Shown one piece after another: positions 1-64,000 of a DNA stretch of 64,000 nucleotides. Under the pieces are notes generated by a model. The model did no database searches. It saw nothing but the letters and a program-made list of their open reading frames with translations, and was not told the DNA's origin. The stretch is taken from the NCBI GenBank assembly GCA_009886115.1, contig VFJJ01000017.1, forward strand, positions 642 to 64,641, in the 5' to 3' direction. A program made the translations under genes and the position numbers. Within the stretch, counting starts at the first letter, position 1; each line of letters opens with the position of its first letter. Origin of the DNA: Actinomycetota bacterium (GTDB taxonomy: Bacteria > Actinomycetota > Acidimicrobiia > IMCC26256 > VFJJ01).

Positions 1-598
1 TGCCCCAGTGCACGGCGATGGGCACGTCGAGCGCCTGAGCCTCGGCCCACAACGGATCGAATGCCGGGTCGTCGAGGTTGCGCCCGTTGACGTTCGGTGG
101 GACCGTGCCGCCCAGCAGGCCCAGCTCGTTGACGCTCCGCCGAAGCTCGTCGACCGCAGCCGACACGTCTCCCAGAGGCAGCGCCGCCATGGCTCGCAGG
201 CGGGTCGGGGCGCCAGAGCAGAACGACGCGTAGTAGTCGTTGCACGCCCGAGCGAGCGCGGTCGCGAATCCCGTGTCACGCACCGAGGTGACCGCGAGCC
301 CGAGGCTGCCGTAGATCACCTGCACATCGAACCCCTCGAGATCGAGATCTGCGAGACGGGCCAGGGGGTCGGAGGCTCCGGGTCGGCTCCCGCCGAGCTT
401 CACGCCCTCGACGCCCTTCGAGTGCGCCTGACGCAACCGCGTGTCGGGGTACAGCTGGCCCTCCATCATGATCCGGCTGAGCCCGAGCGTGTCCTTGACC
501 AGGATGGGTCGCCGCGACCGGTACGTCGGGTCCATGAGATCGGCGATGGCATCGAGTGGCTCGTTGACATGGCCGTCTGCATCGATCACCAGGCTCAT
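1..598 (-). CDS. Amidohydrolase_2 family protein (runs off the window edge; missing from the ORF track)
   Basis: Manual translation from ATG at 598: MSLVIDADGHVNEP...ARLADLDLEGFDVQVIYG...ACNDY...DPLWAEAQALDVPIAVH; GGGGGA RBS upstream. Confidence 0.9.
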   Translation of the reverse strand, partial: MSLVIDADGHVNEPLDAIADLMDPTYRSRRPILVKDTLGLSRIMMEGQLYPDTRLRQAHSKGVEGVKLGGSRPGASDPLARLADLDLEGFDVQVIYGSLGLAVTSVRDTGFATALARACNDYYASFCSGAPTRLRAMAALPLGDVSAAVDELRRSVNELGLLGGTVPPNVNGRNLDDPAFDPLWAEAQALDVPIAVHWG

Positions 599-690
599 CG
601 TCCCCCCAGTGCTGCGCTGTCGTTCTTCATGAGTTCGTGGAGCCGCCGGCCGGCCGCCGCCGGTCGAGTCCGGCCGCTCGCCTTCGGACG

Positions 691-708
691 AAATGAGTAT
701 ACTGAGTC
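691..708. promoter_or_regulatory. Palindromic operator copy 1 (aaaTGAGTATACTGAgtc)
   Basis: Divergent intergenic region; matches five other copies; contains TATACT -10-like hexamers on both strands. Confidence 0.75.
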
Positions 709-763
709 TTTCTCGATGCTGCCCTGGCGCTGTGACGCCACGGAGCCGGAGCGAGGGGGAGTG

Positions 764-1516
764 GTGGACTTCGACGGTCGCGTTGTCATCGTCACGGGAG
801 CGGCTCGAGGGCTGGGTCGGGAGTACGCATCGTTCTTCGCTACCGAGGGAGCGAGCGTCGTGGTCGCCGACATCGCGGCCGACGCCGCCACGGCGACCGC
901 GGCCGACATCGCGCTGACCACCAAGGGGCGCTTGATCGCGGTGGGCGTCGATGTCGCCGACCCGACGAGCACCGTGGCGTTGGCCGAACGCACCGTCGCC
1001 GAGCTCGGCCGCGTCGACGTGCTCGTCAACAACGCGGGCATCTGGGGTGATCTCGAACGCATGTCGCTCATCGACACGCCTGACGCCTACTGGGACACCG
1101 TGATGGGCGTCAACGTCAAGGGCGCGCTGCTGTGCACCCAGGCGGTTGCGCCCACGATGCGGCGACAGCGTTCGGGTCGGATCATCAACATCTCGTCGAT
1201 GGGCGCCTACATGCCCAGTGGCGTGTACGGGGTGAGCAAGCTCGCGCTGAACCAGCTCACCTATGCCCTGGCGTCGGAGCTCGGCCCCGACGGGATCACG
1301 GTGAACGCCGTGGCTCCGGGCGCGATCGACAACGAGGCCACGCAACGTCAGGTCCCGCCGGCGGGCATGGAGAAGATGATCGCGGGCACGTTCATGAAGC
1401 GCGCCGGCACAGCGAGCGACGTCTTTGGGATGATCCGGTATCTCGCCAGCGATGCCGCCGCTTGGGTGACCGGTCAGACGTTCCTGGTGAACGGCGGCTT
1501 CAACACGCGGCTGTGA
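764..1516 (+). CDS. SDR family NAD(P)-dependent oxidoreductase
   Basis: TGAARGLG, NNAG and YGVSK motifs; GAGGGGG RBS before GTG 761/764; the upstream part of ORF 8..1516 is antisense shadow. Confidence 0.92.
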   Translation: MDFDGRVVIVTGAARGLGREYASFFATEGASVVVADIAADAATATAADIALTTKGRLIAVGVDVADPTSTVALAERTVAELGRVDVLVNNAGIWGDLERMSLIDTPDAYWDTVMGVNVKGALLCTQAVAPTMRRQRSGRIINISSMGAYMPSGVYGVSKLALNQLTYALASELGPDGITVNAVAPGAIDNEATQRQVPPAGMEKMIAGTFMKRAGTASDVFGMIRYLASDAAAWVTGQTFLVNGGFNTRL

Positions 1517-1536
1517 GCGGCTCGACAGGAGATCGC

Positions 1537-3222
1537 ATGACCACCCCGATCGCGACCACGATGTCGGGCGGAGAGGCGGTGGCCGTGGCCCTGGAAGGGC
1601 TCGGCGTCAGCCACGTGTTCGGGATCGTCAGCGTGCACAACGTCCCCATCCTCGACGCGATCGCCCGCTCGGGCGTGATCGAGCTCGTCGAGTGCCGACA
1701 CGAGCAAGGGGCCGTGCACGCGGCCGATGGTTACGCCCGGGCGACGGGCCGGCTCGGTGTGGCCGTCACCAGCACCGGACCAGGCGCCGCCAACGCCATG
1801 GGCGGCCTGTTCGAGGCCTACTTCGCGTCGTCGCCCGTCCTCATGATCACCGGCCAGGTCGAATCAGACAGTTATGGCCGGGGGAAGGGCGTGCTGCACG
1901 AGGCCGAGAGCCAGCTCTCGATGCTGCGGACGGTGACCCGTCGCTCTGAGCACGTGCGCCGTCACGGCGAGATCGTCGACGTCATCCACCATGTCGTCGC
2001 CGACATCCTCTCGGGCCGGCCGCGCCCGGGGGCCATCGAGATCCCGATCGACCTCCAGTACGCACACGGCGAGACCGTGGTCCGGCCCCCGTTACCCGTG
2101 GAGCGGCGAGCCCCCGACGAGGCTTCGATCGGGCGGGCCGTCACGCTCGTGCGCGAGGCGCGCCGACCACTCATCGTCGCCGGAGGAGGAGCCGTGGGTG
2201 GCGACGCGGGCGAGGCGCTCGTCGCGCTCGCCGAGCGCCTCGATGCCCCGGTCCTGACGACGATCGAAGGTCGTGGCGCCATCGCCGAGGACCATCCCCT
2301 CGCCATAGGACCCAACACCGACCTGTCGTCCATGGACTCCCTGTGGGCCGACGCCGACGTCGTCCTCGCCGTGGGCACCCGGTTCCAGCAGAACAACAAC
2401 GTGCACAAGGCGCTCACGATCCCAGGCCGGCTGGTCCACCTCGATGCCGACGTCGAGACGATCGGTCGGATCCATCCGGTCGACGTCGCCCTCGTCGGCG
2501 ACGCCCGCCTCGGGCTCGAGGCCATCATCGATGGTCTCGACGGCCTGAGCGGCCGGGGTGACGCAACGCCCGACCCGGCATGGGCCGACGGCGCCCGGGC
2601 ACTCCGGGCCCAGGCCCAGGCCGAGACCCGAGACTCGATCGGCCCCGACCTCGAGTCGATCATGGACTCGATCCGCAGCACGTTGCCCCGGGAGGCGATC
2701 GTCGCCAAGGACGCCACGGTCTCGGCGTACCTCTGGGGCAATCGGATGCTGCCGGTGCTGGCCCCGCGCACCACCCTCCGGCCGGTGTCGATGGCGATCG
2801 GCCCTGGCGTTCCCCTGGCGATCGGCGCGGCCGTGGCGACCGGGCGGACGACCGTGGTGATCCAGGGCGACGGAGGCCTGATGCTGAGCCTGGGAGAGTT
2901 GGCGGTCGCGGTGCAAAAGGAGCTGCCGCTCGTGGTCTGTGTGTTCAACGACCGGGGCTATGGGATCCTGCGCTTCCTGCAGGACATGACGATGGGCGGT
3001 CGGAGGACGGGCGTCGAGCTGGCCACGCCCGATTTCGCCGCGCTGGCCCGGGCCGTCGGCATGCAGGCAGCCAACGTCACCTCGGCTGCCGAGTTCGCGG
3101 CCTCGTTCAGTGCCGCCGTCGAGTCCCGCCGTCCCTGGCTCCTCGACATCGATCTGACGGCCTTGGCGCCCATGCAGATCCGACCGCAACGCCCGAGCAC
3201 GCGCCCACCGCAGGCGCGATAG
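1537..3222 (+). CDS. Thiamine diphosphate-dependent enzyme (acetolactate synthase large subunit-like)
   Basis: RHEQGA catalytic Glu, TSTGPGAAN, GDGG...NDRGYG ThDP motif; AGGAG RBS. Confidence 0.92.
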   Translation: MTTPIATTMSGGEAVAVALEGLGVSHVFGIVSVHNVPILDAIARSGVIELVECRHEQGAVHAADGYARATGRLGVAVTSTGPGAANAMGGLFEAYFASSPVLMITGQVESDSYGRGKGVLHEAESQLSMLRTVTRRSEHVRRHGEIVDVIHHVVADILSGRPRPGAIEIPIDLQYAHGETVVRPPLPVERRAPDEASIGRAVTLVREARRPLIVAGGGAVGGDAGEALVALAERLDAPVLTTIEGRGAIAEDHPLAIGPNTDLSSMDSLWADADVVLAVGTRFQQNNNVHKALTIPGRLVHLDADVETIGRIHPVDVALVGDARLGLEAIIDGLDGLSGRGDATPDPAWADGARALRAQAQAETRDSIGPDLESIMDSIRSTLPREAIVAKDATVSAYLWGNRMLPVLAPRTTLRPVSMAIGPGVPLAIGAAVATGRTTVVIQGDGGLMLSLGELAVAVQKELPLVVCVFNDRGYGILRFLQDMTMGGRRTGVELATPDFAALARAVGMQAANVTSAAEFAASFSAAVESRRPWLLDIDLTALAPMQIRPQRPSTRPPQAR

Positions 3223-3305
3223 CTGCGCCACCCCGAGTCTGCGCGCGTTCGCACCGGGGGTGCGCGAGACCGCGAAGCGCTGGTGATGTTCCGGGTCATT
3301 TTTGC

Positions 3306-4454
3306 CTACGCCATCCGCAGGTAGCGCTCGGCGTTCTCAGACATGAGCTTGCGCATGCTGGCTTCGGGGATGTTCCAGCCGAGGACCTCATCGGTCGACT
3401 CGGGGAAGTAGCACTGGTCGTGCGGGTAGTCGGACTGGAACATGATGGCGCCGTCGCCGATCACCTCGATGATCGACCGCACGATCGCCGGGCCCTCGTA
3501 AAGGTCGACACCGCAGAACACGCGGCCGCTCGCGGTGTACTCGAGCGGGCTCTGCTTGCGCGGGGCCAGGGTTGCGTGCAGGTAGTCGGCCTGGCCCTCC
3601 AGACGCACGAGCCACGCCGGGAGCCACCCCGCGCTGCATTCGGCGAATCCGATGCGCAGGTTCGGGAACCGGTCGAAGAGGCCCGAGAGCAACGCGTACC
3701 CGAGCAGGCGCTGTGCACCCCACGGATGCGCTGCCGCCCGGGCCACGGCGATGTGGCCCCAGATGTCGCGATAGCCGGGGAAGTACGGCGGCTCGTAGAA
3801 GAACGAGTGGTGCAGGATCGGAAGGTCGGCATCGTCCATCGCCTCCCAGATCGGGTGCAGATCGGGATCGTCGATGGGCAGGCCCTCCGGCAACACCACG
3901 GTGACCGCGGCGACGCAGCGCTCATCTGCCAGCCGGCGGATCTCGGTGGCCGCCCACGTCGGATCCCAACCGGGCGCCAGCACCGTTGCCTTCAGGCGTG
4001 AGGGGTCGGGCGAGCAGTAGTCGACGATGTACCGGTTGTAGGCCGCGTGGATCTCGGTGGCGAGGTCGTGGTCGATGACGCTGATGGCGTTGGCGAAGGT
4101 GCCGGGGATGATCACGTCGACGTCGCGGCCCTCGGTGTCCATGTCGAGCAACCGGCCGGCCGAGTTCGTCCCCGAAACCCCGGGCTGGGGCTGGCCCCGG
4201 AAGTTGCTTCCCGTCTGGCCCTTGAGCGAGGGGGTACCGCCCCGCTCGGCCGCGGCGGCGTCGCCCTTCTCGCCCATCGCCCGCTTGTAGGGATAGGGGC
4301 TGATGCTCAAGCCGGTGCCGTCACGGCCCTGGAACTCGTACGGCGCGAGCTCAGGTCGGCGACGTCGGAGCGCGTCGGATCCGTAGTCGTACAAGATGTC
4401 GGCGGTCGGTCCGACGTGCGTGTCGGTGTCGATGATCCGATAGCCGTTCCTCAT
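3306..4454 (-). CDS. Amidohydrolase_2 family protein
   Basis: IIDTDTHV, DMDTEGRD, FAECSAGW, FQSDYPH; close paralogue of 27699..28859. Confidence 0.9.
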   Translation of the reverse strand: MRNGYRIIDTDTHVGPTADILYDYGSDALRRRRPELAPYEFQGRDGTGLSISPYPYKRAMGEKGDAAAAERGGTPSLKGQTGSNFRGQPQPGVSGTNSAGRLLDMDTEGRDVDVIIPGTFANAISVIDHDLATEIHAAYNRYIVDYCSPDPSRLKATVLAPGWDPTWAATEIRRLADERCVAAVTVVLPEGLPIDDPDLHPIWEAMDDADLPILHHSFFYEPPYFPGYRDIWGHIAVARAAAHPWGAQRLLGYALLSGLFDRFPNLRIGFAECSAGWLPAWLVRLEGQADYLHATLAPRKQSPLEYTASGRVFCGVDLYEGPAIVRSIIEVIGDGAIMFQSDYPHDQCYFPESTDEVLGWNIPEASMRKLMSENAERYLRMA

Positions 4455-4481
4455 GGTGGGCCCTTCGTCATGTCGTCGTGA

Positions 4482-5060
4482 TCATCCGGCGGCGCTCGAG
4501 CCCCGCATCACCCCGAGGTGCGGGTCGTCGGGGTGTTCGGCCTCGATCCCCAGTGTCCGCAACGTCCGAGACACGCAGGCGTAGAACGCTGCAGTCAGCA
4601 CCAGCTCCACCACGGCGCCGGGATCGAACCACTCGCCGAGCGCGGCGACGGTCTCTCCGGTGGCCTCGACGCCGGAGGTCATCTCGTCGGTCAATGCCAG
4701 GACGGCCCGTTCGACGGGCGAGAAGACCGACGCCGAGGCCGATCGCCAGTGGGCCAAGGCACCGAGCTGTTCCTCGGTGATCCCGAACCGGACGGCTTCG
4801 GGCCAGTGGGCCTGCCATTCGTACGACGCCTCGGTGACCTGTGCGAGCCGCATGATGATGAGCTCCCGCAGCCCACGGTCGGTTTGGGCCCGCTGGCGCA
4901 GGGGCCAGGCCATCGCCGTCCACGCCTTGAGCATCTCGGGGGCGTTGCCGAGGGTCCGGTAGAGCACCGGCACCGGGCGCCCTGCGCCGCGGAAGAGGTC
5001 GAAGACCTCAGCCAACACCGGGTCGGTGGAATCCTCGGGAACCAGGGGGATGCGCACCAT
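4482..5060 (-). CDS. Carboxymuconolactone decarboxylase/AhpD-like protein
   Basis: LRELIIMRLA...YEWQAH and FSPVERAVLALTDEMT patterns; no CxxC. Confidence 0.85.
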   Translation of the reverse strand: MVRIPLVPEDSTDPVLAEVFDLFRGAGRPVPVLYRTLGNAPEMLKAWTAMAWPLRQRAQTDRGLRELIIMRLAQVTEASYEWQAHWPEAVRFGITEEQLGALAHWRSASASVFSPVERAVLALTDEMTSGVEATGETVAALGEWFDPGAVVELVLTAAFYACVSRTLRTLGIEAEHPDDPHLGVMRGSSAAG

Positions 5061-5092
5061 CACACTCGACGATCTCCGTCGGTCTCGGTCGG

Positions 5093-5110
5093 AATTGAGC
5101 ATACTCTATT
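5093..5110. promoter_or_regulatory. Palindromic operator copy 2 (aatTGAGCATACTCTatt)
   Basis: In the 53-bp divergent gap; CATACT lies 8 nt before ATG 5114 (probably leaderless). Confidence 0.8.
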
Positions 5111-5113
5111 GCC

Positions 5114-6352
5114 ATGAGCGATCTTCTGGAGGGCGTCCGTGTGATCGAGTCGGCGGTCCTCCTCAACGGCGACACGCTCGGCATGCTCCTGGGTGATCTG
5201 GGGGCCGAGGTCGTCAAGGTCGAGGCCCCCGATACCGGCGACTATCTGCGCGACATGCTCGGCCAGATCGGGCCGCACCAGAGCCCAGCGCACCTGCAGG
5301 TCAACAAGAACAAGCGCAGCCTCACGCTCGACCTGCGTCGCGCGGAGGGCTTGGACGTGTTCTGGGATCTCCTCGCCACCGCCGACGTGTTCGTCGATGG
5401 TTTCGCCGGCGATGCCTGCGACCGCATGGGAATCGGTTACGACGCCCAAGCGTCGCGGCGCCCGGCGATCATCTACTGCCAGGTCTCGGGTTACGGCCGC
5501 CGGGGTCCGTATTCGGCCATCCCGACGCACGGCCAGATGATGAACGCCCAAGCGGCCGCAGTGCCGCTGCGCGTCGACTCCGACGGCTTCATTCGCGCCG
5601 TGCCCAACACGGAGTCGATGGGAGGCACGACCATCGGCGGCGACGGCACGTCAGCCGGCGCCGTGCACGCGGCATTCCACGTGGCCGCTGCGCTCGTGCG
5701 TCGACAGCGGACCGGACGGGGATGCTTCCTCGACGTCTCGGCATCCGATTCAGTCGTCGCGCAAGGCTGGATCGCAGCGGTCTACGGATGGAACGCCGAC
5801 CGGCTGACCGACCGCACAGGTCTCCGGGCCCCCGGTGAGGAGACCAACACGGGGGCCAAGTACCAGTACTACGAGACGGCCGACAATCGATTCGTGCTGT
5901 TCTGCGCGATCGAGCCCAAGTTCTGGCGGGCGTTCTGCCGGGTCTTCGACCGCGCCGACCTCGCCGACATCCAGCGTGAGGACGCCGCCGTCGACTTCGC
6001 CCGTGGTGACGACGCGCTCCGTCACGAGCTCCAGGCGTTGTTTCGCACCCGGACCCAAGCCCAATGGGTCGAGCTCGCGATCGATCACCGCCTCCCGATC
6101 GGCCCGGCTCACCAGGGCGTCGCCAGCCTGCTCGACGATCCGCACGTGCGGGCCCGCCAGATCGTCGTCGACGGATCGCATCCGACCGCCGGGCCGTTCA
6201 CCTATGTCGGCGAGCCGGTGATCGTCGACGGAGAGCCGTACCGACTCCGCCGGCCCGCACCCGGTCTCGGCGAGCACACCGACGAGATCCTCGCCGAGCT
6301 CGGCTACGACGAGGTCCGCATCGCAGGGCTCAAGTCGGCCGGTGTGGTGTGA
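5114..6352 (+). CDS. CaiB/BaiF family III CoA-transferase-like protein
   Basis: LGDLGAEVVKVE, NKNKRSLTLDL, APGLGEHTDEIL. Confidence 0.9.
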   Translation: MSDLLEGVRVIESAVLLNGDTLGMLLGDLGAEVVKVEAPDTGDYLRDMLGQIGPHQSPAHLQVNKNKRSLTLDLRRAEGLDVFWDLLATADVFVDGFAGDACDRMGIGYDAQASRRPAIIYCQVSGYGRRGPYSAIPTHGQMMNAQAAAVPLRVDSDGFIRAVPNTESMGGTTIGGDGTSAGAVHAAFHVAAALVRRQRTGRGCFLDVSASDSVVAQGWIAAVYGWNADRLTDRTGLRAPGEETNTGAKYQYYETADNRFVLFCAIEPKFWRAFCRVFDRADLADIQREDAAVDFARGDDALRHELQALFRTRTQAQWVELAIDHRLPIGPAHQGVASLLDDPHVRARQIVVDGSHPTAGPFTYVGEPVIVDGEPYRLRRPAPGLGEHTDEILAELGYDEVRIAGLKSAGVV

Positions 6353-6437
6353 CCGGTGACGCCAGCCCGCGCTCGGCCGAGCCCGTCCCGGCATCTCGCG
6401 AGACCCCGAGCCCGACGAACGAGTACAGGGAGCTGTG

Positions 6438-7337
6438 ATGCGGTTCAGCGTCTGGCCGTTGAACCACCATCCGATCAGCGACATCATCGACGTGTGCGCC
6501 CACGCCGAGCGCACCGGCTGGGACGGCGTCTGGATGGCCGACCACCTGATGCCGTCGAACCCGCCCCTCGACGCCGGCGTCACCGAGTGCTGGACGGCCA
6601 TGACCGCGATCGCCGCGGTGGTGCCTCGGGTGCGTGTCGGCTCCCTCGTGCTGGGTAACACCTTCCGGCATCCGGCGGTGCTGGCCAAGATGGCCGCAAC
6701 CTTGGCATCACTGGCCCCGGGCCGGTTGGTGCTCGGCATCGGCGCGGGTTGGCAGGAGAACGAGCATCGGGCCTATGGCATCGACCTCCCCGCTCCGCGG
6801 CTGCGCCTGGAACGGCTCGATGAGGCGTGTACCGTCGTGCGCCGCCTTCTCGACGGCGGCACTGCCAGCTCGGAACCCACCGCGCACTATCGGCTCGACG
6901 AGGCCCACCTTGCCCCCCGGCCCAGCGTTCGGGTGCCTCTCCTGCTTGGCGTCAAGGGCGACCGAGCGCTGCGCCTGGCTGCCAGGCACGCCGACGAATG
7001 GAACGTCTGGGCCAGCCCCGAGACCTTGGTCGAGCGGACGGCCGTCCTGCTGCGCCACTGCGAAGCGGAGGGCCGCGACCCGTCCACCATCAGCCGTTCA
7101 GCGCAGGCCATCGTGGCGCTGCCGGCGCCGTCAGCCCCGCCGGCCGACCGCTGGGCGAGATCGGGGATGCCACTGCTGGTCGGCTCGATCACCGAGATGC
7201 AGGACCGGCTCGGCGCCTATCTCGCAGCCGGGCTCGACGAGATGATCGTCCCCGATTTCGCCCTCGGAACCGGCGCGGCCCGACTCGACGCGCTCGACCG
7301 CTTCCTCATTGACGTGGCGGCCCCGTTTCGAGGTTGA
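6438..7337 (+). CDS. LLM-class (probably F420-dependent) oxidoreductase
   Basis: WMADH, RHPAVLAKMAATL, GRLVLGIGAGWQENEH. Confidence 0.88.
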   Translation: MRFSVWPLNHHPISDIIDVCAHAERTGWDGVWMADHLMPSNPPLDAGVTECWTAMTAIAAVVPRVRVGSLVLGNTFRHPAVLAKMAATLASLAPGRLVLGIGAGWQENEHRAYGIDLPAPRLRLERLDEACTVVRRLLDGGTASSEPTAHYRLDEAHLAPRPSVRVPLLLGVKGDRALRLAARHADEWNVWASPETLVERTAVLLRHCEAEGRDPSTISRSAQAIVALPAPSAPPADRWARSGMPLLVGSITEMQDRLGAYLAAGLDEMIVPDFALGTGAARLDALDRFLIDVAAPFRG

Positions 7338-7373
7338 GACCACAGCCTCCCGGCTCGCGGCTCCCGGCGCTGC

Positions 7374-9080
7374 TCAGCCGCGGCGTCGGCGTATCAGCGC
7401 TCCGGGCAGGGCTCCGGTGTGCTCACCGTTGTCGAGAACCACCTGTCCGCCGACGATCGTGGCGAGCATCCCGGAGGCCCGCTGCGTCAGGCGGGTCGCT
7501 CCCGCAGGGAAGTCGTGGGCGACCTCGGGCAGGCGGGCACCCACCGCAACGGGGTCGATCACGTTCAGGTCGGCGACGAAGCCCTCGCGCACCAGACCCC
7601 GATCGGAGAAGCCCCACAGCGTCGACGGGACGAGCGTCAGCATCCTCACCGCCTGCTCGATCGTGAACACCTGGCGCTCGCGCACCCACGAGCTCAGCAG
7701 ATGCGTCGCCAGGGAGGCGTTCATGATCTGGCTCACGTGCGCTCCGGCGTCGGAGAACGTCATCACGGTACGAGGGTGCTCGAGGATCTGCTGCACGTCG
7801 TTCAGGTTGTCGTTGCTCGTCACCTGGAGGAAGAAGGTCGCGAATCCCGACTCCAGCCCGAGGTCGATCATGGCCTCGACCGGATGCACACCCCGATCGG
7901 CGGCCACCCGGGCGAGCGTCGGCGCGTCGCGCTGGGCCCGTAGCACCACGATCCTTTCGAAGATCGGCTTCGTCGCGACTTCCTTGCCCAGCCGGAAGTC
8001 GCCCTGGCCCACCGCGGCAACGAGTCGCGCGCGAACGTCGGGGTCGCGCAGCGCCTGCGCCTGGACGGTGAGCGGCAACCCCCTGACCTCGGTCCACGCC
8101 GGGATCTGGTCGAAAGGCAGCCAGGTCGCGAAGTTGAACAGCGCGCCCGACGCCTGGCAGCTGGTCTGACCCCAGAGCTGTCCGCCGTCGAGCGCGGCAT
8201 CGTCGAGCAGCCGGAGCAGCTCCTGCCAGCGCTGAGGATCACCGAACGTCGAGATCCCGAAGGTCGTGGGCACCCCGGTGCTCACCGCCAAGGCGCGGAG
8301 CCGGCTCATCGACTCGGCGCGCGCGGGTGCGTCGGTCGAGGCCATCACGGATTCGTTGGCCAGCTCGAACAGCCCGCCTCCGGCCGCTCCCATGGTCGAG
8401 ACGAGGTGCTCGATCTCGTCCCATGCTGCGACACGCGACGCCACCGGACGCCCGGCGGGTGTGGTGTGATGCTCGCTGCGCGACGTCGTGAACCCCACCG
8501 CTCCCGCGGCGAGACCGTCGCGCAGCTCGCGTTCCATGGCCACGAGGTCGTCGGGCGTCGCCAACTCCTCGAAGGCCCGCAAACCCATCGCATAGGTGCG
8601 CAGCGCCGAGTGGCCGATGTTGGCAGCGACGTTGATCCCCTTGGGGAGCCGTTCGACGACGTCGAGGTATTCGCGGAAGGTCTCCCACCCGAAGCGGACG
8701 CCAGCGGCGAGCGCTTCGGCGGGGATGTCTTCGGCCTTCTCGAGATTGTCGATCACCAGCTCCCGTTGGCCCGATCGCGACGGAGCCAGGGTGAAGCCAC
8801 AGTTCCCCGTGACTACGGTCGTCACGCCGTGCCAGCACGACGACGTGCCCAGGGGATCCCAGAACATCTGGGCGTCGAGATGGGTGTGGCCGTCGATGAA
8901 CCCCGGGGTCACGATGTGTCCGTGGGCGTCGATCTCCCGCGCCCCGCGACCGTCCACCCGACCGATTGCGACGATGCGACCGTTGCTGAGAGCCACGTCG
9001 GCCGGTCGAGCCGGCATGCCAGTGCCGTCGACGACCGTTCCGTTGCGGATCACGAGGTCGTGGGAGCTCATCCTGTGCAC
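7374..9080 (-). CDS. N-acyl-D-amino-acid deacylase family amidohydrolase
   Basis: NGTVVDGTG, PGFIDGHTH, GNCGF, SDAGAH; AGGAGG RBS before GTG. Confidence 0.9.
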   Translation of the reverse strand: MHRMSSHDLVIRNGTVVDGTGMPARPADVALSNGRIVAIGRVDGRGAREIDAHGHIVTPGFIDGHTHLDAQMFWDPLGTSSCWHGVTTVVTGNCGFTLAPSRSGQRELVIDNLEKAEDIPAEALAAGVRFGWETFREYLDVVERLPKGINVAANIGHSALRTYAMGLRAFEELATPDDLVAMERELRDGLAAGAVGFTTSRSEHHTTPAGRPVASRVAAWDEIEHLVSTMGAAGGGLFELANESVMASTDAPARAESMSRLRALAVSTGVPTTFGISTFGDPQRWQELLRLLDDAALDGGQLWGQTSCQASGALFNFATWLPFDQIPAWTEVRGLPLTVQAQALRDPDVRARLVAAVGQGDFRLGKEVATKPIFERIVVLRAQRDAPTLARVAADRGVHPVEAMIDLGLESGFATFFLQVTSNDNLNDVQQILEHPRTVMTFSDAGAHVSQIMNASLATHLLSSWVRERQVFTIEQAVRMLTLVPSTLWGFSDRGLVREGFVADLNVIDPVAVGARLPEVAHDFPAGATRLTQRASGMLATIVGGQVVLDNGEHTGALPGALIRRRRG

Positions 9081-9115
9081 GAGCCTCCTCTGGACGCGGC
9101 GCCGTGTTTCGTCGA

Positions 9116-9133
9116 TGATCAGGATACTGAATC
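9116..9133. promoter_or_regulatory. Palindromic operator copy 3 (tgaTCAGGATACTGAatc)
   Basis: Divergent gap 9080/9226; 11/12 match to TCAGTATACTGA. Confidence 0.72.
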
Positions 9134-9225
9134 CGGGCCGTCACGTGCGGCGGGTCCGAAGCTGCCGGGTGCTCGGGAGCGTTCCTCGGTGATCGTGACC
9201 GCTCCCCGACGACCAAGGAGATCCG

Positions 9226-10161
9226 ATGACCGACGAGGGAATCATCGACACGCACGTCCACTTCTGGGACCACGCCGTCGAAGGCCTCGAGTGGGCCTGG
9301 CTCAAGCCTGGCTTCACGTTCCGGCGCTGGGAGGCGTCGGCGGACATCGACGCCACCCGGTTCTCGGTTTCGGAGCTCGACCAGGAATCGGCTGGAAGCG
9401 GCATCGTGGCCATCGTCCACGGGCACTGCGCCGACCCGATCGACGATCCGGCGACCGAGACCGCATGGCTGGAGTCGCTGGCCGAGCGCCACGGCACTCC
9501 CGAGGCGATCGTCGGTCGGTGTGCGCTCGCCGATCCCGGCGCCGTCGGCCTCCTGCACCGTCACGCGTCGTACTCCCGGTTCCGGGGCGTGCGCGATCAC
9601 GGAGCGATGGGCCACCTCGACCGCGACGAGATCGCGGCGGCCATGGATGCCATCGCCGAGATGGCGTCGTCGGTCGAGGTCCGCCGCGACCATCGCGAAC
9701 TCGCCGTGCTCGACGACATCGCGGCGCGCTGGCCGACCGTCACCGTGGCCCTCACCCACGCCTGCCTCCCCCTCGAACGCACGAGCGCACAACGAGCCGA
9801 GTGGTCCGAGGCGATGCGCGGCCTCGGCGAGCGTCCGAACATCGTGTGCAAGATCTCGGCCGTCGCCGGGGCGTCCGATCCCGACTGGACGATCGAAAGC
9901 ATCCGGCCCTGGATCCTGGGCTGTGTCGAGGCCTTCGGGCCCGACCGGTGCATGCTCGGCTCGAACTGGCCGGTCGACCGACAGTTTTCCACCTACCCCC
10001 GGCTCATCGACGCGTACCGACACGTGCTCGCCGAGCTCGACCCCGTCGAACGAGCTGCCGTCATGAGCGGCACCGCGAGACGGGTCTATCGGATCACGCC
10101 GCGCGCGACAGCTCCTGACGACGTTGCTCACTCGGGCCCGAGTGCCGAGGAGCGGGAATGA
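9226..10161 (+). CDS. Amidohydrolase family, lactonase-like (COG3618 type)
   Basis: IIDTHVHFWD, CKISA, FGPDRCMLGSNWP; paralogue of 24846..25736. Confidence 0.88.
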   Translation: MTDEGIIDTHVHFWDHAVEGLEWAWLKPGFTFRRWEASADIDATRFSVSELDQESAGSGIVAIVHGHCADPIDDPATETAWLESLAERHGTPEAIVGRCALADPGAVGLLHRHASYSRFRGVRDHGAMGHLDRDEIAAAMDAIAEMASSVEVRRDHRELAVLDDIAARWPTVTVALTHACLPLERTSAQRAEWSEAMRGLGERPNIVCKISAVAGASDPDWTIESIRPWILGCVEAFGPDRCMLGSNWPVDRQFSTYPRLIDAYRHVLAELDPVERAAVMSGTARRVYRITPRATAPDDVAHSGPSAEERE

Positions 10162-12026
10162 TCGAGACCCCGGTGACCGACGAGTCCGGCCGCAGCCCCG
10201 AGGGCCGATCGGGCGCCGGGGGCCCGCCCCGGTTCTTCGCGCTGTTCGAGTCGACGACCGGTTCGCTGTTCGCCGGTACCTGTGGCAACGGGATCTCGAG
10301 GTCGAACGATGGAGGCGGTACCTGGGAACCCATGCGGATCGGCATCGAGGCAGGCGGCGGGACCGTCAACGCCTTCGCCGCCGCTTCAGCCGCCGCCGCC
10401 GCTTCAGCCGCTTCAGCCGACGGTTCGCTGCTCGCAGCGGCCGGGTCCGCCGGAGCGCTGCGATCGCACGACGACGGTGCGACGTGGGAGGAGCTCGGTC
10501 CCGATGATGCGGTCGTGTACGCGATCTGTTCTCGCGGTGACCGACTCGTTGCTGGTGTCGATGACGGGCTCCGCGTCCGTTCGGGCGACGGTGTCTGGTC
10601 GAGGCCCGCCGATGGCCCCGAGTGCGCGGTGTATCGCTTGGTGGCGATGGGTGACGGCCGGGTCATCGCCGCGACCGACAGCGCTGGCATCTGGATGATC
10701 AACGATCGGGACCACTGCACGCCCTTGGGGATGAGCGCCTGGCCGATCTACGCCTTGGCCGATCTCGGCGGTGGCGTCGTGCTCGCCGGGACGCGTGGCG
10801 GGGGCGTGCTGCGGACGGTTGACGGGGGACGGTCGTGGTTGCCGAGCAACGACGAGCTACCCGACCTCGTCGTGCACGTGCTGGTCGATGCCGGCGACGG
10901 TGTCGTGCTGGCGGGCACCGGACGCGGTGTGGCCCGGTCGGTCGATGGCGGGTCTCGATGGACGCCGCTCGGCACCGGCCTGGTCGACCACCGCATCTTC
11001 TCGCTCGTGATCGCCCGTGACGGCGCGGTGTTCGCCGGGAGCTACGACGGGGTGTGGTCGTGGCGAGCGCCCGACTCCGCCTGGGTCGGCGTCGACACCG
11101 GCTTGGGAGTCGGGGAGACCTTCGCCGTCGGCATGGCCGGTAGCGGCGACGTGCTCGCGGGCTCGCAGGGCGAGATCTACCGGTCGTCCGACCGGGGAGC
11201 GACGTGGAAGCGCTCGAGCGGCATGATCGACGCGGGCAACGCCTACGGGTTCTGCGTGACGGATTCGGGCGATGTCCTGGTCGGCACCGACGATGGGGTC
11301 CGGCGCCTGTCGCGCCGTGCCGGGCGCTGGGTGCACGACGGCCTGGCGGGCATGCGGGTGTACCGGTTGCTCGAGGCCCGGCCCGACCTGATGCTCGCGG
11401 GAACGCTCGGCCATGGCGTGCAGCGCCGGGAGCCGCACGGCGGCTGGCAGCCCGCCAACGTCGGCCTCGGGCATCCCATGGTGTTCGACGTGATGCGCGC
11501 TGGCCAGTCGGGAGATCTCTTCGCGGGATCGGGCGACCTGGCCAACGGAGCCAAGACCGGGGGGATCTTCCGGTCGAGCGACGAGGGATGCTCGTGGGAA
11601 CCGATGGACGTCGAGCCCATCACCGTCTACAGGATCGTCGAGGCCTCCGACGGCGTCATGGTGGCGGGCGCCCAGCGCTCGTGCATCTTGCGTTCCTGGG
11701 ATCACGGTGCCACCTGGCAGGCCTCCCGGCCCCGCGGCTGCCAAGACTCGAAGCTCTACTGCCTCTTCGTCGACGGGTCCGACCTGCTCTACCTCGGATC
11801 AGGCGCTCGGCTGCTGTGCAGTGACGATCGCGGAGACAGCTGGCACGTGATCGGAGCCGGGCTCGACGGGGTGACCGTCTACGGAATGGCGGTGCACCCG
11901 AGTGGCGTGCTGCTTGGCGCCACGAGCTCAGGGGTCTACCGAAGCGAAGATCGCGGCCATACCTGGCAGGCATCGCCGTGGCCTCGGCGTGACGGCGGAG
12001 CCACGACTGCGCTGACGGGCGTCTGA
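10158..12026 (+). CDS. BNR/Asp-box repeat beta-propeller protein
   Basis: Many (R)SxDxGx(T/S)W Asp-box repeats; no signal peptide; ATGA overlap with the upstream gene. Confidence 0.85.
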   Translation: MIETPVTDESGRSPEGRSGAGGPPRFFALFESTTGSLFAGTCGNGISRSNDGGGTWEPMRIGIEAGGGTVNAFAAASAAAAASAASADGSLLAAAGSAGALRSHDDGATWEELGPDDAVVYAICSRGDRLVAGVDDGLRVRSGDGVWSRPADGPECAVYRLVAMGDGRVIAATDSAGIWMINDRDHCTPLGMSAWPIYALADLGGGVVLAGTRGGGVLRTVDGGRSWLPSNDELPDLVVHVLVDAGDGVVLAGTGRGVARSVDGGSRWTPLGTGLVDHRIFSLVIARDGAVFAGSYDGVWSWRAPDSAWVGVDTGLGVGETFAVGMAGSGDVLAGSQGEIYRSSDRGATWKRSSGMIDAGNAYGFCVTDSGDVLVGTDDGVRRLSRRAGRWVHDGLAGMRVYRLLEARPDLMLAGTLGHGVQRREPHGGWQPANVGLGHPMVFDVMRAGQSGDLFAGSGDLANGAKTGGIFRSSDEGCSWEPMDVEPITVYRIVEASDGVMVAGAQRSCILRSWDHGATWQASRPRGCQDSKLYCLFVDGSDLLYLGSGARLLCSDDRGDSWHVIGAGLDGVTVYGMAVHPSGVLLGATSSGVYRSEDRGHTWQASPWPRRDGGATTALTGV

Positions 12027-12098
12027 GCGGCGCCGCGCCGCGGTCACCGCCCGTCGCACCCGCGTGATGGGTCGGACAGGCCTGGCCGGGCCCCGGGG

Positions 12099-13610
12099 TC
12101 ACGGGTTGGGATCGTCGTCGACCAGCTCGTCGTTGGGGAGCCGCAGCGACACCAGGAAGCCGAGCACGGCGATCGCGCAGGCCACCGCGAACACGAGCAC
12201 CGCCGCCTCGGCGACCGAGTCCCTGACGATCGTCGCGACCACGTCAGGAAGCCGGGCGATCGCTGCCGGAGAGTCGAGCAACGAGTCGACCGCCGTTCCC
12301 GGCGGCAGGTCGGCAGATGCTTCGTCCAAGCCGGCGGCGACGCGGGTGTTGAAGACCCCCCCGAACGCAGCCACGCCCAGCGTGGAGCCGATCTTGCGGG
12401 TGGTCTGCGACACGGAGGTCGCAGCTCCCAGACGCTCGCTCGTCACCGCGTTCTGCACGGCCACGAGGGTCACCGGCATGATCAGGCCCAGCCCCAATCC
12501 GACGATGCCCACGTACAGCGACGGCACGAAGGTCGCGGTCCGGGTCGTCATCGTCGCGAGCGACCCGGTCCCCACCACCAGCAGACCCGAGCCGATGACC
12601 GCCAAGCTCTTGAACCGTGCGGTGCGTGACATGACGCGCCCGCCGACGGTGCTGGCGACGAGAATGCAGCCCATCAGCGGGACGAGCGTCATGCCCGACC
12701 GTGTCGCGCTGACACCCAATGAGACCTGCAAGAACGTCGGGGCATAGACGGTCACACCGAACATGGCGATCCCCGACATGAACCCGATCGTCGTCGCCGT
12801 TCGGACGGCGCGTTGCCCGAACATCTCGATGGGCACGATCGGCTCGGACGCAGCCCGCTCACAACGTACGAAGAGCACGAACCCACCGAGGGCCACGGCG
12901 ATCAGCACGACGACGGCCGGCGACGTCCAGGCGAGCTTCTGGCCTCCCCACACTGCCACGAGCATCATGCTGATCAGCGTCACGACGAGTAATGCACCGC
13001 CACGGAGATCGGCGCCCCGTGCGGCGCGCTTCTCGTCGGGTGGCAGGTTGCGGCGGATGATCGCCAACACGACCCCGGCGAGAGCGACGTTGGAGTAAAA
13101 GGCCCAGCGCCAGCTGAGGTGGTCGACGAAGAAGCCACCGAGCAACGGACCGATGACACTGGTGACCGCGAACATCGAGGCCACATAACCCTGGTAGCGC
13201 CCTCGCTCGCGCATCGGCACGATGTGGCCGACGAGTGTGAACGCCAGCGTCATGATCGCTCCGCCGCCGAGGCCCTGGATGCTACGGCCCGCGATGAGCA
13301 TCGCCATCGACGTGCTCAGCCCGGCCAGCAGCGAGCCGGCAGCGAACATCACGATCGCCACTTGGAACAGGCGGGTCGTGCCGAAGAGGTCGGCGAGCTT
13401 GCCGGCAAAGGGGACGACCACCGTCGATGTGAGCAAGTAGGCGCTGACCACCCAGGAGAGATGGTCGAGCCCACCGAGCTCGCCCACCATCGTCGGCAGC
13501 GTCGTCGTGACCAGCGTCTGGCTGATGGCGGCCAACGCCATCCCGATCATGATGCCGATGAAGATCGTCCGGACCGTGGACGCGTCGTGCTCGGTTTCGT
13601 CAACTGTCAT
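12099..13610 (-). CDS. DHA2/MDR-type 14-TM MFS transporter
   Basis: WVVSAYLL, GKLADLFG, GPLLGG, SWRWAFY. Confidence 0.92.
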   Translation of the reverse strand: MTVDETEHDASTVRTIFIGIMIGMALAAISQTLVTTTLPTMVGELGGLDHLSWVVSAYLLTSTVVVPFAGKLADLFGTTRLFQVAIVMFAAGSLLAGLSTSMAMLIAGRSIQGLGGGAIMTLAFTLVGHIVPMRERGRYQGYVASMFAVTSVIGPLLGGFFVDHLSWRWAFYSNVALAGVVLAIIRRNLPPDEKRAARGADLRGGALLVVTLISMMLVAVWGGQKLAWTSPAVVVLIAVALGGFVLFVRCERAASEPIVPIEMFGQRAVRTATTIGFMSGIAMFGVTVYAPTFLQVSLGVSATRSGMTLVPLMGCILVASTVGGRVMSRTARFKSLAVIGSGLLVVGTGSLATMTTRTATFVPSLYVGIVGLGLGLIMPVTLVAVQNAVTSERLGAATSVSQTTRKIGSTLGVAAFGGVFNTRVAAGLDEASADLPPGTAVDSLLDSPAAIARLPDVVATIVRDSVAEAAVLVFAVACAIAVLGFLVSLRLPNDELVDDDPNP

Positions 13611-13616
13611 TTCATT

Positions 13617-16517
13617 TCATATCCCGTCAACGCTCATCGCGGATGCGCGAGTCGGGACGTTGCTCCGGGCGATGGCCCGGTCGTCGGTCCCGAGGTAGCT
13701 CGCGATCACCGTGCGATCGGTCCGTATGGCCTCCGGGTCGCCATGGGCGATCACGCTTCCCGCCTCGAGGCAGTACACACGGTCGCTGATCGAGAGGATG
13801 AGCGACATGTCGTGCTCGATCACGATCATCGAGACGTCGAGGTCGCGGCGGATCGAGAGCAGGAGGGGTCCGAAGGCCTCGGTCTCGCGTTGGGCGAGGC
13901 CCGCGGTCGGCTCGTCGAGGCACAAGACCTTGGCGTCGAGGGCCATGAGGTTGGTGAGCTCGACGATCCGCCTCGTCCCGGTCGACAGGTCGGCGATGAA
14001 CTCGTTGGCGTAACGACCGAGCCCGAAGAACTCGATCAGCTCGTCGGCTTGGACCCGGCGGGCGCGCTCGAGGCGCCGTGCGCTCGGGAGCGCCAGCGCC
14101 GTCGCCACGACCGGGGTGCGGCCCCTGGCCTCGAGCGCGACCTGGATCGTCTCTCGCACCGTGAGCTCCGGAAACAACTGCGCTGTCTGGAACGTGCGGC
14201 CCAGGCCCAGCAGGGCCCGTTCGGGCACGCTCGCACGCGAGACGTCGGTCCCCAGCAGCTCCACCGTCCCGCTCGATCGCACGTAGCCGCCGATGGCGTT
14301 CATGAACGTCGACTTACCAGCTCCGTTGGTGCCGATCAGGCCGACGATCTCTCCCTGCTCGACGAGGATGGTGGCGTCGACGAGCGCATGGTTGCCCCCG
14401 AAGCGAACGGAGACGCTCTGCGCCCGCAACACGACCGGACGCTCCTGCGGGCGCTCCTGCGGGCGCCCTTGCGAGGGGCCATCGGCGGTCGGAGCCGCGC
14501 GAGACGAAGACGAGAGCGAGGAGGCAGGACGGCGGGGCTCGATGACGTCGTCGACCCCTTCACCGACGGCGGGGAGCCGGCGTTCGGCCCACTCGAAGAG
14601 CACCTTCCTTGCCGAGTACCCGATCTGGGCGAAGCCCCCGGGGAAGTACATCACGATCAGCAGGAGCCCCACGCTCGAGGTGAAGAGCGGGACGAGCCCG
14701 TTGTCGGGGAAGAACGCGGGCAGGCCGATGATCCACAACGCGCCGATGACGGGACCCACCAGCGATCCCACACCGCCGATCACCACCATCCCGACCAGGC
14801 GCAGCGAGTCGTCGACGAGGAAGTACCGCTCGGTGAAGGGGACGACCTGCAGCAGGCCGGCGAGCAGCGCGCCGCCGAGCGCGGCGACGCCGCCGCCCAG
14901 AGCGAAGGCCACGAGCTTGGTACGCGCCGGGGCGATGGTGTACGCCGAAGCGGCATCGGGGTTGTCGCGAACGGCGATGGTGGTTCGACCGATCCCGCTG
15001 CGTCGCAGGCGCGCCATCACCCCGAAGACCACCACCAGGCTGGCGACGCACAGGTAGTAGTACGCCCGCTGACCGCCCAGCTCGAGGCCGAGCACCGTGC
15101 CGCGCCTGAACGACACCGAGTTGGCGTTGCCGTCACTGAGGATCGGCCGGCGGTACAGATATTGCTGCGCACTCACGGCGAGCACGAAGGTCGTGACCGC
15201 CAGGCGTAGACCGCGCACGCGCAACGACCCCATCCCGATCAGGGTGGCAACCATCGCCACGATGACCGCAGCGAGGAGGATCGACGGCAGGTAGGGAAGG
15301 GCCGGGGCCTGGAAGTCGATGATCCAGACATCCATCTCGATGCCCCGGGTCAAGGCTGCGGCCAGCAGGGCTCCGAAACCGGCGAACGACATCTGCGACA
15401 GCGAGAGCTGACCGGCCCAGCCGGTGATGACCGTCAACGACATGGCGCAGATGGCGAAGCAGGCGATGCTGGCGTAGAGCAGGTGCCGGCTGGGGCGCGT
15501 GACGATGAGTGGCAGCACCAACGCGGCCACCAGGATCGTGGCGCCGACCATCCGTGAGAGGTGCCGGATCCACCACAGCTCCTGCAACCGTTCGGACGGG
15601 CGGCGGACCTTGGGGGCGAAGGCGAACACCCCGTCGTCGGGTCTCGATCGGCTCTGGAGGTAGATCGCGCCGATCACGAGCATGAAACCGAGGAAGTCGA
15701 AGAGGCCCGGCTCGGCCAGGAAGTTGAACCGCAGCACGGCTTCGGCGATGCCGCTCAGCGCGCCGAAGGCGACCGCACGAGGAAACGACCGCATGCCAGC
15801 AAGGACGAACGCCACCATGGCCCGGGCGAGCGTCAACGGGCCCAGGCTCTCGAGGCCGCCGACGCTGCCGCCCTGAGCCGACAGCAGGATGATCGACAAC
15901 GTCGAGAGAAACCCGGCGATCGTCCAGACGAAGGTCGAGACGATCTTGGGATTGACGCCGGACAGGCGCGACAGCGCCGTGTTATCGGCCGATGCCTCGA
16001 CCGCCTTGCCGAACGTCGTCCGCCGTAGCACCCACGCCAGGCCCACGGCGAGGACCGGGACGACTACCACGATGCTGAGTTGCGATCCGGTGACTCGCAG
16101 GCCCAGCACGTCCTTCCACACCGTCCCGATGGCCTTGGGATAGGTCGCTCCGGGCTGGTCGACGTCGGGGTACGACTGGCTGACCCCTTGCGCCAGTTGG
16201 GCAACGCCGACGGTGGCCACGAGAACGATCACCCGCGGAGAGTTGAAGAGACGCCGAACCACGATGAGCTCGATGATCGTGCCGAAGAGCGTCCCGGCGC
16301 TCAGGCACAACACGAGGGTGACCCAGAACGGGAAGTCGTAGTTCAAGACCACGACCGGCAGGAGGCTGGCTCCGACCAGGCCCATGTTCCCCACCGCGAA
16401 GTTGACGACCCGGGTCGAGCGGTACACCAGCACCATGCCCATCGCCAGCAGGCCCGTCACCAGACCATTGACGAGACCGTTGAACGCGAGCTGCGACGTG
16501 ATCCACGTTGCGAGCAC
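13617..16517 (-). CDS. Fused LivH-LivM-LivG branched-chain-type ABC permease/ATPase
   Basis: Two BPD_transp_2-like domains (VYRSTRVVNFA; GWAGQLSL), then GTNGAGKST, LDEP, IEHD. Confidence 0.92.
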   Translation of the reverse strand: MLATWITSQLAFNGLVNGLVTGLLAMGMVLVYRSTRVVNFAVGNMGLVGASLLPVVVLNYDFPFWVTLVLCLSAGTLFGTIIELIVVRRLFNSPRVIVLVATVGVAQLAQGVSQSYPDVDQPGATYPKAIGTVWKDVLGLRVTGSQLSIVVVVPVLAVGLAWVLRRTTFGKAVEASADNTALSRLSGVNPKIVSTFVWTIAGFLSTLSIILLSAQGGSVGGLESLGPLTLARAMVAFVLAGMRSFPRAVAFGALSGIAEAVLRFNFLAEPGLFDFLGFMLVIGAIYLQSRSRPDDGVFAFAPKVRRPSERLQELWWIRHLSRMVGATILVAALVLPLIVTRPSRHLLYASIACFAICAMSLTVITGWAGQLSLSQMSFAGFGALLAAALTRGIEMDVWIIDFQAPALPYLPSILLAAVIVAMVATLIGMGSLRVRGLRLAVTTFVLAVSAQQYLYRRPILSDGNANSVSFRRGTVLGLELGGQRAYYYLCVASLVVVFGVMARLRRSGIGRTTIAVRDNPDAASAYTIAPARTKLVAFALGGGVAALGGALLAGLLQVVPFTERYFLVDDSLRLVGMVVIGGVGSLVGPVIGALWIIGLPAFFPDNGLVPLFTSSVGLLLIVMYFPGGFAQIGYSARKVLFEWAERRLPAVGEGVDDVIEPRRPASSLSSSSRAAPTADGPSQGRPQERPQERPVVLRAQSVSVRFGGNHALVDATILVEQGEIVGLIGTNGAGKSTFMNAIGGYVRSSGTVELLGTDVSRASVPERALLGLGRTFQTAQLFPELTVRETIQVALEARGRTPVVATALALPSARRLERARRVQADELIEFFGLGRYANEFIADLSTGTRRIVELTNLMALDAKVLCLDEPTAGLAQRETEAFGPLLLSIRRDLDVSMIVIEHDMSLILSISDRVYCLEAGSVIAHGDPEAIRTDRTVIASYLGTDDRAIARSNVPTRASAMSVDGI

Positions 16518-16528
16518 GCAGCGCCGCC

Positions 16529-18709
16529 TCAGCGGCCCTGGGCGCCGAGGAACACGGCGCGAGCGAGATCGTCTCGTTCGGCGAGCTCGTGCGCCTGACC
16601 CTCGAATCGGATGCGGCCCTTCTCGAGGAACACGGCCCGGTCGCTGACCGACAAAGCGACGTTGAGCGACTGCTCGACGATGATCATCGTCTGCCCGGTG
16701 GCCTTGAGCGTGTCGATGATCGTCAGCAACGACTGCACGGCCGTCGGTGCCAGGCCGAGCGAGAGCTCATCGATCACGAGCACGACGGGATCGTGGAGCA
16801 TCACCCGGGCCAGTGCCAGCATCTGCTGCTGGCCGCCCGAGAGGTCACTCGCCCGCTCCGTCGATCGGGAGGCGAGAGCGGGGAAGAGCTCGAGGGCGCG
16901 GTCGATCCGACGCTCGACGTCGTGGCGGTCGTGGCGGTAGCGGTACGCCCCGACGACCAGGTTGTCGCGCACGGTCAGGTTGCGGAAGACACCGCTGCCT
17001 CCCGGCAGCATCTGGATCCCCATCTTGGCGCGGTGCTCAGGGGTGGCAAAGGTGATCGTCCGTCCCTCGAGGCGAACGACGCCCCGCTCGGGCGTGACGA
17101 GGCCCGTGACGACCTTGAGGATGGTCGACTTGCCTGCGCCATTGGTACCGAGCAGGGCCAGCGTCTCGCCCCGGCGAACCTCGAACGAGACGTCGAACAG
17201 GACCTGCACGTCGCCGTAGCTGAACTGGATTCCGTGGAGTTGGACCACGGGCACCGAGCCGGGGTCGGCGGCGAGCCGGCGGTGCTCGACCATCTCTTCG
17301 CGCAGATCGGCGACGGTGAGGGCCAGATCGGATCGGATGAACCGGGCGCTGCGGAAGATCATGAGACCGCCGATGATGTTGGCCGGAATCGCCAGCACCA
17401 AGACCGCTGTGCGCGTGCTGTACGCGTCGGTCAACCAGGCCGAGAACAGCGACCCGCCGATCGCTCCCACGAGGAAGATGTGCATCGTGATCAGCGCCAG
17501 TCCCAGACCGCGAAGCCGGTACGGGACCACGGCCTGGATCAGCGGGACGACCATGCTGAACGCCGCCACGGCGAGCAGGCTCTGGATCACGCCCACGATC
17601 GCGAAGGACACGACGTTCGGCATGAGGAACTGCACGGGGGTGACGACCGCCATCGGGATGATGCAGCGCCCGATCATCCGCAGCGAGCTGGCCGGATCGC
17701 GCCGGTACGACCGGTCGAAGGAACGGCCGAGGAACGGCAGGATGGCCAACCCCGCGAAACCCGCGACCGACGTGACGATGCCCCGCTCGAGCGGGCCCGC
17801 CCCGAACTCATCCTCGAGGTGGAGGCTGGCGAGGACGGGGACGGTGAACAGGCTGAACCCGAGGGTCGCGAACCCCACGATCATCGTCTTGAGCGTCCGG
17901 ATCCGCATCAGCCGAGCGAACGCCGCCTCGATGGAGATGGGCGCCGCGTCGGGATCCTCGATCACCTCGTGCAGGACGGTCTGCTTCTCCCACTGCCCAC
18001 GCGGAGGTTCGGGTATCCGGAAGGCCAACAACCCCACGACCGCCACGGGGACACCGAGGAGCAGGAAGGGCGTCCGCCATCCGAAGGTCGCGCCGAGCGC
18101 ACCGACCGCGAGCGGGCTGATCGCGCCGACGGCCCGGCCCACCATCGACGTCGTCGCCGCGATGCGCCCGCGCATGGAGATCGGGTACGTGTCGGCAATG
18201 AGCGAGCCGTGAACCGGAAGGGTGTTGGCCTTGGCGATACCGGCACCGAACCGGGTCCAGAACAGCATGAAGGCGTTCACGGCCAGACCCGAGAGGAACA
18301 CCATCGCGCTGAAGAACACGCTGGCGAACCCCACGATCGTCGAGCGTCGATGGCGATCGGCCAGGTATCCCATGGGGACGGCGCCCAGCACGAAGAACGC
18401 CGCCGAGGCCGACGTGATGAACACGATGACCCCGTCGCTCACGCCGAACGCGTCCCGGATGTCGGGGGCGAGCACCGTCATGGTCGCCGCCTCGAGCTCG
18501 TCGAGGCTGTTGAGCACGAGGAGCACGAGAAACGTGAAGGCTCCGCAGCCCGCGAGTCCGTCCCGCAGGCTCGTGTCGTCACTCCCCCCGACACCTGGCA
18601 ACAGGTCGTCGGCGACGGGGTACTCGTCGGCGACGACGCCCTCGTCCGCGGCGCTGCCGCGATCCTCGTCGAGGACCGCGGCAGCCAACGACGCCGTGGA
18701 ATCAGCCAT
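16529..18709 (-). CDS. MFS permease fused to a LivF-type ABC ATPase
   Basis: N-terminal MFS domain (GYLADRHRR motif A, about 12 TM); C-terminal GTNGAGKST, LSGGQQQ, IDE, VEQ. Confidence 0.9.
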   Translation of the reverse strand: MADSTASLAAAVLDEDRGSAADEGVVADEYPVADDLLPGVGGSDDTSLRDGLAGCGAFTFLVLLVLNSLDELEAATMTVLAPDIRDAFGVSDGVIVFITSASAAFFVLGAVPMGYLADRHRRSTIVGFASVFFSAMVFLSGLAVNAFMLFWTRFGAGIAKANTLPVHGSLIADTYPISMRGRIAATTSMVGRAVGAISPLAVGALGATFGWRTPFLLLGVPVAVVGLLAFRIPEPPRGQWEKQTVLHEVIEDPDAAPISIEAAFARLMRIRTLKTMIVGFATLGFSLFTVPVLASLHLEDEFGAGPLERGIVTSVAGFAGLAILPFLGRSFDRSYRRDPASSLRMIGRCIIPMAVVTPVQFLMPNVVSFAIVGVIQSLLAVAAFSMVVPLIQAVVPYRLRGLGLALITMHIFLVGAIGGSLFSAWLTDAYSTRTAVLVLAIPANIIGGLMIFRSARFIRSDLALTVADLREEMVEHRRLAADPGSVPVVQLHGIQFSYGDVQVLFDVSFEVRRGETLALLGTNGAGKSTILKVVTGLVTPERGVVRLEGRTITFATPEHRAKMGIQMLPGGSGVFRNLTVRDNLVVGAYRYRHDRHDVERRIDRALELFPALASRSTERASDLSGGQQQMLALARVMLHDPVVLVIDELSLGLAPTAVQSLLTIIDTLKATGQTMIIVEQSLNVALSVSDRAVFLEKGRIRFEGQAHELAERDDLARAVFLGAQGR

Positions 18710-20127
18710 CAGCCGATATCGACGGCCTCGCCGGCGATGAAGTCCTTCTTCGTCGCGTCCCAGCGGTAGAGCGAGACGACGTCATTGGCGTCGTACTTGT
18801 CGGCGCCGAGTGACGCGAAGGGGAGCATCGCGATCTCGAACGACCCGATGTCGGCGACGGCGGCGGCGAAGCTCTCCGTCGTCAGCTCGGGCCCCGCTCG
18901 TTCGGCGATCAGCGCGAACGTCCCGATCTGCTGGCACGAACGGGCGATCCTGACGAGGTTGTCGAGCTCGCCCTCCTGCGGGAAGAGCACGGCCTGCTCG
19001 TCGGGATGGTTCTCGTTCCAGCGATCTACGCAGACCGTCGTGGCCTCGTGGCCCTGCTCGAGCAGGACCTCGACGGGCGGTTCGGCGACGACGAGTGTGC
19101 GGGCGACCTCGGCTTCGGTGGCGCCGGAGTCGAACCGGGACAACGACAGGATCGACGGGGTGCTCGTGGCGAAGGTCGCTTCGAAGCCGGCCCGGTTCGC
19201 CGCAGCGAGCAGGCGGTCGAGCCCGGCGGTGTCGAACACGAAGTCGACACCCTCGGAGATCCACTTCTGGACGACGATGTCGAACTCGGCCGCATCGGCG
19301 ACGGCGTCGTCGGTGGGGGCCGCGGTCACGGTCTGCGACACCGCCTCGAATCCAGCCTCCTCGAGAGCGTCGTTGACGATCGTGTTGCCGCCCTCGGTGT
19401 TGCCGATGATGGCGATCGTCTTGCCGTCGAGCTCACCCGCATCGGCGACCACGCTCACGAGAGCCTTGTCGAGCCGCTCGGGGAGGGCGTTGCTCGTGAT
19501 GATGGGCAGCTCGGAGCGGGCTACGACGTCGCTGGTGAGATCGGACAGATACCCGATGAACGGCGTGTCGCCCGTCTCGGCGTAGCAGAGGGCGCTGTCG
19601 GCGGGTCGCACGAACCCGACCACCGCGAACACCTCGTCGTCCTGGGTCAGCTTCACGCACGCTTCCTCGTAGCCCGTGGGGCTGAGCGGGTCGACGGGCA
19701 CGAAGACCGGTTCGATCATGCGGCCGAGGATGCCGCCGGCCTCGTTGATCGCGTCGATCGCCGACTGGTACTGGGCCTGGTTGTCGCCCCAGTTCAACAG
19801 CACGCCCGTGTTCTCGAACAGCGTCTCGGTGTCGAGCATCACGACGCCGATCTTGATCGAGTCCTCGGTGACGCCTCGGTAACTGGCGGTGAGCGGCGGG
19901 ACTGTCGTCGGCGGAATCGTGGTCGCCGGCGCGGCAGTGGCCGGCGGCGCAGTCGTGGCCGGCGCCGTGGTGGTGACCGAGGCCTCGGTCGGAGCGGTCG
20001 TTGTGGCCGCGACGTCCGACGACGAGTCGTCGTCGTCGTCGCCACACGCGACGACCAGCGTGCACAACGCCGAGATGGCGACCAGCCGGCCCCACGCGCT
20101 CGTCGCTCGGGTACGGGAAACCTTCAT
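18709..20127 (-). CDS. ABC substrate-binding lipoprotein (LivK/PBP1 type)
   Basis: Lipobox VVAC, Asp run plus Thr/Ala/Pro linker, GVTEDSIKIG, INEAGGILGR. Confidence 0.9.
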   Translation of the reverse strand: MKVSRTRATSAWGRLVAISALCTLVVACGDDDDDSSSDVAATTTAPTEASVTTTAPATTAPPATAAPATTIPPTTVPPLTASYRGVTEDSIKIGVVMLDTETLFENTGVLLNWGDNQAQYQSAIDAINEAGGILGRMIEPVFVPVDPLSPTGYEEACVKLTQDDEVFAVVGFVRPADSALCYAETGDTPFIGYLSDLTSDVVARSELPIITSNALPERLDKALVSVVADAGELDGKTIAIIGNTEGGNTIVNDALEEAGFEAVSQTVTAAPTDDAVADAAEFDIVVQKWISEGVDFVFDTAGLDRLLAAANRAGFEATFATSTPSILSLSRFDSGATEAEVARTLVVAEPPVEVLLEQGHEATTVCVDRWNENHPDEQAVLFPQEGELDNLVRIARSCQQIGTFALIAERAGPELTTESFAAAVADIGSFEIAMLPFASLGADKYDANDVVSLYRWDATKKDFIAGEAVDIG

Positions 20128-20165
20128 CGTGACCCCCCTCGGTCTCGTGATGCTCCAGTCCCAGC

Positions 20166-20185
20166 AATATAGCATACTGAATTAT
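20166..20185. promoter_or_regulatory. Palindromic operator copy 4 (aatATAGCATACTGAattat)
   Basis: Divergent gap; exact 20-bp reverse complement of 21585..21604. Confidence 0.85.
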
Positions 20186-20312
20186 CGAGTGCCAGGAGGC
20201 CCGATCGCTGGGCCGGTGGCCCGCCGAGATGGCGGTCGCGTTGCTCCTGCGCCCGCCAATGAGTGTGCTCTATCGTCGTCGTGTGTCGGCTCGAGCCTGG
20301 GAAGGACCATCC

Positions 20313-20762
20313 ATGGGTGATGTCGTACGGACCCAGCACCATGTGACGTACGAGGCCGCGGCCGAGTGCCTCCAGGCCGGGATCGCCAAGGCGCGCGAGC
20401 TCGGGGTGCGGGGCGCCATCGTGATCGTGGACGCGTACGGCGAGATCGTGACGGTGGCCAAGCTCGACGGCGCGAATCCCAAGGCCTGGCGGGGCGGGCT
20501 GGGCAAGGCACTCGTCGCCTCGGGAATGGGATTGTCGACGGGCGACTTCATCGAGAAGCGCCTCAAGAACGACGACGTGCTGTACCGGGCGCTGTCGTCG
20601 AATCCCGACACCTTTCTCGTCCCGGGCGGCTTTCCACTGCTGTACGACGGCAAGCCCGTGGGCGGGGTTGGTGTGAGCGGCGGGCACTACACCGACGACG
20701 CCAAGGTGTCCGAGGCCGTCGCCAACCGCTACACCGAGCTCGTCGCCGAGCACGGTTCCTGA
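20313..20762 (+). CDS. GlcG/HbpS family heme-binding protein
   Basis: IVIVDAYG, GGFPLLYDGKPVGGVGVSGG; GAAGGA RBS. Confidence 0.88.
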   Translation: MGDVVRTQHHVTYEAAAECLQAGIAKARELGVRGAIVIVDAYGEIVTVAKLDGANPKAWRGGLGKALVASGMGLSTGDFIEKRLKNDDVLYRALSSNPDTFLVPGGFPLLYDGKPVGGVGVSGGHYTDDAKVSEAVANRYTELVAEHGS

Positions 20763-20783
20763 GTTGCTCGTGAAGGGGCAGAG

Positions 20784-21257
20784 ATGACCGACTGGGACGC
20801 TCGCATCGCCGATCTGGGAATCACCATCACCGAGCCGCTGCCACAGGGCGGGCTCTACAGCAGTGTCGTGATCGACGGGACGGTTGCCTACACCGCCGGC
20901 GTCGTCGCGGTCGACGGTCCACCGTGGAAGCTGGCCTACGCCGGCTCCGTGGGTGACGAGCTCGACATCGACGCCGCCCGGGCTTCAGCCGCGCTGGCCA
21001 TGCGTTGCTCGCTGGCCAATCTTCGGGGCGCGCTCGGCGGGAGCCTGAACCGGGTCGAGCGGGTGTTGCGGTTGACGGGGTACGTGCGCTGTCTCCCCTC
21101 GTTCTTGCAACCTCCGGCGGTGATGGACGGCGCCTCGCAGGTGCTCGCCGACATCTTCGGCGCCGAGCTCCTCCCCGTACGGACGGCCATCGGCGTCTCG
21201 GCCCTCCCCGGTGGCGCCAGCGTCGAGCTCGACACCATCGTCAAGCTCCGCAGCTGA
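20784..21257 (+). CDS. RidA/YjgF family protein
   Basis: RTAIGVSALPGGASVE with the conserved Arg. Confidence 0.88.
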   Translation: MTDWDARIADLGITITEPLPQGGLYSSVVIDGTVAYTAGVVAVDGPPWKLAYAGSVGDELDIDAARASAALAMRCSLANLRGALGGSLNRVERVLRLTGYVRCLPSFLQPPAVMDGASQVLADIFGAELLPVRTAIGVSALPGGASVELDTIVKLRS

Positions 21258-21356
21258 GCCGGCCCAGCCCGGCGTGACCCCGTCGGACGACTCGTTTGAC
21301 GCAGACGCGGATGATCCGACCCGCCGGCCGAGCCGGGCGCCGTCGAACTTCGAGAC

Positions 21357-21548
21357 TCACTCGATGACGATGGCCTGTTCGGGGCAACCCAGGGCGGCAC
21401 GGCGGGCCTGGTCCTCGAACTCGGCCGGGACGTCGGCGACGATCGTGTAGGCGTGGCCGTCCTCCTCGCGGAGGCCGAACACGGCGGGCGCGGCGGTCGC
21501 GCAGAGGGTGTGGCCCTGGCACTGCTCGTCGAGCACTCGGACTCTCAT
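21357..21548 (-). CDS. Ferredoxin ([3Fe-4S] type, P450 partner)
   Basis: CQGHTLC...CPEQAI. Confidence 0.92.
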   Translation of the reverse strand: MRVRVLDEQCQGHTLCATAAPAVFGLREEDGHAYTIVADVPAEFEDQARRAALGCPEQAIVIE

Positions 21549-21584
21549 CGACGATCCCCCATCCCGGCGTGCGCGATAGTTGCA

Positions 21585-21604
21585 ATAATTCAGTATGCTA
21601 TATT
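21585..21604. promoter_or_regulatory. Palindromic operator copy 5 (ataatTCAGTATGCTATatt)
   Basis: Divergent gap between the ferredoxin and the amidohydrolase-P450-GntR operon. Confidence 0.85.
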
Positions 21605-21666
21605 CCGGGCTTCGGCCCCCGATGCCGATTCACGGACGCAGGGCCCCGAGGCACACGAGGTGGACG

Positions 21667-22827
21667 ATGGCCGCGCCTGCACACGACTACGACCTCGTCA
21701 GCGTGGACGACCACATCATCGAGCCGCCCACGGTCTGGGCCGACCGGCTGCCGGCGCGCCATCGCGAGGCGGGCCCCCGGGTGATCGAGGCGGACGGGCG
21801 CGAGTACTGGCTCTTCGAGGGCGAGCGCGTGGCCACGATGGGCCTCAACGCCGTGGCGGGCAAGCCGGCCAAGGACTTCGCCATGGACCCGGTGCGCTAC
21901 AGCGACATGATCCCGGGCTGCTACGACCCGGTCGCCCGGGCCCGTGACCTCCTGCGTGACGGGGTGCGGGGCAGCCTGTGCTTTCCCACGTTCCCCCGCT
22001 TCGCCGGCGTGCGCTTCCTGACCGCCGATGACAAGGACCTCGCGGGCCACTGTGTCACGGCATACAACGACTGGATGATCGAGGAATGGTGCGGCGCAGT
22101 GCCTGGCCTCTACATCCCCATGATCATCGGGCAGCTCTGGGATCCCGAGGCCATGGCCGCCGAGATCCACCGCTGTGCAGCGCTGGGAGCCCGGGCGGTC
22201 ACGTTCCCCGAGAGCACCCACGCGTTCGGCCTGCCCTCGTTCCATACCGATCATTGGGACCCGGTGTGGCGAGCGCTCACCGAGACCGACACCGTCTTGT
22301 GCATCCACATCGGCACGAGCGGCAACACGAACATGCCCTCGCCCGACGCCTCGTACACCGTGGCCATCGCGCTGGGCCCCATCGCCGCCCAGATCACGCT
22401 CATGGATCTGCTGCTCAGCCGCATCCCCCGCGAGTTCCCGACGATCAAGATCGCGTTGTCGGAAGGTGGGATCGGCTGGGTCCCCTTCGCCCTCGAGCGC
22501 GTCGACCGCACCTGGGACCGGCACCGGCACTGGTCGGGCCTCGACGATGTGCCCCCTTCGGAGCTGTTCCGCCGGAACTTCTGGGTCTGCTTCATCGACG
22601 AGACGATGGGCATCGAGGCCCGCCACCACATCGGCGTCGATCGCATGATGTGGGAGTGCGATTATCCCCACGCCGACACGCCTTGGCCCAACAGCCAGGG
22701 CGACGTCCGCAAGGCCCTCGCCGGCGTTCCCGCCGACGAGGTCGCTGCCATGACCCACGGCAACGCCGAGCAGCTCTTTCGCTGGCACGTCAAGCCCGAC
22801 GTCGACGCGATCCTCGGGCTCGCATGA
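21667..22827 (+). CDS. Amidohydrolase_2 family protein
   Basis: SVDDHIIEPP, AYNDWMIEEWC, SEGGIGW, WECDYPH; related to 44934..46199. Confidence 0.9.
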   Translation: MAAPAHDYDLVSVDDHIIEPPTVWADRLPARHREAGPRVIEADGREYWLFEGERVATMGLNAVAGKPAKDFAMDPVRYSDMIPGCYDPVARARDLLRDGVRGSLCFPTFPRFAGVRFLTADDKDLAGHCVTAYNDWMIEEWCGAVPGLYIPMIIGQLWDPEAMAAEIHRCAALGARAVTFPESTHAFGLPSFHTDHWDPVWRALTETDTVLCIHIGTSGNTNMPSPDASYTVAIALGPIAAQITLMDLLLSRIPREFPTIKIALSEGGIGWVPFALERVDRTWDRHRHWSGLDDVPPSELFRRNFWVCFIDETMGIEARHHIGVDRMMWECDYPHADTPWPNSQGDVRKALAGVPADEVAAMTHGNAEQLFRWHVKPDVDAILGLA

Positions 22828-24056
22828 GCATCGACGCGCCTCGCCGCCCCGATCCCCCGGACGGGCTCGGCGTCGACTTCGATCACCATTCACCAGAATT
22901 CGCCCGCGACCCTTGGCCCGTCCTGGCCGATCTCAGGGCGACGTGCCCGGTGGCTCATAGCAGCGAATACGGTGGATTCTGGGTGATCACCCGCTACGAG
23001 GATATCAAGCAGATAGCTCTCGACGATGAGACCTTCTCGTCAGCTAACTCCATCATCATTCCGCCCAAGAAGAATACTGGACAGCGGAGTATTCCCATCG
23101 AATGTGACCCGCCGGAGTTCCTCGAATACCGGCGGGTGATGCACCCGATGCTCTCGCCGACGGCCGTCGATCGGCTCGAGCCGGCGATCCTCACGTTCGT
23201 GCACCAGTCGATCGACCGGTTCATCGAGCGGGGCGAAGCCGACCTCGTCCACGAGCTCGCCGACCCCGTCCCGGCCATGACCACGCTGTACAAGCTGGGT
23301 CTGCCGGTCGCGGAATGGGAGCGGTTCTCCGATCCGCTGCACCGCACGGTGCTCCTGCGCCAGGACAATCCGCAACGCGCTGGCGTCATGGACGGGCTGC
23401 GGTGGATCCGCGAGCGACTCGTCGCGACCATCGCCGAGCGACGGGCGCACCCCCGCGACGACATGATCAGCTACCTCGTCCAGGCGAGCGTCTTCGACAG
23501 GCCCGTCACCGACGAAGAGGCCTTCGACATGGCGATGCTCGTCATCCAGGGCGGCTTCGACACGACCGGGTCGTCGATCAGCAGCGCGCTCCGCTACCTC
23601 GACGAGCACCACGACGCGCGCCGACGGCTCATCGCCGATCCGTCGCTCATCCCCACCGCCGTCGAGGAGCTGCTGCGCTACGAAGCGCCGCAGTTCGCGC
23701 TGGCCCGTACCGCGACACGCGACGTCGACGTGGCCGGCCGGGCCGTCAAGGCCGGTGACCGGCTGCTGCTGGTCTGGGCCTCGGGCAATCGTGATGACGC
23801 CATGTTCGACGACGCCGACACGGTGGTCCTCGACCGGTTCCCCAACCGGCACATGACCTTCGGGCTCGGAGCCCACCGCTGTCTCGGCTCCACGTTGGCC
23901 CGGCGTCAGATCGTCTTGTCGTTGGGCGCGGTGCTGCGCCGTCTGCCCGACTATCGCATCGATCGTGAGCGAACCGTCAGGGCCGAGACGATCGGAGTCA
24001 CGTACGGCACGTTCTCGATGCCGTGCGACTTCACGCCCGGACCGCGCTACCTCTGA
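22824..24056 (+). CDS. Cytochrome P450
   Basis: GGFDTT I-helix, EELLR, FGLGAHRCLG heme Cys; ATGA overlap. Confidence 0.95.
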   Translation: MSIDAPRRPDPPDGLGVDFDHHSPEFARDPWPVLADLRATCPVAHSSEYGGFWVITRYEDIKQIALDDETFSSANSIIIPPKKNTGQRSIPIECDPPEFLEYRRVMHPMLSPTAVDRLEPAILTFVHQSIDRFIERGEADLVHELADPVPAMTTLYKLGLPVAEWERFSDPLHRTVLLRQDNPQRAGVMDGLRWIRERLVATIAERRAHPRDDMISYLVQASVFDRPVTDEEAFDMAMLVIQGGFDTTGSSISSALRYLDEHHDARRRLIADPSLIPTAVEELLRYEAPQFALARTATRDVDVAGRAVKAGDRLLLVWASGNRDDAMFDDADTVVLDRFPNRHMTFGLGAHRCLGSTLARRQIVLSLGAVLRRLPDYRIDRERTVRAETIGVTYGTFSMPCDFTPGPRYL

Positions 24057-24079
24057 GATGCGCAGCTGGCCGGGAAACG

Positions 24080-24820
24080 ATGAGTAGCCTCGCTCGCGTG
24101 AGTGGAGCCGAGACGAAGGTCAGGCCAACGCCGGGCCAGAAGCTCGGCGAGGTGCTGGCCATCCGCATTGAAGACGAGATCATGGCGGCGGGCTGGCCCG
24201 TGGGTCGCGTCATCGGCTCCGAGGCCGAGCTCATCGAGCGCTACGGCGTGAGCCGGGCCGTGTTCCGTGAGGCGATCCGCATCGTCGACCACCACGGCGT
24301 GGCCGAGATGCGCCGAGGCCCCGGCGGTGGGCTGGTCGTGGTGGCACCGAGCCTCGACGCCGCCGTCCGAACGGTCTCGCTGAATCTCGAGTTCCTCGAC
24401 ATCCGCCCGGAGCAGATCAACGAGGCCCGTCTCGCCATCGAGCTGAGCTGTGTGCGAACGGCGACCGAGCGCATCAACGACGACGGCCGTAGCGCCATTC
24501 GAGCGTTCCTCGATCAGGAGCACGACGCCATCCTCCACGGTCGCGAGTCGGGCCGGGCGAGCGACGATCGCGTCACCAACGACTTCCATCTTCTGATCGC
24601 CGATCTCACCGGGAACCCGGCCATCCAGATGTTCGCTCAGATCCTCGCTCGCGTCACGAGCCGGCACTCGCCGCGCGCCGAGTCGATCGAGGCCGTGGCC
24701 GACGAGGTGCACCGGGTGCACACGCTCATCGCCGAGCCCATCATGGCCGGCGACGTGAAGACGGCCGAGCGTCGGATGACCCGCCATCTCCACGCCGTCG
24801 TCGAGTTCCTCGACGCCTGA
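24080..24820 (+). CDS. GntR family, FadR-subfamily transcriptional regulator
   Basis: wHTH (SEAELIERYGVSRAVFREA...RRGPGGG) plus FCD domain (FHLLIA..GNP, H, RH). Confidence 0.93.
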   Translation: MSSLARVSGAETKVRPTPGQKLGEVLAIRIEDEIMAAGWPVGRVIGSEAELIERYGVSRAVFREAIRIVDHHGVAEMRRGPGGGLVVVAPSLDAAVRTVSLNLEFLDIRPEQINEARLAIELSCVRTATERINDDGRSAIRAFLDQEHDAILHGRESGRASDDRVTNDFHLLIADLTGNPAIQMFAQILARVTSRHSPRAESIEAVADEVHRVHTLIAEPIMAGDVKTAERRMTRHLHAVVEFLDA

Positions 24821-24845
24821 GCCTCGGTCACCAGGAGCGTCTGCG

Positions 24846-25736
24846 ATGGGATCATCGTCGGCCACCGAACGGCTCGAGTTCGTCGACTGTCACGTCCATT
24901 TCTGGGACCACTCGCGGGCCGGCCTGCGTTGGCCCTACCTCGAGCCGGGCTTCGACCATCCCCGCCTCAAGGAGATGCATCGCCTCGACGCGCCGCGCTT
25001 CAGCGTGCCCGAGCTGATCGCCCAAGCGGGTCACGAGGTGTACCTGCGCAAGCTCGTCCACGTGCAGTCGGCCACCGAGGAGGCTCCCGGCCTGGAATCG
25101 GCCTGGATCGAGTCGGTTGCCGACACCTACGGGACGCCCCATGCCATCGTGGCCCGGGCGTCGCTCGTGGCGCCCGACCTGGCGACGGTGCTCGAGGCGA
25201 ACCTCCGCCATCGGCGAGTGCGAGGCGTGCGGGACATGGGTTCACCGGCGACCATCCGGACCGAAGCCTTCGCCAGAGGTTTCGAGCGGGTTGCCGATGC
25301 CGGCCTGAGCGTCGAGGTCCTGGTGCCGTATCCGCTGTTCGATCGGGTCGCCGAGCTGGCCGCCCTCCGGCCCGACGCGATCGTGATCCTCGGACATGCC
25401 GGTCTGCCCGAGCATCGCGACGCCACCTACCACGCGGCGTGGTCGGAGGCCTTGGCTGTGTTCGGCGATCGACCGAACGTGGTGTGCAAGATCTCAGCGC
25501 TGGCGAGCGGTGCCGACCCGAGCTGGACGGCCGGGTCGATCCGACGCTGGGTCGAGCGCTGCATCGAGGTGTTCGGTCCCGACCGGGCGATGCTGGCGAC
25601 GAACTGGCCGATCGACCTCATGTACGGGACCTATCCCCGCCTCGTCTCGGCCTATCGCGACATCACCGGCGCGCTCCCCCAGCCCTCGCGTACGGCGCTG
25701 TTCGGTGCGACTGCCGAGCGCGTGTATCGCATCTGA
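24846..25736 (+). CDS. Amidohydrolase family, lactonase-like
   Basis: VDCHVHFWDH, CKISA, FGPDRAMLATNWP. Confidence 0.88.
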   Translation: MGSSSATERLEFVDCHVHFWDHSRAGLRWPYLEPGFDHPRLKEMHRLDAPRFSVPELIAQAGHEVYLRKLVHVQSATEEAPGLESAWIESVADTYGTPHAIVARASLVAPDLATVLEANLRHRRVRGVRDMGSPATIRTEAFARGFERVADAGLSVEVLVPYPLFDRVAELAALRPDAIVILGHAGLPEHRDATYHAAWSEALAVFGDRPNVVCKISALASGADPSWTAGSIRRWVERCIEVFGPDRAMLATNWPIDLMYGTYPRLVSAYRDITGALPQPSRTALFGATAERVYRI

Positions 25737-25792
25737 CGGGTCGGGCGACGATGACCTGGGCCGAGCGTCGAGCGAGATGCCGTCTGCGGTCC

Positions 25793-25810
25793 AAATGAGT
25801 ATCCTCATCA
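25793..25810. promoter_or_regulatory. Palindromic operator copy 6 (aaaTGAGTATCCTCAtca)
   Basis: Between co-oriented genes; TATCCT lies 6 nt before GTG 25812 (probably leaderless). Confidence 0.75.
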
Positions 25811-25811
25811 G

Positions 25812-26966
25812 GTGGCGCATGAGCGGTCGACGGGAACGGTTCTGGTTGTTGGCGACGCCTCCCGCGGAAGCTCGACCGATCGGATCGCGGCTCGCCTGGC
25901 TGCCGCTTCGGGCGGGTGCCGATGGGTGGAGGCGACGGCTGAGCAAGCTACGACGGCCTTGCGCCGACTGGTTCCCGACAGCGCCCGGGTTCCCGGGGTC
26001 GCGGTCGTGGGGATCGGCGCGGCCGGGGTCGCCGCGCTCGATGCCGCAGCGACGGTCGGGCGAATCGCGGGACTGGCGCTCATCGGTGTGCCGCTCGACG
26101 CCGACCGGGTTGCCATCGTGTCGGAGTGGCCCGAGGTCGCGGTGCTCGGTGTCGCAGATCCCGACGACCGTCCGGGGCTTGCTGGGGCGGTTGACGCCTA
26201 CCTCGCGTCGCAGCATGCGGCATCCGATCTGTTCGTCGGACGGGTCGACGACGAGTCGGTGACCGCCACTGCGACCTGGCTGGAAGCGCGCCTCGGATCG
26301 ATTCCGGAGGTCGAGGAGGTGGTCGTCAGCAGCTCCGACGGCTGGGAGATCCACGGCACCCGGTGGCTCCCCGCATCGGCGCGGCCGGTGCCCGGCGTCG
26401 TGCTTCTCCATACCGGCCGCAGTGACCGCACGGCGTTCGCCCGGTTGGAGCGACTGCTCGTCGACGCCGGGATGGCCGTCCTCAACATCGACTGGCGCGG
26501 CCGCGGATCGAGCACCAACCTCGGCTCGTACAGCGCGCTCCCGGTCGAGGTCCGAGACGTGGCCTGGCGCGACGCCGCCGCGGCGCTCGACCATCTCGCA
26601 GCTCATCCCCGGGTCGACCCGGAGCGCCTCGCCACGCTCGGCTCGGTGCACGGAGCCGAGCACGCGGTGCGAGCGGCGCACCGCGATCTGCGAGTGAAGG
26701 CGATCGTGATCCTGACCGGCTACCGCCCCGCCGAGGCCGAGGAAGCTCCCCACCTCACCAGTGGCGTCGTCGATGTGCTGTACGTCACCAGCGAGGGCCA
26801 TGCGATCACCACCGCGGCGATGCGCTCGCTCTACGACGCCTCGCCCGGACGACGCACCCAGTTCGTCATCTATCCCGGTGCGCCCATCGGTTACCAGCTC
26901 TTCGAGCTCGATCCCACCCTCGAGCCGCGGATCGTCTCGTGGCTGGGGGAGGTCCTCGCTCGATGA
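25812..26966 (+). CDS. Alpha/beta-hydrolase-fold protein (partial N-terminal domain plus full domain; atypical triad)
   Basis: VVLLH, IDWRGRGSS, VDPERLATLG. Confidence 0.8.
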   Translation: MAHERSTGTVLVVGDASRGSSTDRIAARLAAASGGCRWVEATAEQATTALRRLVPDSARVPGVAVVGIGAAGVAALDAAATVGRIAGLALIGVPLDADRVAIVSEWPEVAVLGVADPDDRPGLAGAVDAYLASQHAASDLFVGRVDDESVTATATWLEARLGSIPEVEEVVVSSSDGWEIHGTRWLPASARPVPGVVLLHTGRSDRTAFARLERLLVDAGMAVLNIDWRGRGSSTNLGSYSALPVEVRDVAWRDAAAALDHLAAHPRVDPERLATLGSVHGAEHAVRAAHRDLRVKAIVILTGYRPAEAEEAPHLTSGVVDVLYVTSEGHAITTAAMRSLYDASPGRRTQFVIYPGAPIGYQLFELDPTLEPRIVSWLGEVLAR

Positions 26967-27685
26967 CCGGCACAGAACGAGAGGTCCGCTTCCCAGCTGC
27001 CGATGGCTGGGAGCTCGGCGGCATCCTGACCGTGCCCCGCGACGACGGTCACCACCGGGGCCTCCCGCCGGGAGCGGTGTTGGTGCCCGCCTCACGACAC
27101 GAGCGCGACGCTTGGGGCTCGACATCGGCTGCGCTCGCTGAAGCCGGTGTCGGGTCGCTCCGCATCGATATCCGGGGCCGGGGCACGAGCCGAGGCGCGC
27201 TCGACCATGGTGCCATGGGGCCGCTCGCCCGACGGAAGGTCGCGCTCGATGTCGCGGCCGCCGTGTCATTCCTGGCCGACCTCGAGGCCATCGACGGCAC
27301 GCGTCTCGCCGTCGTCGGTGAGCAGGACACCGCGGTGGCTGCAGCCGACGCCGCAGTGCGCGACTCCCGGGTCGTCGCCCTGGCGCTGCTGTCGGCCCGC
27401 AATACGAGCGGTCACCCGTGGCCGCATGCCGGCGCCAACCGTGCTGTGCTGAGCCTGGTGTCGACCGAAGACCGTGAAGGTCTCCGGGCCACGGTCGACG
27501 CCTACCTGAGCGGGGCGCCCGGCAGCCGCATCGAGGTCTTCCGAGGACTCGGTATCGGGATCACGATGGCATCTGTGCGCCAGTTCGAGCATCCCGACGC
27601 CGAGGCCATCGAAGTCCTGATCGGCCGTTGGGTCGCTGATCGATTGCGCCAGCCTGGGGCCACACCGCCCCCGCCCGACCATTGA
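26963..27685 (+). CDS. Alpha/beta-hydrolase-fold protein (atypical triad)
   Basis: ADGWELGGIL, IDIRGRGTS, IDGTRLAVVG; ATGA overlap. Confidence 0.8.
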   Translation: MTGTEREVRFPAADGWELGGILTVPRDDGHHRGLPPGAVLVPASRHERDAWGSTSAALAEAGVGSLRIDIRGRGTSRGALDHGAMGPLARRKVALDVAAAVSFLADLEAIDGTRLAVVGEQDTAVAAADAAVRDSRVVALALLSARNTSGHPWPHAGANRAVLSLVSTEDREGLRATVDAYLSGAPGSRIEVFRGLGIGITMASVRQFEHPDAEAIEVLIGRWVADRLRQPGATPPPPDH

Positions 27686-27698
27686 GAGGACGCCGGGA

Positions 27699-28859
27699 AT
27701 GCGAGATGGTTTCGAGTTCATCGACACCGACCAGCACGTCGGTCCGAACATGGAGACGCTGCACACGCACGCCAGCTCCCGTTTGCTGGCGCGTTGGGAC
27801 GAGCTGGTTCCGTATTTCGTCCCGGTCACCGAGGGCCACCACCTGAGCATCGACCCCATCCCCTTCACCCGGAACCTGAACGTGGGCACGACCGGGGCCC
27901 AAACGACGGCGCAGGGTGCCGGGGCCGAGATACCGCTGCGTAAAGCGGTCAAGCACAACTTCGAGGTGCATCCCGCCCCCGAGGTGAACAACGAGAACTG
28001 GGAAGGCCGACTCGCCGACATGGATCGTGAGGGTGTCGACATCGCGCTCATCTTCCCGGCCACGTTCTCGACGGCCGCAACCGTGCTCGACGTCGAGATG
28101 CAGAGCGAGCTGAACGCTGCCTACCACCGATATCTCGTCGGCTACTGCGGGTCGGAACCCGATCGGCTCAAGGGCGTCGCCCTGGCCAACGCCCGCGACC
28201 CCGAGTCGTCGGCTGCTGAGCTGCGCAGCATCGCCGACGAGCCCTGGCTGGCTGCGGTCGCGGTCATCCTGCCCGAAGGGCTGCCGATCGACGATCCGTC
28301 ACTCGCCATGATCTTCGACGTCATGAACGACGCCGATCTCCCCCTCGTGCACCATTCGTTCTTCTACGAGCCTCCGTACTTCCCCGGGTATCGCGACATC
28401 TGGGGAAACCTCGCCATTGCCCGGATGGCGGCGCATCCGTGGGGCGCGCAACGCCTTGTGGCCCACGTGGCCTTGAGCGGCATGTTCGACCGCTACCCGA
28501 ACCTGCGGATCGGTTTCGCCGAGTGCTCGGGCGGGTGGGTCGGGGGCTGGCTCACCCGGCTCACGTATCAGGCCGACTACCTCGCGTCGCGGCTCCCCGA
28601 GATCAAGCGGACACCCATCGAGTACGCGCAGGACGGGAGGATCTTCTGCGGTATCGAGCTCGACGAGGGCGCCCAGTCAGCCGTCGGGGTCGCCGCGGTC
28701 GTCGGAGACGGCGTGCTCATGTATTCGTCCGACTACCCGCACGGCGGCTGCCGGTTCCCCCGTTCCACCGACATCGCTCTGGAGTGGCGCGAGACGCTCG
28801 GCTCCGACTCGTTCCGCAAGCTCACCAGCACCAACGCTCGCCGCCTGCTGCGCATGTGA
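27699..28859 (+). CDS. Amidohydrolase_2 family protein
   Basis: IDTDQHV, HHSFFYEPPYFPGYRDIWG, SSDYPH. Confidence 0.9.
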   Translation: MRDGFEFIDTDQHVGPNMETLHTHASSRLLARWDELVPYFVPVTEGHHLSIDPIPFTRNLNVGTTGAQTTAQGAGAEIPLRKAVKHNFEVHPAPEVNNENWEGRLADMDREGVDIALIFPATFSTAATVLDVEMQSELNAAYHRYLVGYCGSEPDRLKGVALANARDPESSAAELRSIADEPWLAAVAVILPEGLPIDDPSLAMIFDVMNDADLPLVHHSFFYEPPYFPGYRDIWGNLAIARMAAHPWGAQRLVAHVALSGMFDRYPNLRIGFAECSGGWVGGWLTRLTYQADYLASRLPEIKRTPIEYAQDGRIFCGIELDEGAQSAVGVAAVVGDGVLMYSSDYPHGGCRFPRSTDIALEWRETLGSDSFRKLTSTNARRLLRM

Positions 28860-28887
28860 CGCAGCCTCCAGAACACGGGAGACCCCG

Positions 28888-29196
28888 ATGCAACTCGTCT
28901 ATTTCACGGCAACGCTGCGCGACGCCGCACTCATGGACACCCACCGGGCCATGGTGGCCGACATGCGCCGGCTCGCCGAGTCGATCCCCGGTTTCGTCGA
29001 ATGGCGCGAGTGCCAGGAAGACCTGCTCCTGTGGGGCAACATCGTCTTCGAGACCGGCGAGGCCGTTCTGGCCTGGAAGAGCGACCCACGCCACGGCGCG
29101 ATCCACCAGCGCGGCGAGGAGTCGGTCTACAGCTCCTTCTCCACCCAGGTCTTCGAGACGGTGCGCGAGGCCCGTTGGTCGATCTCCGAGCGCTGA
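28888..29196 (+). CDS. ABM (antibiotic biosynthesis monooxygenase)-like protein
   Basis: IPGFV...WKSDPRH...G...Y dimeric alpha-beta barrel pattern; GGGAGA RBS. Confidence 0.75.
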   Translation: MQLVYFTATLRDAALMDTHRAMVADMRRLAESIPGFVEWRECQEDLLLWGNIVFETGEAVLAWKSDPRHGAIHQRGEESVYSSFSTQVFETVREARWSISER

Positions 29197-29256
29197 CCCG
29201 GGGCATCGAGCCGGGCGGATTCGCTGGCGTCCGGGTGATCGGTGGATGATCGCTCC

Positions 29257-30414
29257 ATGTCGACTCCTGAGCACCGCGGACCGCTGTCGCACCTCAAGGT
29301 GCTCGATCTCTCGCGCATGTATCCCGGCGCGTTCTGCACCCTGTTACTGTCCGATCTTGGAGCCGACGTGCTCAAGGTCGAGGGGCCGGGGGCCGGCGAC
29401 GGGATGCGGTTCATGACGGCCGACCCGTTCAAGGCCGCCCACGTGGCGTTGAACCGCGGGAAGCGCTCGATCACCCTCGACCTCCGCAACCCCAAGGCCC
29501 CCGAGGTGTTGCGCCGTCTCGTCGCCCATGTCGACGTGGTCGTCGAGTCGCACCGTCCCGGAGCGCTCGACAAGCTCGGGATCGGGTACGAGCAACTCCG
29601 CGAGGTGAACCCCAGGCTCATCTGGTGCTCGCTCACGGGTTTCGGACCCGACGGCCCCCACGCCCACGCGCCGGGCCACGACATCACCTATCTCGGGTAT
29701 TCGGGGCTGCTCAGCCTGCTCGGCGGGGGCCGAGGAAAGCCGCCGATCCCCGACATCGTCGTCGCGGTTCCGTTGGGTGGGGTGTTGGGCGCGGTGGGGA
29801 TCCTCGCCGCCGTGGTCGGTCGCGAGCGCACCGGCACCGGCACCAGGGTCGACGCCAGCCTCGTCGACGGGGCCATGTGGCTGATCTCCGAGGACATCGC
29901 CCGCGCTGCGACGTCGCCCGGTCCGGGCTGGGGAACGTTCGCTGCCCGCGAGATCTATCGCTGTGCCGACGGCCTGATGGTGACCGTGGCGGCGTCTGAG
30001 GCCAAGCCCTGGGCGCTGCTGTGCGAAGCGCTGCGACTGCCCGATCTGGTGGCCCACGTCCACGGCGTCGACGAGGAAGCCACCACGGCCCGACTGGCCG
30101 AGGCGTTCGCTGCGCAGCCCGCGGCGCATTGGGTCGTGACCCCGGGCCTGGCCGGCGGCGTGGGCCCCATCAACGGGCCGGCCGACCTGGTCGACGACCC
30201 CCACGTCGTTGCCCGCCAAGGCCTCGTGAACATCGAGGGCACCACGACCCCGGTGCTGGCGAGCCCACTGCGCTTCGACGGCGCCTCGGCGGCCGAGTCG
30301 TCGCACGGCCTGCGACCCGCTCCCGGCCTGGGTGAGCAGACCGAGGCTGCCCTCGCCGCAGCAGGCTTCAGCGCCGAGGAGATTGCCGCCCTGCGCGCCG
30401 ACGGCGTCGTCTGA
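29257..30414 (+). CDS. CaiB/BaiF family (AMACR-like) protein
   Basis: LSDLGADVLKVE, NRGKRSITLDL, GHDITY. Confidence 0.9.
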   Translation: MSTPEHRGPLSHLKVLDLSRMYPGAFCTLLLSDLGADVLKVEGPGAGDGMRFMTADPFKAAHVALNRGKRSITLDLRNPKAPEVLRRLVAHVDVVVESHRPGALDKLGIGYEQLREVNPRLIWCSLTGFGPDGPHAHAPGHDITYLGYSGLLSLLGGGRGKPPIPDIVVAVPLGGVLGAVGILAAVVGRERTGTGTRVDASLVDGAMWLISEDIARAATSPGPGWGTFAAREIYRCADGLMVTVAASEAKPWALLCEALRLPDLVAHVHGVDEEATTARLAEAFAAQPAAHWVVTPGLAGGVGPINGPADLVDDPHVVARQGLVNIEGTTTPVLASPLRFDGASAAESSHGLRPAPGLGEQTEAALAAAGFSAEEIAALRADGVV

Positions 30415-30425
30415 TCAACCCCTCC

Positions 30426-30476
30426 CGTTCTTTGTGTCCCCGACCGTTCTGGGCGCGGTCTCAGCCACAAAGAACG
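30426..30476. terminator. Hairpin between convergent genes
   Basis: cgttctttgtg...cacaaagaacg (11-bp arms) with inner gaccg/cggtc. Confidence 0.6.
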
Positions 30477-30519
30477 CCGGAGGGTGCCAGAACTCCATGG
30501 TGCGACTCCTCGTGAGGTG

Positions 30520-30903
30520 TTATCGGCGTTCGACGAGCTCGACCGCGTTGCCGTCGGGATCTTCGACGACGGCGACGCGCAGGCCGGGCCGGAGCTCGGT
30601 GACGGGCATCTGCCAGGTGCACTCGTGGCAACGATCGGCGATGCCGTCGATGTCGTCGACGTCGAACGTGATCCAACGGATGCCGGTCGCAGCCGTGAAC
30701 GGCCCGGGCGGTGACTGCTCGGCTGGTGGGCGCGAGCCTGCGGGGAGCTCCATGATCTTGAAGACGCCGCCACCGCCGGCGTCGAACATGTGCAGCACCC
30801 GGCCCTCGATGACGGGCAGCGCGCCCGTGTACGGGAGGCCGATGCGGTCACGGTAGAAGCTGATGGAGAGCTCCAGCTCGTTGGGAACGATCCCGACCTG
30901 CAT
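30520..30903 (-). CDS. VOC/glyoxalase family protein
   Basis: FYRDRIGL, DPDGNAVELVE. Confidence 0.88.
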   Translation of the reverse strand: MQVGIVPNELELSISFYRDRIGLPYTGALPVIEGRVLHMFDAGGGGVFKIMELPAGSRPPAEQSPPGPFTAATGIRWITFDVDDIDGIADRCHECTWQMPVTELRPGLRVAVVEDPDGNAVELVERR

Positions 30904-30906
30904 CGG

Positions 30907-32592
30907 TCACCCTCTTCGTGGCTGCGGGTCGGGTGCGGCGGCTGATCGGGGGCTGGGGGACGGGCCCTCGAACAGCGCCCGCACGGCGGGCTGGCTGATC
31001 TTCATCGACGGTGTCCGGGGCAGGCTCTCGACGAGCAGGAACCGTACCGGGATCTGGTAGGCGCTGAGACGCTCCCTCAGGAACGCCTCGAGGTCGGCCG
31101 GGGTGGGAGGCGGAGTTGCGGGGACGGCCTCCCACGCGGCAACCGGTACCTGACCGAGGCGCTCGTCGTCGAGGCCGATCACGCAGGAGTCGCTCACCCC
31201 GGGATGCTCGTTCAAAGCGGCGCGGACGGCGTCGGTGGACACCTTGAGCCCACCGCGGATCACGACATCATCGGCTCGGCCTCGTAGCCAGAGGAAGCCG
31301 TCGGCGTCGAGGATGCCCTGGTCGGTGGTGCGCACCCACTGTCCGCCGGGGAGTTGCGGACCGCGAACCTCCAGCAACCCCAGGGTTCCGGGCGCCAGTG
31401 CCGCACCGGTCTCGGGGTCGACGATCCGAAGCTCGATCCCGGCGTTGGCCGTGCCCACGCTGCCGCGCTTGGCGTCGCCGAAGCGCTCCCAGTCGCGCAG
31501 CGTCCATCCGGTGACGCCACCGGCGAATTCGGTGGCGCCGTACACCACGAGCACCGGAACCCCGTAGCGCTCGAGGAACGCGTCGGCCAGGGCCGGGTCG
31601 AGGGGAGACGTTCCCACGAAGCAGGCCTTCACGCCCTCGAACGTGGAGCGCGGGAGATCGGCGTCGTACACCATCCGCAGCGCCGTGGGCACCAGGCTGA
31701 TGGCCTTGGAGTGGTGCTCGGCCACGATCCGGCTCCAGGCGGTCACCTCGAACCGTTCGAGGAGGCTGATCGCCCGGCCTTCCAGCGTGGCCTGGATGGT
31801 GGCCCGCACGCCCGAGATGTGCAGGAGCGGGCTCCACACGATCGCCACGCCACTGCTCAGGCGTACCTCGGGGAGAGCATCGTCGCCGGCGTCGGCGCCG
31901 CCCGGAGCCGCGACGGCGTTGCCGCCCTGGCCGCCCTGGCCCGCGTTGCCGGCGTTGCCGGCGTTGCCGGCGTTGCCGGCGTAGTGCCTCACGCTCGCCA
32001 TCTCGGCACCGATGCTCTCGTAGAGCAGGGGCACGCGCTTGGGGGTGCCCGTCGTTCCGCTGGTGAGCATCTGGACCGCCACGCCGGCGGTCGCCATGTC
32101 GCCCGAGCCCCCCGAGCCTCCGGGGCCTCCCGGAGTTGCTCCGGGGTTCGGGGCGAGCACCTGCTCGTAGGCGCGCTCGTCATCGTCGGTCGCGGCCAGG
32201 AGGACGGCCCCACGAGCCTCCACCGCCGTACGGACGTGCGCGTCGGCGGCGTCGGCCTCGCTCGCGATGACCGCGCCCAGACCGAGGCCCTCGATCTCGG
32301 CGCCCAATGCCGCCTTGGGAATCAGGGCGCTGAGCGTCACGATGCAGCGGCCGGTGGCGAGCAGCGCGATGACCGTCCGCACGATCTCGGGACGGTTGCG
32401 CATCACCACACCGACGGGCGCTCCGGCGCCGATGCCGTGGCCCAGCAGGATCGCGTCGAGCTGCTCGACCGCCGCCGTGTAGTAGCGCCATGGCCGCCAG
32501 CGCCCGTCGAACTGCAGCGCACGGGCATCGGGATCGAGGGCCAGCACCGCCCGCACACGTTGCGGGATGTCGATGATCTCGGTCACGTTCAC
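30907..32592 (-). CDS. Acyl-CoA synthetase (AMP-binding)
   Basis: TSGTTGTPK, YGATE, GRADD, LPRTPSMK; start approximate (GTG 32592/32586). Confidence 0.9.
   Translation of the reverse strand: MNVTEIIDIPQRVRAVLALDPDARALQFDGRWRPWRYYTAAVEQLDAILLGHGIGAGAPVGVVMRNRPEIVRTVIALLATGRCIVTLSALIPKAALGAEIEGLGLGAVIASEADAADAHVRTAVEARGAVLLAATDDDERAYEQVLAPNPGATPGGPGGSGGSGDMATAGVAVQMLTSGTTGTPKRVPLLYESIGAEMASVRHYAGNAGNAGNAGNAGQGGQGGNAVAAPGGADAGDDALPEVRLSSGVAIVWSPLLHISGVRATIQATLEGRAISLLERFEVTAWSRIVAEHHSKAISLVPTALRMVYDADLPRSTFEGVKACFVGTSPLDPALADAFLERYGVPVLVVYGATEFAGGVTGWTLRDWERFGDAKRGSVGTANAGIELRIVDPETGAALAPGTLGLLEVRGPQLPGGQWVRTTDQGILDADGFLWLRGRADDVVIRGGLKVSTDAVRAALNEHPGVSDSCVIGLDDERLGQVPVAAWEAVPATPPPTPADLEAFLRERLSAYQIPVRFLLVESLPRTPSMKISQPAVRALFEGPSPSPRSAAAPDPQPRRG
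31921..31983. repeat. 9-bp tandem repeat (gccggcgtt / gccgccctg) encoding a Gly-Asn-Ala/Gly-Gln-Gly insert
   Basis: 7 units read directly. Confidence 0.85.
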
Positions 32593-32756
32593 CTCGCTGT
32601 CGGCCCGGTGGGAATCTAACGTCCAGGCTGTTTCCACGCCCCACGCCGGCATCGGTGGGGCGGCCCTGGAGGAGCCGCCGTGGAGCTCGTACTGGGATAC
32701 CCGGAGCCGATCGGACCCGAGCCGATTTCTTCGCGCCCGGACCCCGCGTGCGCGAC

Positions 32757-34226
32757 TCAGGCGGAGGCGTACGCGCCGGCGTCGGGGCGTTGGGTGCGCC
32801 GTCGGAACTCGCTCATCGTGTGGGGCCACTGGGTCACGATCCGCCCCGAGGCAGCGCGGTAGTAGCCGTTGCACCCGGCCTGCCAGACGGCGACGCCGTC
32901 GAGGTCGTGCTGGAGCTCGGTGTTGTAACGCTCCATGACGTCGGGACGCACGTCGATCCAGGCCAGGTCGTCGGCGTCCATGCGCCGGAGCTGCCTCACC
33001 ATGTAGGCCACCTGGTGCTCGATCATGGTGATGATCGATCCGTTGTTGGTGTTGGGGCCGTAGAGGATGAAGAGGTTCGGGAACCCGGCGGTGGTGATGC
33101 CGAGATACGCCTGCGCGCCGTCGGCCCAGGCATCGTCGATCGTGACGCCGCCGCGTCCGGTCACCGCGATGGCCGAGAGGTAGCGGTCGGTGGCGAAGCC
33201 GGTCGCCAGCACGACGGTGTCGACCGGTCGGCTGCGCCCGTCGACGGTCTCGATCGAGTCGGTGGTGATGGCCGAGACCCCGTCGGTGACCAGCTCGACG
33301 TTGGGACGGTTGAAGGTGGGGTAGTACTCGTTGGAGATGAGGGGACGCTTGCAGCCGTAGGGCTCCGTGGGTGTGAGCTTGCGGCGAAGCTCGGGATCTT
33401 CGACCAGGGCGATGTTCTGACGTCCGAACTGCTCGGCCATCTGCAACGCCTGCGGGTTCGAGAACGTGATCACGCCTTCGATCATGCGAAAGACCTGCCA
33501 CCGATGTTGGGCGACCGCGACTGGATCGGTGACGAACCGCTCGACTTCCTCGGTCGTGTAGGGCGTGTCGGCCTTGGGGAGCACCCAATTGGCGGTCCGT
33601 TGGAAGAGATGGACCTGCCCGGCCTGCTTGGCGATCTCGGGCACGAACTGCACGGCACTGGCGGCGCTGCCGATCACCCCGACCGTCTCGCCGGTGAGGT
33701 CGTGGTCGTGGTTCCACCGAGCCGAGTGGAAGATCGTGCCGGCGAAATCGGCGAGCCCCGGAATCTCGGGGACGTGCAGATCGTTGAACATCCCGATGCC
33801 GCTCACCACGATGTCGGCCTCGACGCGCTCACCGCCGTCGGTGACGAGCACCCAGTGTGAGCGATCGTCGTCCCACGTGGCCGACGTGACACCCGTTCCC
33901 AGCCGAAGGTGAGGTTCGAGCTCGTAGGCCGCGACGCAGTGCTCGAGATAGGCCTTGATCTCGGGCTGGGTGGCGTAGGGGCGGGTCCAGTCGCGCTTTT
34001 GCTCGAACGAGAACGAGTACAGGTGCGACTGCACGTCGCACGCCGCGCCGGGATACCGGTTGTGGTACCAGGTGCCGCCGACACCCGCCGCCCGCTCGAA
34101 GATCGCGACGTTCGAGAAGCCGGCGTTCTTGAGCCGGATCGCGGCGCACAGTCCGCCAGGACCGGCCCCGATGATCGCGATGCTCCGGCTCCGAGCCCCG
34201 TTCGCCGCCGACCCGTTGGCGCTCAT
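32757..34226 (-). CDS. Baeyer-Villiger-type flavin monooxygenase
   Basis: GAGPGG, GGTWYHNRYPGAACD, FAGTIFHSARW fingerprint, ATGF. Confidence 0.93.
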   Translation of the reverse strand: MSANGSAANGARSRSIAIIGAGPGGLCAAIRLKNAGFSNVAIFERAAGVGGTWYHNRYPGAACDVQSHLYSFSFEQKRDWTRPYATQPEIKAYLEHCVAAYELEPHLRLGTGVTSATWDDDRSHWVLVTDGGERVEADIVVSGIGMFNDLHVPEIPGLADFAGTIFHSARWNHDHDLTGETVGVIGSAASAVQFVPEIAKQAGQVHLFQRTANWVLPKADTPYTTEEVERFVTDPVAVAQHRWQVFRMIEGVITFSNPQALQMAEQFGRQNIALVEDPELRRKLTPTEPYGCKRPLISNEYYPTFNRPNVELVTDGVSAITTDSIETVDGRSRPVDTVVLATGFATDRYLSAIAVTGRGGVTIDDAWADGAQAYLGITTAGFPNLFILYGPNTNNGSIITMIEHQVAYMVRQLRRMDADDLAWIDVRPDVMERYNTELQHDLDGVAVWQAGCNGYYRAASGRIVTQWPHTMSEFRRRTQRPDAGAYASA

Positions 34227-34231
34227 GGCGC

Positions 34232-35239
34232 TCAGCCGCCGAGCACTGCTGCGGCGAACGCCCGCATCTCCCGGGCCATGTCGGGGCCGCCTGGCGTGTA
34301 CATGATCTCGGTGGCGCCGGCAGCCGCGGCCGACTCGGCCCGGCCTCGCACGTCGGCGGCCGAGCCCACCCAACCCACGGTGGCCAGGGCCGCGCCCGCG
34401 GCGTCGAGCACGGCCCGGTCGCGGTCCATGACGTCGGTGACGTGACCCTCGTGCACGGCCAGGTGCCGTTCGCCGTCGGGTCGTTCCGCCTCCACGCCCG
34501 CTTGCCACTCTGACCCGAGGGGGAAGTTCGCCAGCGCGTCGGGGAAGGCCTGCCACACGCCGTGGTAACGCACCACGTACCAGGGCCCCAGGGCATCCTT
34601 GACCCGGGCGTCGCCGAGGGTCTCGCCGTCGTCGAGCACGGTCCCGGCGGTCATCTGGACGTGCCAGTCGAAGCCCCCGTTGTCGGCCGATGCGCCCATC
34701 GACATGAGCCCGTCGACGACCGAGGCCTCGTTCAGCTCTCTGGTGATCGCCGTTCCCTTGGCGCCCAAGGCCGACAGGAGCAGCGGCGTCTCGATCGGAC
34801 GGGCCAGCGCCCAACGGGGATGGTGGATCATCTGGCACCGCTCGCCGTCGATCTCGACCACGTCTCCTCGCAGCAAGCCTCGGAGTTGCTCCATGTAGCG
34901 CCGGGTCGCCGCCCACGACACGGCCTTCTTGTTCAGCACCCAACGCGCCGTGGCGCCGGTCCCGAATGCGCACGCCAGACGCCCGGGCGCGAGACGCTCG
35001 ATCGTGGCGATCGCCGAGGCCGTCGTCATCACGTGGCGCAGGTTGGGGACGAGCACGGCCGTGCCGATGGGGATGGCCGTCTGCTCGGCCACCCGAGCCA
35101 GGGTGATCCAGATGTCCTCGTACAAGGCGGCCGAGTCGTAGAACCAGATCCGCTCGTACCCAGCCGACTCGGCCACACGGGCCATCTCGACCGAGTCCGG
35201 TCCCGGCGGCATGCCCACACTGATCTTCACCTTGGTCAT
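34232..35239 (-). CDS. LLM-class flavin/F420-dependent oxidoreductase (Mer-like)
   Basis: AESAGYERIWFYDS, GTAVLVP.LRH, APGRL...FGTG. Confidence 0.88.
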   Translation of the reverse strand: MTKVKISVGMPPGPDSVEMARVAESAGYERIWFYDSAALYEDIWITLARVAEQTAIPIGTAVLVPNLRHVMTTASAIATIERLAPGRLACAFGTGATARWVLNKKAVSWAATRRYMEQLRGLLRGDVVEIDGERCQMIHHPRWALARPIETPLLLSALGAKGTAITRELNEASVVDGLMSMGASADNGGFDWHVQMTAGTVLDDGETLGDARVKDALGPWYVVRYHGVWQAFPDALANFPLGSEWQAGVEAERPDGERHLAVHEGHVTDVMDRDRAVLDAAGAALATVGWVGSAADVRGRAESAAAAGATEIMYTPGGPDMAREMRAFAAAVLGG

Positions 35240-35306
35240 GCGCTGCACCCTCTCACACTGCCCCGCCCCGCCGCCGCTTCGCGCAGCGTGTCGACGCCGG
35301 TTCAGT

Positions 35307-36653
35307 TCACCCGCCGGCCAGGAGGGCGGCCAGCTCCTTGGCCTCGGCCTCGGTGAAGGACCCGCCGATGCTGACCTCACCACCCAGGATGGGCGAGGTG
35401 ATCACGGGCGCGCTCAGCACCGATCCGTCGACGACGATGGCCAGCTGCTGGCCGATGTGCTCGGCGGTGTACGTGGCGAACATGGCCTGGTCGGCCTCGT
35501 TTAACTCGATGAGGATCTCCCAGCCGTTGTCGAATCCGTTGTCGTGGGCGACGGCACTCGAGAGATCGGGTTGATCGAGGACGCTCGCGCCGAGCACGAA
35601 CCAGGTCGCGCCATCAGCAGCTGGCAGCAGGAGATACCCCGCGACCTCGTCGGGGCGCGCACCCTGGTCGGCGATCTGCTCGACCACGGGCCGGAGTTGG
35701 AACCCCGCATCCACAGTCGTGTCGATCGTCGATCCGGTTGAGGCCGGAATGGTGGGTACGACGCCCGGCGCGACGCCCGACGGGGCGCCGTCGGTGGGGC
35801 TCACGAAGTTGCCCTGGAGCACGGCAGCAGCTCCGGGCGGAACATCCAGCGCGACGTCGTCAGGCACGAAGGCGATGGTGACGACGTCGTTGTCGTTGGG
35901 GACGTACGTCGCCAGATCCCCTTCCTGCTCGACGGGGCCCTGCGTGTAGTCCCCGAGCGCCGGGTCGTATCGGGCGACGGCCCAGCGGAGGGCTCCCTCG
36001 CGGCCACCAAGGTTGGGACAGGCGTCACCGTCGACGAACGTCGCGGCATCGACGGACGTCTCGCTGGGATCGTCGTCGGCGGGGCCCAACACCACGAGAC
36101 CCGTTCCCGATACGGTGATCCGGTCGGGATCGAGCTCGTAGCGAAGGGTGGGTTCCTCGGACACCCCGACAGGCTGCTCGACGGGCGGGGGGTCGAGGAG
36201 ATGCTCGACGGTCGCGTTCTCGAACGAGCCCGCCTCGGTGTACGGATGGATGTGGAACAAACCGTCGCCGTGGCTGTGGAGACCGACGGTGCTCTCGTAC
36301 GCGGGAACGACCGGTTGCCAGATGCCGCAGAGGTTGACCCCGTAGGCAGCGTGCCAATGGTCCCCGTCCTCGAAGCTCGGACCGACCAGACCGGTGGGTG
36401 TGCCGTAGGTGACAGGGCTGTCGCTGCTGTCTTCGCTTGTGCTGTCGTCCCTGCTGCTGTCGTAGCTCGCGGCGATGCCGATGCCGATGGCGGTGCCGGC
36501 GACGACGATCGCGACGACCGCGCCGATGAGGATCCGTTGCCTGACGGGCCGACGAGGCAGTCCGGGTCGGGCATCCGGCGGGAACGGGTCGAATCCCGAA
36601 TCGGCCGGTCCCGCCGGCGGAGGCGGTTCCGGCACCAGGCCCTCATCGTCCAC
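35307..36653 (-). CDS. Membrane-anchored protein: DHWH/HSH/HIH domain plus SecD P1-head-like domain
   Basis: N-terminal TM; GDHWHAAYG..C, HSHGDG.FHIHP; C-terminal QLAIVVDGSVLSAPVI...GGSFT..EAKELA. Confidence 0.75.
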   Translation of the reverse strand: MDDEGLVPEPPPPAGPADSGFDPFPPDARPGLPRRPVRQRILIGAVVAIVVAGTAIGIGIAASYDSSRDDSTSEDSSDSPVTYGTPTGLVGPSFEDGDHWHAAYGVNLCGIWQPVVPAYESTVGLHSHGDGLFHIHPYTEAGSFENATVEHLLDPPPVEQPVGVSEEPTLRYELDPDRITVSGTGLVVLGPADDDPSETSVDAATFVDGDACPNLGGREGALRWAVARYDPALGDYTQGPVEQEGDLATYVPNDNDVVTIAFVPDDVALDVPPGAAAVLQGNFVSPTDGAPSGVAPGVVPTIPASTGSTIDTTVDAGFQLRPVVEQIADQGARPDEVAGYLLLPAADGATWFVLGASVLDQPDLSSAVAHDNGFDNGWEILIELNEADQAMFATYTAEHIGQQLAIVVDGSVLSAPVITSPILGGEVSIGGSFTEAEAKELAALLAGG

Positions 36654-36786
36654 GACGCTCCTTCACTGGGAACCGTGTATCTGCTCACGCGGCGGCTTCG
36701 CCGACCCGGACTGCGCTGCGATGTGGGGAGAGTCTCGCATGGCAGGGAGCTGGGCCGTGACCGGGTCGAGTCGCACGTGCGGGGGG

Positions 36787-38001
36787 TCAGCACTGCCGTC
36801 TCGAGGTGAAGGTGCGGCCGGCGGGGCTGGTGGCTTCGTAGGTGGCGTCGGGGAGGATCTTGGCGGTCCAGCTTGGTTGATGGCGGAGCCAGTGGTGGCC
36901 GTGACAGAGCAGGCGCATGGCGGCGATGTCGGTGGTGCCACCGTCGATCCAGGCCGGTTCGTGGTGGGCCTGGCAGCGGCTGGCGGGGACGTCGCAGCCG
37001 GCGGGCCAGGCGCAGAAGCGGTCGCGGGCCACGAGCGCGTTCCACTGCTCGGGCGTGCAGGTGCGGGTTGCCCGCCCCTGGTCGAGGATCACCGACGAGC
37101 CGTCGGTGATGATCCGATGCACGTTGGCATCGCACAGGATCTGGCGGATGGCGGCTTCACCGAGCGGGAGCCCGTCGATGGTCTCGGCTCGACCGGCCTG
37201 GCCGAGGAGGAACGGGAGGTCGACGATGATGTTGACGTGGGGCCGGTTTCTCGGGGCCTTCTGAACGATCAGGCGATGATCGAGAAAGAACCGGCAGATG
37301 TGGGCGAGCGCCTCGGCGCGCCGTTGCGACATGAGGACGTGACGCTCGTCGTCGGGCACGGGCCCGGGAAGCTCGCCGATCGCCATGTCGAGCGCGGTGT
37401 CGACCAGGTTGCCGGTCTCGGGGTCGAGGTTGCCATCGACGCGCCACTGCCCGTCGAGATGCGACGAGAGGTGCAACGCCTGAGCGGGACCGTCGGGCTC
37501 GGCCGGGTCGTCGATCGTGCGCTTGGCCACCTGGGCCCAGCGGTGCATGAGCATCGTGACGTGGCGCACGCTGTAGCCGGAGATGGTGGGCACGAGCTCG
37601 GCTTCGTCGACTGCGTACACACCGGCCAAGGCCTCGTTGGCGCCGACCGTGTCGACGACCGCATTCACCTGACCGGCGGTGAGCCGACCGGCGTTCCACG
37701 CGGCTTCGGTGCACGGCCACTGACGCATGCGCCGGGCCGTGCGGACGGTTCGGGACGCCTCGGCCGAGTCGAGACGCACCCGGTTTCGAAGCCACGACGG
37801 GGCCGTGACCGCACCGTCGACGACGTAGCTGCACTCGGCGTCGAGCCGGCCGACCGCGCCGGTGAGGATCGCGCTGAGGTGGTCGCGGAGCGCGAAGCCA
37901 GCGGCGATCTTGTCGGGATCGGCGGTGGTCGCCAGCGCGCCCAGAAAACGCACACACTGCTCTCCGAGCTGCTCGACGGGAACCTCGGTCGACTCGAACA
38001 C
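36787..38001 (-). CDS. DUF222 + HNH endonuclease (13E12 repeat-type)
   Basis: QRRAEAL, RQILCDA, RDRFCAWPAGC...CQAHH..W.DGGTTD...LLCHGHH..H. Confidence 0.92.
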   Translation of the reverse strand: MFESTEVPVEQLGEQCVRFLGALATTADPDKIAAGFALRDHLSAILTGAVGRLDAECSYVVDGAVTAPSWLRNRVRLDSAEASRTVRTARRMRQWPCTEAAWNAGRLTAGQVNAVVDTVGANEALAGVYAVDEAELVPTISGYSVRHVTMLMHRWAQVAKRTIDDPAEPDGPAQALHLSSHLDGQWRVDGNLDPETGNLVDTALDMAIGELPGPVPDDERHVLMSQRRAEALAHICRFFLDHRLIVQKAPRNRPHVNIIVDLPFLLGQAGRAETIDGLPLGEAAIRQILCDANVHRIITDGSSVILDQGRATRTCTPEQWNALVARDRFCAWPAGCDVPASRCQAHHEPAWIDGGTTDIAAMRLLCHGHHWLRHQPSWTAKILPDATYEATSPAGRTFTSRRQC

Positions 38002-38009
38002 CAGTTCGT
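37994..38009. promoter_or_regulatory. LexA (SOS) box TCGAAC-ACCA-GTTCGT
   Basis: One mismatch to actinobacterial TCGAAC-N4-GTTCGA; overlaps the GTG start; TATCAT -10 on the minus strand at 38010-38015. Confidence 0.85.
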
Positions 38010-38207
38010 ATGATATCTCGAATCCCCAATGAACACAAGGGATTTAGCGAGATTTCCTGCCCTACCTTCAACATCTCTGGTGCCTCTCGGATCGGATACG
38101 CCGCCGAGCCCGGGCGACGGCCCGGCGCGGCGACCCGGCGCCACGGCCCGCGCGGCGGAGCGGCCCGAGAATCCGTCGCGCTCGACATCGTTGGTAGGTT
38201 CTCGCCG

Positions 38208-40571
38208 GTGAGCGCAGCGGGCGGGCTGATCATCGGCGTCGACACCGGGGGGACGTTCACCGACACGGTGGTGACCGGAAGTGAAGGCACGATCGCCATC
38301 GGCAAGGTGCTGAGCACGCCGGGGCGACCCGAGCAGGGCGTGCTCGACTCGCTGCGAGCCGCCGCCTCGGCCATAGCGGCATCTGCAGACGCCGGCGTCC
38401 GCGCCTTTGGGAACGTCCGCTCCGCTTGGAGCGCCGGCCCCGCTCCGGCCCGCCTCGGGCGCCGCGACCTCGACCGCGCTGACTTCGACCGCACTGACTT
38501 CGACCGCCGTGACCTCGAGACGAGTGGCATCGAGGCACTGCTCGCACAGACCTCGGTGCTGGCGCACGGGACGACCGTCGGGCTCAACGCGTTGCTCACC
38601 CGCAACGTGGCCCGGGTGGGGCTCGTCACCACGGCCGGGTTCGAGTCGACCCTGGCGATCGCCAAGGCCAACAAGATCCTGGGCCTCGACGAGCGCGCCC
38701 GACGCACGCCGACCATGTGGGACAAGCCCGAGAGCCTGGTCGGCCGGCGACACGTCGTCGGGGTGTGCGAGCGGATCGACGCCAGCGGCGCTGTGGTGGT
38801 GCCGCTCGACGACGACGAGGTGCTCGCCGCGGTCGGCCGCCTCGTCGACAGCGGGATCGAGTCGATCGCGGTGTGCCTGCTGTGGTCGATCGCCAACGCA
38901 TCGCACGAGCGGCGCATCGGCGAGCTCGTCGGGCGGGCCCATCCGCACGTGCGGGTCGCCCTCTCCAGCTCTCTCGCTCCGCGGCTCGGCGAGTACGAGC
39001 GGATGTCGACGACGGTGCTCGACGCCGCCATCGGCCCTCTCGTCGCCAGCTACCTCGACCGGCTCGAGACGATGCTGCGCGACCACGGCTTCGCCGGCTC
39101 GTTGCTCGTCGCCCGGATGGACGGGTCGGTGCAACCCGCGGCCCTGCTGCGCCATGCTCCTGTGAACACGCTGCAGTCGGGTCCGGTCGCCGGGGTGGCG
39201 GCGGCTCGAATGCTGGGGTCGGTGCTCGGGCACCGCGATGTCATCACCGCCGACGTGGGCGGAACGAGCTTCGACGTCGGGCTCGTGGTCGGCGGCGAGG
39301 TGCAGTACCTGTCGCGTCCGATGATCGACAGACGCCCCTTGGCCTTGCCGGTCGTCGACGTCACTTCGATCGGCACCGGCGGGGGCAGCATCGCCTCGAT
39401 CGACGGGCGGCTGCGGTCGCTGCGGGTCGGGCCCGAGAGCGCCGGAGCCGATCCGGGGCCGGCATGCTACGGCCGTGGAGGGACGCGCCCCACCGTCACC
39501 GATGCCGCCGTCGTGCTGGGGTACGTCGATCGCCTGAGCGGGGGGCTCATCCTCGACGCTGGCGCAGCGAGGAAGGCGATCGAGGCGGCCATCGCCGATC
39601 CGCTCGACATGAGCGTCGAGGAGGCCGCAGACGGCATCCTCCTGGTCGCCTGCGAGCAGATGAAGGACCTCGTCCGCCGGGCGACGGTGCAACGCGGGCA
39701 CGATCCACGCACCTTCGCTCTCTATGTCTACGGAGGCGCCGGACCCCAGTACGTGGGCCGCTTCACCGATGATCTCGGGGTTGCCGAGGTGGTCGTCCCG
39801 GCGCTGGCGTCGCAGTTCTCGGCGTACGGCGCCGCGGCCAGCGAGCTGGAGATCGCGGTGTCGCACGACGTGCCCCCGGCACCGGTCGTCGATCGGCTCG
39901 AGCGTCTCGCCGAGCTGGGCGCCGAGCTCGAGGCCACGGCCCGGGCCCAGTTGGCCGAGGCCTTCAGCGTGCTTCCCGCCGGAGCCGACACCCAGGTCGA
40001 TGTTCTGCGCTCGGTGGGCTTGCGCTACTACCGGCAGGTCAACCTGATCGAGGTGCTGGTGCCGCCTGGCGTGATCGACCGCGCGGTCGTCACCGGGCTC
40101 GTCGACGACTTTCGCCGGCGGTACGAGCAGGTCGTCGGAGCGGGAACCTCCAACGACGAGACACCCGTCGAGCTGGTGCGGGTGAGCGTTTCGGTGTCGT
40201 TCCCCGCGCCGAGGGTGCGGCCGTCGCGCCCGATCGGCTCCGCGGCTTCGACGGCGGCGGCATCGACGACGGTGGGGTCGCGGCGGGCCTGGTTCGACGG
40301 CGGCTGGATCGACTGCCCGGTGCACCGGTGGGACGATCTCGTTGTGGGACGGTCGATCGGGGGCCCGGCGTTCATCGAGTCGGACGAGACGACCATCGTG
40401 GTCTACCCGGGTCTCGTCGCCACGATCGACGGTGGAGGCCACGCCCGCCTCGCCCGCTCGACCAGCGCCGCCGGCACGACCGAGGCAGCCCGCTCGACCG
40501 AGGCAGCCCGCTCGACGAGCGACGCCGGCAATGCGGGCGCCTCCCGCCAGAAGAGAACGACACCGCGATGA
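38208..40571 (+). CDS. Hydantoinase A/5-oxoprolinase (ATP-binding) subunit
   Basis: GVDTGGTFTD, HGTT, SGPVAG, DVGGTSFD, ESAGADPGPACYG. Confidence 0.93.
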   Translation: MSAAGGLIIGVDTGGTFTDTVVTGSEGTIAIGKVLSTPGRPEQGVLDSLRAAASAIAASADAGVRAFGNVRSAWSAGPAPARLGRRDLDRADFDRTDFDRRDLETSGIEALLAQTSVLAHGTTVGLNALLTRNVARVGLVTTAGFESTLAIAKANKILGLDERARRTPTMWDKPESLVGRRHVVGVCERIDASGAVVVPLDDDEVLAAVGRLVDSGIESIAVCLLWSIANASHERRIGELVGRAHPHVRVALSSSLAPRLGEYERMSTTVLDAAIGPLVASYLDRLETMLRDHGFAGSLLVARMDGSVQPAALLRHAPVNTLQSGPVAGVAAARMLGSVLGHRDVITADVGGTSFDVGLVVGGEVQYLSRPMIDRRPLALPVVDVTSIGTGGGSIASIDGRLRSLRVGPESAGADPGPACYGRGGTRPTVTDAAVVLGYVDRLSGGLILDAGAARKAIEAAIADPLDMSVEEAADGILLVACEQMKDLVRRATVQRGHDPRTFALYVYGGAGPQYVGRFTDDLGVAEVVVPALASQFSAYGAAASELEIAVSHDVPPAPVVDRLERLAELGAELEATARAQLAEAFSVLPAGADTQVDVLRSVGLRYYRQVNLIEVLVPPGVIDRAVVTGLVDDFRRRYEQVVGAGTSNDETPVELVRVSVSVSFPAPRVRPSRPIGSAASTAAASTTVGSRRAWFDGGWIDCPVHRWDDLVVGRSIGGPAFIESDETTIVVYPGLVATIDGGGHARLARSTSAAGTTEAARSTEAARSTSDAGNAGASRQKRTTPR
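38466..38519 (+). repeat. 15-bp tandem repeat (gacYtcgaccgcNNt), about 3.6 copies, in a HyuA insertion
   Basis: Encodes DLDRA-DFDRT-DFDRR-DLE. Confidence 0.8.
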
Positions 40572-42862
40572 CCGTCGACCCGTTCGTGCTGGAGATCCTG
40601 CGACACCGGCTCGACTCGATCAACGACGACGCGGCCACGATCCTCATGCAGGTCTCCGGATCGCAGATCGCCGTTGAGGCCAACGATCTCAACACGGTGA
40701 TCATGGCGCCCGATGGACGGGTGCTGGCGTGCGGACGGTACGTGCTCGTGCAGGTCGCGTCGATGCACCTGTTCGTGAAGCATCTCGTCGACAACTACTC
40801 CGAGAACCCCGGTATCTCGCCCGGCGACCAGTTCATGACCAACGACCCGTATGTCGGCACGTTGCACCAGCCCGACGTCGTCGTGGTGGCACCGGTGTTC
40901 GTCGACGACCGGCTGATCGCCTGGTGCGGCTCGGCGATCCACGAGTCGGACGTGGGCGGCCCGACCCCGGGCGGGATGAGCTACGACGCTGCATCGATCT
41001 TCGACGAGGCCATCCCCATGGCCCCCAGCAAGATCGTCGAAGGCGGGCGGCTCCGACGCGACGTCGAGCAGGAGTATCTGGTGCGCTCGCGAACCCCCGA
41101 GCTGAACCGCCTCGACCTCGCCGGCCAGATCGCTGCGAACCGCATGACCGTGGGCGCCATCCTCGGGCTCGTCGACCGGTACGGGGTCGAGACCGTCGCC
41201 GAGACCATCGACCTGCTGCTGGGCGCCGCCGAGTCGGAGTTCCGCGACCGCCTCCGGGCGTTGCCCGACGGGCGATTCCGGCACACCGCGTACGTGGAGT
41301 ACCGCCCGAAGTCCTTGGCGCCCGATGCTCGTGAGCAGATCTACGCGGTGCGCCTCACGTGTGAGAAGCGGGGCGATCGCCTGGTGCTCGACTTCAGCGA
41401 GAGCGATCCGCAAGCGCCCGGCGCGATCAACGCCACCTACCCCGCGCTCACGAACTTCTCGATGGCCGCGGTGATGCTGTACCTCGCCGGTGGCCTGGCC
41501 TGGGTGCCGGGAGGTATCTGGCCGGCGCTCGAGATCCGCAGCCGACCGGGGACGGTCGTGCACGCCACCTGGCCGGCTGGTGTGGCGATGAGCACGGCGG
41601 CCACGTGTCAGGCCATCCGCATCTGCGTGAACGCCTGCGCGTCCCGCATGCTCGACGGCGCCGACGACGAGCTGCGGGCCTTGGCCATGGCGAGCTGCCA
41701 AGCGGCGGGCGGTGGTGGCGGGATCGTGTCGGGCACCGACGGTGCCGGCCGCCCGTTCGCCACCATGACCCTCGACGAGCTGACCGGAGGTGGAGGTGCG
41801 CGTTCGTTCGCTGACGGCGCCGACTCGTCGGGGTACACGACCTCGCCGGGCGCCGCGTCGGCCAACGTGGAGGTCAACGAGAGCTACCTGCCCTTGCTCT
41901 ATCTCCGGCGGATCGAGCTGGTCGACAGTGGCGGACCGGGCCGTTACCGCGGTGGGGTCGGCGCCGAGCACGTGCTGCGGGTGCACGGTACGACGCATCC
42001 GGTCTCGGTGCTGTCGTTCGGGCAGGGCCTCCAGCATCCTGCTGCCATCGGCATCGCGGGCGGCGAGCCCGGTGCGGCGAGCGGTTTCGCGCTCCTCGGC
42101 GCGGCCGAGACCGACGACGTGGTGGGCCCCGAGCTGAGGGCGGGGAGCACACCCGCGGCGGTCGGCGTCAGCCACCGACCGACCGTTCGTTTGGTGCCCA
42201 TGCCCACCGGAGGGATGACGTTCTCGGGTGACGAGCGGATGCTCACGGTCGCGCAGGGCGGTGGCGGTTATGGCGATCCGCTCCTCAGATCGCCGGGAGC
42301 CGTCCGCGACGACGTCCTCGACGGGCTGGTCTCGATGGCCCGGGCCCGGTCCGACTATGGCGTCGTGCTCAGCGTCGACGGAACCGGTGGGGTGACGGTC
42401 GACACGCCAGCCACCGACGCCGAGCGCCTCGACCAGCGCCGGCTTCGGCTCGGCGGCGACCCGTCCCGCCGGGCCGCCTCGCCGCGCGGCGGGGGACCGC
42501 TGATCGCCGGAGCCCTGTCGAACGGCGGCAGCGCTCTGCCCGGCGCCGGGAGCACCGAGGGCGCTGGCAGCTCAGCGCCCGTGGTTGGTGAGCGGCTCGG
42601 GGCGTCGCTGCGAATCCACGAGGGCACCGTGTGCTGCGGCCACTGCGCCGGGTCGTTGGCTCCGATCGGCGCCGACCTCCACGCGGCTCTGCGCCTGGGC
42701 GAGCACCCCGTCGATCGCCGAGCCGTGCACGGCCTCACCTATCCCGGGGCCGAGCAGTTCGTGCTCCGTCATTTCTGGTGCCCGCACTGCGCAACGCAAC
42801 TCGACGTGCAGATCGGGCGGGTGGGCGAGCCCCCCGTCCGAACGGTCGAACCCCTGGCGTGA
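40568..42862 (+). CDS. Hydantoinase B/oxoprolinase subunit with fused acetone-carboxylase gamma-like Zn domain
   Basis: NDPY..HQPD, HESDVGG, DSGGPG..RGG, GGGGYGDP; C-terminal CGHC...CPHC. Confidence 0.9.
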   Translation: MTVDPFVLEILRHRLDSINDDAATILMQVSGSQIAVEANDLNTVIMAPDGRVLACGRYVLVQVASMHLFVKHLVDNYSENPGISPGDQFMTNDPYVGTLHQPDVVVVAPVFVDDRLIAWCGSAIHESDVGGPTPGGMSYDAASIFDEAIPMAPSKIVEGGRLRRDVEQEYLVRSRTPELNRLDLAGQIAANRMTVGAILGLVDRYGVETVAETIDLLLGAAESEFRDRLRALPDGRFRHTAYVEYRPKSLAPDAREQIYAVRLTCEKRGDRLVLDFSESDPQAPGAINATYPALTNFSMAAVMLYLAGGLAWVPGGIWPALEIRSRPGTVVHATWPAGVAMSTAATCQAIRICVNACASRMLDGADDELRALAMASCQAAGGGGGIVSGTDGAGRPFATMTLDELTGGGGARSFADGADSSGYTTSPGAASANVEVNESYLPLLYLRRIELVDSGGPGRYRGGVGAEHVLRVHGTTHPVSVLSFGQGLQHPAAIGIAGGEPGAASGFALLGAAETDDVVGPELRAGSTPAAVGVSHRPTVRLVPMPTGGMTFSGDERMLTVAQGGGGYGDPLLRSPGAVRDDVLDGLVSMARARSDYGVVLSVDGTGGVTVDTPATDAERLDQRRLRLGGDPSRRAASPRGGGPLIAGALSNGGSALPGAGSTEGAGSSAPVVGERLGASLRIHEGTVCCGHCAGSLAPIGADLHAALRLGEHPVDRRAVHGLTYPGAEQFVLRHFWCPHCATQLDVQIGRVGEPPVRTVEPLA

Positions 42863-42990
42863 CCATCGCCCCGCCACCGTCGCCCCGCCAACACCCCGTG
42901 ACGAGCTGTGCCGTTGCACGGGATGGTCGGTGATCGGTCAGACTGGAACGCTGCTCGGGCCCCGAGCACCTGTTCGACCTGGAGGCCATC

Positions 42991-43920
42991 GTGACTTCTG
43001 CGATCGACCCGCGCCCGTCCGACCTGGCCACCGACCTCGGACTCGACGTGCGCCCGCTGTCGGGCAACATCGGAGCCGAGATCTTCGGGGTCGACCTCAC
43101 CCACACGCTCGCCCCCGCCGTGGTGGCCGAGATCAGGGCCACCCTGTTGCGCTGGCGGGTGATCTTCTTTCGCGACCAGCATCTCACCCAGGCCCAGCAC
43201 ATCGCGTTCGGGGCGTGCTTCGGGGAGGTCACCCCGGCCCATCCCACGCTGCCGGCGAAGTTCCCCGAGCATCCCGAGATCTTGTTGCTCGACAACGAGA
43301 TGAGCGGATACGGCAGCGTCGCCATCGACAACCGGTGGCACACCGACGTCACCTTCGTGCCCAACCCACCCATGGGCTCGATCCTGCGTGGCGTGGTCGT
43401 GCCTCCCTACGGTGGCGACACGCAGTTCCTGAACATCGCGCTCGCTTACGAACGGCTGTCCGATCCCGTCAAGTCGATGGTCGACGGTCTCCGTGCCGTG
43501 CATCACAACTCGCTCCCGATCGCTCGCGGCGAGATGACCTCGGAGCTCCAATCCCAGTTCCAGTCTCGTGAGATCAAGTCGGTGCATCCGGTCGTGCGCG
43601 TGCATCCCGAGACGGATGAGTTGGTGCTGTTCGTGAATCCCACCTTCACGAGCCACATCCTCGACATCTCCCGGCAGGAGAGCCGGCACATCCTGGCGAT
43701 GCTCTACGAGCACATGGCCCATCCGGCGCACACCGTCCGCTTCCGCTGGCAGCCCGACAGCGTGGCGTTCTGGGACAACCGGGCCACGTGTCACCTCGGC
43801 CCGTCCGACACGCCGCCCGGCATGACCCGTTCGATGCAGCGCATCACGCTCGCCGGCGACGTCCCGGTGGGGCCCGACGGCTTCACGTCGTACTCGCTGC
43901 TGGGCGAGGCTTTCGCCTGA
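42991..43920 (+). CDS. TauD/TfdA family 2-oxoglutarate/Fe(II) dioxygenase
   Basis: WHTDVTF, GGDT, HPVVRVHPET, WDNRATCH. Confidence 0.93.
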   Translation: MTSAIDPRPSDLATDLGLDVRPLSGNIGAEIFGVDLTHTLAPAVVAEIRATLLRWRVIFFRDQHLTQAQHIAFGACFGEVTPAHPTLPAKFPEHPEILLLDNEMSGYGSVAIDNRWHTDVTFVPNPPMGSILRGVVVPPYGGDTQFLNIALAYERLSDPVKSMVDGLRAVHHNSLPIARGEMTSELQSQFQSREIKSVHPVVRVHPETDELVLFVNPTFTSHILDISRQESRHILAMLYEHMAHPAHTVRFRWQPDSVAFWDNRATCHLGPSDTPPGMTRSMQRITLAGDVPVGPDGFTSYSLLGEAFA

Positions 43921-44025
43921 CCGTCACGTACCACCCCGGACCACCTGCCCACAGCGCAGGCCGCGGGCAACGCCATCCGCACAGCACGCCATACCGTCCG
44001 TGAATCGCCGGCCCTTGGAGCACCC

Positions 44026-44868
44026 ATGAGCACCGAACCCGATCCGGCGTACAGCGAGCTGCCGAAGGTCGGTCCCTACGCCGTCGAGATCGGAGGTGCG
44101 CTCATCTCGATGGTCGAGCCCCATCCGGGCACCGAGATCGCCTACAACCGTTGGTACGAGGACGATCACTTCTACTCGGGCGCGCTGGCGATGCCGTGGA
44201 TGTTCGCGGGGAAGCGCTTCGTGGCCACCCGCGATCTCCAGCTCCTGCGCTACCCCGAGCAGTCGCTCATCGCGCAGCCGATCACCGCCGGGTGCTATCT
44301 CCACCTCTACTGGATCACCTTGGGCCGCCTCGACGACCACATCCGCTGGACGAGCGCCACCAACTACCGGCTCCGGGCCGACGATCGGATCCACCTCGAG
44401 CGCACCCACGTGTACACGTCCTTCCAGGACTACCTCGGGGGCTCGACCGCCGAGGCCGACGGGCCCCGCGACATCCACGCCCTCGACCGCGGTTATCCGG
44501 GTGTGGTCATGGAGATCATCGACGCCCACCCGGGCACGAGCCGCGAAGCGCTCGATACGTGGATCGTCGACGACTACGTGCCCTGGGTGCAGCGAGGTCC
44601 CCACGGCCCCGTCGCCCAGACGCTGCGCTTCGCACCCCAGCCGCTCCCCGACGACAAGCAGCCCGACGTGGCCGACATCGAGGGGGTCGAGCGGCGAGTC
44701 ACGCTCGTGCACTTCCTCGATCAGGACCCGCGCCTGCGATGGATGACCCGGTTCTCACGCCACGGTGAGCGGGTCGACGCAGGAGGCCTGGGCCGGATGG
44801 AGCTGTGTGCCCCGTTCGTGGCCGTCGAGCACGGCAGCAACCGCTACGTCGACGAGCTCCGCGACTGA
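44026..44868 (+). CDS. Conserved hypothetical protein (EthD-like alpha-beta barrel, tentative)
   Basis: MVEPHPG.E.AYNRWYEDDH; clear paralogue of 55510..56343; GGAG RBS. Confidence 0.75.
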   Translation: MSTEPDPAYSELPKVGPYAVEIGGALISMVEPHPGTEIAYNRWYEDDHFYSGALAMPWMFAGKRFVATRDLQLLRYPEQSLIAQPITAGCYLHLYWITLGRLDDHIRWTSATNYRLRADDRIHLERTHVYTSFQDYLGGSTAEADGPRDIHALDRGYPGVVMEIIDAHPGTSREALDTWIVDDYVPWVQRGPHGPVAQTLRFAPQPLPDDKQPDVADIEGVERRVTLVHFLDQDPRLRWMTRFSRHGERVDAGGLGRMELCAPFVAVEHGSNRYVDELRD

Positions 44869-44933
44869 GGCTCGCGCTCGCCGGGACGCTCGACGCGGCG
44901 GCCACCCGTCGGGGCCTGCCGCAGTGTCGCGGG

Positions 44934-46199
44934 TCAGACCACGCCCGACTCGGGCTCGGGCTCGGGCAGGTCGAGCCCGTACCAGCGGATGGCATTGCCC
45001 CGCACGATCTTGTGGACCACGTCGGCGGCGAGATGGCCGAAGTGCTTCTCGGCCACTTGGAGGCTCTGGGGCCAGGTGCCGTCCTGGTGCGGATAATCGG
45101 TCTCGAACATGATGTTGTCGTCGCCCACCCGGTGCAACAGCTCGACACCGGTGTGATCCTTGAAGAAGCAGCTCGCGACCTGGCGGTAGTAGTAGGTCGA
45201 CGGGGGCTCGGGCGTGTGGTCGCGTGTGTGGGCCCAACCGCGGTGGGTCTCCCAGATGTCGTCGACCCGCTCGATCACGTAGGGGATCCAGCCGATCTGG
45301 GCCTCGGCGTAGAACAGCCGCAGGTTCGGATGCCGCGCCAGCACCCCCGAGAACAGGAAGTCGACGAGCGACGCCGCGCTGTTCGTGAAGATCGTCGTCG
45401 ACTGGACGGCTTCGGGGGCGTCGGCCGAGGTGATCGAGGTCTTGGTGCCCGAGCCGATGTGCATGCTGAGCACCGTGCCCGTCTCGGCGCAGGCGGCGAA
45501 GAACGGCTCCCAGTACCCCGAGTGGATGCTGGGCAGGCCCAGCCAGGCCGGTATCTCGCTGAAGGCCACGGCCCGCACCCCACGGGCGGCATTGCGCTGC
45601 ACCTCGGCCACGGCGAGGTCGACGTCCCACAGCGGGATGAGGCACATGGGCAGCAGACGTCCGCCACTGGTGCCGCACCACTCCTCGACCATCCAGTCGT
45701 TGTAGGCCTGCACGCACAGGAGCGCGAGCGCCTTGTCCTGGCCGTGGAGGAAGCGCTGCCCGCAAAAGCGGGGGTAGTTCGGATAGCAGAACGATGCCTG
45801 GACGTGGTTGAGCGTCATGTCGTCGAGACGGGCCTGGGTCTGCCAGCAGCCGGGGCGCATGTCGTCGAAGGTGATTCCGCCGATGTGCACCTCGTCGGGC
45901 GAGTAGCCGGCGGCCGCGATGAGCCGCTTCACCGAGTACTTGTGGTCCTCGTAGAACCACCACGCCACGTCGGGTCCCTCGGTGCCCGGTGCCTCGATGT
46001 AGTTGCCGCCATCGAGGATGGGCGTTCCCGTCGGTGCGAGCACGATGCGCGGGCCCACGTCGCGGTAGCGGCTCGGGAGCCGGCTCGACCACAGAGCGGG
46101 GGGCTCGACGACATGGTCGTCGGTGCTCACGATCCACGGGATCGGGTTGGCAGCAGTGCTTCCGAGGGGTGAACGGTCGGTCGTCGCAGGGTTGGTCAT
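44934..46199 (-). CDS. Amidohydrolase_2 family protein
   Basis: STDDHVVEPP, AYNDWMVEEWC, EAQIGW, FETDYPH. Confidence 0.9.
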   Translation of the reverse strand: MTNPATTDRSPLGSTAANPIPWIVSTDDHVVEPPALWSSRLPSRYRDVGPRIVLAPTGTPILDGGNYIEAPGTEGPDVAWWFYEDHKYSVKRLIAAAGYSPDEVHIGGITFDDMRPGCWQTQARLDDMTLNHVQASFCYPNYPRFCGQRFLHGQDKALALLCVQAYNDWMVEEWCGTSGGRLLPMCLIPLWDVDLAVAEVQRNAARGVRAVAFSEIPAWLGLPSIHSGYWEPFFAACAETGTVLSMHIGSGTKTSITSADAPEAVQSTTIFTNSAASLVDFLFSGVLARHPNLRLFYAEAQIGWIPYVIERVDDIWETHRGWAHTRDHTPEPPSTYYYRQVASCFFKDHTGVELLHRVGDDNIMFETDYPHQDGTWPQSLQVAEKHFGHLAADVVHKIVRGNAIRWYGLDLPEPEPESGVV

Positions 46200-46297
46200 C
46201 GCGCACCTCGGGCTCGCCTGGCAGTCGGCGTCCACCTTCGCCGGTGGTGGCCGGCCCTGACAAATGGTGCGGCAGGGGCGACCTGTAGCGTGGGTTC

Positions 46298-47623
46298 ATG
46301 GCGACGGGAGGGGCCCAGCCGGCGATGACCGCGATCGATGCGCGACTCCGGGTCGACGACACCATGAGCGACGGTGAGCTCGCCGAGGTCACTCACGCCT
46401 GGCTCGATGCCCATCTGCCTCCCGCCTGGCGCGCGGCCGGCGACCGGGGAGGGGTCGACGCCGTCAGGCAGGTCCGTGATCGGCGCGCCTACGAGGAGTG
46501 GTACCCGGTGTTCGGCGCCTCGGGCCTGGTCGTACCCACTTGGACCGTTCCCTACGGGGGCTTGGGTTTGCGGTCGGCGCAGGCCCGGGTCATCGAGACG
46601 GTCCTGGCGCCGTACCATCTCGGCCGGCTGAACATCCTCGGCCTCAACAACACGGCGTCTGCACTGTTCGAGCACGGTACCGAGGAGCAACGCCTCCGGT
46701 TCCTCCCGCCGATCGTGCGCAACGAGGAGATCTGGTGCCAGCTCTTCAGCGAGCCCGGCGCCGGCTCCGATCTGGCGTCGCTCGCCACCAGGGCGGTGCG
46801 TGACGGCGACGAGTGGGTGCTCCACGGTCAGAAGGTGTGGACGACCTGGGCCCATCTGGCCCGGTGGGGCATCGTCCTCGCCCGCACCGACCCGACAGCC
46901 AGCAAGCGCAAGGGCATCACCTATTTCCTGCTCGACTTGCGCCAGGCCGGCGTCGAGATCAGACCCTTGCGCCACATGGGCGGCACGGTCGACTTCAACG
47001 AGGTGTTCCTCGACGGTGCGCGCGTCCCCGATTTCCAGCGGGTCGGCGCCGCCGGCGACGGTTGGCGGGTCGGGAACTCCACCCTGGCCGGCGAGCGCCA
47101 GATGGTCGCCGGCTCCGGCTCGGGCGGGGTCGACCGGATCGGCGGGCAGGGCACCGACCGTCTCGTCGAGATCGCCAGGGCCCAGGTTGCGACCACGGGA
47201 GTGCGGCTCGACGCGGTGCTGCGCGACCGGCTCGTGGGCTGCGTCATCGAGGAGCGGATCCGGTCCTGGACCAACCTGCGAGTGCGCGCCGGCCTCAAGG
47301 CGGGGCGTCCTCCCGGGCCGGCCAGCTCGATCGGCAAGGTGATCCAGGGGGCGCTCAACCAACGAGTCCAGCTCGTCGCCGTCGAGATGCTCGGGGCCGC
47401 CGCCCTGGCCTGGCCGGGTCCCGAGTCACCGACCCCGTCCGACGGGGACTGGGCCGCGACGATGCCCGCCCAGCTGCGTGGCATGCTGCGGAGTCGGGCC
47501 AACACGATCGAAGGCGGTACCACCGAGGTGAACAAGAACATCCTCGGCGAGCGGGTGCTGGGTCTGCCTCGAGAGCCCGACCCGTGGGACGGCCGACCCT
47601 GGGAAGAGATCCCCCGAGCCTGA
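46298..47623 (+). CDS. Acyl-CoA dehydrogenase (FadE type)
   Basis: WCQLFSEPGAGSDLA, GQKVWT, FNEVF, TIEGGT; TAGCGT -10 6 nt upstream of ATG. Confidence 0.93.
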   Translation: MATGGAQPAMTAIDARLRVDDTMSDGELAEVTHAWLDAHLPPAWRAAGDRGGVDAVRQVRDRRAYEEWYPVFGASGLVVPTWTVPYGGLGLRSAQARVIETVLAPYHLGRLNILGLNNTASALFEHGTEEQRLRFLPPIVRNEEIWCQLFSEPGAGSDLASLATRAVRDGDEWVLHGQKVWTTWAHLARWGIVLARTDPTASKRKGITYFLLDLRQAGVEIRPLRHMGGTVDFNEVFLDGARVPDFQRVGAAGDGWRVGNSTLAGERQMVAGSGSGGVDRIGGQGTDRLVEIARAQVATTGVRLDAVLRDRLVGCVIEERIRSWTNLRVRAGLKAGRPPGPASSIGKVIQGALNQRVQLVAVEMLGAAALAWPGPESPTPSDGDWAATMPAQLRGMLRSRANTIEGGTTEVNKNILGERVLGLPREPDPWDGRPWEEIPRA

Positions 47624-47661
47624 CTCCCGCGGTTGTCGTGAGATTCTTGTCGTCTTCTTAA

Positions 47662-47880
47662 GTTGGATCGGAGGCCACCGGCGACCTGACGCTCCGGGGG
47701 ACGACGAAGTCCGTCACCTTCGAGCTCCAGGCTCGGCGCAACGGCGACCTCATCGAGGTCAACGGCAGCATCCCGGTCGTGTTCGAGGAATGGGCCATCC
47801 CCTACCCCAGCTTCGGCCCGGCCCAGACCGAGGACAACGGGATCATCGAGTTCCTCCTGGTCTTCGAGCGCTCGCCGTAG
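47662..47880 (+). pseudogene. C-terminal remnant of a YceI family gene
   Basis: EATGDLTLRGTTKSVTF...GSIPVVFEEWAIP.PSFGP...EDNG.IEF.LVF*; in-frame TAA at 47659 and no start codon. Confidence 0.8.
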
Positions 47881-47994
47881 GCACTGCCCCGAAACCTCGG
47901 TGTCTTGACACCTTGGCAGCGGCCGTCATAGACCGCAGGGTCGCCAGGTGGCGCTCGGGCCGTCGGGTCGGGGGCCGAGGTCGGGGAGAAGTCG

Positions 47995-49194
47995 ATGATC
48001 GACGCAGCATCGGTCACCACGACGGTGATCGACTTCCCGCGGATGCGGGCGCAGCGCCGAGGCCGGCTTCAGGAGGCGATGGCCGCGGCCGGGCTCGATG
48101 TGCTCGTGCTCGCCGGCCCGTCGAACCAGGAGTACGCCGGGGTCAGCCGGGCCTACGCCGACGCCATGCGGGTCCACCACGAACCGGTGGTGGTGATCGT
48201 GCCCGCGACCGGGCTGGTGCATGCGTACACGCCGTTTCCGGAAGCGGCATACGACCTCCCCGACGAGCATGTGCACCGCGAGCTGCTCGTCGAATACCCC
48301 GAGGGCGTCGAGGCATTGGCCCGGGCTGTGCACGAGGTGGTCCCCGAGGCCCACCGGATCGGCATCGACGAGCTCACCAGCCCGATGCTGGGACTGCTTC
48401 CGGATCTCCTCGCCGGGATCGAGCTGGTCGATGCAGGGGTCGCCACCGGCCCGGCACGGCTGTGCAAGACCGCCGACGAGGTCGAGTGCCTCCGGGTCGC
48501 GCAGCGCATCAACGAGATCGCCATGTACGACGTCGAGGCCGTGCTGCGTCCGGGTGTGCGCCAGAACGAGCTGTCGGCCGTCTTCCTCCGCCGGGTGTTC
48601 GAGCTCGGCATCACGTGGAGTTGCATCGACCCGATCTGGAACATCACCCCGCCGTCGGTGACGCTCCAGACCCCCACCACCCATGGCGGGGTGGGCTTTC
48701 CGCTCTCGAGCAACGACCGCTTCGTGCGTGAGGGCGATCTCGTGCTGCCCGACACCGGGATCGTGTGGAACGGCTATCACTCCGACTTCGGCAAGACCTG
48801 GATCTGCAGCGTCGATCCCCGACCGTCTCCCGAGCTCCGCGATTGCTACCGGCGCTGGCGTGACGTGATCGAGACGGCCTACGCGGCGATCAAGCCCGGT
48901 CGCACCTGTGGCGACGTGGTCCGCGACGTGATGGCCGTCGAGCCCATCTTCGGGTTCCCCCACTTCTACCTGGCGCATGGCGCGGGCTGTGACTCCGCCG
49001 AGATGCCGTTCCTGGGTTCGGAGCTCGGCTTCGAGATCGAGGACACCATCGAGCTCCAGCCCGGGATGACCTTCGTGCTGGAACCGATGATCTGGCATGA
49101 GGGTCACGGCGGATACCGGAGCGAGGAGGTCGTCCACGTCACCGCGGACGGCTGCGAGCGTCTCAGCACATACGGCTACACGCCGTTCGAGTGA
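47995..49194 (+). CDS. M24 (pita-bread) family metallo-enzyme
   Basis: KTADE, PDTG, HSDFG, HGAG, LEP, SEE (all five metal ligands present). Confidence 0.9.
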   Translation: MIDAASVTTTVIDFPRMRAQRRGRLQEAMAAAGLDVLVLAGPSNQEYAGVSRAYADAMRVHHEPVVVIVPATGLVHAYTPFPEAAYDLPDEHVHRELLVEYPEGVEALARAVHEVVPEAHRIGIDELTSPMLGLLPDLLAGIELVDAGVATGPARLCKTADEVECLRVAQRINEIAMYDVEAVLRPGVRQNELSAVFLRRVFELGITWSCIDPIWNITPPSVTLQTPTTHGGVGFPLSSNDRFVREGDLVLPDTGIVWNGYHSDFGKTWICSVDPRPSPELRDCYRRWRDVIETAYAAIKPGRTCGDVVRDVMAVEPIFGFPHFYLAHGAGCDSAEMPFLGSELGFEIEDTIELQPGMTFVLEPMIWHEGHGGYRSEEVVHVTADGCERLSTYGYTPFE

Positions 49195-50417
49195 CGGGAA
49201 CGTCGGGGATGGTCGGTATGGCGGAGGCTGCTGAGGGGCGTGTGATGCTGACACCGAACCTGGGGACGGGCGCCCAGGAGGAACGCGATCGTGTCTCGTT
49301 CACCGAGCTGCGCGCGGCCCGACGGGCCCGGGCGTTCGCCGAGATGGAGCGGCTCGACCTCGACGCGCTCGTGCTCGGTCGCGAGGCCAACGTGCGGTAC
49401 GTGGCCGGATCGCGTCGGCTGTGGACCGCGTCGTCACGGCCGTTCGGCCCCACGGCCGTCGCGGTGCGCTCGACCGGGCGGGTGCACCTGATGACGTTCT
49501 CGGCGAGTCTCGAGGGGGCGCCGGCCGAGGTGCCACTCGGCGACGTGTTCTGCACCAGCTTCAACGTGGGCACGCTGCTGGGCTCCCTCGGCTCGATCGA
49601 CGGTCTCCGCGCCGCGAGGCGCGTGGGTGTCGACGGCTTCACCCTGTTCATGCGCGACCTGCTGCCGACGGTCGTGCCGTCGGCCGAGATCGTGGGCGTC
49701 GAGCCTGAACTCCGTGCGCTGCGCCGGGTCAAGCTTCCCGACGAGATCGTCGCGTTGCGCATCGCGGCGGCGATCGCCGAGGCCGCGCTCGTCGCCGCCG
49801 CCGATCGCGTGCGCCCCGGTGTCACCGAGAAGGATCTCCAGGCGGCCTACCTCGAGCGCATGTGTGTGCTGGGCACGTCGCAGTTCTCCCAGCAGGGCAC
49901 GTTCACGGTGGTCGATCCGCCGGGGCGGTTGCGCCTCGTCACGAGCGGGCGCCTGCTCGACGAGGGCGACCTCGTGGCCCTGGCTGGCGGCGTGTTGTGG
50001 GCCGGATACGAGGGCACGCTCGCTCGTACCTGGCGTTGCGGCAACCGTTCCGAGCCCACCGCCGGGCAGCGCTCGCTGCACCGACGCTGGCGCGACGTCT
50101 CCGACGCCGTCGTCGCAGCCTGCCGGCCCGGCGCCACGGGGGCCGATCTGGTCGCTGCGCACGAGATCGCCGGGGAACCCTTGCCCCGTATGCCGATCGT
50201 GTATTCGATCGGTCTCGGTCACGAGGGCCCCATCGCGGGCTCGTCGCACGGCGTCGACCTCGATCGCCAGCAGGTCCTCGAGCCGGGGATGGTCGTCGCG
50301 GTCCGCACGTTCGTGGCCGGTGCCGCTGGCGGGGTGCTCGGCGAGGACATGGTCCTCGTCGGTGCCGGCGATCCCGAGCGTCTCACGACCCTGGGCCATG
50401 GCCCACTCGAGCGATGA
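49191..50417 (+). CDS. M24 family protein lacking most metal ligands
   Basis: KLPDEI, GDLV, ARTW, GEDMV; GTGA overlap; start uncertain. Confidence 0.85.
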   Translation: MTGTSGMVGMAEAAEGRVMLTPNLGTGAQEERDRVSFTELRAARRARAFAEMERLDLDALVLGREANVRYVAGSRRLWTASSRPFGPTAVAVRSTGRVHLMTFSASLEGAPAEVPLGDVFCTSFNVGTLLGSLGSIDGLRAARRVGVDGFTLFMRDLLPTVVPSAEIVGVEPELRALRRVKLPDEIVALRIAAAIAEAALVAAADRVRPGVTEKDLQAAYLERMCVLGTSQFSQQGTFTVVDPPGRLRLVTSGRLLDEGDLVALAGGVLWAGYEGTLARTWRCGNRSEPTAGQRSLHRRWRDVSDAVVAACRPGATGADLVAAHEIAGEPLPRMPIVYSIGLGHEGPIAGSSHGVDLDRQQVLEPGMVVAVRTFVAGAAGGVLGEDMVLVGAGDPERLTTLGHGPLER

Positions 50418-50441
50418 ACAACACCGACAGGGAGCGACGGC

Positions 50442-50897
50442 ATGAGTGACATCGAAGCGGTCAGGCGGCTGATGGCCTTGTACAGCCAGCTGCTCGACGA
50501 CTGCCGGTTCGAGGAATGGGCGCAGCTGTTCACCGACGACGCCGTGTTCTCCGTGTGGGGCAACGCCTATTCCGGACGTGCAGCGATCCGTGACGGTATC
50601 GGCGCCATGGCTCCCGAGAGGCCCGGCAAGCATGTGGCGTTCGCGACCGTGGTCGACTTCGCCACCGATGCCGACGGCGATCGGGCCCTGGCCTGGACCG
50701 ATTTCGTGGCCCTCGCCGACGCCGGCCCCGGCGAGTGGGGCCGCTCGTACGCGGTCGCCACGGCGGCCCGGTACTACGACGTGCTCGTGCGCGTGCGCGG
50801 CGACGGCGGCGAGACCGGCTGGCGGTTCCACCGGCGAGACATCCGCATGGCCGGAGAACCGTTGCCCGAGGGTGCCACCGAGTCGCCCGCCCGCTGA
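50442..50897 (+). CDS. SnoaL-like/NTF2 family protein
   Basis: Y..LLD....EW..LFTDDA, GRAAI, RYYD, WRF..R. Confidence 0.88.
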   Translation: MSDIEAVRRLMALYSQLLDDCRFEEWAQLFTDDAVFSVWGNAYSGRAAIRDGIGAMAPERPGKHVAFATVVDFATDADGDRALAWTDFVALADAGPGEWGRSYAVATAARYYDVLVRVRGDGGETGWRFHRRDIRMAGEPLPEGATESPAR

Positions 50898-51008
50898 AGG
50901 GTCGACCGCGCCCGGCTCGTCGGTCGGAGCAGGTCCGGTGGACACCGGTCCGGTCGAGGTACATGATCTACTCGCTCGCTCGTCGAGTGGGCAGAGAGGA
51001 AGTACGCC

Positions 51009-51638
51009 ATGTATCTCATGACCCGTGTCCTGACGATCGCACCAGGCCGCCTGCGGGATGGCCTGAAGTTCGCGACGGACATCACCGAGTACGTCAACGC
51101 CAACTCCAGCGTCTCGTTCAACCTCGGCATGGGGGTCTTCGGCCGCCCCGTCGGAACCGTCGTGTGGAGCGGCATGTTCGAGTCGCAGGCCCAGTTCCTC
51201 GATGTCACCGCCGTCTTGTTGGCCAACCCCGGCTACCTCGAGCGGGTCGACGCTGCCGGCGGGTTGTTCACCAGCTCGCCGGAGGACGCCTTCCGCGAGA
51301 TCGTCCACACGGCCGGCGATGTCAGCGGTCCGTTGGCCTACACCTCGGCCGTGCTGGCGACGATCAACGCGGATCGAGCAGTCGAGGCGATCAGTTGGTC
51401 GATCGAGATGGCCGACCTGGTGAACAAGCTGACCGGCGCGCCCACGATGTTCCTGACCGACACCTACGGGCCCTTCGGAGGCGTGGCCTTCATCAGCGGG
51501 GCCGCCGACGCCGCAGCGCTCGACACGGCCCACGCCAGCATCCGCGGGAACAGCGACTACCTCGCCAAGATGGCAGGCTCGGCGGGGATGTTCATCCCCG
51601 GCTCTGGACGTACCGTCCTACTGCAGCGCATCATGTGA
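51009..51638 (+). CDS. Hypothetical protein with internally duplicated alpha-beta barrel (NIPSNAP-like)
   Basis: Two halves ending N.GYL....AGGLF / NSDYL....SAGMF; GAGGA RBS; high-GC3 codons. Confidence 0.75.
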   Translation: MYLMTRVLTIAPGRLRDGLKFATDITEYVNANSSVSFNLGMGVFGRPVGTVVWSGMFESQAQFLDVTAVLLANPGYLERVDAAGGLFTSSPEDAFREIVHTAGDVSGPLAYTSAVLATINADRAVEAISWSIEMADLVNKLTGAPTMFLTDTYGPFGGVAFISGAADAAALDTAHASIRGNSDYLAKMAGSAGMFIPGSGRTVLLQRIM

Positions 51639-51649
51639 CGAGGGCTCGG

Positions 51650-51694
51650 GACCCGGCGCTGCTGGACCACCCTCAGGACCAGAAGCGCCGGGTC
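51650..51694. terminator. Hairpin between convergent genes
   Basis: gacccggcgctgctggacc / ggaccagaagcgccgggtc, 17/19 complementary. Confidence 0.65.
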
Positions 51695-51735
51695 GAGGTG
51701 AAGGCGCGGCGGGCGAACTCGCGCGGGTCGGCTCC

Positions 51736-52965
51736 TCAGCCGATCACGTTGTCGGTGCGCAAGGTGGCGATCTCGTCGTCGCTCAGGCCCAACTCCTGAG
51801 CCAGCACCACATCGGTGTGCTCGCCCAGCCAGGGCATCCGGGTCTCGGGGCCCTCGGCCATCTTCGAGAGCTTGATGGGATTCCCCGGGGTGACCACGGG
51901 ACGGCCGTCGCCACCGTCGGTGCGGGGGATCTCGACGAGCATGGCGTGGTCGATCACGTGCTGGTCGGCCGCGACGTCGGCGGGGGAGTGGCACGGCCCC
52001 ACCGGTATCCCGACGCCCGCGAGCTCGTGGCAGGCCTGGCGCCGGGTCCTCGACGCCGCCCAGGCCTCGATGGCCGGCCTGAACACCGATTCGACGAGGG
52101 GCCCCCAGTCGCCGGGCTGGGCCATCGTCGGATCGTCGATCCACTCGGGACGGCAGACCGTCAGGGCGAGCGCATGGAACACCTTGACGCGGCTGCACAT
52201 GACGATGAACCAACCGTCGGATGCTCGGAAGGCCTGGGTGAGGGCCGGCGATTGCAGCCCGCTCTGCACACCCATCGACCAGAAGTTCATACCCAGATCG
52301 GCCATGGCCACCATGGCGTCGTACATGGCGACGTCGACGTGCTGGCCGACGCCGGTGCGGTCGCGGTGGCGCAACGCCGCGAGGATGCCGACGGCCGCGA
52401 ACACCGCGGTGCCGGTGTCGCCCAGCGCGCCCACCGGCGAGACCACGGGGGGCTCGTCGGGATGGCGCTTGAAGTCGTACAACGACGACATGGCTTCGGC
52501 CACCGGAGCGAACGCCGACCACGACGAGTACTCCGACTCCACCAGGTTCCCGAAGCCCGAGACCGATACGTACACGACCGGCGGGTGCACGGCCGCGATG
52601 TCGGCGTAGCCCAGGCCCATGCGGGCCATGGTTCCGGCCCGGAAGTTCTCGGCCACCACGTCGAAGCGGGGAGCGAGGCGCAACACCAGGTCGCGACCCG
52701 CCGGCGACTTCATGTCGATCGCGATCGAGCGCTTTCCCAGGTTGTTTCGCAAGAACGTGGCTCCCATCGGCCGGCCCTCGGGGTCGAGCATCGTGGGCAG
52801 CGATTGGCGGCCCGTCTCGCCCTGGCCCGGATGCTCGACCTTGACCACCTCGGCGCCCATCCGAGCGAGGAGCTGCGTGGCGTACGGGAGGGCCTGCTGC
52901 TGCTCGATGGCGAGGATCCGCACCCCGTCGAGAGGCTTGCCGAACACCGAGAGCTCAGGATTCAC
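51736..52965 (-). CDS. CaiB/BaiF family III CoA-transferase
   Basis: MGAEVVKVE, ENFRAG, ALGDTGTA with catalytic Asp; start approximate. Confidence 0.9.
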   Translation of the reverse strand: MNPELSVFGKPLDGVRILAIEQQQALPYATQLLARMGAEVVKVEHPGQGETGRQSLPTMLDPEGRPMGATFLRNNLGKRSIAIDMKSPAGRDLVLRLAPRFDVVAENFRAGTMARMGLGYADIAAVHPPVVYVSVSGFGNLVESEYSSWSAFAPVAEAMSSLYDFKRHPDEPPVVSPVGALGDTGTAVFAAVGILAALRHRDRTGVGQHVDVAMYDAMVAMADLGMNFWSMGVQSGLQSPALTQAFRASDGWFIVMCSRVKVFHALALTVCRPEWIDDPTMAQPGDWGPLVESVFRPAIEAWAASRTRRQACHELAGVGIPVGPCHSPADVAADQHVIDHAMLVEIPRTDGGDGRPVVTPGNPIKLSKMAEGPETRMPWLGEHTDVVLAQELGLSDDEIATLRTDNVIG

Positions 52966-53093
52966 CACCTCACCAAGGCGCATCGCGAGAGCCTACGGAC
53001 CTGTGGTCTCGCCGTGCCCGGTCCCTGGCGGATTGCCCGTCCGGACCCCGCGGTGGGAGATTCACCCGTCACTCCCCACGAGCAGGAGCCCCG

Positions 53094-53909
53094 ATGGATC
53101 GCTACGGATTCGAGACGATCGCCACCGAGCTCCACGACGGCATCCTGAAGGTCACGTACAACCGGCCCGAGCAACGCAACGCCATCAACGCCGTGATGCA
53201 CAAGGAGCTCCGGGCGCTGTACTCGCGTATCGACGCCGACGACGAGGTCGACGTGGTCGTCATCACCGGTGCCGGCAAAGCATTCTGTGTCGGCGGCGAC
53301 TTCGCGCAGATGCAGGCGAACTTCGACGCTGGTGGGTATGCCGATGGCCACCCGTCGTTGTTTGGCGACGCCGCGGCCTTGGCCCGCAACATCCTCGGCG
53401 TGCGCCAGCCCATGATCGCCATGGTCAACGGCCATGCCCTCGGTCTCGGAGCGTCGCTCGCGCTCTTCTGCGACATCGTGTACATCGCATCGACCGCCAA
53501 GATCGGCGATCCCCACGTGAACGCGGGCCTGGTGGCCGCCGACGGGGGCGTGGTGCTCTGGCCGCTCCTGCTCGGGATCAACCGGGCCAAGGAGTTCCTC
53601 ATGACCGGCGATCTGCTCGATGCCACCGAAGCCGAGCGCATCGGCCTCGTCAACCATGTCGTCGCGCCCGACGATCTCGAGGCGACCGTGATGGCCGCAG
53701 CTCGGCGTCTGGCCGACGGGCCGGCGATCGCCATCCGGTTCAACAAGCGGCTGGTGAACAAGGAGCTCGAAGACCGGGTGAGCCGCATCTACGACATGGC
53801 CCTGGCCATGGAGGCCATCACCTTCGAGAGCGCCGACCACAAGGGCGCGGTCGAGGCCTTCCTGGCCAAGCGGACACCGGTCTTCGGCAAGTTCCGCACG
53901 GGCGGCTGA
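53094..53909 (+). CDS. Crotonase (enoyl-CoA hydratase/isomerase) family protein
   Basis: NRPEQRNA, AFCVGGD, NGHALGLG, DPHVNAGLVAADGG. Confidence 0.92.
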   Translation: MDRYGFETIATELHDGILKVTYNRPEQRNAINAVMHKELRALYSRIDADDEVDVVVITGAGKAFCVGGDFAQMQANFDAGGYADGHPSLFGDAAALARNILGVRQPMIAMVNGHALGLGASLALFCDIVYIASTAKIGDPHVNAGLVAADGGVVLWPLLLGINRAKEFLMTGDLLDATEAERIGLVNHVVAPDDLEATVMAAARRLADGPAIAIRFNKRLVNKELEDRVSRIYDMALAMEAITFESADHKGAVEAFLAKRTPVFGKFRTGG

Positions 53910-53979
53910 CCCCCGAGCATCACGGCATTCGCAGCCCGCTCGTCCCGTCAGCCCGCGGCTCCCGCGTACCGTCAGCCGG

Positions 53980-55395
53980 TCAGCCGGTCATGGCGCCGCC
54001 CGGGAGCTCGGCCGGATCGCCACCCAGGAACCGCTCCAAGGTGCGGTGCATCGTGATGATGCGGATCTCCTCACCCGAGAGGGTGAAATGGGTGAGGCCG
54101 GGCTGGCGCACGCCGACCTGGGCGTGCTTGAGCAACGCCAGGTCCTGGTTGAGCACGGCTCCGAAGTCGGCCTGATCGAGCGGCACCGTCGCGTCGAACG
54201 GCCGCGACCGTGGAGCATCGGCCGTCGGGCTGCGGGCGAAGTTCATCGCCACGAGCTCGGCCCGGTCGGTCGCCAGGCCGGGCACCGACACCAGGACCGA
54301 CACGAGATCGGCCGAGACGAGCATGGTGGCGTTGGGGAACAGGTTGTACTGCTGCAACGAGGTCACTTCCTCGGTGCTGAAGCGGGTGAGGTCGGCACCC
54401 CGGCTGGCCCACTGATGAGCGCGGATGTGCTCGGCGATGACGTCACGCACGGATCGGCCGTCGGGGATCGCCGGCACCGCGCAGGGCTCGCTGATACCCA
54501 TCCGCCCACCTTGGGTGACGATGAACGAGTCCCATACGGTCTGGGGCGCCACGTTGCGGCCCAGCCGCGGGCTGGGAACCCCGTAGGGCTGGCGCGACAC
54601 GCTGTGGCGACCGAGCACCTGCTGGGCCGAGTTCACGTCGTCGAGGCACCCGAGCATCTGCGAATGCAGGCCCTGGACGTGATAGGTCTCCGAGAACCCC
54701 TCGGAGATGACCTTCCAGTTGGCCTCGATGGGGACGCTCACCCGGGCCTGGCACCGGAACTCGTCGAGCCCGGCCCAGGCCACGTCGGCCGGAACCCCGT
54801 CGAGCCACGATTCGAGCGGCTCGGCATCAGTGTCGAGGTTCACGAACACCAAGCGGCCAAAGGCGCCGACGGCAGCCGGCACGAGCGGCAGGTCGTCGTT
54901 GCGCAAGGCCCCGAAGCCCTGACGCGACGGCACTTGACGGAGTCGGCCGGTGAGGTCGTAGGTCCAGTTGTGGAACCCGCAGCGCAGCTCGGTGAGCCCG
55001 CTCCCGGCCCCGGTGCAGATCACGTTGCCCCGGTGGCGACAGGCGTTCTGGAAGGCCCGAAGCACACCGTCGTCGCCCCGAACGATGAGCACCGACAAGG
55101 GTCCGGCCCGGTACTCGAAGAAGTCGCCGGGCTCGGCCACGTGGTCGACGCTGCAGGCGATCTGCCACACACGGGGCCACAGGCGATCGGCTTCGACAGC
55201 AGCGAACGCAGGGCTCCGGTACCGGGCGGTGGGGACCTGGACCGGGCGCTGGGGTGGCGCCCCGGCTACCGCACCGGCCGAGGCGCCGGGAGTGCTGTCG
55301 ACTGCGGTGCCGACGGCAGCGCGGGTCGAGGTGATGGCGGTCCCGAGGAACCCCTCGGGGTCGGGCCCGTCGGTCCGCGAGTGCGTGATCGTCAT
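53980..55395 (-). CDS. Rieske non-heme iron oxygenase alpha subunit
   Basis: CRHRG...CGFHNW Rieske ligands; NWK, ETYHVQGLH, QD. Confidence 0.93.
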   Translation of the reverse strand: MTITHSRTDGPDPEGFLGTAITSTRAAVGTAVDSTPGASAGAVAGAPPQRPVQVPTARYRSPAFAAVEADRLWPRVWQIACSVDHVAEPGDFFEYRAGPLSVLIVRGDDGVLRAFQNACRHRGNVICTGAGSGLTELRCGFHNWTYDLTGRLRQVPSRQGFGALRNDDLPLVPAAVGAFGRLVFVNLDTDAEPLESWLDGVPADVAWAGLDEFRCQARVSVPIEANWKVISEGFSETYHVQGLHSQMLGCLDDVNSAQQVLGRHSVSRQPYGVPSPRLGRNVAPQTVWDSFIVTQGGRMGISEPCAVPAIPDGRSVRDVIAEHIRAHQWASRGADLTRFSTEEVTSLQQYNLFPNATMLVSADLVSVLVSVPGLATDRAELVAMNFARSPTADAPRSRPFDATVPLDQADFGAVLNQDLALLKHAQVGVRQPGLTHFTLSGEEIRIITMHRTLERFLGGDPAELPGGAMTG

Positions 55396-55509
55396 GGGGC
55401 GCACAGTAGTTGGGGCGCGCGCGAGCTGCTCCGGACCGCGATGGTGGTGGGACGGGCGAGCGGCGCGTAGGTTGCCCGTGTGACGCACCCGTCCCGACAG
55501 GAGAACGCC

Positions 55510-56343
55510 ATGGCCTACAACCCTCTCGAAGCTGGCGGGGTCGACGACTACCCCGTGAAGGTCGGCAGCATGTTGCTCACGATGGTCGATCCCCACGTGG
55601 GGTTCGAGAAGGCCTACAACCGCTGGTACGAGCGCGACCACTATTACGGCGGCTGCATGATCGGCCCCTGGCTCTACGCCGGGAGCCGCTGGGTCGCCAC
55701 CCGCGAGCTGAAGGACCTGCGCTGGCCCAGCGGCGACGAGACGATCGCCCGTCCCACCGACGCCGGCTCGTACGTGGCGATCTACTGGGTCGAGAAGGGC
55801 CACCACGCCGACCACTTCGACAACTGGGCCCGCACCCAGGTGAACGCGCTCTACGGCGCGGGTCGAGGCTTCGCCGAACGGCGCCACATCCACACCGTGC
55901 TCTACGACCACGTTGGCGCGGTGTACCGCGACGCCGATCCCGTGCCCGTCGATCTGGCGCTCGACCATGGCTACGACGGCATCGTCGCCCTCTGGTTCGA
56001 CGGTCGCGACGGGGTGGCCGCGGCCGACCTGCACGCCCGGCTCGCCTCCGGGCCGATGCTCGAGCTGCTGGGCGGATCGTCGATCGAGATCGCGTCGTCG
56101 TGGACGCCCGCGGCCGGCGAGAACGATCCGCGCGACGTGCCCATGGACCTCGGGACCAAGGCCGGCGGCCCGGAACGCCTGTGCCAGTTGCTGTTCGTCC
56201 GGGGCGACGTGCGCGACGCGCTCGATCGGGTGCGGTCGTACACCACGGCGGTCGAAGCGGCCGGTCTGGCTGACACGCATCTGGCGGCGCCGTTCTTCAC
56301 GACAGTCGTCGGCACCGACCGGTACGTCAGCGAGATCTGGTGA
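55510..56343 (+). CDS. Conserved hypothetical protein (paralogue of 44026..44868)
   Basis: MVDPHVGFEKAYNRWYERDH; AGGAGA RBS. Confidence 0.75.
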   Translation: MAYNPLEAGGVDDYPVKVGSMLLTMVDPHVGFEKAYNRWYERDHYYGGCMIGPWLYAGSRWVATRELKDLRWPSGDETIARPTDAGSYVAIYWVEKGHHADHFDNWARTQVNALYGAGRGFAERRHIHTVLYDHVGAVYRDADPVPVDLALDHGYDGIVALWFDGRDGVAAADLHARLASGPMLELLGGSSIEIASSWTPAAGENDPRDVPMDLGTKAGGPERLCQLLFVRGDVRDALDRVRSYTTAVEAAGLADTHLAAPFFTTVVGTDRYVSEIW

Positions 56344-56840
56344 CCGGCGTCGGGGGTTCACACGTCGTGGGCTCCGACCTCGACGGGGCCGACCTCGCGG
56401 CCACGGTCGGATGGCTGCGCGACCGAGAGCAGATCCGCGACCTCGCCCAGCACTACGCCCGTTCGGTCGACCGTCGCGACTGGGACGGGGTCCGGGGCTG
56501 CTTCGCCCCCGGCGCCCTCTGGGCCGGTTCGCTGGGCGAGAACGACGCCGCGACCTATGTCGACCTGCTCGCCCCCGGGGTCGAGGCCTACGAGGCCACG
56601 ATGCACTTCATGGGCAACCAGTACGTCGAGGTCGCGCCGGGCGCCGACGTCGGCTCGGTCGAGACCTACGCCGTCGCCTGGCATCTGGAGCCCGCTGGCG
56701 CCGATCTGGCCGATCTCGTGATGGGCGTTCGCTATTGCGACGATGTCGTGCGCACACCCGAGGGCTGGCGCATCTCCCGACGCCAGGTGGCTCGCCAGTG
56801 GTACCGCGGACCCTTCCCCCGTCCCGCGACCGGCACGTGA
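56340..56840 (+). CDS. SnoaL-like/NTF2 family protein
   Basis: DREQIRDL..HYARSVDRRDW, TMHFMGN, RYCD, GWRI. Confidence 0.88.
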   Translation: MTGVGGSHVVGSDLDGADLAATVGWLRDREQIRDLAQHYARSVDRRDWDGVRGCFAPGALWAGSLGENDAATYVDLLAPGVEAYEATMHFMGNQYVEVAPGADVGSVETYAVAWHLEPAGADLADLVMGVRYCDDVVRTPEGWRISRRQVARQWYRGPFPRPATGT

Positions 56841-56880
56841 CAGCTCCGACCACCCCCGAGCGCGCCGTTGGGAGACAGCG

Positions 56881-58104
56881 ATGACGACACCGGTGTTGGA
56901 TGGCTTGCGGATCGTGGAGGGCTCGGCGTTCGTCGCCGCGCCGTCGGCCGGGATGGCCTTGGCCCAGTTGGGCGCCGACGTGATCCGCTTCGACCAGATC
57001 GGCGGCGGCATCGACTATCAGCGGTGGCCGCTCACGGCTGACGGTCGCAGCATGTACTGGGCTGGCCTCAACAAGGGGAAGCGTTCGATCGCCGTCGACC
57101 TCCGCCGTCCCGAAGGCCGCGAGCTGATCACGGCGCTCGTTGCTGCTCCCGGTCCGGGCGGCGGCATCTTCCTCAGCAACTTCCCGGCCCGAGGGTGGAT
57201 GAGCTACGACGCGCTCAGAGCTCGGCGCGACGACCTGATCCTGCTCAACGTCACGGGCAACCGTGACGGCTCGACCGCGGTGGACTACACGGTCAACTGC
57301 GCGGTCGGGTATCCGTTCGTCACCGGTCCGGGCTCATCGATCGCCCCGGCGAACCACGTGCTGCCGGCATGGGACGTGATCACCGGGCAGATGGTCGTCG
57401 TGGGGCTCCTGGCCGCCGAGCGGCACCGGTCACGGACCGGCGTGGGTCAGCTCGTCACGATCGCCCTCTCCGACGTGGCCATCGCCACCGTCGCCAACCT
57501 GGGGCATGTGGCCGAGGCCCAGATCAACCACGAGGAACGCGACCGGATCGGCAACGACATGTACGGCGCGTTCGGGCGCGACTTCGAGACGATCGACGGG
57601 CGGCGCGTGATGGCCGTCGCCATCTCGTACCGCCAGTGGCAGAACCTCGTCGAGTCGATGGACCTGGCCGAGAAGATGGAGCGACTGGCTGCGTTGCTGG
57701 AGCTCGACTTCACCAAGGAGGGCGATCGCTTCGCCGCACGGGCGTCGATCGCCGCGATCATGGAACCGTGGTTCGCGGCCCGTTCCGTCGACCAGATCCG
57801 CAGCATCTTCGATGAGCACGACGTGTGCTGGGGCCCGTACCAGACGTTCCTCCAGCTCGTCGACGAAGATCCCCGGTGCTCGACCAAGAACCCGCTCATG
57901 CAGGAGGTCGTCCAGCCGGGCATCGGCACGTACCTCGCACCGGGTACCCCGCTCGACTTCTCGGCGTTTCCCCGTGACGCCGTGGCACCGGCGCCCGTCC
58001 TCGGCCAGCACACCGACGAGGTTCTCGCCGAGGTCCTGGGCCTTTCGGCCCCCGAGATCGGTCGCCTGCACGACGACGCCATCGTCGCCGGCCCCGATCT
58101 CTGA
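56881..58104 (+). CDS. mct: Mesaconyl-CoA C1-C4 CoA transferase (2-methylfumaryl-CoA isomerase)
   Basis: VEGSAFVAAP, IRFDQIGGGIDYQRWP, VDYTVN, NHVLPAWD, YGAFGRDF, EGDRF, CSTKNP resemble Chloroflexus Mct as I recall it. Confidence 0.85.
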   Translation: MTTPVLDGLRIVEGSAFVAAPSAGMALAQLGADVIRFDQIGGGIDYQRWPLTADGRSMYWAGLNKGKRSIAVDLRRPEGRELITALVAAPGPGGGIFLSNFPARGWMSYDALRARRDDLILLNVTGNRDGSTAVDYTVNCAVGYPFVTGPGSSIAPANHVLPAWDVITGQMVVVGLLAAERHRSRTGVGQLVTIALSDVAIATVANLGHVAEAQINHEERDRIGNDMYGAFGRDFETIDGRRVMAVAISYRQWQNLVESMDLAEKMERLAALLELDFTKEGDRFAARASIAAIMEPWFAARSVDQIRSIFDEHDVCWGPYQTFLQLVDEDPRCSTKNPLMQEVVQPGIGTYLAPGTPLDFSAFPRDAVAPAPVLGQHTDEVLAEVLGLSAPEIGRLHDDAIVAGPDL

Positions 58105-58112
58105 GCCCCGAT

Positions 58113-58164
58113 CGACCAGGAGTGAGTAGTACCTGCTGGAGGGGGCACAACTCACTCTTGGTCG
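58113..58164. terminator. Long hairpin between convergent genes
   Basis: gaccaggagtgagtagtacc / ggcacaactcactcttggtc, 17/20 complementary. Confidence 0.65.
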
Positions 58165-58245
58165 GGTGGGGGTGGGGGTGGTGGTGGTGGTCGCTTCGCG
58201 GTGGCGGCGCCGCGGTGGTGGCGCCGCGGTCGGCGGGTCGGCGGG

Positions 58246-59223
58246 TCAGCGACTGAGTGCGACGGGGCGCCAGTCGAGGACGTCAGAGTCGATCCCGTCT
58301 CGCTCGGTGCTGGCCTTGACGGAGAACGCGAGCAGACGCCCGTTGGCCACGTCGAGCGTCTCGAGGAGCTCGGTTCGGAACGCCAGGATGTCGCCCTCGA
58401 ACACCGGGCCGACATGATCACAGCTGTGCCAGCCGACGATCGTCGCAATCGACGGGACGAGCCGCGACAGCGAGGCTTGGGCCAAGCCGATCGTATGACC
58501 GCCGTACACGAGTCGACGGCCGCCCTGACCGAGCGTCGCGTCGCGATGGACGGGTGCCAGGTTGTGCGTGAGTCGGGCCAGCTCGATGGCGTTCGAGACG
58601 GTGTCGCGGAGCTGATCGCGCTTCTCCTGTCCGACGGCCCAGGCCGGCGGTTCAGGGAGACCGGCGAGGTCCCACGTGCGAGGTGCGGCCTCGACGTAGT
58701 GCGCCAGATCGAGCTCGCTCGTCGTCGGTCCGAGCTCGTCGGCGTGGCCGGTCGGAGTGGTCCGGCGGAGGTTCACCATGGCGCAGCGTTCGTAGTCGAC
58801 GACCAGCCCGCCGGCCTCGTCGACGGTCGTGATCCCCAGCAGCACCATGCCCCGGGGCGGACGGTCGGCTCGGCGCTGGTTCTCGCGGAGGCCGCGCACG
58901 ACGACCGTCGTCGAGAGCGTCTCGCCGAGGTGCACGGGCCGGCGCAACACCACGCCCCGATAGAAGAGGTTGGCGATCACCCGCCGGGTGGCGACGGTGC
59001 TCTGGCCGATGGAGACGTGCATCACGAGCGCCGGGTTCACCACGGGCTCGCTGCGACCGGTGGTACGACTCGAGAGCGGATGGCTGAGCGGCACCCGGAG
59101 GGGATCTCCGACGATCGACTGGTAGACACCGACCTCACCGGCGCCGATGGTGACGGCCGGAGCGAACGGCAGGGTCTCGCCGACGGTGAAATCGTCGAAG
59201 TACGGCCCGTCCTCGGGGATCAT
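58246..59223 (-). CDS. Double hot-dog MaoC dehydratase, mesaconyl-CoA hydratase (Mch)-like
   Basis: GPYFDDF..G, IGQST, ANLFYRG, N.A.VHRD, LVYGGHTI, PVFEGD. Confidence 0.8.
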   Translation of the reverse strand: MIPEDGPYFDDFTVGETLPFAPAVTIGAGEVGVYQSIVGDPLRVPLSHPLSSRTTGRSEPVVNPALVMHVSIGQSTVATRRVIANLFYRGVVLRRPVHLGETLSTTVVVRGLRENQRRADRPPRGMVLLGITTVDEAGGLVVDYERCAMVNLRRTTPTGHADELGPTTSELDLAHYVEAAPRTWDLAGLPEPPAWAVGQEKRDQLRDTVSNAIELARLTHNLAPVHRDATLGQGGRRLVYGGHTIGLAQASLSRLVPSIATIVGWHSCDHVGPVFEGDILAFRTELLETLDVANGRLLAFSVKASTERDGIDSDVLDWRPVALSR

Positions 59224-59260
59224 GCGATCAAGCCTAGGCACGAGCGGTGCCGGTACCGAT

Positions 59261-59314
59261 AGTGGTCGTGCGTCCGATCAGATGCGTTCGAACGCACGAC
59301 CACTGCGGCTTCAG
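59261..59314. terminator. Hairpin downstream of the cupredoxin gene
   Basis: agtggtcgtgcgt...acgcacgaccact, 13-bp perfect arms (16/17 extended). Confidence 0.7.
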
Positions 59315-59323
59315 CGACGATCG

Positions 59324-59368
59324 TCAGTTGACTTAGTTGACTCAGTTGACTCAGTTGACTCAGTTGAC
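59324..59368. repeat. 5 x 9-bp tandem repeat TCAGTTGAC (one TTAGTTGAC)
   Basis: Read directly; on the minus strand it is GTC-AAC-stop repeated. Confidence 0.95.
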
Positions 59369-60274
59369 GGTGACGGTCGCCGTCATCGACGGGTGGATCG
59401 CGCAGTGGTAGGCGAACGAGCCCTTGGTGGCGAAGGTGAACGAGAACGTCCCCCCGTTGCCCAACGGGCTCCCGACGCCGGAGTCGAAGCCGCCGTCGTC
59501 GGCCGTCACCGTGTGGGGGGCGCCGTCCTTGTTCGTCCAGGTGATCTTGGTGCCGGCGGGGACGGTCAAGGCCGAGAAGGCGAAGTCCTTGATGTCGGTC
59601 GCCACCGGTGCAGCCGCGGCAGGCGGGGGAGGTGCGGGCGCCGGTGCCGGTGCTGGAGCCGGTGCTGGAGCCGGTGCGGCAGGCGGGGGAGCCGCGGGTG
59701 CGGGTGCCGGGGTCTCGATCAGGGCACCGGATGCATCGAGGACGAACCAGACCCCGCCGACCGCTTGGCCGAGCACGTCGCCGACCACCTTGTCAGCAGC
59801 GAAGTAGTACAGCGGGAACCCGCCATAGGTGGCCTGGGTGTTGCCGTCGGCTCGGGAGACGACGCCGAGCTTGGTGCCGTCGATCGAGCCTGCCGGAGTG
59901 GGCACCGCGGCCACGATCACGGGAGGCCAGTTGGTCGCGCAGGCATCGACGCAGGTGGGTGGGGCGCCCGGGGTGTCGCTGGTGAACGCGTACACGGTCC
60001 GACCGTCGCGATCGGTCGCCACCGCTCCCAGCACCGTGTTGCCCGTCGTGATGATGGCGCCCGACTCGAGGCCCGGGGCGGCCAACGGTGCACCACTGGC
60101 GGGCGCGTCGGCCGCAGTCGTCGTCGCTTCCGCTGGGGCCGTCGTGGCAGTGGCGTCGGCTGCAGCTGCGGTCGTCGTCGTCACCTCGTCGGCGGTGTCG
60201 TCGTCGTCGCCACCGCAGGCTGCGAGCAGCGTGACGGTCGCGAGAGTTGCGAACAGCGGTCGCAGTCGATTCAT
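59360..60274 (-). CDS. Lipoprotein: COG4315 (Lipoprotein_15 repeats) plus plastocyanin/azurin-like cupredoxin
   Basis: LLAAC lipobox; G.TVY.F..D, C...CA.NWPP, G.PLYYF..D; Pro/Ala linker; PHTVT...YHCAIHPSM type-1 Cu site. Confidence 0.9.
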   Translation of the reverse strand: MNRLRPLFATLATVTLLAACGGDDDDTADEVTTTTAAAADATATTAPAEATTTAADAPASGAPLAAPGLESGAIITTGNTVLGAVATDRDGRTVYAFTSDTPGAPPTCVDACATNWPPVIVAAVPTPAGSIDGTKLGVVSRADGNTQATYGGFPLYYFAADKVVGDVLGQAVGGVWFVLDASGALIETPAPAPAAPPPAAPAPAPAPAPAPAPAPPPPAAAAPVATDIKDFAFSALTVPAGTKITWTNKDGAPHTVTADDGGFDSGVGSPLGNGGTFSFTFATKGSFAYHCAIHPSMTATVTVN

Positions 60275-60394
60275 CGGTCCTCCGTGGGAGTGTTCGGGAA
60301 GCGGTCAGGCTATCTCGGCACCAGAGGTTCTCGCGACGGCCGCCGGCAACGCTAGGTTTTCGCCGTCGAAGGCTCACCCACAAGGAGCAGCACA

Positions 60395-61516
60395 ATGGAA
60401 TTCGGGATCTTCATCCAGAACTACGTGCCCAAGATGCGGCGCGAGAAGGACCCCGACGCCGAGCACACGGTGATCATGGACGAGCTCGACCTGGTGATCG
60501 CAGCCGACAAGGCCGGCTTCAAGTACGTGTGGGTCACCGAGCATCACTTCCTCGACGAGTATTCACACCTCTCGGCCAACGATGTCGTGTTGGGGTATCT
60601 CGCCCGGGCGACCGATCGGATCCACCTGGGATCGGGGATCTTCAACCCCCTGCCTCAGGTGAACCATCCGGCGAAGGTGGCCGAGCGCGTCGCCATGCTC
60701 GACCACATCTCCAACGGCCGGCATGAGTTCGGGACCGGCCGAGGTGCCGGGAGCCACGAGATCCTGGGGTTTCTCCCCGGGATCGAGAGCACGTCGCAGA
60801 CCCGCGAGATCTGGGAAGACGTCATCGGCGAGTTCGTCAAGATGTGGACCATCGAGGAGTACCCCGGATACCAGGGCAAGTATTGGTCGCTCCCGCCGCG
60901 GATCGTGCTCCCCAAGCCCTACAAGAAGCCGCATCCGCCGATGTGGTACGCCTGCGGGAACACGTCGAGCTACGAGATGGCCGCCCGACGCGGGCTCGGG
61001 GTGCTCGGCTTCTCGATCGGCGACATCGCCGCGCTCGAGGAGGTGCTGCAGGCCTACAAGCGTGAAGTCGTCAACGCCGAGCCCGTCGGGGCCTACGTGA
61101 ACGACAACGTCATGGTCACCTCGGCGGCGTTCGTCGCCGATGACCGGGGCCGCGCGAGGCAGAGCGTGCTCGACGGATCGATCGCTTATCTCCAGAGCAA
61201 CGTGTTCCGCTACCACGACACGTTCCCGCACCCCGAGGGCATTCCGAAGTGGCCCAACACGATGCCCCCGTACACCCCCGAGGTGCTCGACGGGGCCATT
61301 GCCGGCGGGACGATCTGCGGCGATCCCGACGACGCTCTCGCGCAGTGTCAGCGCTGGGAGTCGGCCGGGGCCGACCAGCTCGTGTTCGGCGTCGGCATGT
61401 CGACGCAAGAGGAGATGCTCGAGACGATCCGGCTCATGGGCGAGCACGTGATCCCGAAGATCGACAAGGACCCGATCCACCGCACGAGCCGCTTCCGAGA
61501 CGCTGCCGCAGGCTGA
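60395..61516 (+). CDS. LLM-class flavin-dependent oxidoreductase
   Basis: WVTEHHF, HPAKVAERVAMLD, GTGRG; AAGGAG RBS. Confidence 0.92.
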   Translation: MEFGIFIQNYVPKMRREKDPDAEHTVIMDELDLVIAADKAGFKYVWVTEHHFLDEYSHLSANDVVLGYLARATDRIHLGSGIFNPLPQVNHPAKVAERVAMLDHISNGRHEFGTGRGAGSHEILGFLPGIESTSQTREIWEDVIGEFVKMWTIEEYPGYQGKYWSLPPRIVLPKPYKKPHPPMWYACGNTSSYEMAARRGLGVLGFSIGDIAALEEVLQAYKREVVNAEPVGAYVNDNVMVTSAAFVADDRGRARQSVLDGSIAYLQSNVFRYHDTFPHPEGIPKWPNTMPPYTPEVLDGAIAGGTICGDPDDALAQCQRWESAGADQLVFGVGMSTQEEMLETIRLMGEHVIPKIDKDPIHRTSRFRDAAAG

Positions 61517-61530
61517 CACCTGATGTGCCG

Positions 61531-61577
61531 GTCATCGGCTTCGTGGGGAGCGATTCGCACCCCACGAAGCCGATGAC
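61531..61577. terminator. Long hairpin between convergent genes
   Basis: gtcatcggcttcgtgggg...ccccacgaagccgatgac, 18-bp perfect arms. Confidence 0.8.
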
Positions 61578-61585
61578 GCACGGCG

Positions 61586-62317
61586 TCAGCTGAGATCGTT
61601 GATGAGGCGGTCGATCTCGGCCAGGCGGGTGGCCAGCAGGGCCCGCTTGCGCTGGGCGGCGACGAGATCGCCCTCGAGACGACCGATCGTCTGGTCGAGC
61701 TGGCTGAGCTGACGCTCGGCGGCTTGGACTCGACCGCCGGCTCCACGTCGGGCCGTGCCGGCCGTGCGTCGGGCCGAGCGCCGTGCCGCGGCCGCCGGAG
61801 CACTCTTGGCTGCCGTGGCGGGACGCTTCGCTGTGGTCACGCGAGCGGGACGCTTCGTGGCCGATGCCTTCCGCGCCGCCGGAGTCGCCGCGGGCTTGGC
61901 TCCTGCTGCGGGCGCCGCAGCTGCCGGCTTTCTCGCGCTTCGCTTGGCGGCTGCGGGCTTGGCGGCTGCGGGCTTGGCAGTCGCAGCTGACGTCGGGGGT
62001 GCGGCCGGCGCAGCGGTGGCCGTGCTCGTCGGCGCCTTCGCGCCAGCTCCGGCGAGGGGTGCCGCCGGGCGCTTGAAGCGCCGACCACGGACATAGCCAC
62101 CGTCGACGAGCTCTCTCCAAGCCTGCTCGATCACCGTGCGACTCAGCCGCCCCTTGGGGCTGAAGAGCACACGATCGGCATCGGCTGCCTTCTCGACGAG
62201 ATCGAACGTCGAACGGTCGGTCGCTCCGACGACGGTTCGCGACGCTGCGTCTGCGAGCAGTCGATACAGCACGCGGGCCGACTGGGATACCTGAGACTGA
62301 GCACCCTGTTTCGCCAT
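61586..62317 (-). CDS. Hypothetical basic protein: globular N-domain, Ala/Lys/Pro linker, C-terminal coiled coil
   Basis: AKPAA repeats; heptad Leu pattern at the C-terminus; GAGGTG RBS. Confidence 0.7.
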   Translation of the reverse strand: MAKQGAQSQVSQSARVLYRLLADAASRTVVGATDRSTFDLVEKAADADRVLFSPKGRLSRTVIEQAWRELVDGGYVRGRRFKRPAAPLAGAGAKAPTSTATAAPAAPPTSAATAKPAAAKPAAAKRSARKPAAAAPAAGAKPAATPAARKASATKRPARVTTAKRPATAAKSAPAAAARRSARRTAGTARRGAGGRVQAAERQLSQLDQTIGRLEGDLVAAQRKRALLATRLAEIDRLINDLS

Positions 62318-62536
62318 CGGCGAATCACCTCTAACCTTGTTCCGGACGTTGTTGTCCCTGCAAGTCTACGGGTTTTCACCGGGAAACCCGGGGATCGATG
62401 CGAGTTATCGGCCCCCCGGCTCGGCGACATGTCCGGGCGTGACGGGTCCCGTGGGGCCAGGCGCGAGCAACCCCGGTCCTTATTGCTCACTCGGTGGACT
62501 CGCTCGGTGCTCCGACGTTGCTAGGTTCGCTCTCGG

Positions 62537-63709
62537 ATGAGCTCGGACATGGCATTTCGCGACGAGGTTCGGGCCTGGCTCGACGAGCATCTCGTCGGTG
62601 AGTTCCTGGCCTTCGGCGGTCGCGGCGGGCTGGCCGACGACGTGGGCTACGACCTGCGCCTGGCGTGGGAACGGGAGCTCGCCGCCGACGGCTGGCTCTG
62701 CCCCGAATGGCCCGTCGAGCACGGCGGCCGCGGGCTCACGTTCGCCGAGCATCTCGTGTGGGCCCAGGAGTGCGCGGCGCGACGCGCCCCGTTCAAGGTG
62801 AACGTGGTGGCCCAGGAGCTCCTCGGACCAACGTTGTTGGCCTTCGGGAGCCAGGAACACAAGCAGCGGTTCCTTCCCCCGATCCTCGCGGTGAACGAGA
62901 CCTGGTGCCAAGGCTTCAGCGAGCCCAGCGCCGGTTCCGACATCGCCAACGTAGCGACGCGCGCCGAGCTCGACGAGTCCGGTGACGGAACGAGCGCGTG
63001 GGTGATCAACGGTCAGAAGGTCTGGACCTCGGGCGCTCACCTCGCCGACTGGTGTTTCGTCTTGTGCCGCACCGAACTGGGCTCGGTCCGTCATCGGGGG
63101 CTGTCGATGTTGCTCGTCCCCATGCGACAGCAGGGGATCGAGGTACGCCCGATTCGCTCCATGGCTGGCGGCCGCGAGTTCAACGAGGTGTTCTTCGACG
63201 GGGCCCGCACCGACGCGGAGCTCGTCCTGGGACCGCGCGGTGAGGGTTGGCGGGTGGCGATGGGAACGCTCGGGTTCGAGCGCAGTACCGGCGACATCGC
63301 CCATCAAGCCAAGTGTGCTCGCGAGCTGGGTGAGATCATCGAGCTGGCGCGCCTCGTCGGGCGCGATGGTGATCCAGTCGTTCGGCAGCGCCTCGCTCGG
63401 TCGTGGACCGGGCTGCGCATCCTCCAGATGAATCTCCAACGCATGCTGGCCGGGCTGGCCGAGGGCCGTCCGCCCGGAGCGGAGGCATCGGTCATGAAGC
63501 TCGCGCAATCCACATGGCACCAAAGGCTCGGCGAGCTGGCGATGGACGTCCTCGGGACGCGCGGCCTGTGCTTCGACCTCGCCGACGAGCGAGACGATCT
63601 GCCTCGCTTGTTCCTCCTGAGCCGAGCCGAGACGATCTACGGCGGCTCGTCCCAGGTGCAACGCAACATCCTCGGCGAGCGGGTGCTCGGGCTCCCCCGG
63701 GAGCCGTGA
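62537..63709 (+). CDS. Acyl-CoA dehydrogenase (FadE type)
   Basis: WCQGFSEPSAGSD, GQKVWTS, FNEVFFD, TIYGGS. Confidence 0.93.
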   Translation: MSSDMAFRDEVRAWLDEHLVGEFLAFGGRGGLADDVGYDLRLAWERELAADGWLCPEWPVEHGGRGLTFAEHLVWAQECAARRAPFKVNVVAQELLGPTLLAFGSQEHKQRFLPPILAVNETWCQGFSEPSAGSDIANVATRAELDESGDGTSAWVINGQKVWTSGAHLADWCFVLCRTELGSVRHRGLSMLLVPMRQQGIEVRPIRSMAGGREFNEVFFDGARTDAELVLGPRGEGWRVAMGTLGFERSTGDIAHQAKCARELGEIIELARLVGRDGDPVVRQRLARSWTGLRILQMNLQRMLAGLAEGRPPGAEASVMKLAQSTWHQRLGELAMDVLGTRGLCFDLADERDDLPRLFLLSRAETIYGGSSQVQRNILGERVLGLPREP

Positions 63710-63710
63710 G

Positions 63711-64000
63711 GTGCACCCCCAGCTGTCGGTCAGCGCCGTATCGTCGTGGGGCTGGAGCTTCGACGACGACCTGTCCTGGTGGGCGGCCGAAGGTGTGCGT
63801 CACGTCGGCCTGTCGTGGCGCAAGGTTCGCGATACCGGGATCGAGCGTTCGGCCGCCAACTTGGTGCAACAGGGTCTCCGGGTCGGCAACATCGTCGAGC
63901 TCGGCTGGCTCGACGTGCACGATCCGAGCACCTGGCCCGGGCAGCGCGCACAGCTCATCGCCGCCGTCGAGCTCGCTGCTCGTGTCGGAGGCTGTCTCGT
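63711..64000 (+). CDS. Sugar phosphate isomerase/epimerase (xylose-isomerase-like TIM barrel), truncated by the window edge
   Basis: Manual translation MHPQLSVSAVSSWGWSFDDDL..W...G...VGL...K...AVELAARVG; open to the edge. Confidence 0.7.
   Translation, partial: MHPQLSVSAVSSWGWSFDDDLSWWAAEGVRHVGLSWRKVRDTGIERSAANLVQQGLRVGNIVELGWLDVHDPSTWPGQRAQLIAAVELAARVGGCL

Follow-up and report, generated by a model that had tools for sequence, protein, structure and literature searches.

Operators of the FadR subfamily of GntR regulators follow the consensus NyGTM-N0-1-KACNy, and in most of them, as described in passages of PMC4494728, GT and AC are separated by 3 nt. Experiments have established operators with a GTATAC core in this subfamily, according to parts of PMC11472048 and PMC4494728. 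Parts of PMC11472048 report that DipR of Alcaligenes faecalis JQ135, the repressor of dipicolinate catabolism, was found by EMSA and footprinting to bind six GTATAC sites within the dip cluster to which it belongs, a cluster of six units; one of the footprints reads ...AGTATAC..., and the substrate is the effector that releases the repressor. Atu1419 of Agrobacterium fabrum (a VanR-type FCD protein with the operator ATGTATACAT) and Geobacillus UxuR are named there as GTA-TAC binders (PMC11472048). E. coli NanR binds GGTATA direct repeats, as stated in a portion of PMC8012715.

The window, i.e. the whole 64,000-nucleotide stretch of DNA that was analysed, contains six copies of an 18-bp dyad with the approximate consensus AATTnAGTATACTnAATT (half-site AATTnAGTA), all of which could be read directly in the sequence at the positions given by an earlier sequence-only reading. 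With its GTA-TAC core and AATT flanks the dyad fits the subfamily form NyGTM-N0-1-KACNy, as that reading had proposed, with 2 nt between GT and AC instead of the 3 described for most sites (PMC4494728, in part). By this analysis the dyad is very probably the operator of the FadR-subfamily GntR protein encoded at 24080-24820.

A matrix was built from the six window sites. Site 1 (691..708, AAATGAGTATACTGAGTC, matrix score 26.2) lies in the divergent gap between an Amidohydro_2 gene (2..598, minus strand, ATG at 598), which runs past the start of the window and of the contig, and a plus-strand operon (761..3222, GTG at 761/764) consisting of an SDR gene (to 1516) and the gene of a PRK07064-like ThDP enzyme (~1513-3222), which among solved structures comes closest to BbmA, glyoxylate carboligase and acetolactate synthases. 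Site 2 (5093..5110, AATTGAGCATACTCTATT, score 29.5) separates two divergent gene pairs. The minus-strand pair (3306..5060) encodes a CMD-family protein and a 382-aa Amidohydro_2 protein with weak matches to LigW-type decarboxylases and to ARO oxygenases; the plus-strand pair (5114..7337) encodes a CaiB-type CoA-transferase and an F420-type luciferase-like oxidoreductase (LLM). Site 3 (9116..9133, TGATCAGGATACTGAATC, score 21.9), the weakest of the six, with a good right half-site only, is located between an Amidohydro_3 gene (7374..9080, minus strand, GTG at 9080) and the plus-strand genes of a fuconolactonase-like Amidohydro_2 protein and a BNR/sortilin-like protein (9226..12026, ATG at 9226). 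At position 9133 a related strain (run X7) has T, which is nearer to the consensus.

Site 4 (20166..20183, AATATAGCATACTGAATT, score 29.3) lies between the minus-strand uptake operon (12099..20127) and the plus-strand GlcG/HbpS-like and RidA-like genes (20313..21257). The uptake operon encodes a Peripla_BP_6 substrate-binding protein (ATG at 20127, preceded by a Shine-Dalgarno sequence), an MFS-LivF fusion (726 aa) in which an MFS_1 domain is joined to the LivF-like ATPase, a LivH-LivM-LivG fusion (966 aa) and a DHA2 MFS protein. The reading frames 13617-16517, 16529-18709 and 18709-20175 together contain BPD_transp_2, two ABC ATPases and Peripla_BP_6, the components of a HAAT (Liv-type) importer. 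Site 5 (21587..21604, AATTCAGTATGCTATATT, score 29.3) is flanked by a 63-aa ORF on the minus strand (21357..21548), which from its cysteine pattern we take to be a single-cluster ferredoxin, and by the plus-strand operon 21667..25736. As this operon includes the GntR gene, site 5 has the layout of an autoregulatory site. Site 6 (25793..25810, AAATGAGTATCCTCATCA, score 24.0) is in the gap between two co-oriented genes, in front of a plus-strand operon (25812..29196) encoding a DLH-type alpha/beta hydrolase, a 248-aa hydrolase-like protein, a 386-aa Amidohydro_2 protein and a 102-aa protein, the latter called ABM earlier and without a Pfam match.

Four of the six window sites differ from the GTATAC core in a single base, with GCATAC at 5093 and 20166, GGATAC at 9116 and GTATCC at 25793; the reading at 21587, GTATGC, is the reverse complement of GCATAC. 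Sites 3 and 6 are weaker, each having one good and one poor half-site. A candidate seventh site (20257..20274, CAATGAGTGTGCTCTATC) lies upstream of the likeliest GlcG start (ATG 20313) and is uncertain: its matrix score of 15.8 is slightly below that of the best unrelated genome position (16.1), and its score in the control scoring described below was 15.0. Each of the five divergent gaps of the first 30 kb (~598/761, 5060/5114, 9080/9226, 20127/20313 and 21548/21667) carries one of the six sites. The gene map of 1-29 kb thus bears out the intergenic placement claimed before, five of five divergent gaps plus one co-oriented gap. No window position past 25793 had a matrix score of 16 or higher, in agreement with the claim that copies are absent after 26 kb, and at least five divergent gaps between 30 and 64 kb lack a site.

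Sites 4 and 5 are reverse complements of each other without a mismatch over 20 nt (20166-20185 and 21585-21604). Such copies could be remnants of a short repeat or recombination element, for instance inverted repeats through which the 1.4-kb segment between the two sites could invert. We regard this as very improbable because the identity ends at 20 nt, the remaining sites differ and have only the operator positions in common, all sites are at promoters, and in other taxonomic families of the order equivalent sites precede genes of the same kinds. Moreover, no inversion joint was found in the contigs of related strains, where rare forms can be missed.

The matrix was scanned over the 5.45-Mb assembly. 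Ten positions scored 19.6 or higher, the six window sites and four sites on another contig (C80); the next best position scored 16.1. In leave-one-out tests, 6, 3, 10, 3, 3 and 8 positions in the genome equalled or exceeded the score of sites 1 to 6, respectively, and only other window sites or C80 sites outscored any omitted site. With an independent matrix, derived from 24 sites of the related genome G008, the top nine positions in this genome were five of the window sites and the four C80 sites; site 9116 scored 16.0 and ranked 10-11, tied with one unrelated place. The pattern AATNNAGTATACTNNATT, with up to three mismatches allowed, matched four of the six sites (691, 5093, 20166 and 21587) and did not match in any of 100 dinucleotide-preserving shuffles of the window. 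Eight of the ten sites are in divergent gaps and two in co-oriented ones. By crude whole-genome calling at most 8 of ~644 divergent gaps carry the motif, and since the matrix finds ten sites only, the motif is not generic to divergent promoters, a possibility that the sequence-only reading had itself raised. The six copies that it had counted are correct for the window; the genome total is ten.

The sites overlap -10-like hexamers, as had been pointed out, and the overlap is inherent in the motif, TATACT (TANNNT) being present on both strands of the core AGTATACT. The CaiB start ATG 5114 and the hydrolase start GTG 25812 have no Shine-Dalgarno sequence and follow by 6 nt the hexamers TACTCT inside site 2 and TATCCT inside site 6, respectively. 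These two starts, noticed before as apparently leaderless, are possibly so. In the window the leaderless appearance is limited to them; the SDR and DitZ-like genes are preceded by leaders that carry a Shine-Dalgarno sequence. On C80, an LLM gene (start 43915) without a Shine-Dalgarno sequence begins 6-7 nt after the hexamer. Part of the conservation could therefore reflect promoter function, and these starts, together with the hexamers on both strands, would suit a motif that is chiefly an extended -10 element, with back-to-back TATACT, shared by co-expressed and partly leaderless genes without a dedicated repressor. However, the conserved flanks AATTnAG and CTnAATT give the motif a dyad symmetry over 18 bp that sigma-factor recognition would not require, the co-oriented sites retain both half-sites, only ten sites occur among thousands of promoters, and the motif follows one regulator orthogroup between genomes (see below). 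A mere promoter element is thus quite improbable, and an operator whose core is -10-like on both strands is the preferred reading.

The operon downstream of site 5 consists of a DitZ-like gene (21667-22827), a P450 gene overlapping it by ATGA (22824-24056), the GntR gene (24080-24820) and a gene for a lactonase-like Amidohydro_2 protein (24846-25736). The first of these had been counted among seven amidohydrolases, a label that had to be given up: the protein matched DitZ (8UYR) with an E value of 1.5e-78 and PtmU3 (6OMP) with 1.6e-36. Its similarity to the ARO oxygenase DitZ is full-length (residues 6-374 aligned with 4-382), and the alignment contains the N-terminal stretches DDHxxEP, SEGG and CDYPH in both proteins. 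On this alignment the predicted product is a DitZ-like diiron oxygenase. Its neighbours are the P450 and the small ferredoxin, not a dit cluster. DitZ (a diterpenoid hydroxylase, PDB 8UYR) and PtmU3 are described as amidohydrolase-related dinuclear oxygenases in parts of PMC13154177.

The regulator has the winged helix-turn-helix plus FCD architecture of the FadR subfamily. The GntR domain (PF00392) was recognised marginally, with 28.4 bits where 27 is the cut-off (E 1.3e-6). The match spans residues 46-101 of the ORF when this is translated from 24023, a region highly conserved among the orthologues. The FCD domain (PF07729), with a cut-off of 24.3 bits, scored 60 bits, and 61.4 bits when the genome was searched; the C-terminal half of the translation contains histidines. 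The best PDB match was NanR 6ON4 (E 5e-10), and PdhR matched with 3.5e-8. The NCBIfam equivalog scores (NanR 80.3 vs 260, LldR 54.4 vs 311, PdhR 30.7 vs 330) are far under the cut-offs, hence the protein is no NanR orthologue, and the LldR and PdhR identities were likewise rejected. The gene is single-copy in the genome at E≤1e-20. Of the seven FCD regulators encoded by the genome it is the only one on its contig, and no other DNA-binding regulator was detected among the island's 26 genes.

In a search of 264 genomes of the order, homologues of the regulator were found in 20 at E≤1e-35. Sixteen of these have the same helix/wing type as the protein studied here (SRAVFRE...MRRGPGGG), and in 12 of the 16, belonging to several families, a site adjoins the gene, a site being defined as a score of at least 16.5, with the matrix trained on the window sites, within the ~3.6-kb locus around the gene. 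In the four genomes with the variant type SRNxFRE...MREGRxGG no site was found beside the gene (0/4), and seven loci of more distant paralogues gave no matrix match above 11. The same-type orthologues lacking a nearby site are those of G170, G127, G209 and G074; two of these loci are on contigs of 3.3 kb or less, and G127 is an unpublished genome. The strict pattern was enriched in only 5 of the 16 orthologue genomes, and elsewhere the link consists of matrix matches adjoining the gene. The genome with the closest orthologue (G008, 56% identity) had 26 pattern matches vs 0 for the control and more than 35 matrix matches, nearly all at the 5' ends of genes. The genes beside its sites belong to the same families as in the window; among the 76 ORFs scanned there were two MFS-ABC fusions, three LivHM-ABC fusions (the same fusion pair as in the window importer) and six Peripla_BP_6 proteins, six Amidohydro_2 and three Amidohydro_3 proteins, two ThDP enzymes, two LLM, CMD, CaiB, two SDR, three ACAD and two BNR proteins, as well as P450, ferredoxin, ferredoxin reductase, TauD and SGL. 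Conversely, the sister species G001 lacks the regulator, the motif (1 pattern match vs 1 for the reversed-pattern control) and any orthologous island DNA.

The four C80 sites precede a paralogous transporter and enzyme cluster with the same pair of an MFS-LivF fusion and a Liv permease fusion. No FCD regulator is encoded on C80, and Pfam detected no regulator in the cluster (34-58 kb). It follows that the island is not the whole regulon, and that control of the C80 cluster occurs in trans in any case. The regulon described earlier has to be extended by this second locus. The C80 sites without a local regulator, and three genomes (G229, G249, G053) that have 4 pattern matches vs 0-1 for the control yet no homologue, would be explained if the operator were bound by another factor encoded in the genome, the GntR gene being merely one of its targets. 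We consider this unlikely, since the motif stands beside GntR orthologues in the 12 genomes and tracks their helix/wing type, motif and regulator are jointly absent from G001, and the core is of a known FadR-subfamily operator type (PMC11472048, in part). Besides GntR orthologues, the sole regulator seen among the genes flanking sites, in the two clusters of this genome (G000) and among the 76 G008 ORFs, is one MarR-like ORF.

The specificity of the motif, its co-occurrence with the gene and the position of the GntR gene as the sole regulator detected in the island, like all the other computational tests applied, thus point to GntR control of the island and of its own operon, as proposed before, with an amended membership. 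The second CaiB-type CoA-transferase gene (29242..30414, plus strand) is on a conserved backbone shared with G001, whose synteny with the window starts only at 29206. Owing to this break at 29.2 kb its membership, assumed earlier, is doubtful.

In the proposed circuit a regulator dimer would occupy each dyad and, because the core is -10-like on both strands and each site lies in a promoter gap, would obstruct RNA polymerase at one divergent promoter or at both. Atu1419 is reportedly a tetramer, according to the title of the paper on it. We infer repression rather than activation from the position of the sites. Repression would extend to ~11 transcription units (~25 genes) of the 29-kb island, among them, by way of site 5, the operon of the regulator itself, and in trans to the four promoter gaps of the C80 cluster, until a small-molecule effector binding to the FCD domain released the repressor. 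The cargo would be taken up by the binding-protein-dependent Liv-type ABC importer with its MFS-fused LivF ATPase and broken down by an oxidative, CoA-thioester-based route, the substrate probably being an alicyclic or terpenoid-like carboxylic acid.

More tentatively, and with considerable doubt, the regulon might be a horizontally acquired, multi-paralogue import and degradation system of freshwater and sediment Acidimicrobiia for terpenoid-like, carboxyl-rich alicyclic acids, built from MFS-fused Liv-type importers, DitZ-like oxygenases, P450 plus ferredoxin, ThDP, CaiB and beta-oxidation-type enzymes. On this view the operator, too, would be out of the ordinary: its recognition core would double as the -10 box of promoters arranged back to back, some without a leader, and one bound dimer would switch both directions together. 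Whatever the substrate, the operator provides a sequence handle on ~45 genes of obscure role in the genome of this uncultured member of the Acidimicrobiia, and on many others in related genomes. It groups unstudied MFS-LivF importers with a DitZ-like oxygenase, P450 plus ferredoxin, ThDP, LLM and CaiB proteins, and because it unites importers and enzymes in one unit, the effector of the regulator offers a direct route to the substrate. The pair of motif and regulator can be used to retrieve the same regulon from other genomes.

The circuit itself would be an ordinary local-repressor mechanism, a well-known kind of switch acting on an uncharacterised pathway. The best named-family and structure matches, E. 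coli NanR, LldR and PdhR of the FadR subfamily, have the same two-domain architecture, and the direct repeats of NanR, as described in part of PMC8012715, differ from the dyad of the window. Atu1419 and UxuR, as far as portions of PMC11472048 describe them, are similar in being FCD-domain GntR proteins that repress catabolic genes through a GTA-TAC core without a spacer, and differ from the window operator in the flanking bases. By comparison with the same portions, DipR is the closest precedent for the putative window regulator: it is a GntR/FadR-family protein encoded inside its own catabolic cluster, with six sites of the GTATAC type there, one per transcription unit, its own gene included. 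Here, too, the transcription units clustered with the regulator gene have GTATAC-type cores, and so does the promoter of the regulator operon. DipR is proteobacterial and its defined element is the 6-bp core, in contrast to the 18 bp with AATT flanks in the window; the dip cargo is unrelated to the hybrid Liv/MFS importer, DitZ-like oxygenase, P450 and CoA-transferases found here; and unlike the experimentally studied DipR, the window system, with ten sites in two loci, is known from sequence alone.

Since the G+C content is 68-71% throughout the window, the A/T-rich 18-mers are conspicuous. All six palindrome copies that the sequence-only reading had proposed as operators were found in place, at 691, 5093, 9116, 20166, 21587 and 25793 (sites 1 to 6), and their half-site consensus is AATTnAGTA. 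When up to three mismatches were allowed, the pattern AATNNAGTATACTNNATT matched four of the six (691 with three mismatches; 5093, 20166 and 21587 with one each) and had no match in 100 dinucleotide-preserving shuffles. The sites at 9116 and 25793, each consisting of one good and one poor half-site, lie beyond the three-mismatch threshold. The gene map confirmed the placement described earlier: there are five divergent gaps in 1-30 kb, each of which contains exactly one of sites 1-5, and site 6 separates two co-oriented genes. Over 20 nt, sites 4 and 5 (20166-20185 and 21585-21604) read as exact reverse complements; they bracket, in inverted orientation, a 1.4-kb segment with the GlcG, RidA and ferredoxin genes. 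This identity could be due to chance between two strong palindromic sites, to gene conversion or to an invertible segment.

The gene map was drawn from GC3 frame analysis, Pfam, NCBIfam and inspection of start codons, and places 26 genes in 1-30.4 kb. They begin with an Amidohydro_2 gene (-), followed by an SDR and a ThDP enzyme (+), Amidohydro_2 and CMD (-), CaiB and an F420-type LLM (+), Amidohydro_3 (-), and a lactonase-like Amidohydro_2 with a BNR protein (+). The seventh unit (-) encodes an MFS protein, a LivH-LivM-LivG fusion, an MFS-LivF fusion and a Peripla_BP_6 binding protein, and the eighth (+) a GlcG-like and a RidA-like protein. After the gene of a 63-aa ferredoxin (21357-21548, -) comes the tenth unit (+), with an Amidohydro_2-fold protein, a P450, the GntR/FCD regulator (24080-24820, +) and a lactonase-like Amidohydro_2; the last unit (+) codes for an alpha/beta hydrolase, a hydrolase-like protein, Amidohydro_2, a 102-aa protein and CaiB. 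The gene content had been described correctly, the ferredoxin included. The open reading frame 21241-21585(-) was rejected as a gene; its translation is Arg/Pro-rich and out of frame, the real gene being that of the ferredoxin in another frame.

A log-odds matrix built from the six window sites and their reverse complements was scanned through the 5,446,417-base assembly (224 contigs). Ten positions scored 19.6 or higher: the six window sites (21.9-29.5) and four positions on another contig of the genome, C80 (39359, 43917, 49538 and 51258). The best score after these was 16.1. In leave-one-out scans, the only positions to score above an omitted site were other sites of the window or of C80. 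With an independent matrix, derived from 24 sites of G008, the relative that has the closest orthologue of the regulator, the nine top positions in this genome were five window sites and the four C80 sites, and site 9116 shared rank 10-11 with a single unrelated position. The earlier observation that no copy follows after 26 kb also held, and no position in 30-64 kb scored above 13.1 with the six-site matrix. Weak matches of 12.9-13.1 at 59330-59365 correspond to at least four copies of the tandem 9-nt unit GACTCAGTT, which sit in a long divergent gap (59277-60356).

The sequence-only reading had considered that such a matrix might match most divergent promoters of the genome, the palindromes being just back-to-back -10 boxes. 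Crude GC3 gene calling across the genome yielded 3557 genes, with 644 divergent gaps among them; this caller under-calls genes and flagged only five divergent-gap sites, and when counted from the gene maps eight of the ten sites are in divergent gaps. The 30-64 kb part of the window has at least five divergent gaps with no site in them. With only ten sites genome-wide and these site-free gaps, the motif can be called specific; back-to-back -10 boxes do not account for it. Variation around site 3 gives a weak hint of a footprint. In X7, a sequencing run from a related strain, the 9050-9225 gap has seven substitutions and one deletion outside the site, and the sole substitution within its 18 bp (9133 C>T) is towards the consensus, making the right half-site a perfect TACTGAATT; a one-base insertion is also called directly after 9134, just beyond the edge of the site.

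The four remaining copies belong to a paralogous cluster at 34-58 kb of C80, where three are placed between divergent genes and the fourth between co-oriented ones. This cluster encodes Amidohydro_3, a LivHM-ABC fusion (940 aa), SDR, gamma-glutamyltranspeptidase, Amidohydro_2, LLM, a class IV aminotransferase, an MFS-ABC fusion, TauD, an SGL lactonase, a Peripla_BP_6 protein, a ThDP enzyme, acyl-CoA dehydrogenases and an enoyl-CoA hydratase. No regulator was detected in it by Pfam; the genome has seven FCD-domain regulators, of which the window's contig encodes one and C80 none. The gamma-glutamyltranspeptidase open reading frame (C80 40224-42095, -; 6224-8095 of the fetched locus L001) has two Pfam stretches and a GC3 phase shift near C80 41340, and may contain a frameshift or represent two genes.

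The regulator encoded at 24080-24820 matched the GntR winged helix-turn-helix family with 28.4 bits (cut-off 27) and the FCD domain with 60 bits in Pfam, and is present in one copy in the genome at E<=1e-20. Among named families it comes closest to NanR, LldR and PdhR, with scores far below the cut-off of each. At E<=1e-35 homologues were found in 20 of 264 genomes of the order, a count that includes the unpublished G127. Alignment of the recognition helix and wing separated these 20 genomes into two groups: SRAVFRE...MRRGPGGG in 16, with minor variants in G170 and G074, and SRNxFRE...MREGRxGG in four (G060, G080, G083 and G092). When ~3.6-kb loci around the homologue genes were scanned, a matrix match of at least 16.5 was present in 12 of the 16 genomes of the first type (the window's own genome G000, G008, G016, G007, G174, G255, G197, G256, G232, G235, G238 and G071) and in none of the four of the second. 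First-type genomes lacking such a match were G170 and G127 (contigs of at most 3.3 kb), G209 (best 14.9) and G074 (13.5). None of seven loci of more distant paralogues had a match above 11. Many of the relatives carry a tandem pair of regulator paralogues whose wings differ slightly, LVV or LFV following GPGGG (loci L007, L028, L036, L037-L043 and L045, from G007, G174, G127, G255, G197, G256, G232, G235, G209, G238 and G071); G000 and G008 have a single gene.

A count of the strict pattern relative to its reversed control was clearly raised in G000 (7/1), G008 (26/0), G007 (6/0), G174 (6/0) and G170 (4/1), and all five genomes have the orthologue. The sister species G001, which has no homologue, was at control level (1 vs 1). 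Counter to the link, a few matches also occurred in G229 (4/0), G249 (4/1) and G053 (4/1), which have no homologue. Drift of the half-sites (for example GAGTACACTC) accounts for the lack of strict-pattern enrichment in the other 11 of the 16 genomes with an orthologue. Related genomes being non-independent samples, no P-value is given for the co-occurrence of motif and regulator. No description of this regulator group or motif was found in the literature; the supplementary tables of PMC4494728 (predicted FadR-subfamily motifs, some actinobacterial) could hold one.

The gene families next to the sites also recur. In G008, whose orthologue is 56% identical and has a site ~250 bp upstream of its gene, more than 35 matrix matches above 15 lie in 18 regions, almost all at the 5' ends of genes, and the flanking genes (76 ORFs scanned) are largely of the same families as in the window island. 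They include importer parts (2 MFS-ABC fusions, 3 LivHM-ABC fusions, 6 Peripla_BP_6), enzymes (6 Amidohydro_2, 3 Amidohydro_3, 2 ThDP, 2 LLM, CMD, CaiB, 2 SDR, 3 ACAD, 2 ALDH), and a DLH-type hydrolase, 2 BNR, P450, ferredoxin, ferredoxin reductase, 2 AMP-ligases, TauD and SGL. Whole modules recur, namely Amidohydro_2-CMD divergent from a CaiB operon, Amidohydro_2 followed by BNR, and SDR with ThDP. Several other matches, most of them weaker, adjoin genes of no related function (PolX, VIT1/CorA, Opp, a cupredoxin) and could be spurious. In more distant lineages (G007, G174, G238, G255 and G232), neighbours of the sites and regulators are acyl-CoA dehydrogenases, enoyl-CoA hydratases, thiolases, a ChsH2-like protein, an AMP-ligase and an aldehyde dehydrogenase.

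Comparison with G001, which is of the same genus, delimited the island on the right. Window 29206-39985 aligns with G001 DNA as one syntenic block (78-88%), the synteny reaching at least 39985, and 1-29.2 kb finds only scattered pieces at paralogue level (64-83%). The break at 29206 is just upstream of the CaiB gene at 29242, and the G001 contig (C7) ends 590 nt past it. Synteny from 29206 onwards only argues that the 29-kb region with the regulator and the operators is, as judged from this alignment, an accessory island relative to G001. Regulon membership of the last CaiB gene (29242) is doubtful, because this gene lies on the backbone common to G001. The left end of the island is beyond the data, as the contig (C123) begins 641 nt before the window.

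The island had been credited with seven amidohydrolases. At least one of these, the protein encoded at 21667-22827, is instead a probable oxygenase by its match to DitZ (E 1.5e-78, almost full length; 1.6e-36 to PtmU3), a diiron diterpenoid hydroxylase of the amidohydrolase-related dinuclear oxygenase (ARO) superfamily (PDB 8UYR; PMC13154177). The two 300-aa Amidohydro_2 proteins are lactonase-like, and the two further 380-aa ones, at 3306-4454 and 27699-28859, gave about equally weak matches to LigW-type decarboxylases and to ARO oxygenases and so are assigned to neither type. The stop codon of the DitZ-like gene and the start of the P450 gene share an ATGA at 22824, and the ferredoxin is divergently encoded. 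A putative ARO is accompanied by a P450 (both within 21667-24056) and a small ferredoxin (21357-21548, -) instead of a Rieske ferredoxin, a pairing that may interest enzymologists. The substrate-binding protein had no match among solved structures or in NCBIfam that would point to the substrate. Taken together, the DitZ-like oxygenase, the CaiB transferases, the LLM and ThDP enzymes of the island and the beta-oxidation-type genes added by related loci led us to a tentative guess, possible rather than probable, that the regulon serves the CoA-thioester-based oxidation of an alicyclic or terpenoid-like acid. No literature on this enzyme combination in Acidimicrobiia was found. Metagenome runs from freshwater sediment are among those in which near-identical DNA is present.

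The core of the site is a TANNNT hexamer on both strands. The starts of CaiB (ATG 5114), the hydrolase (GTG 25812) and the C80 LLM (43915) lie 6-7 nt after such a hexamer with no Shine-Dalgarno sequence, and may be leaderless. Shine-Dalgarno leaders precede the SDR (GTG 761/764), the binding protein (ATG 20127), the ferredoxin (ATG 21548), Amidohydro_3 (GTG 9080) and the DitZ-like protein (ATG 21667). Contigs from an RNA-library run (X8) cover, for example, 19076-19586 and 20571-21508, but contigs reveal neither starts nor strand nor level, and the library may include DNA, so they do not bear on promoters or repression. The interpretation that the regulator encoded at 24080 acts via this operator is supported in its essence. 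Because of the analogy to the repressor DipR, the position of the sites in promoter gaps and the hexamer on both strands of the core, it would be expected to repress by promoter occlusion at its sites, and site 5 would mediate its autoregulation.

Operators of the FadR subfamily have been described as NyGTM-N0-1-KACNy, of which the GTA-TAC core in the window is the N0 case (PMC4494728). DipR, a GntR/FadR repressor, binds six sites centred on GTATAC, each serving a different transcription unit of the cluster that encodes it, as detected by EMSA and DNase I footprinting, and is released by substrate; Atu1419 and UxuR are further GTA-TAC binders (PMC11472048). The proposed arrangement, in which a catabolic island encodes its own FadR-family repressor and carries several operators for it, is of a well-known kind.
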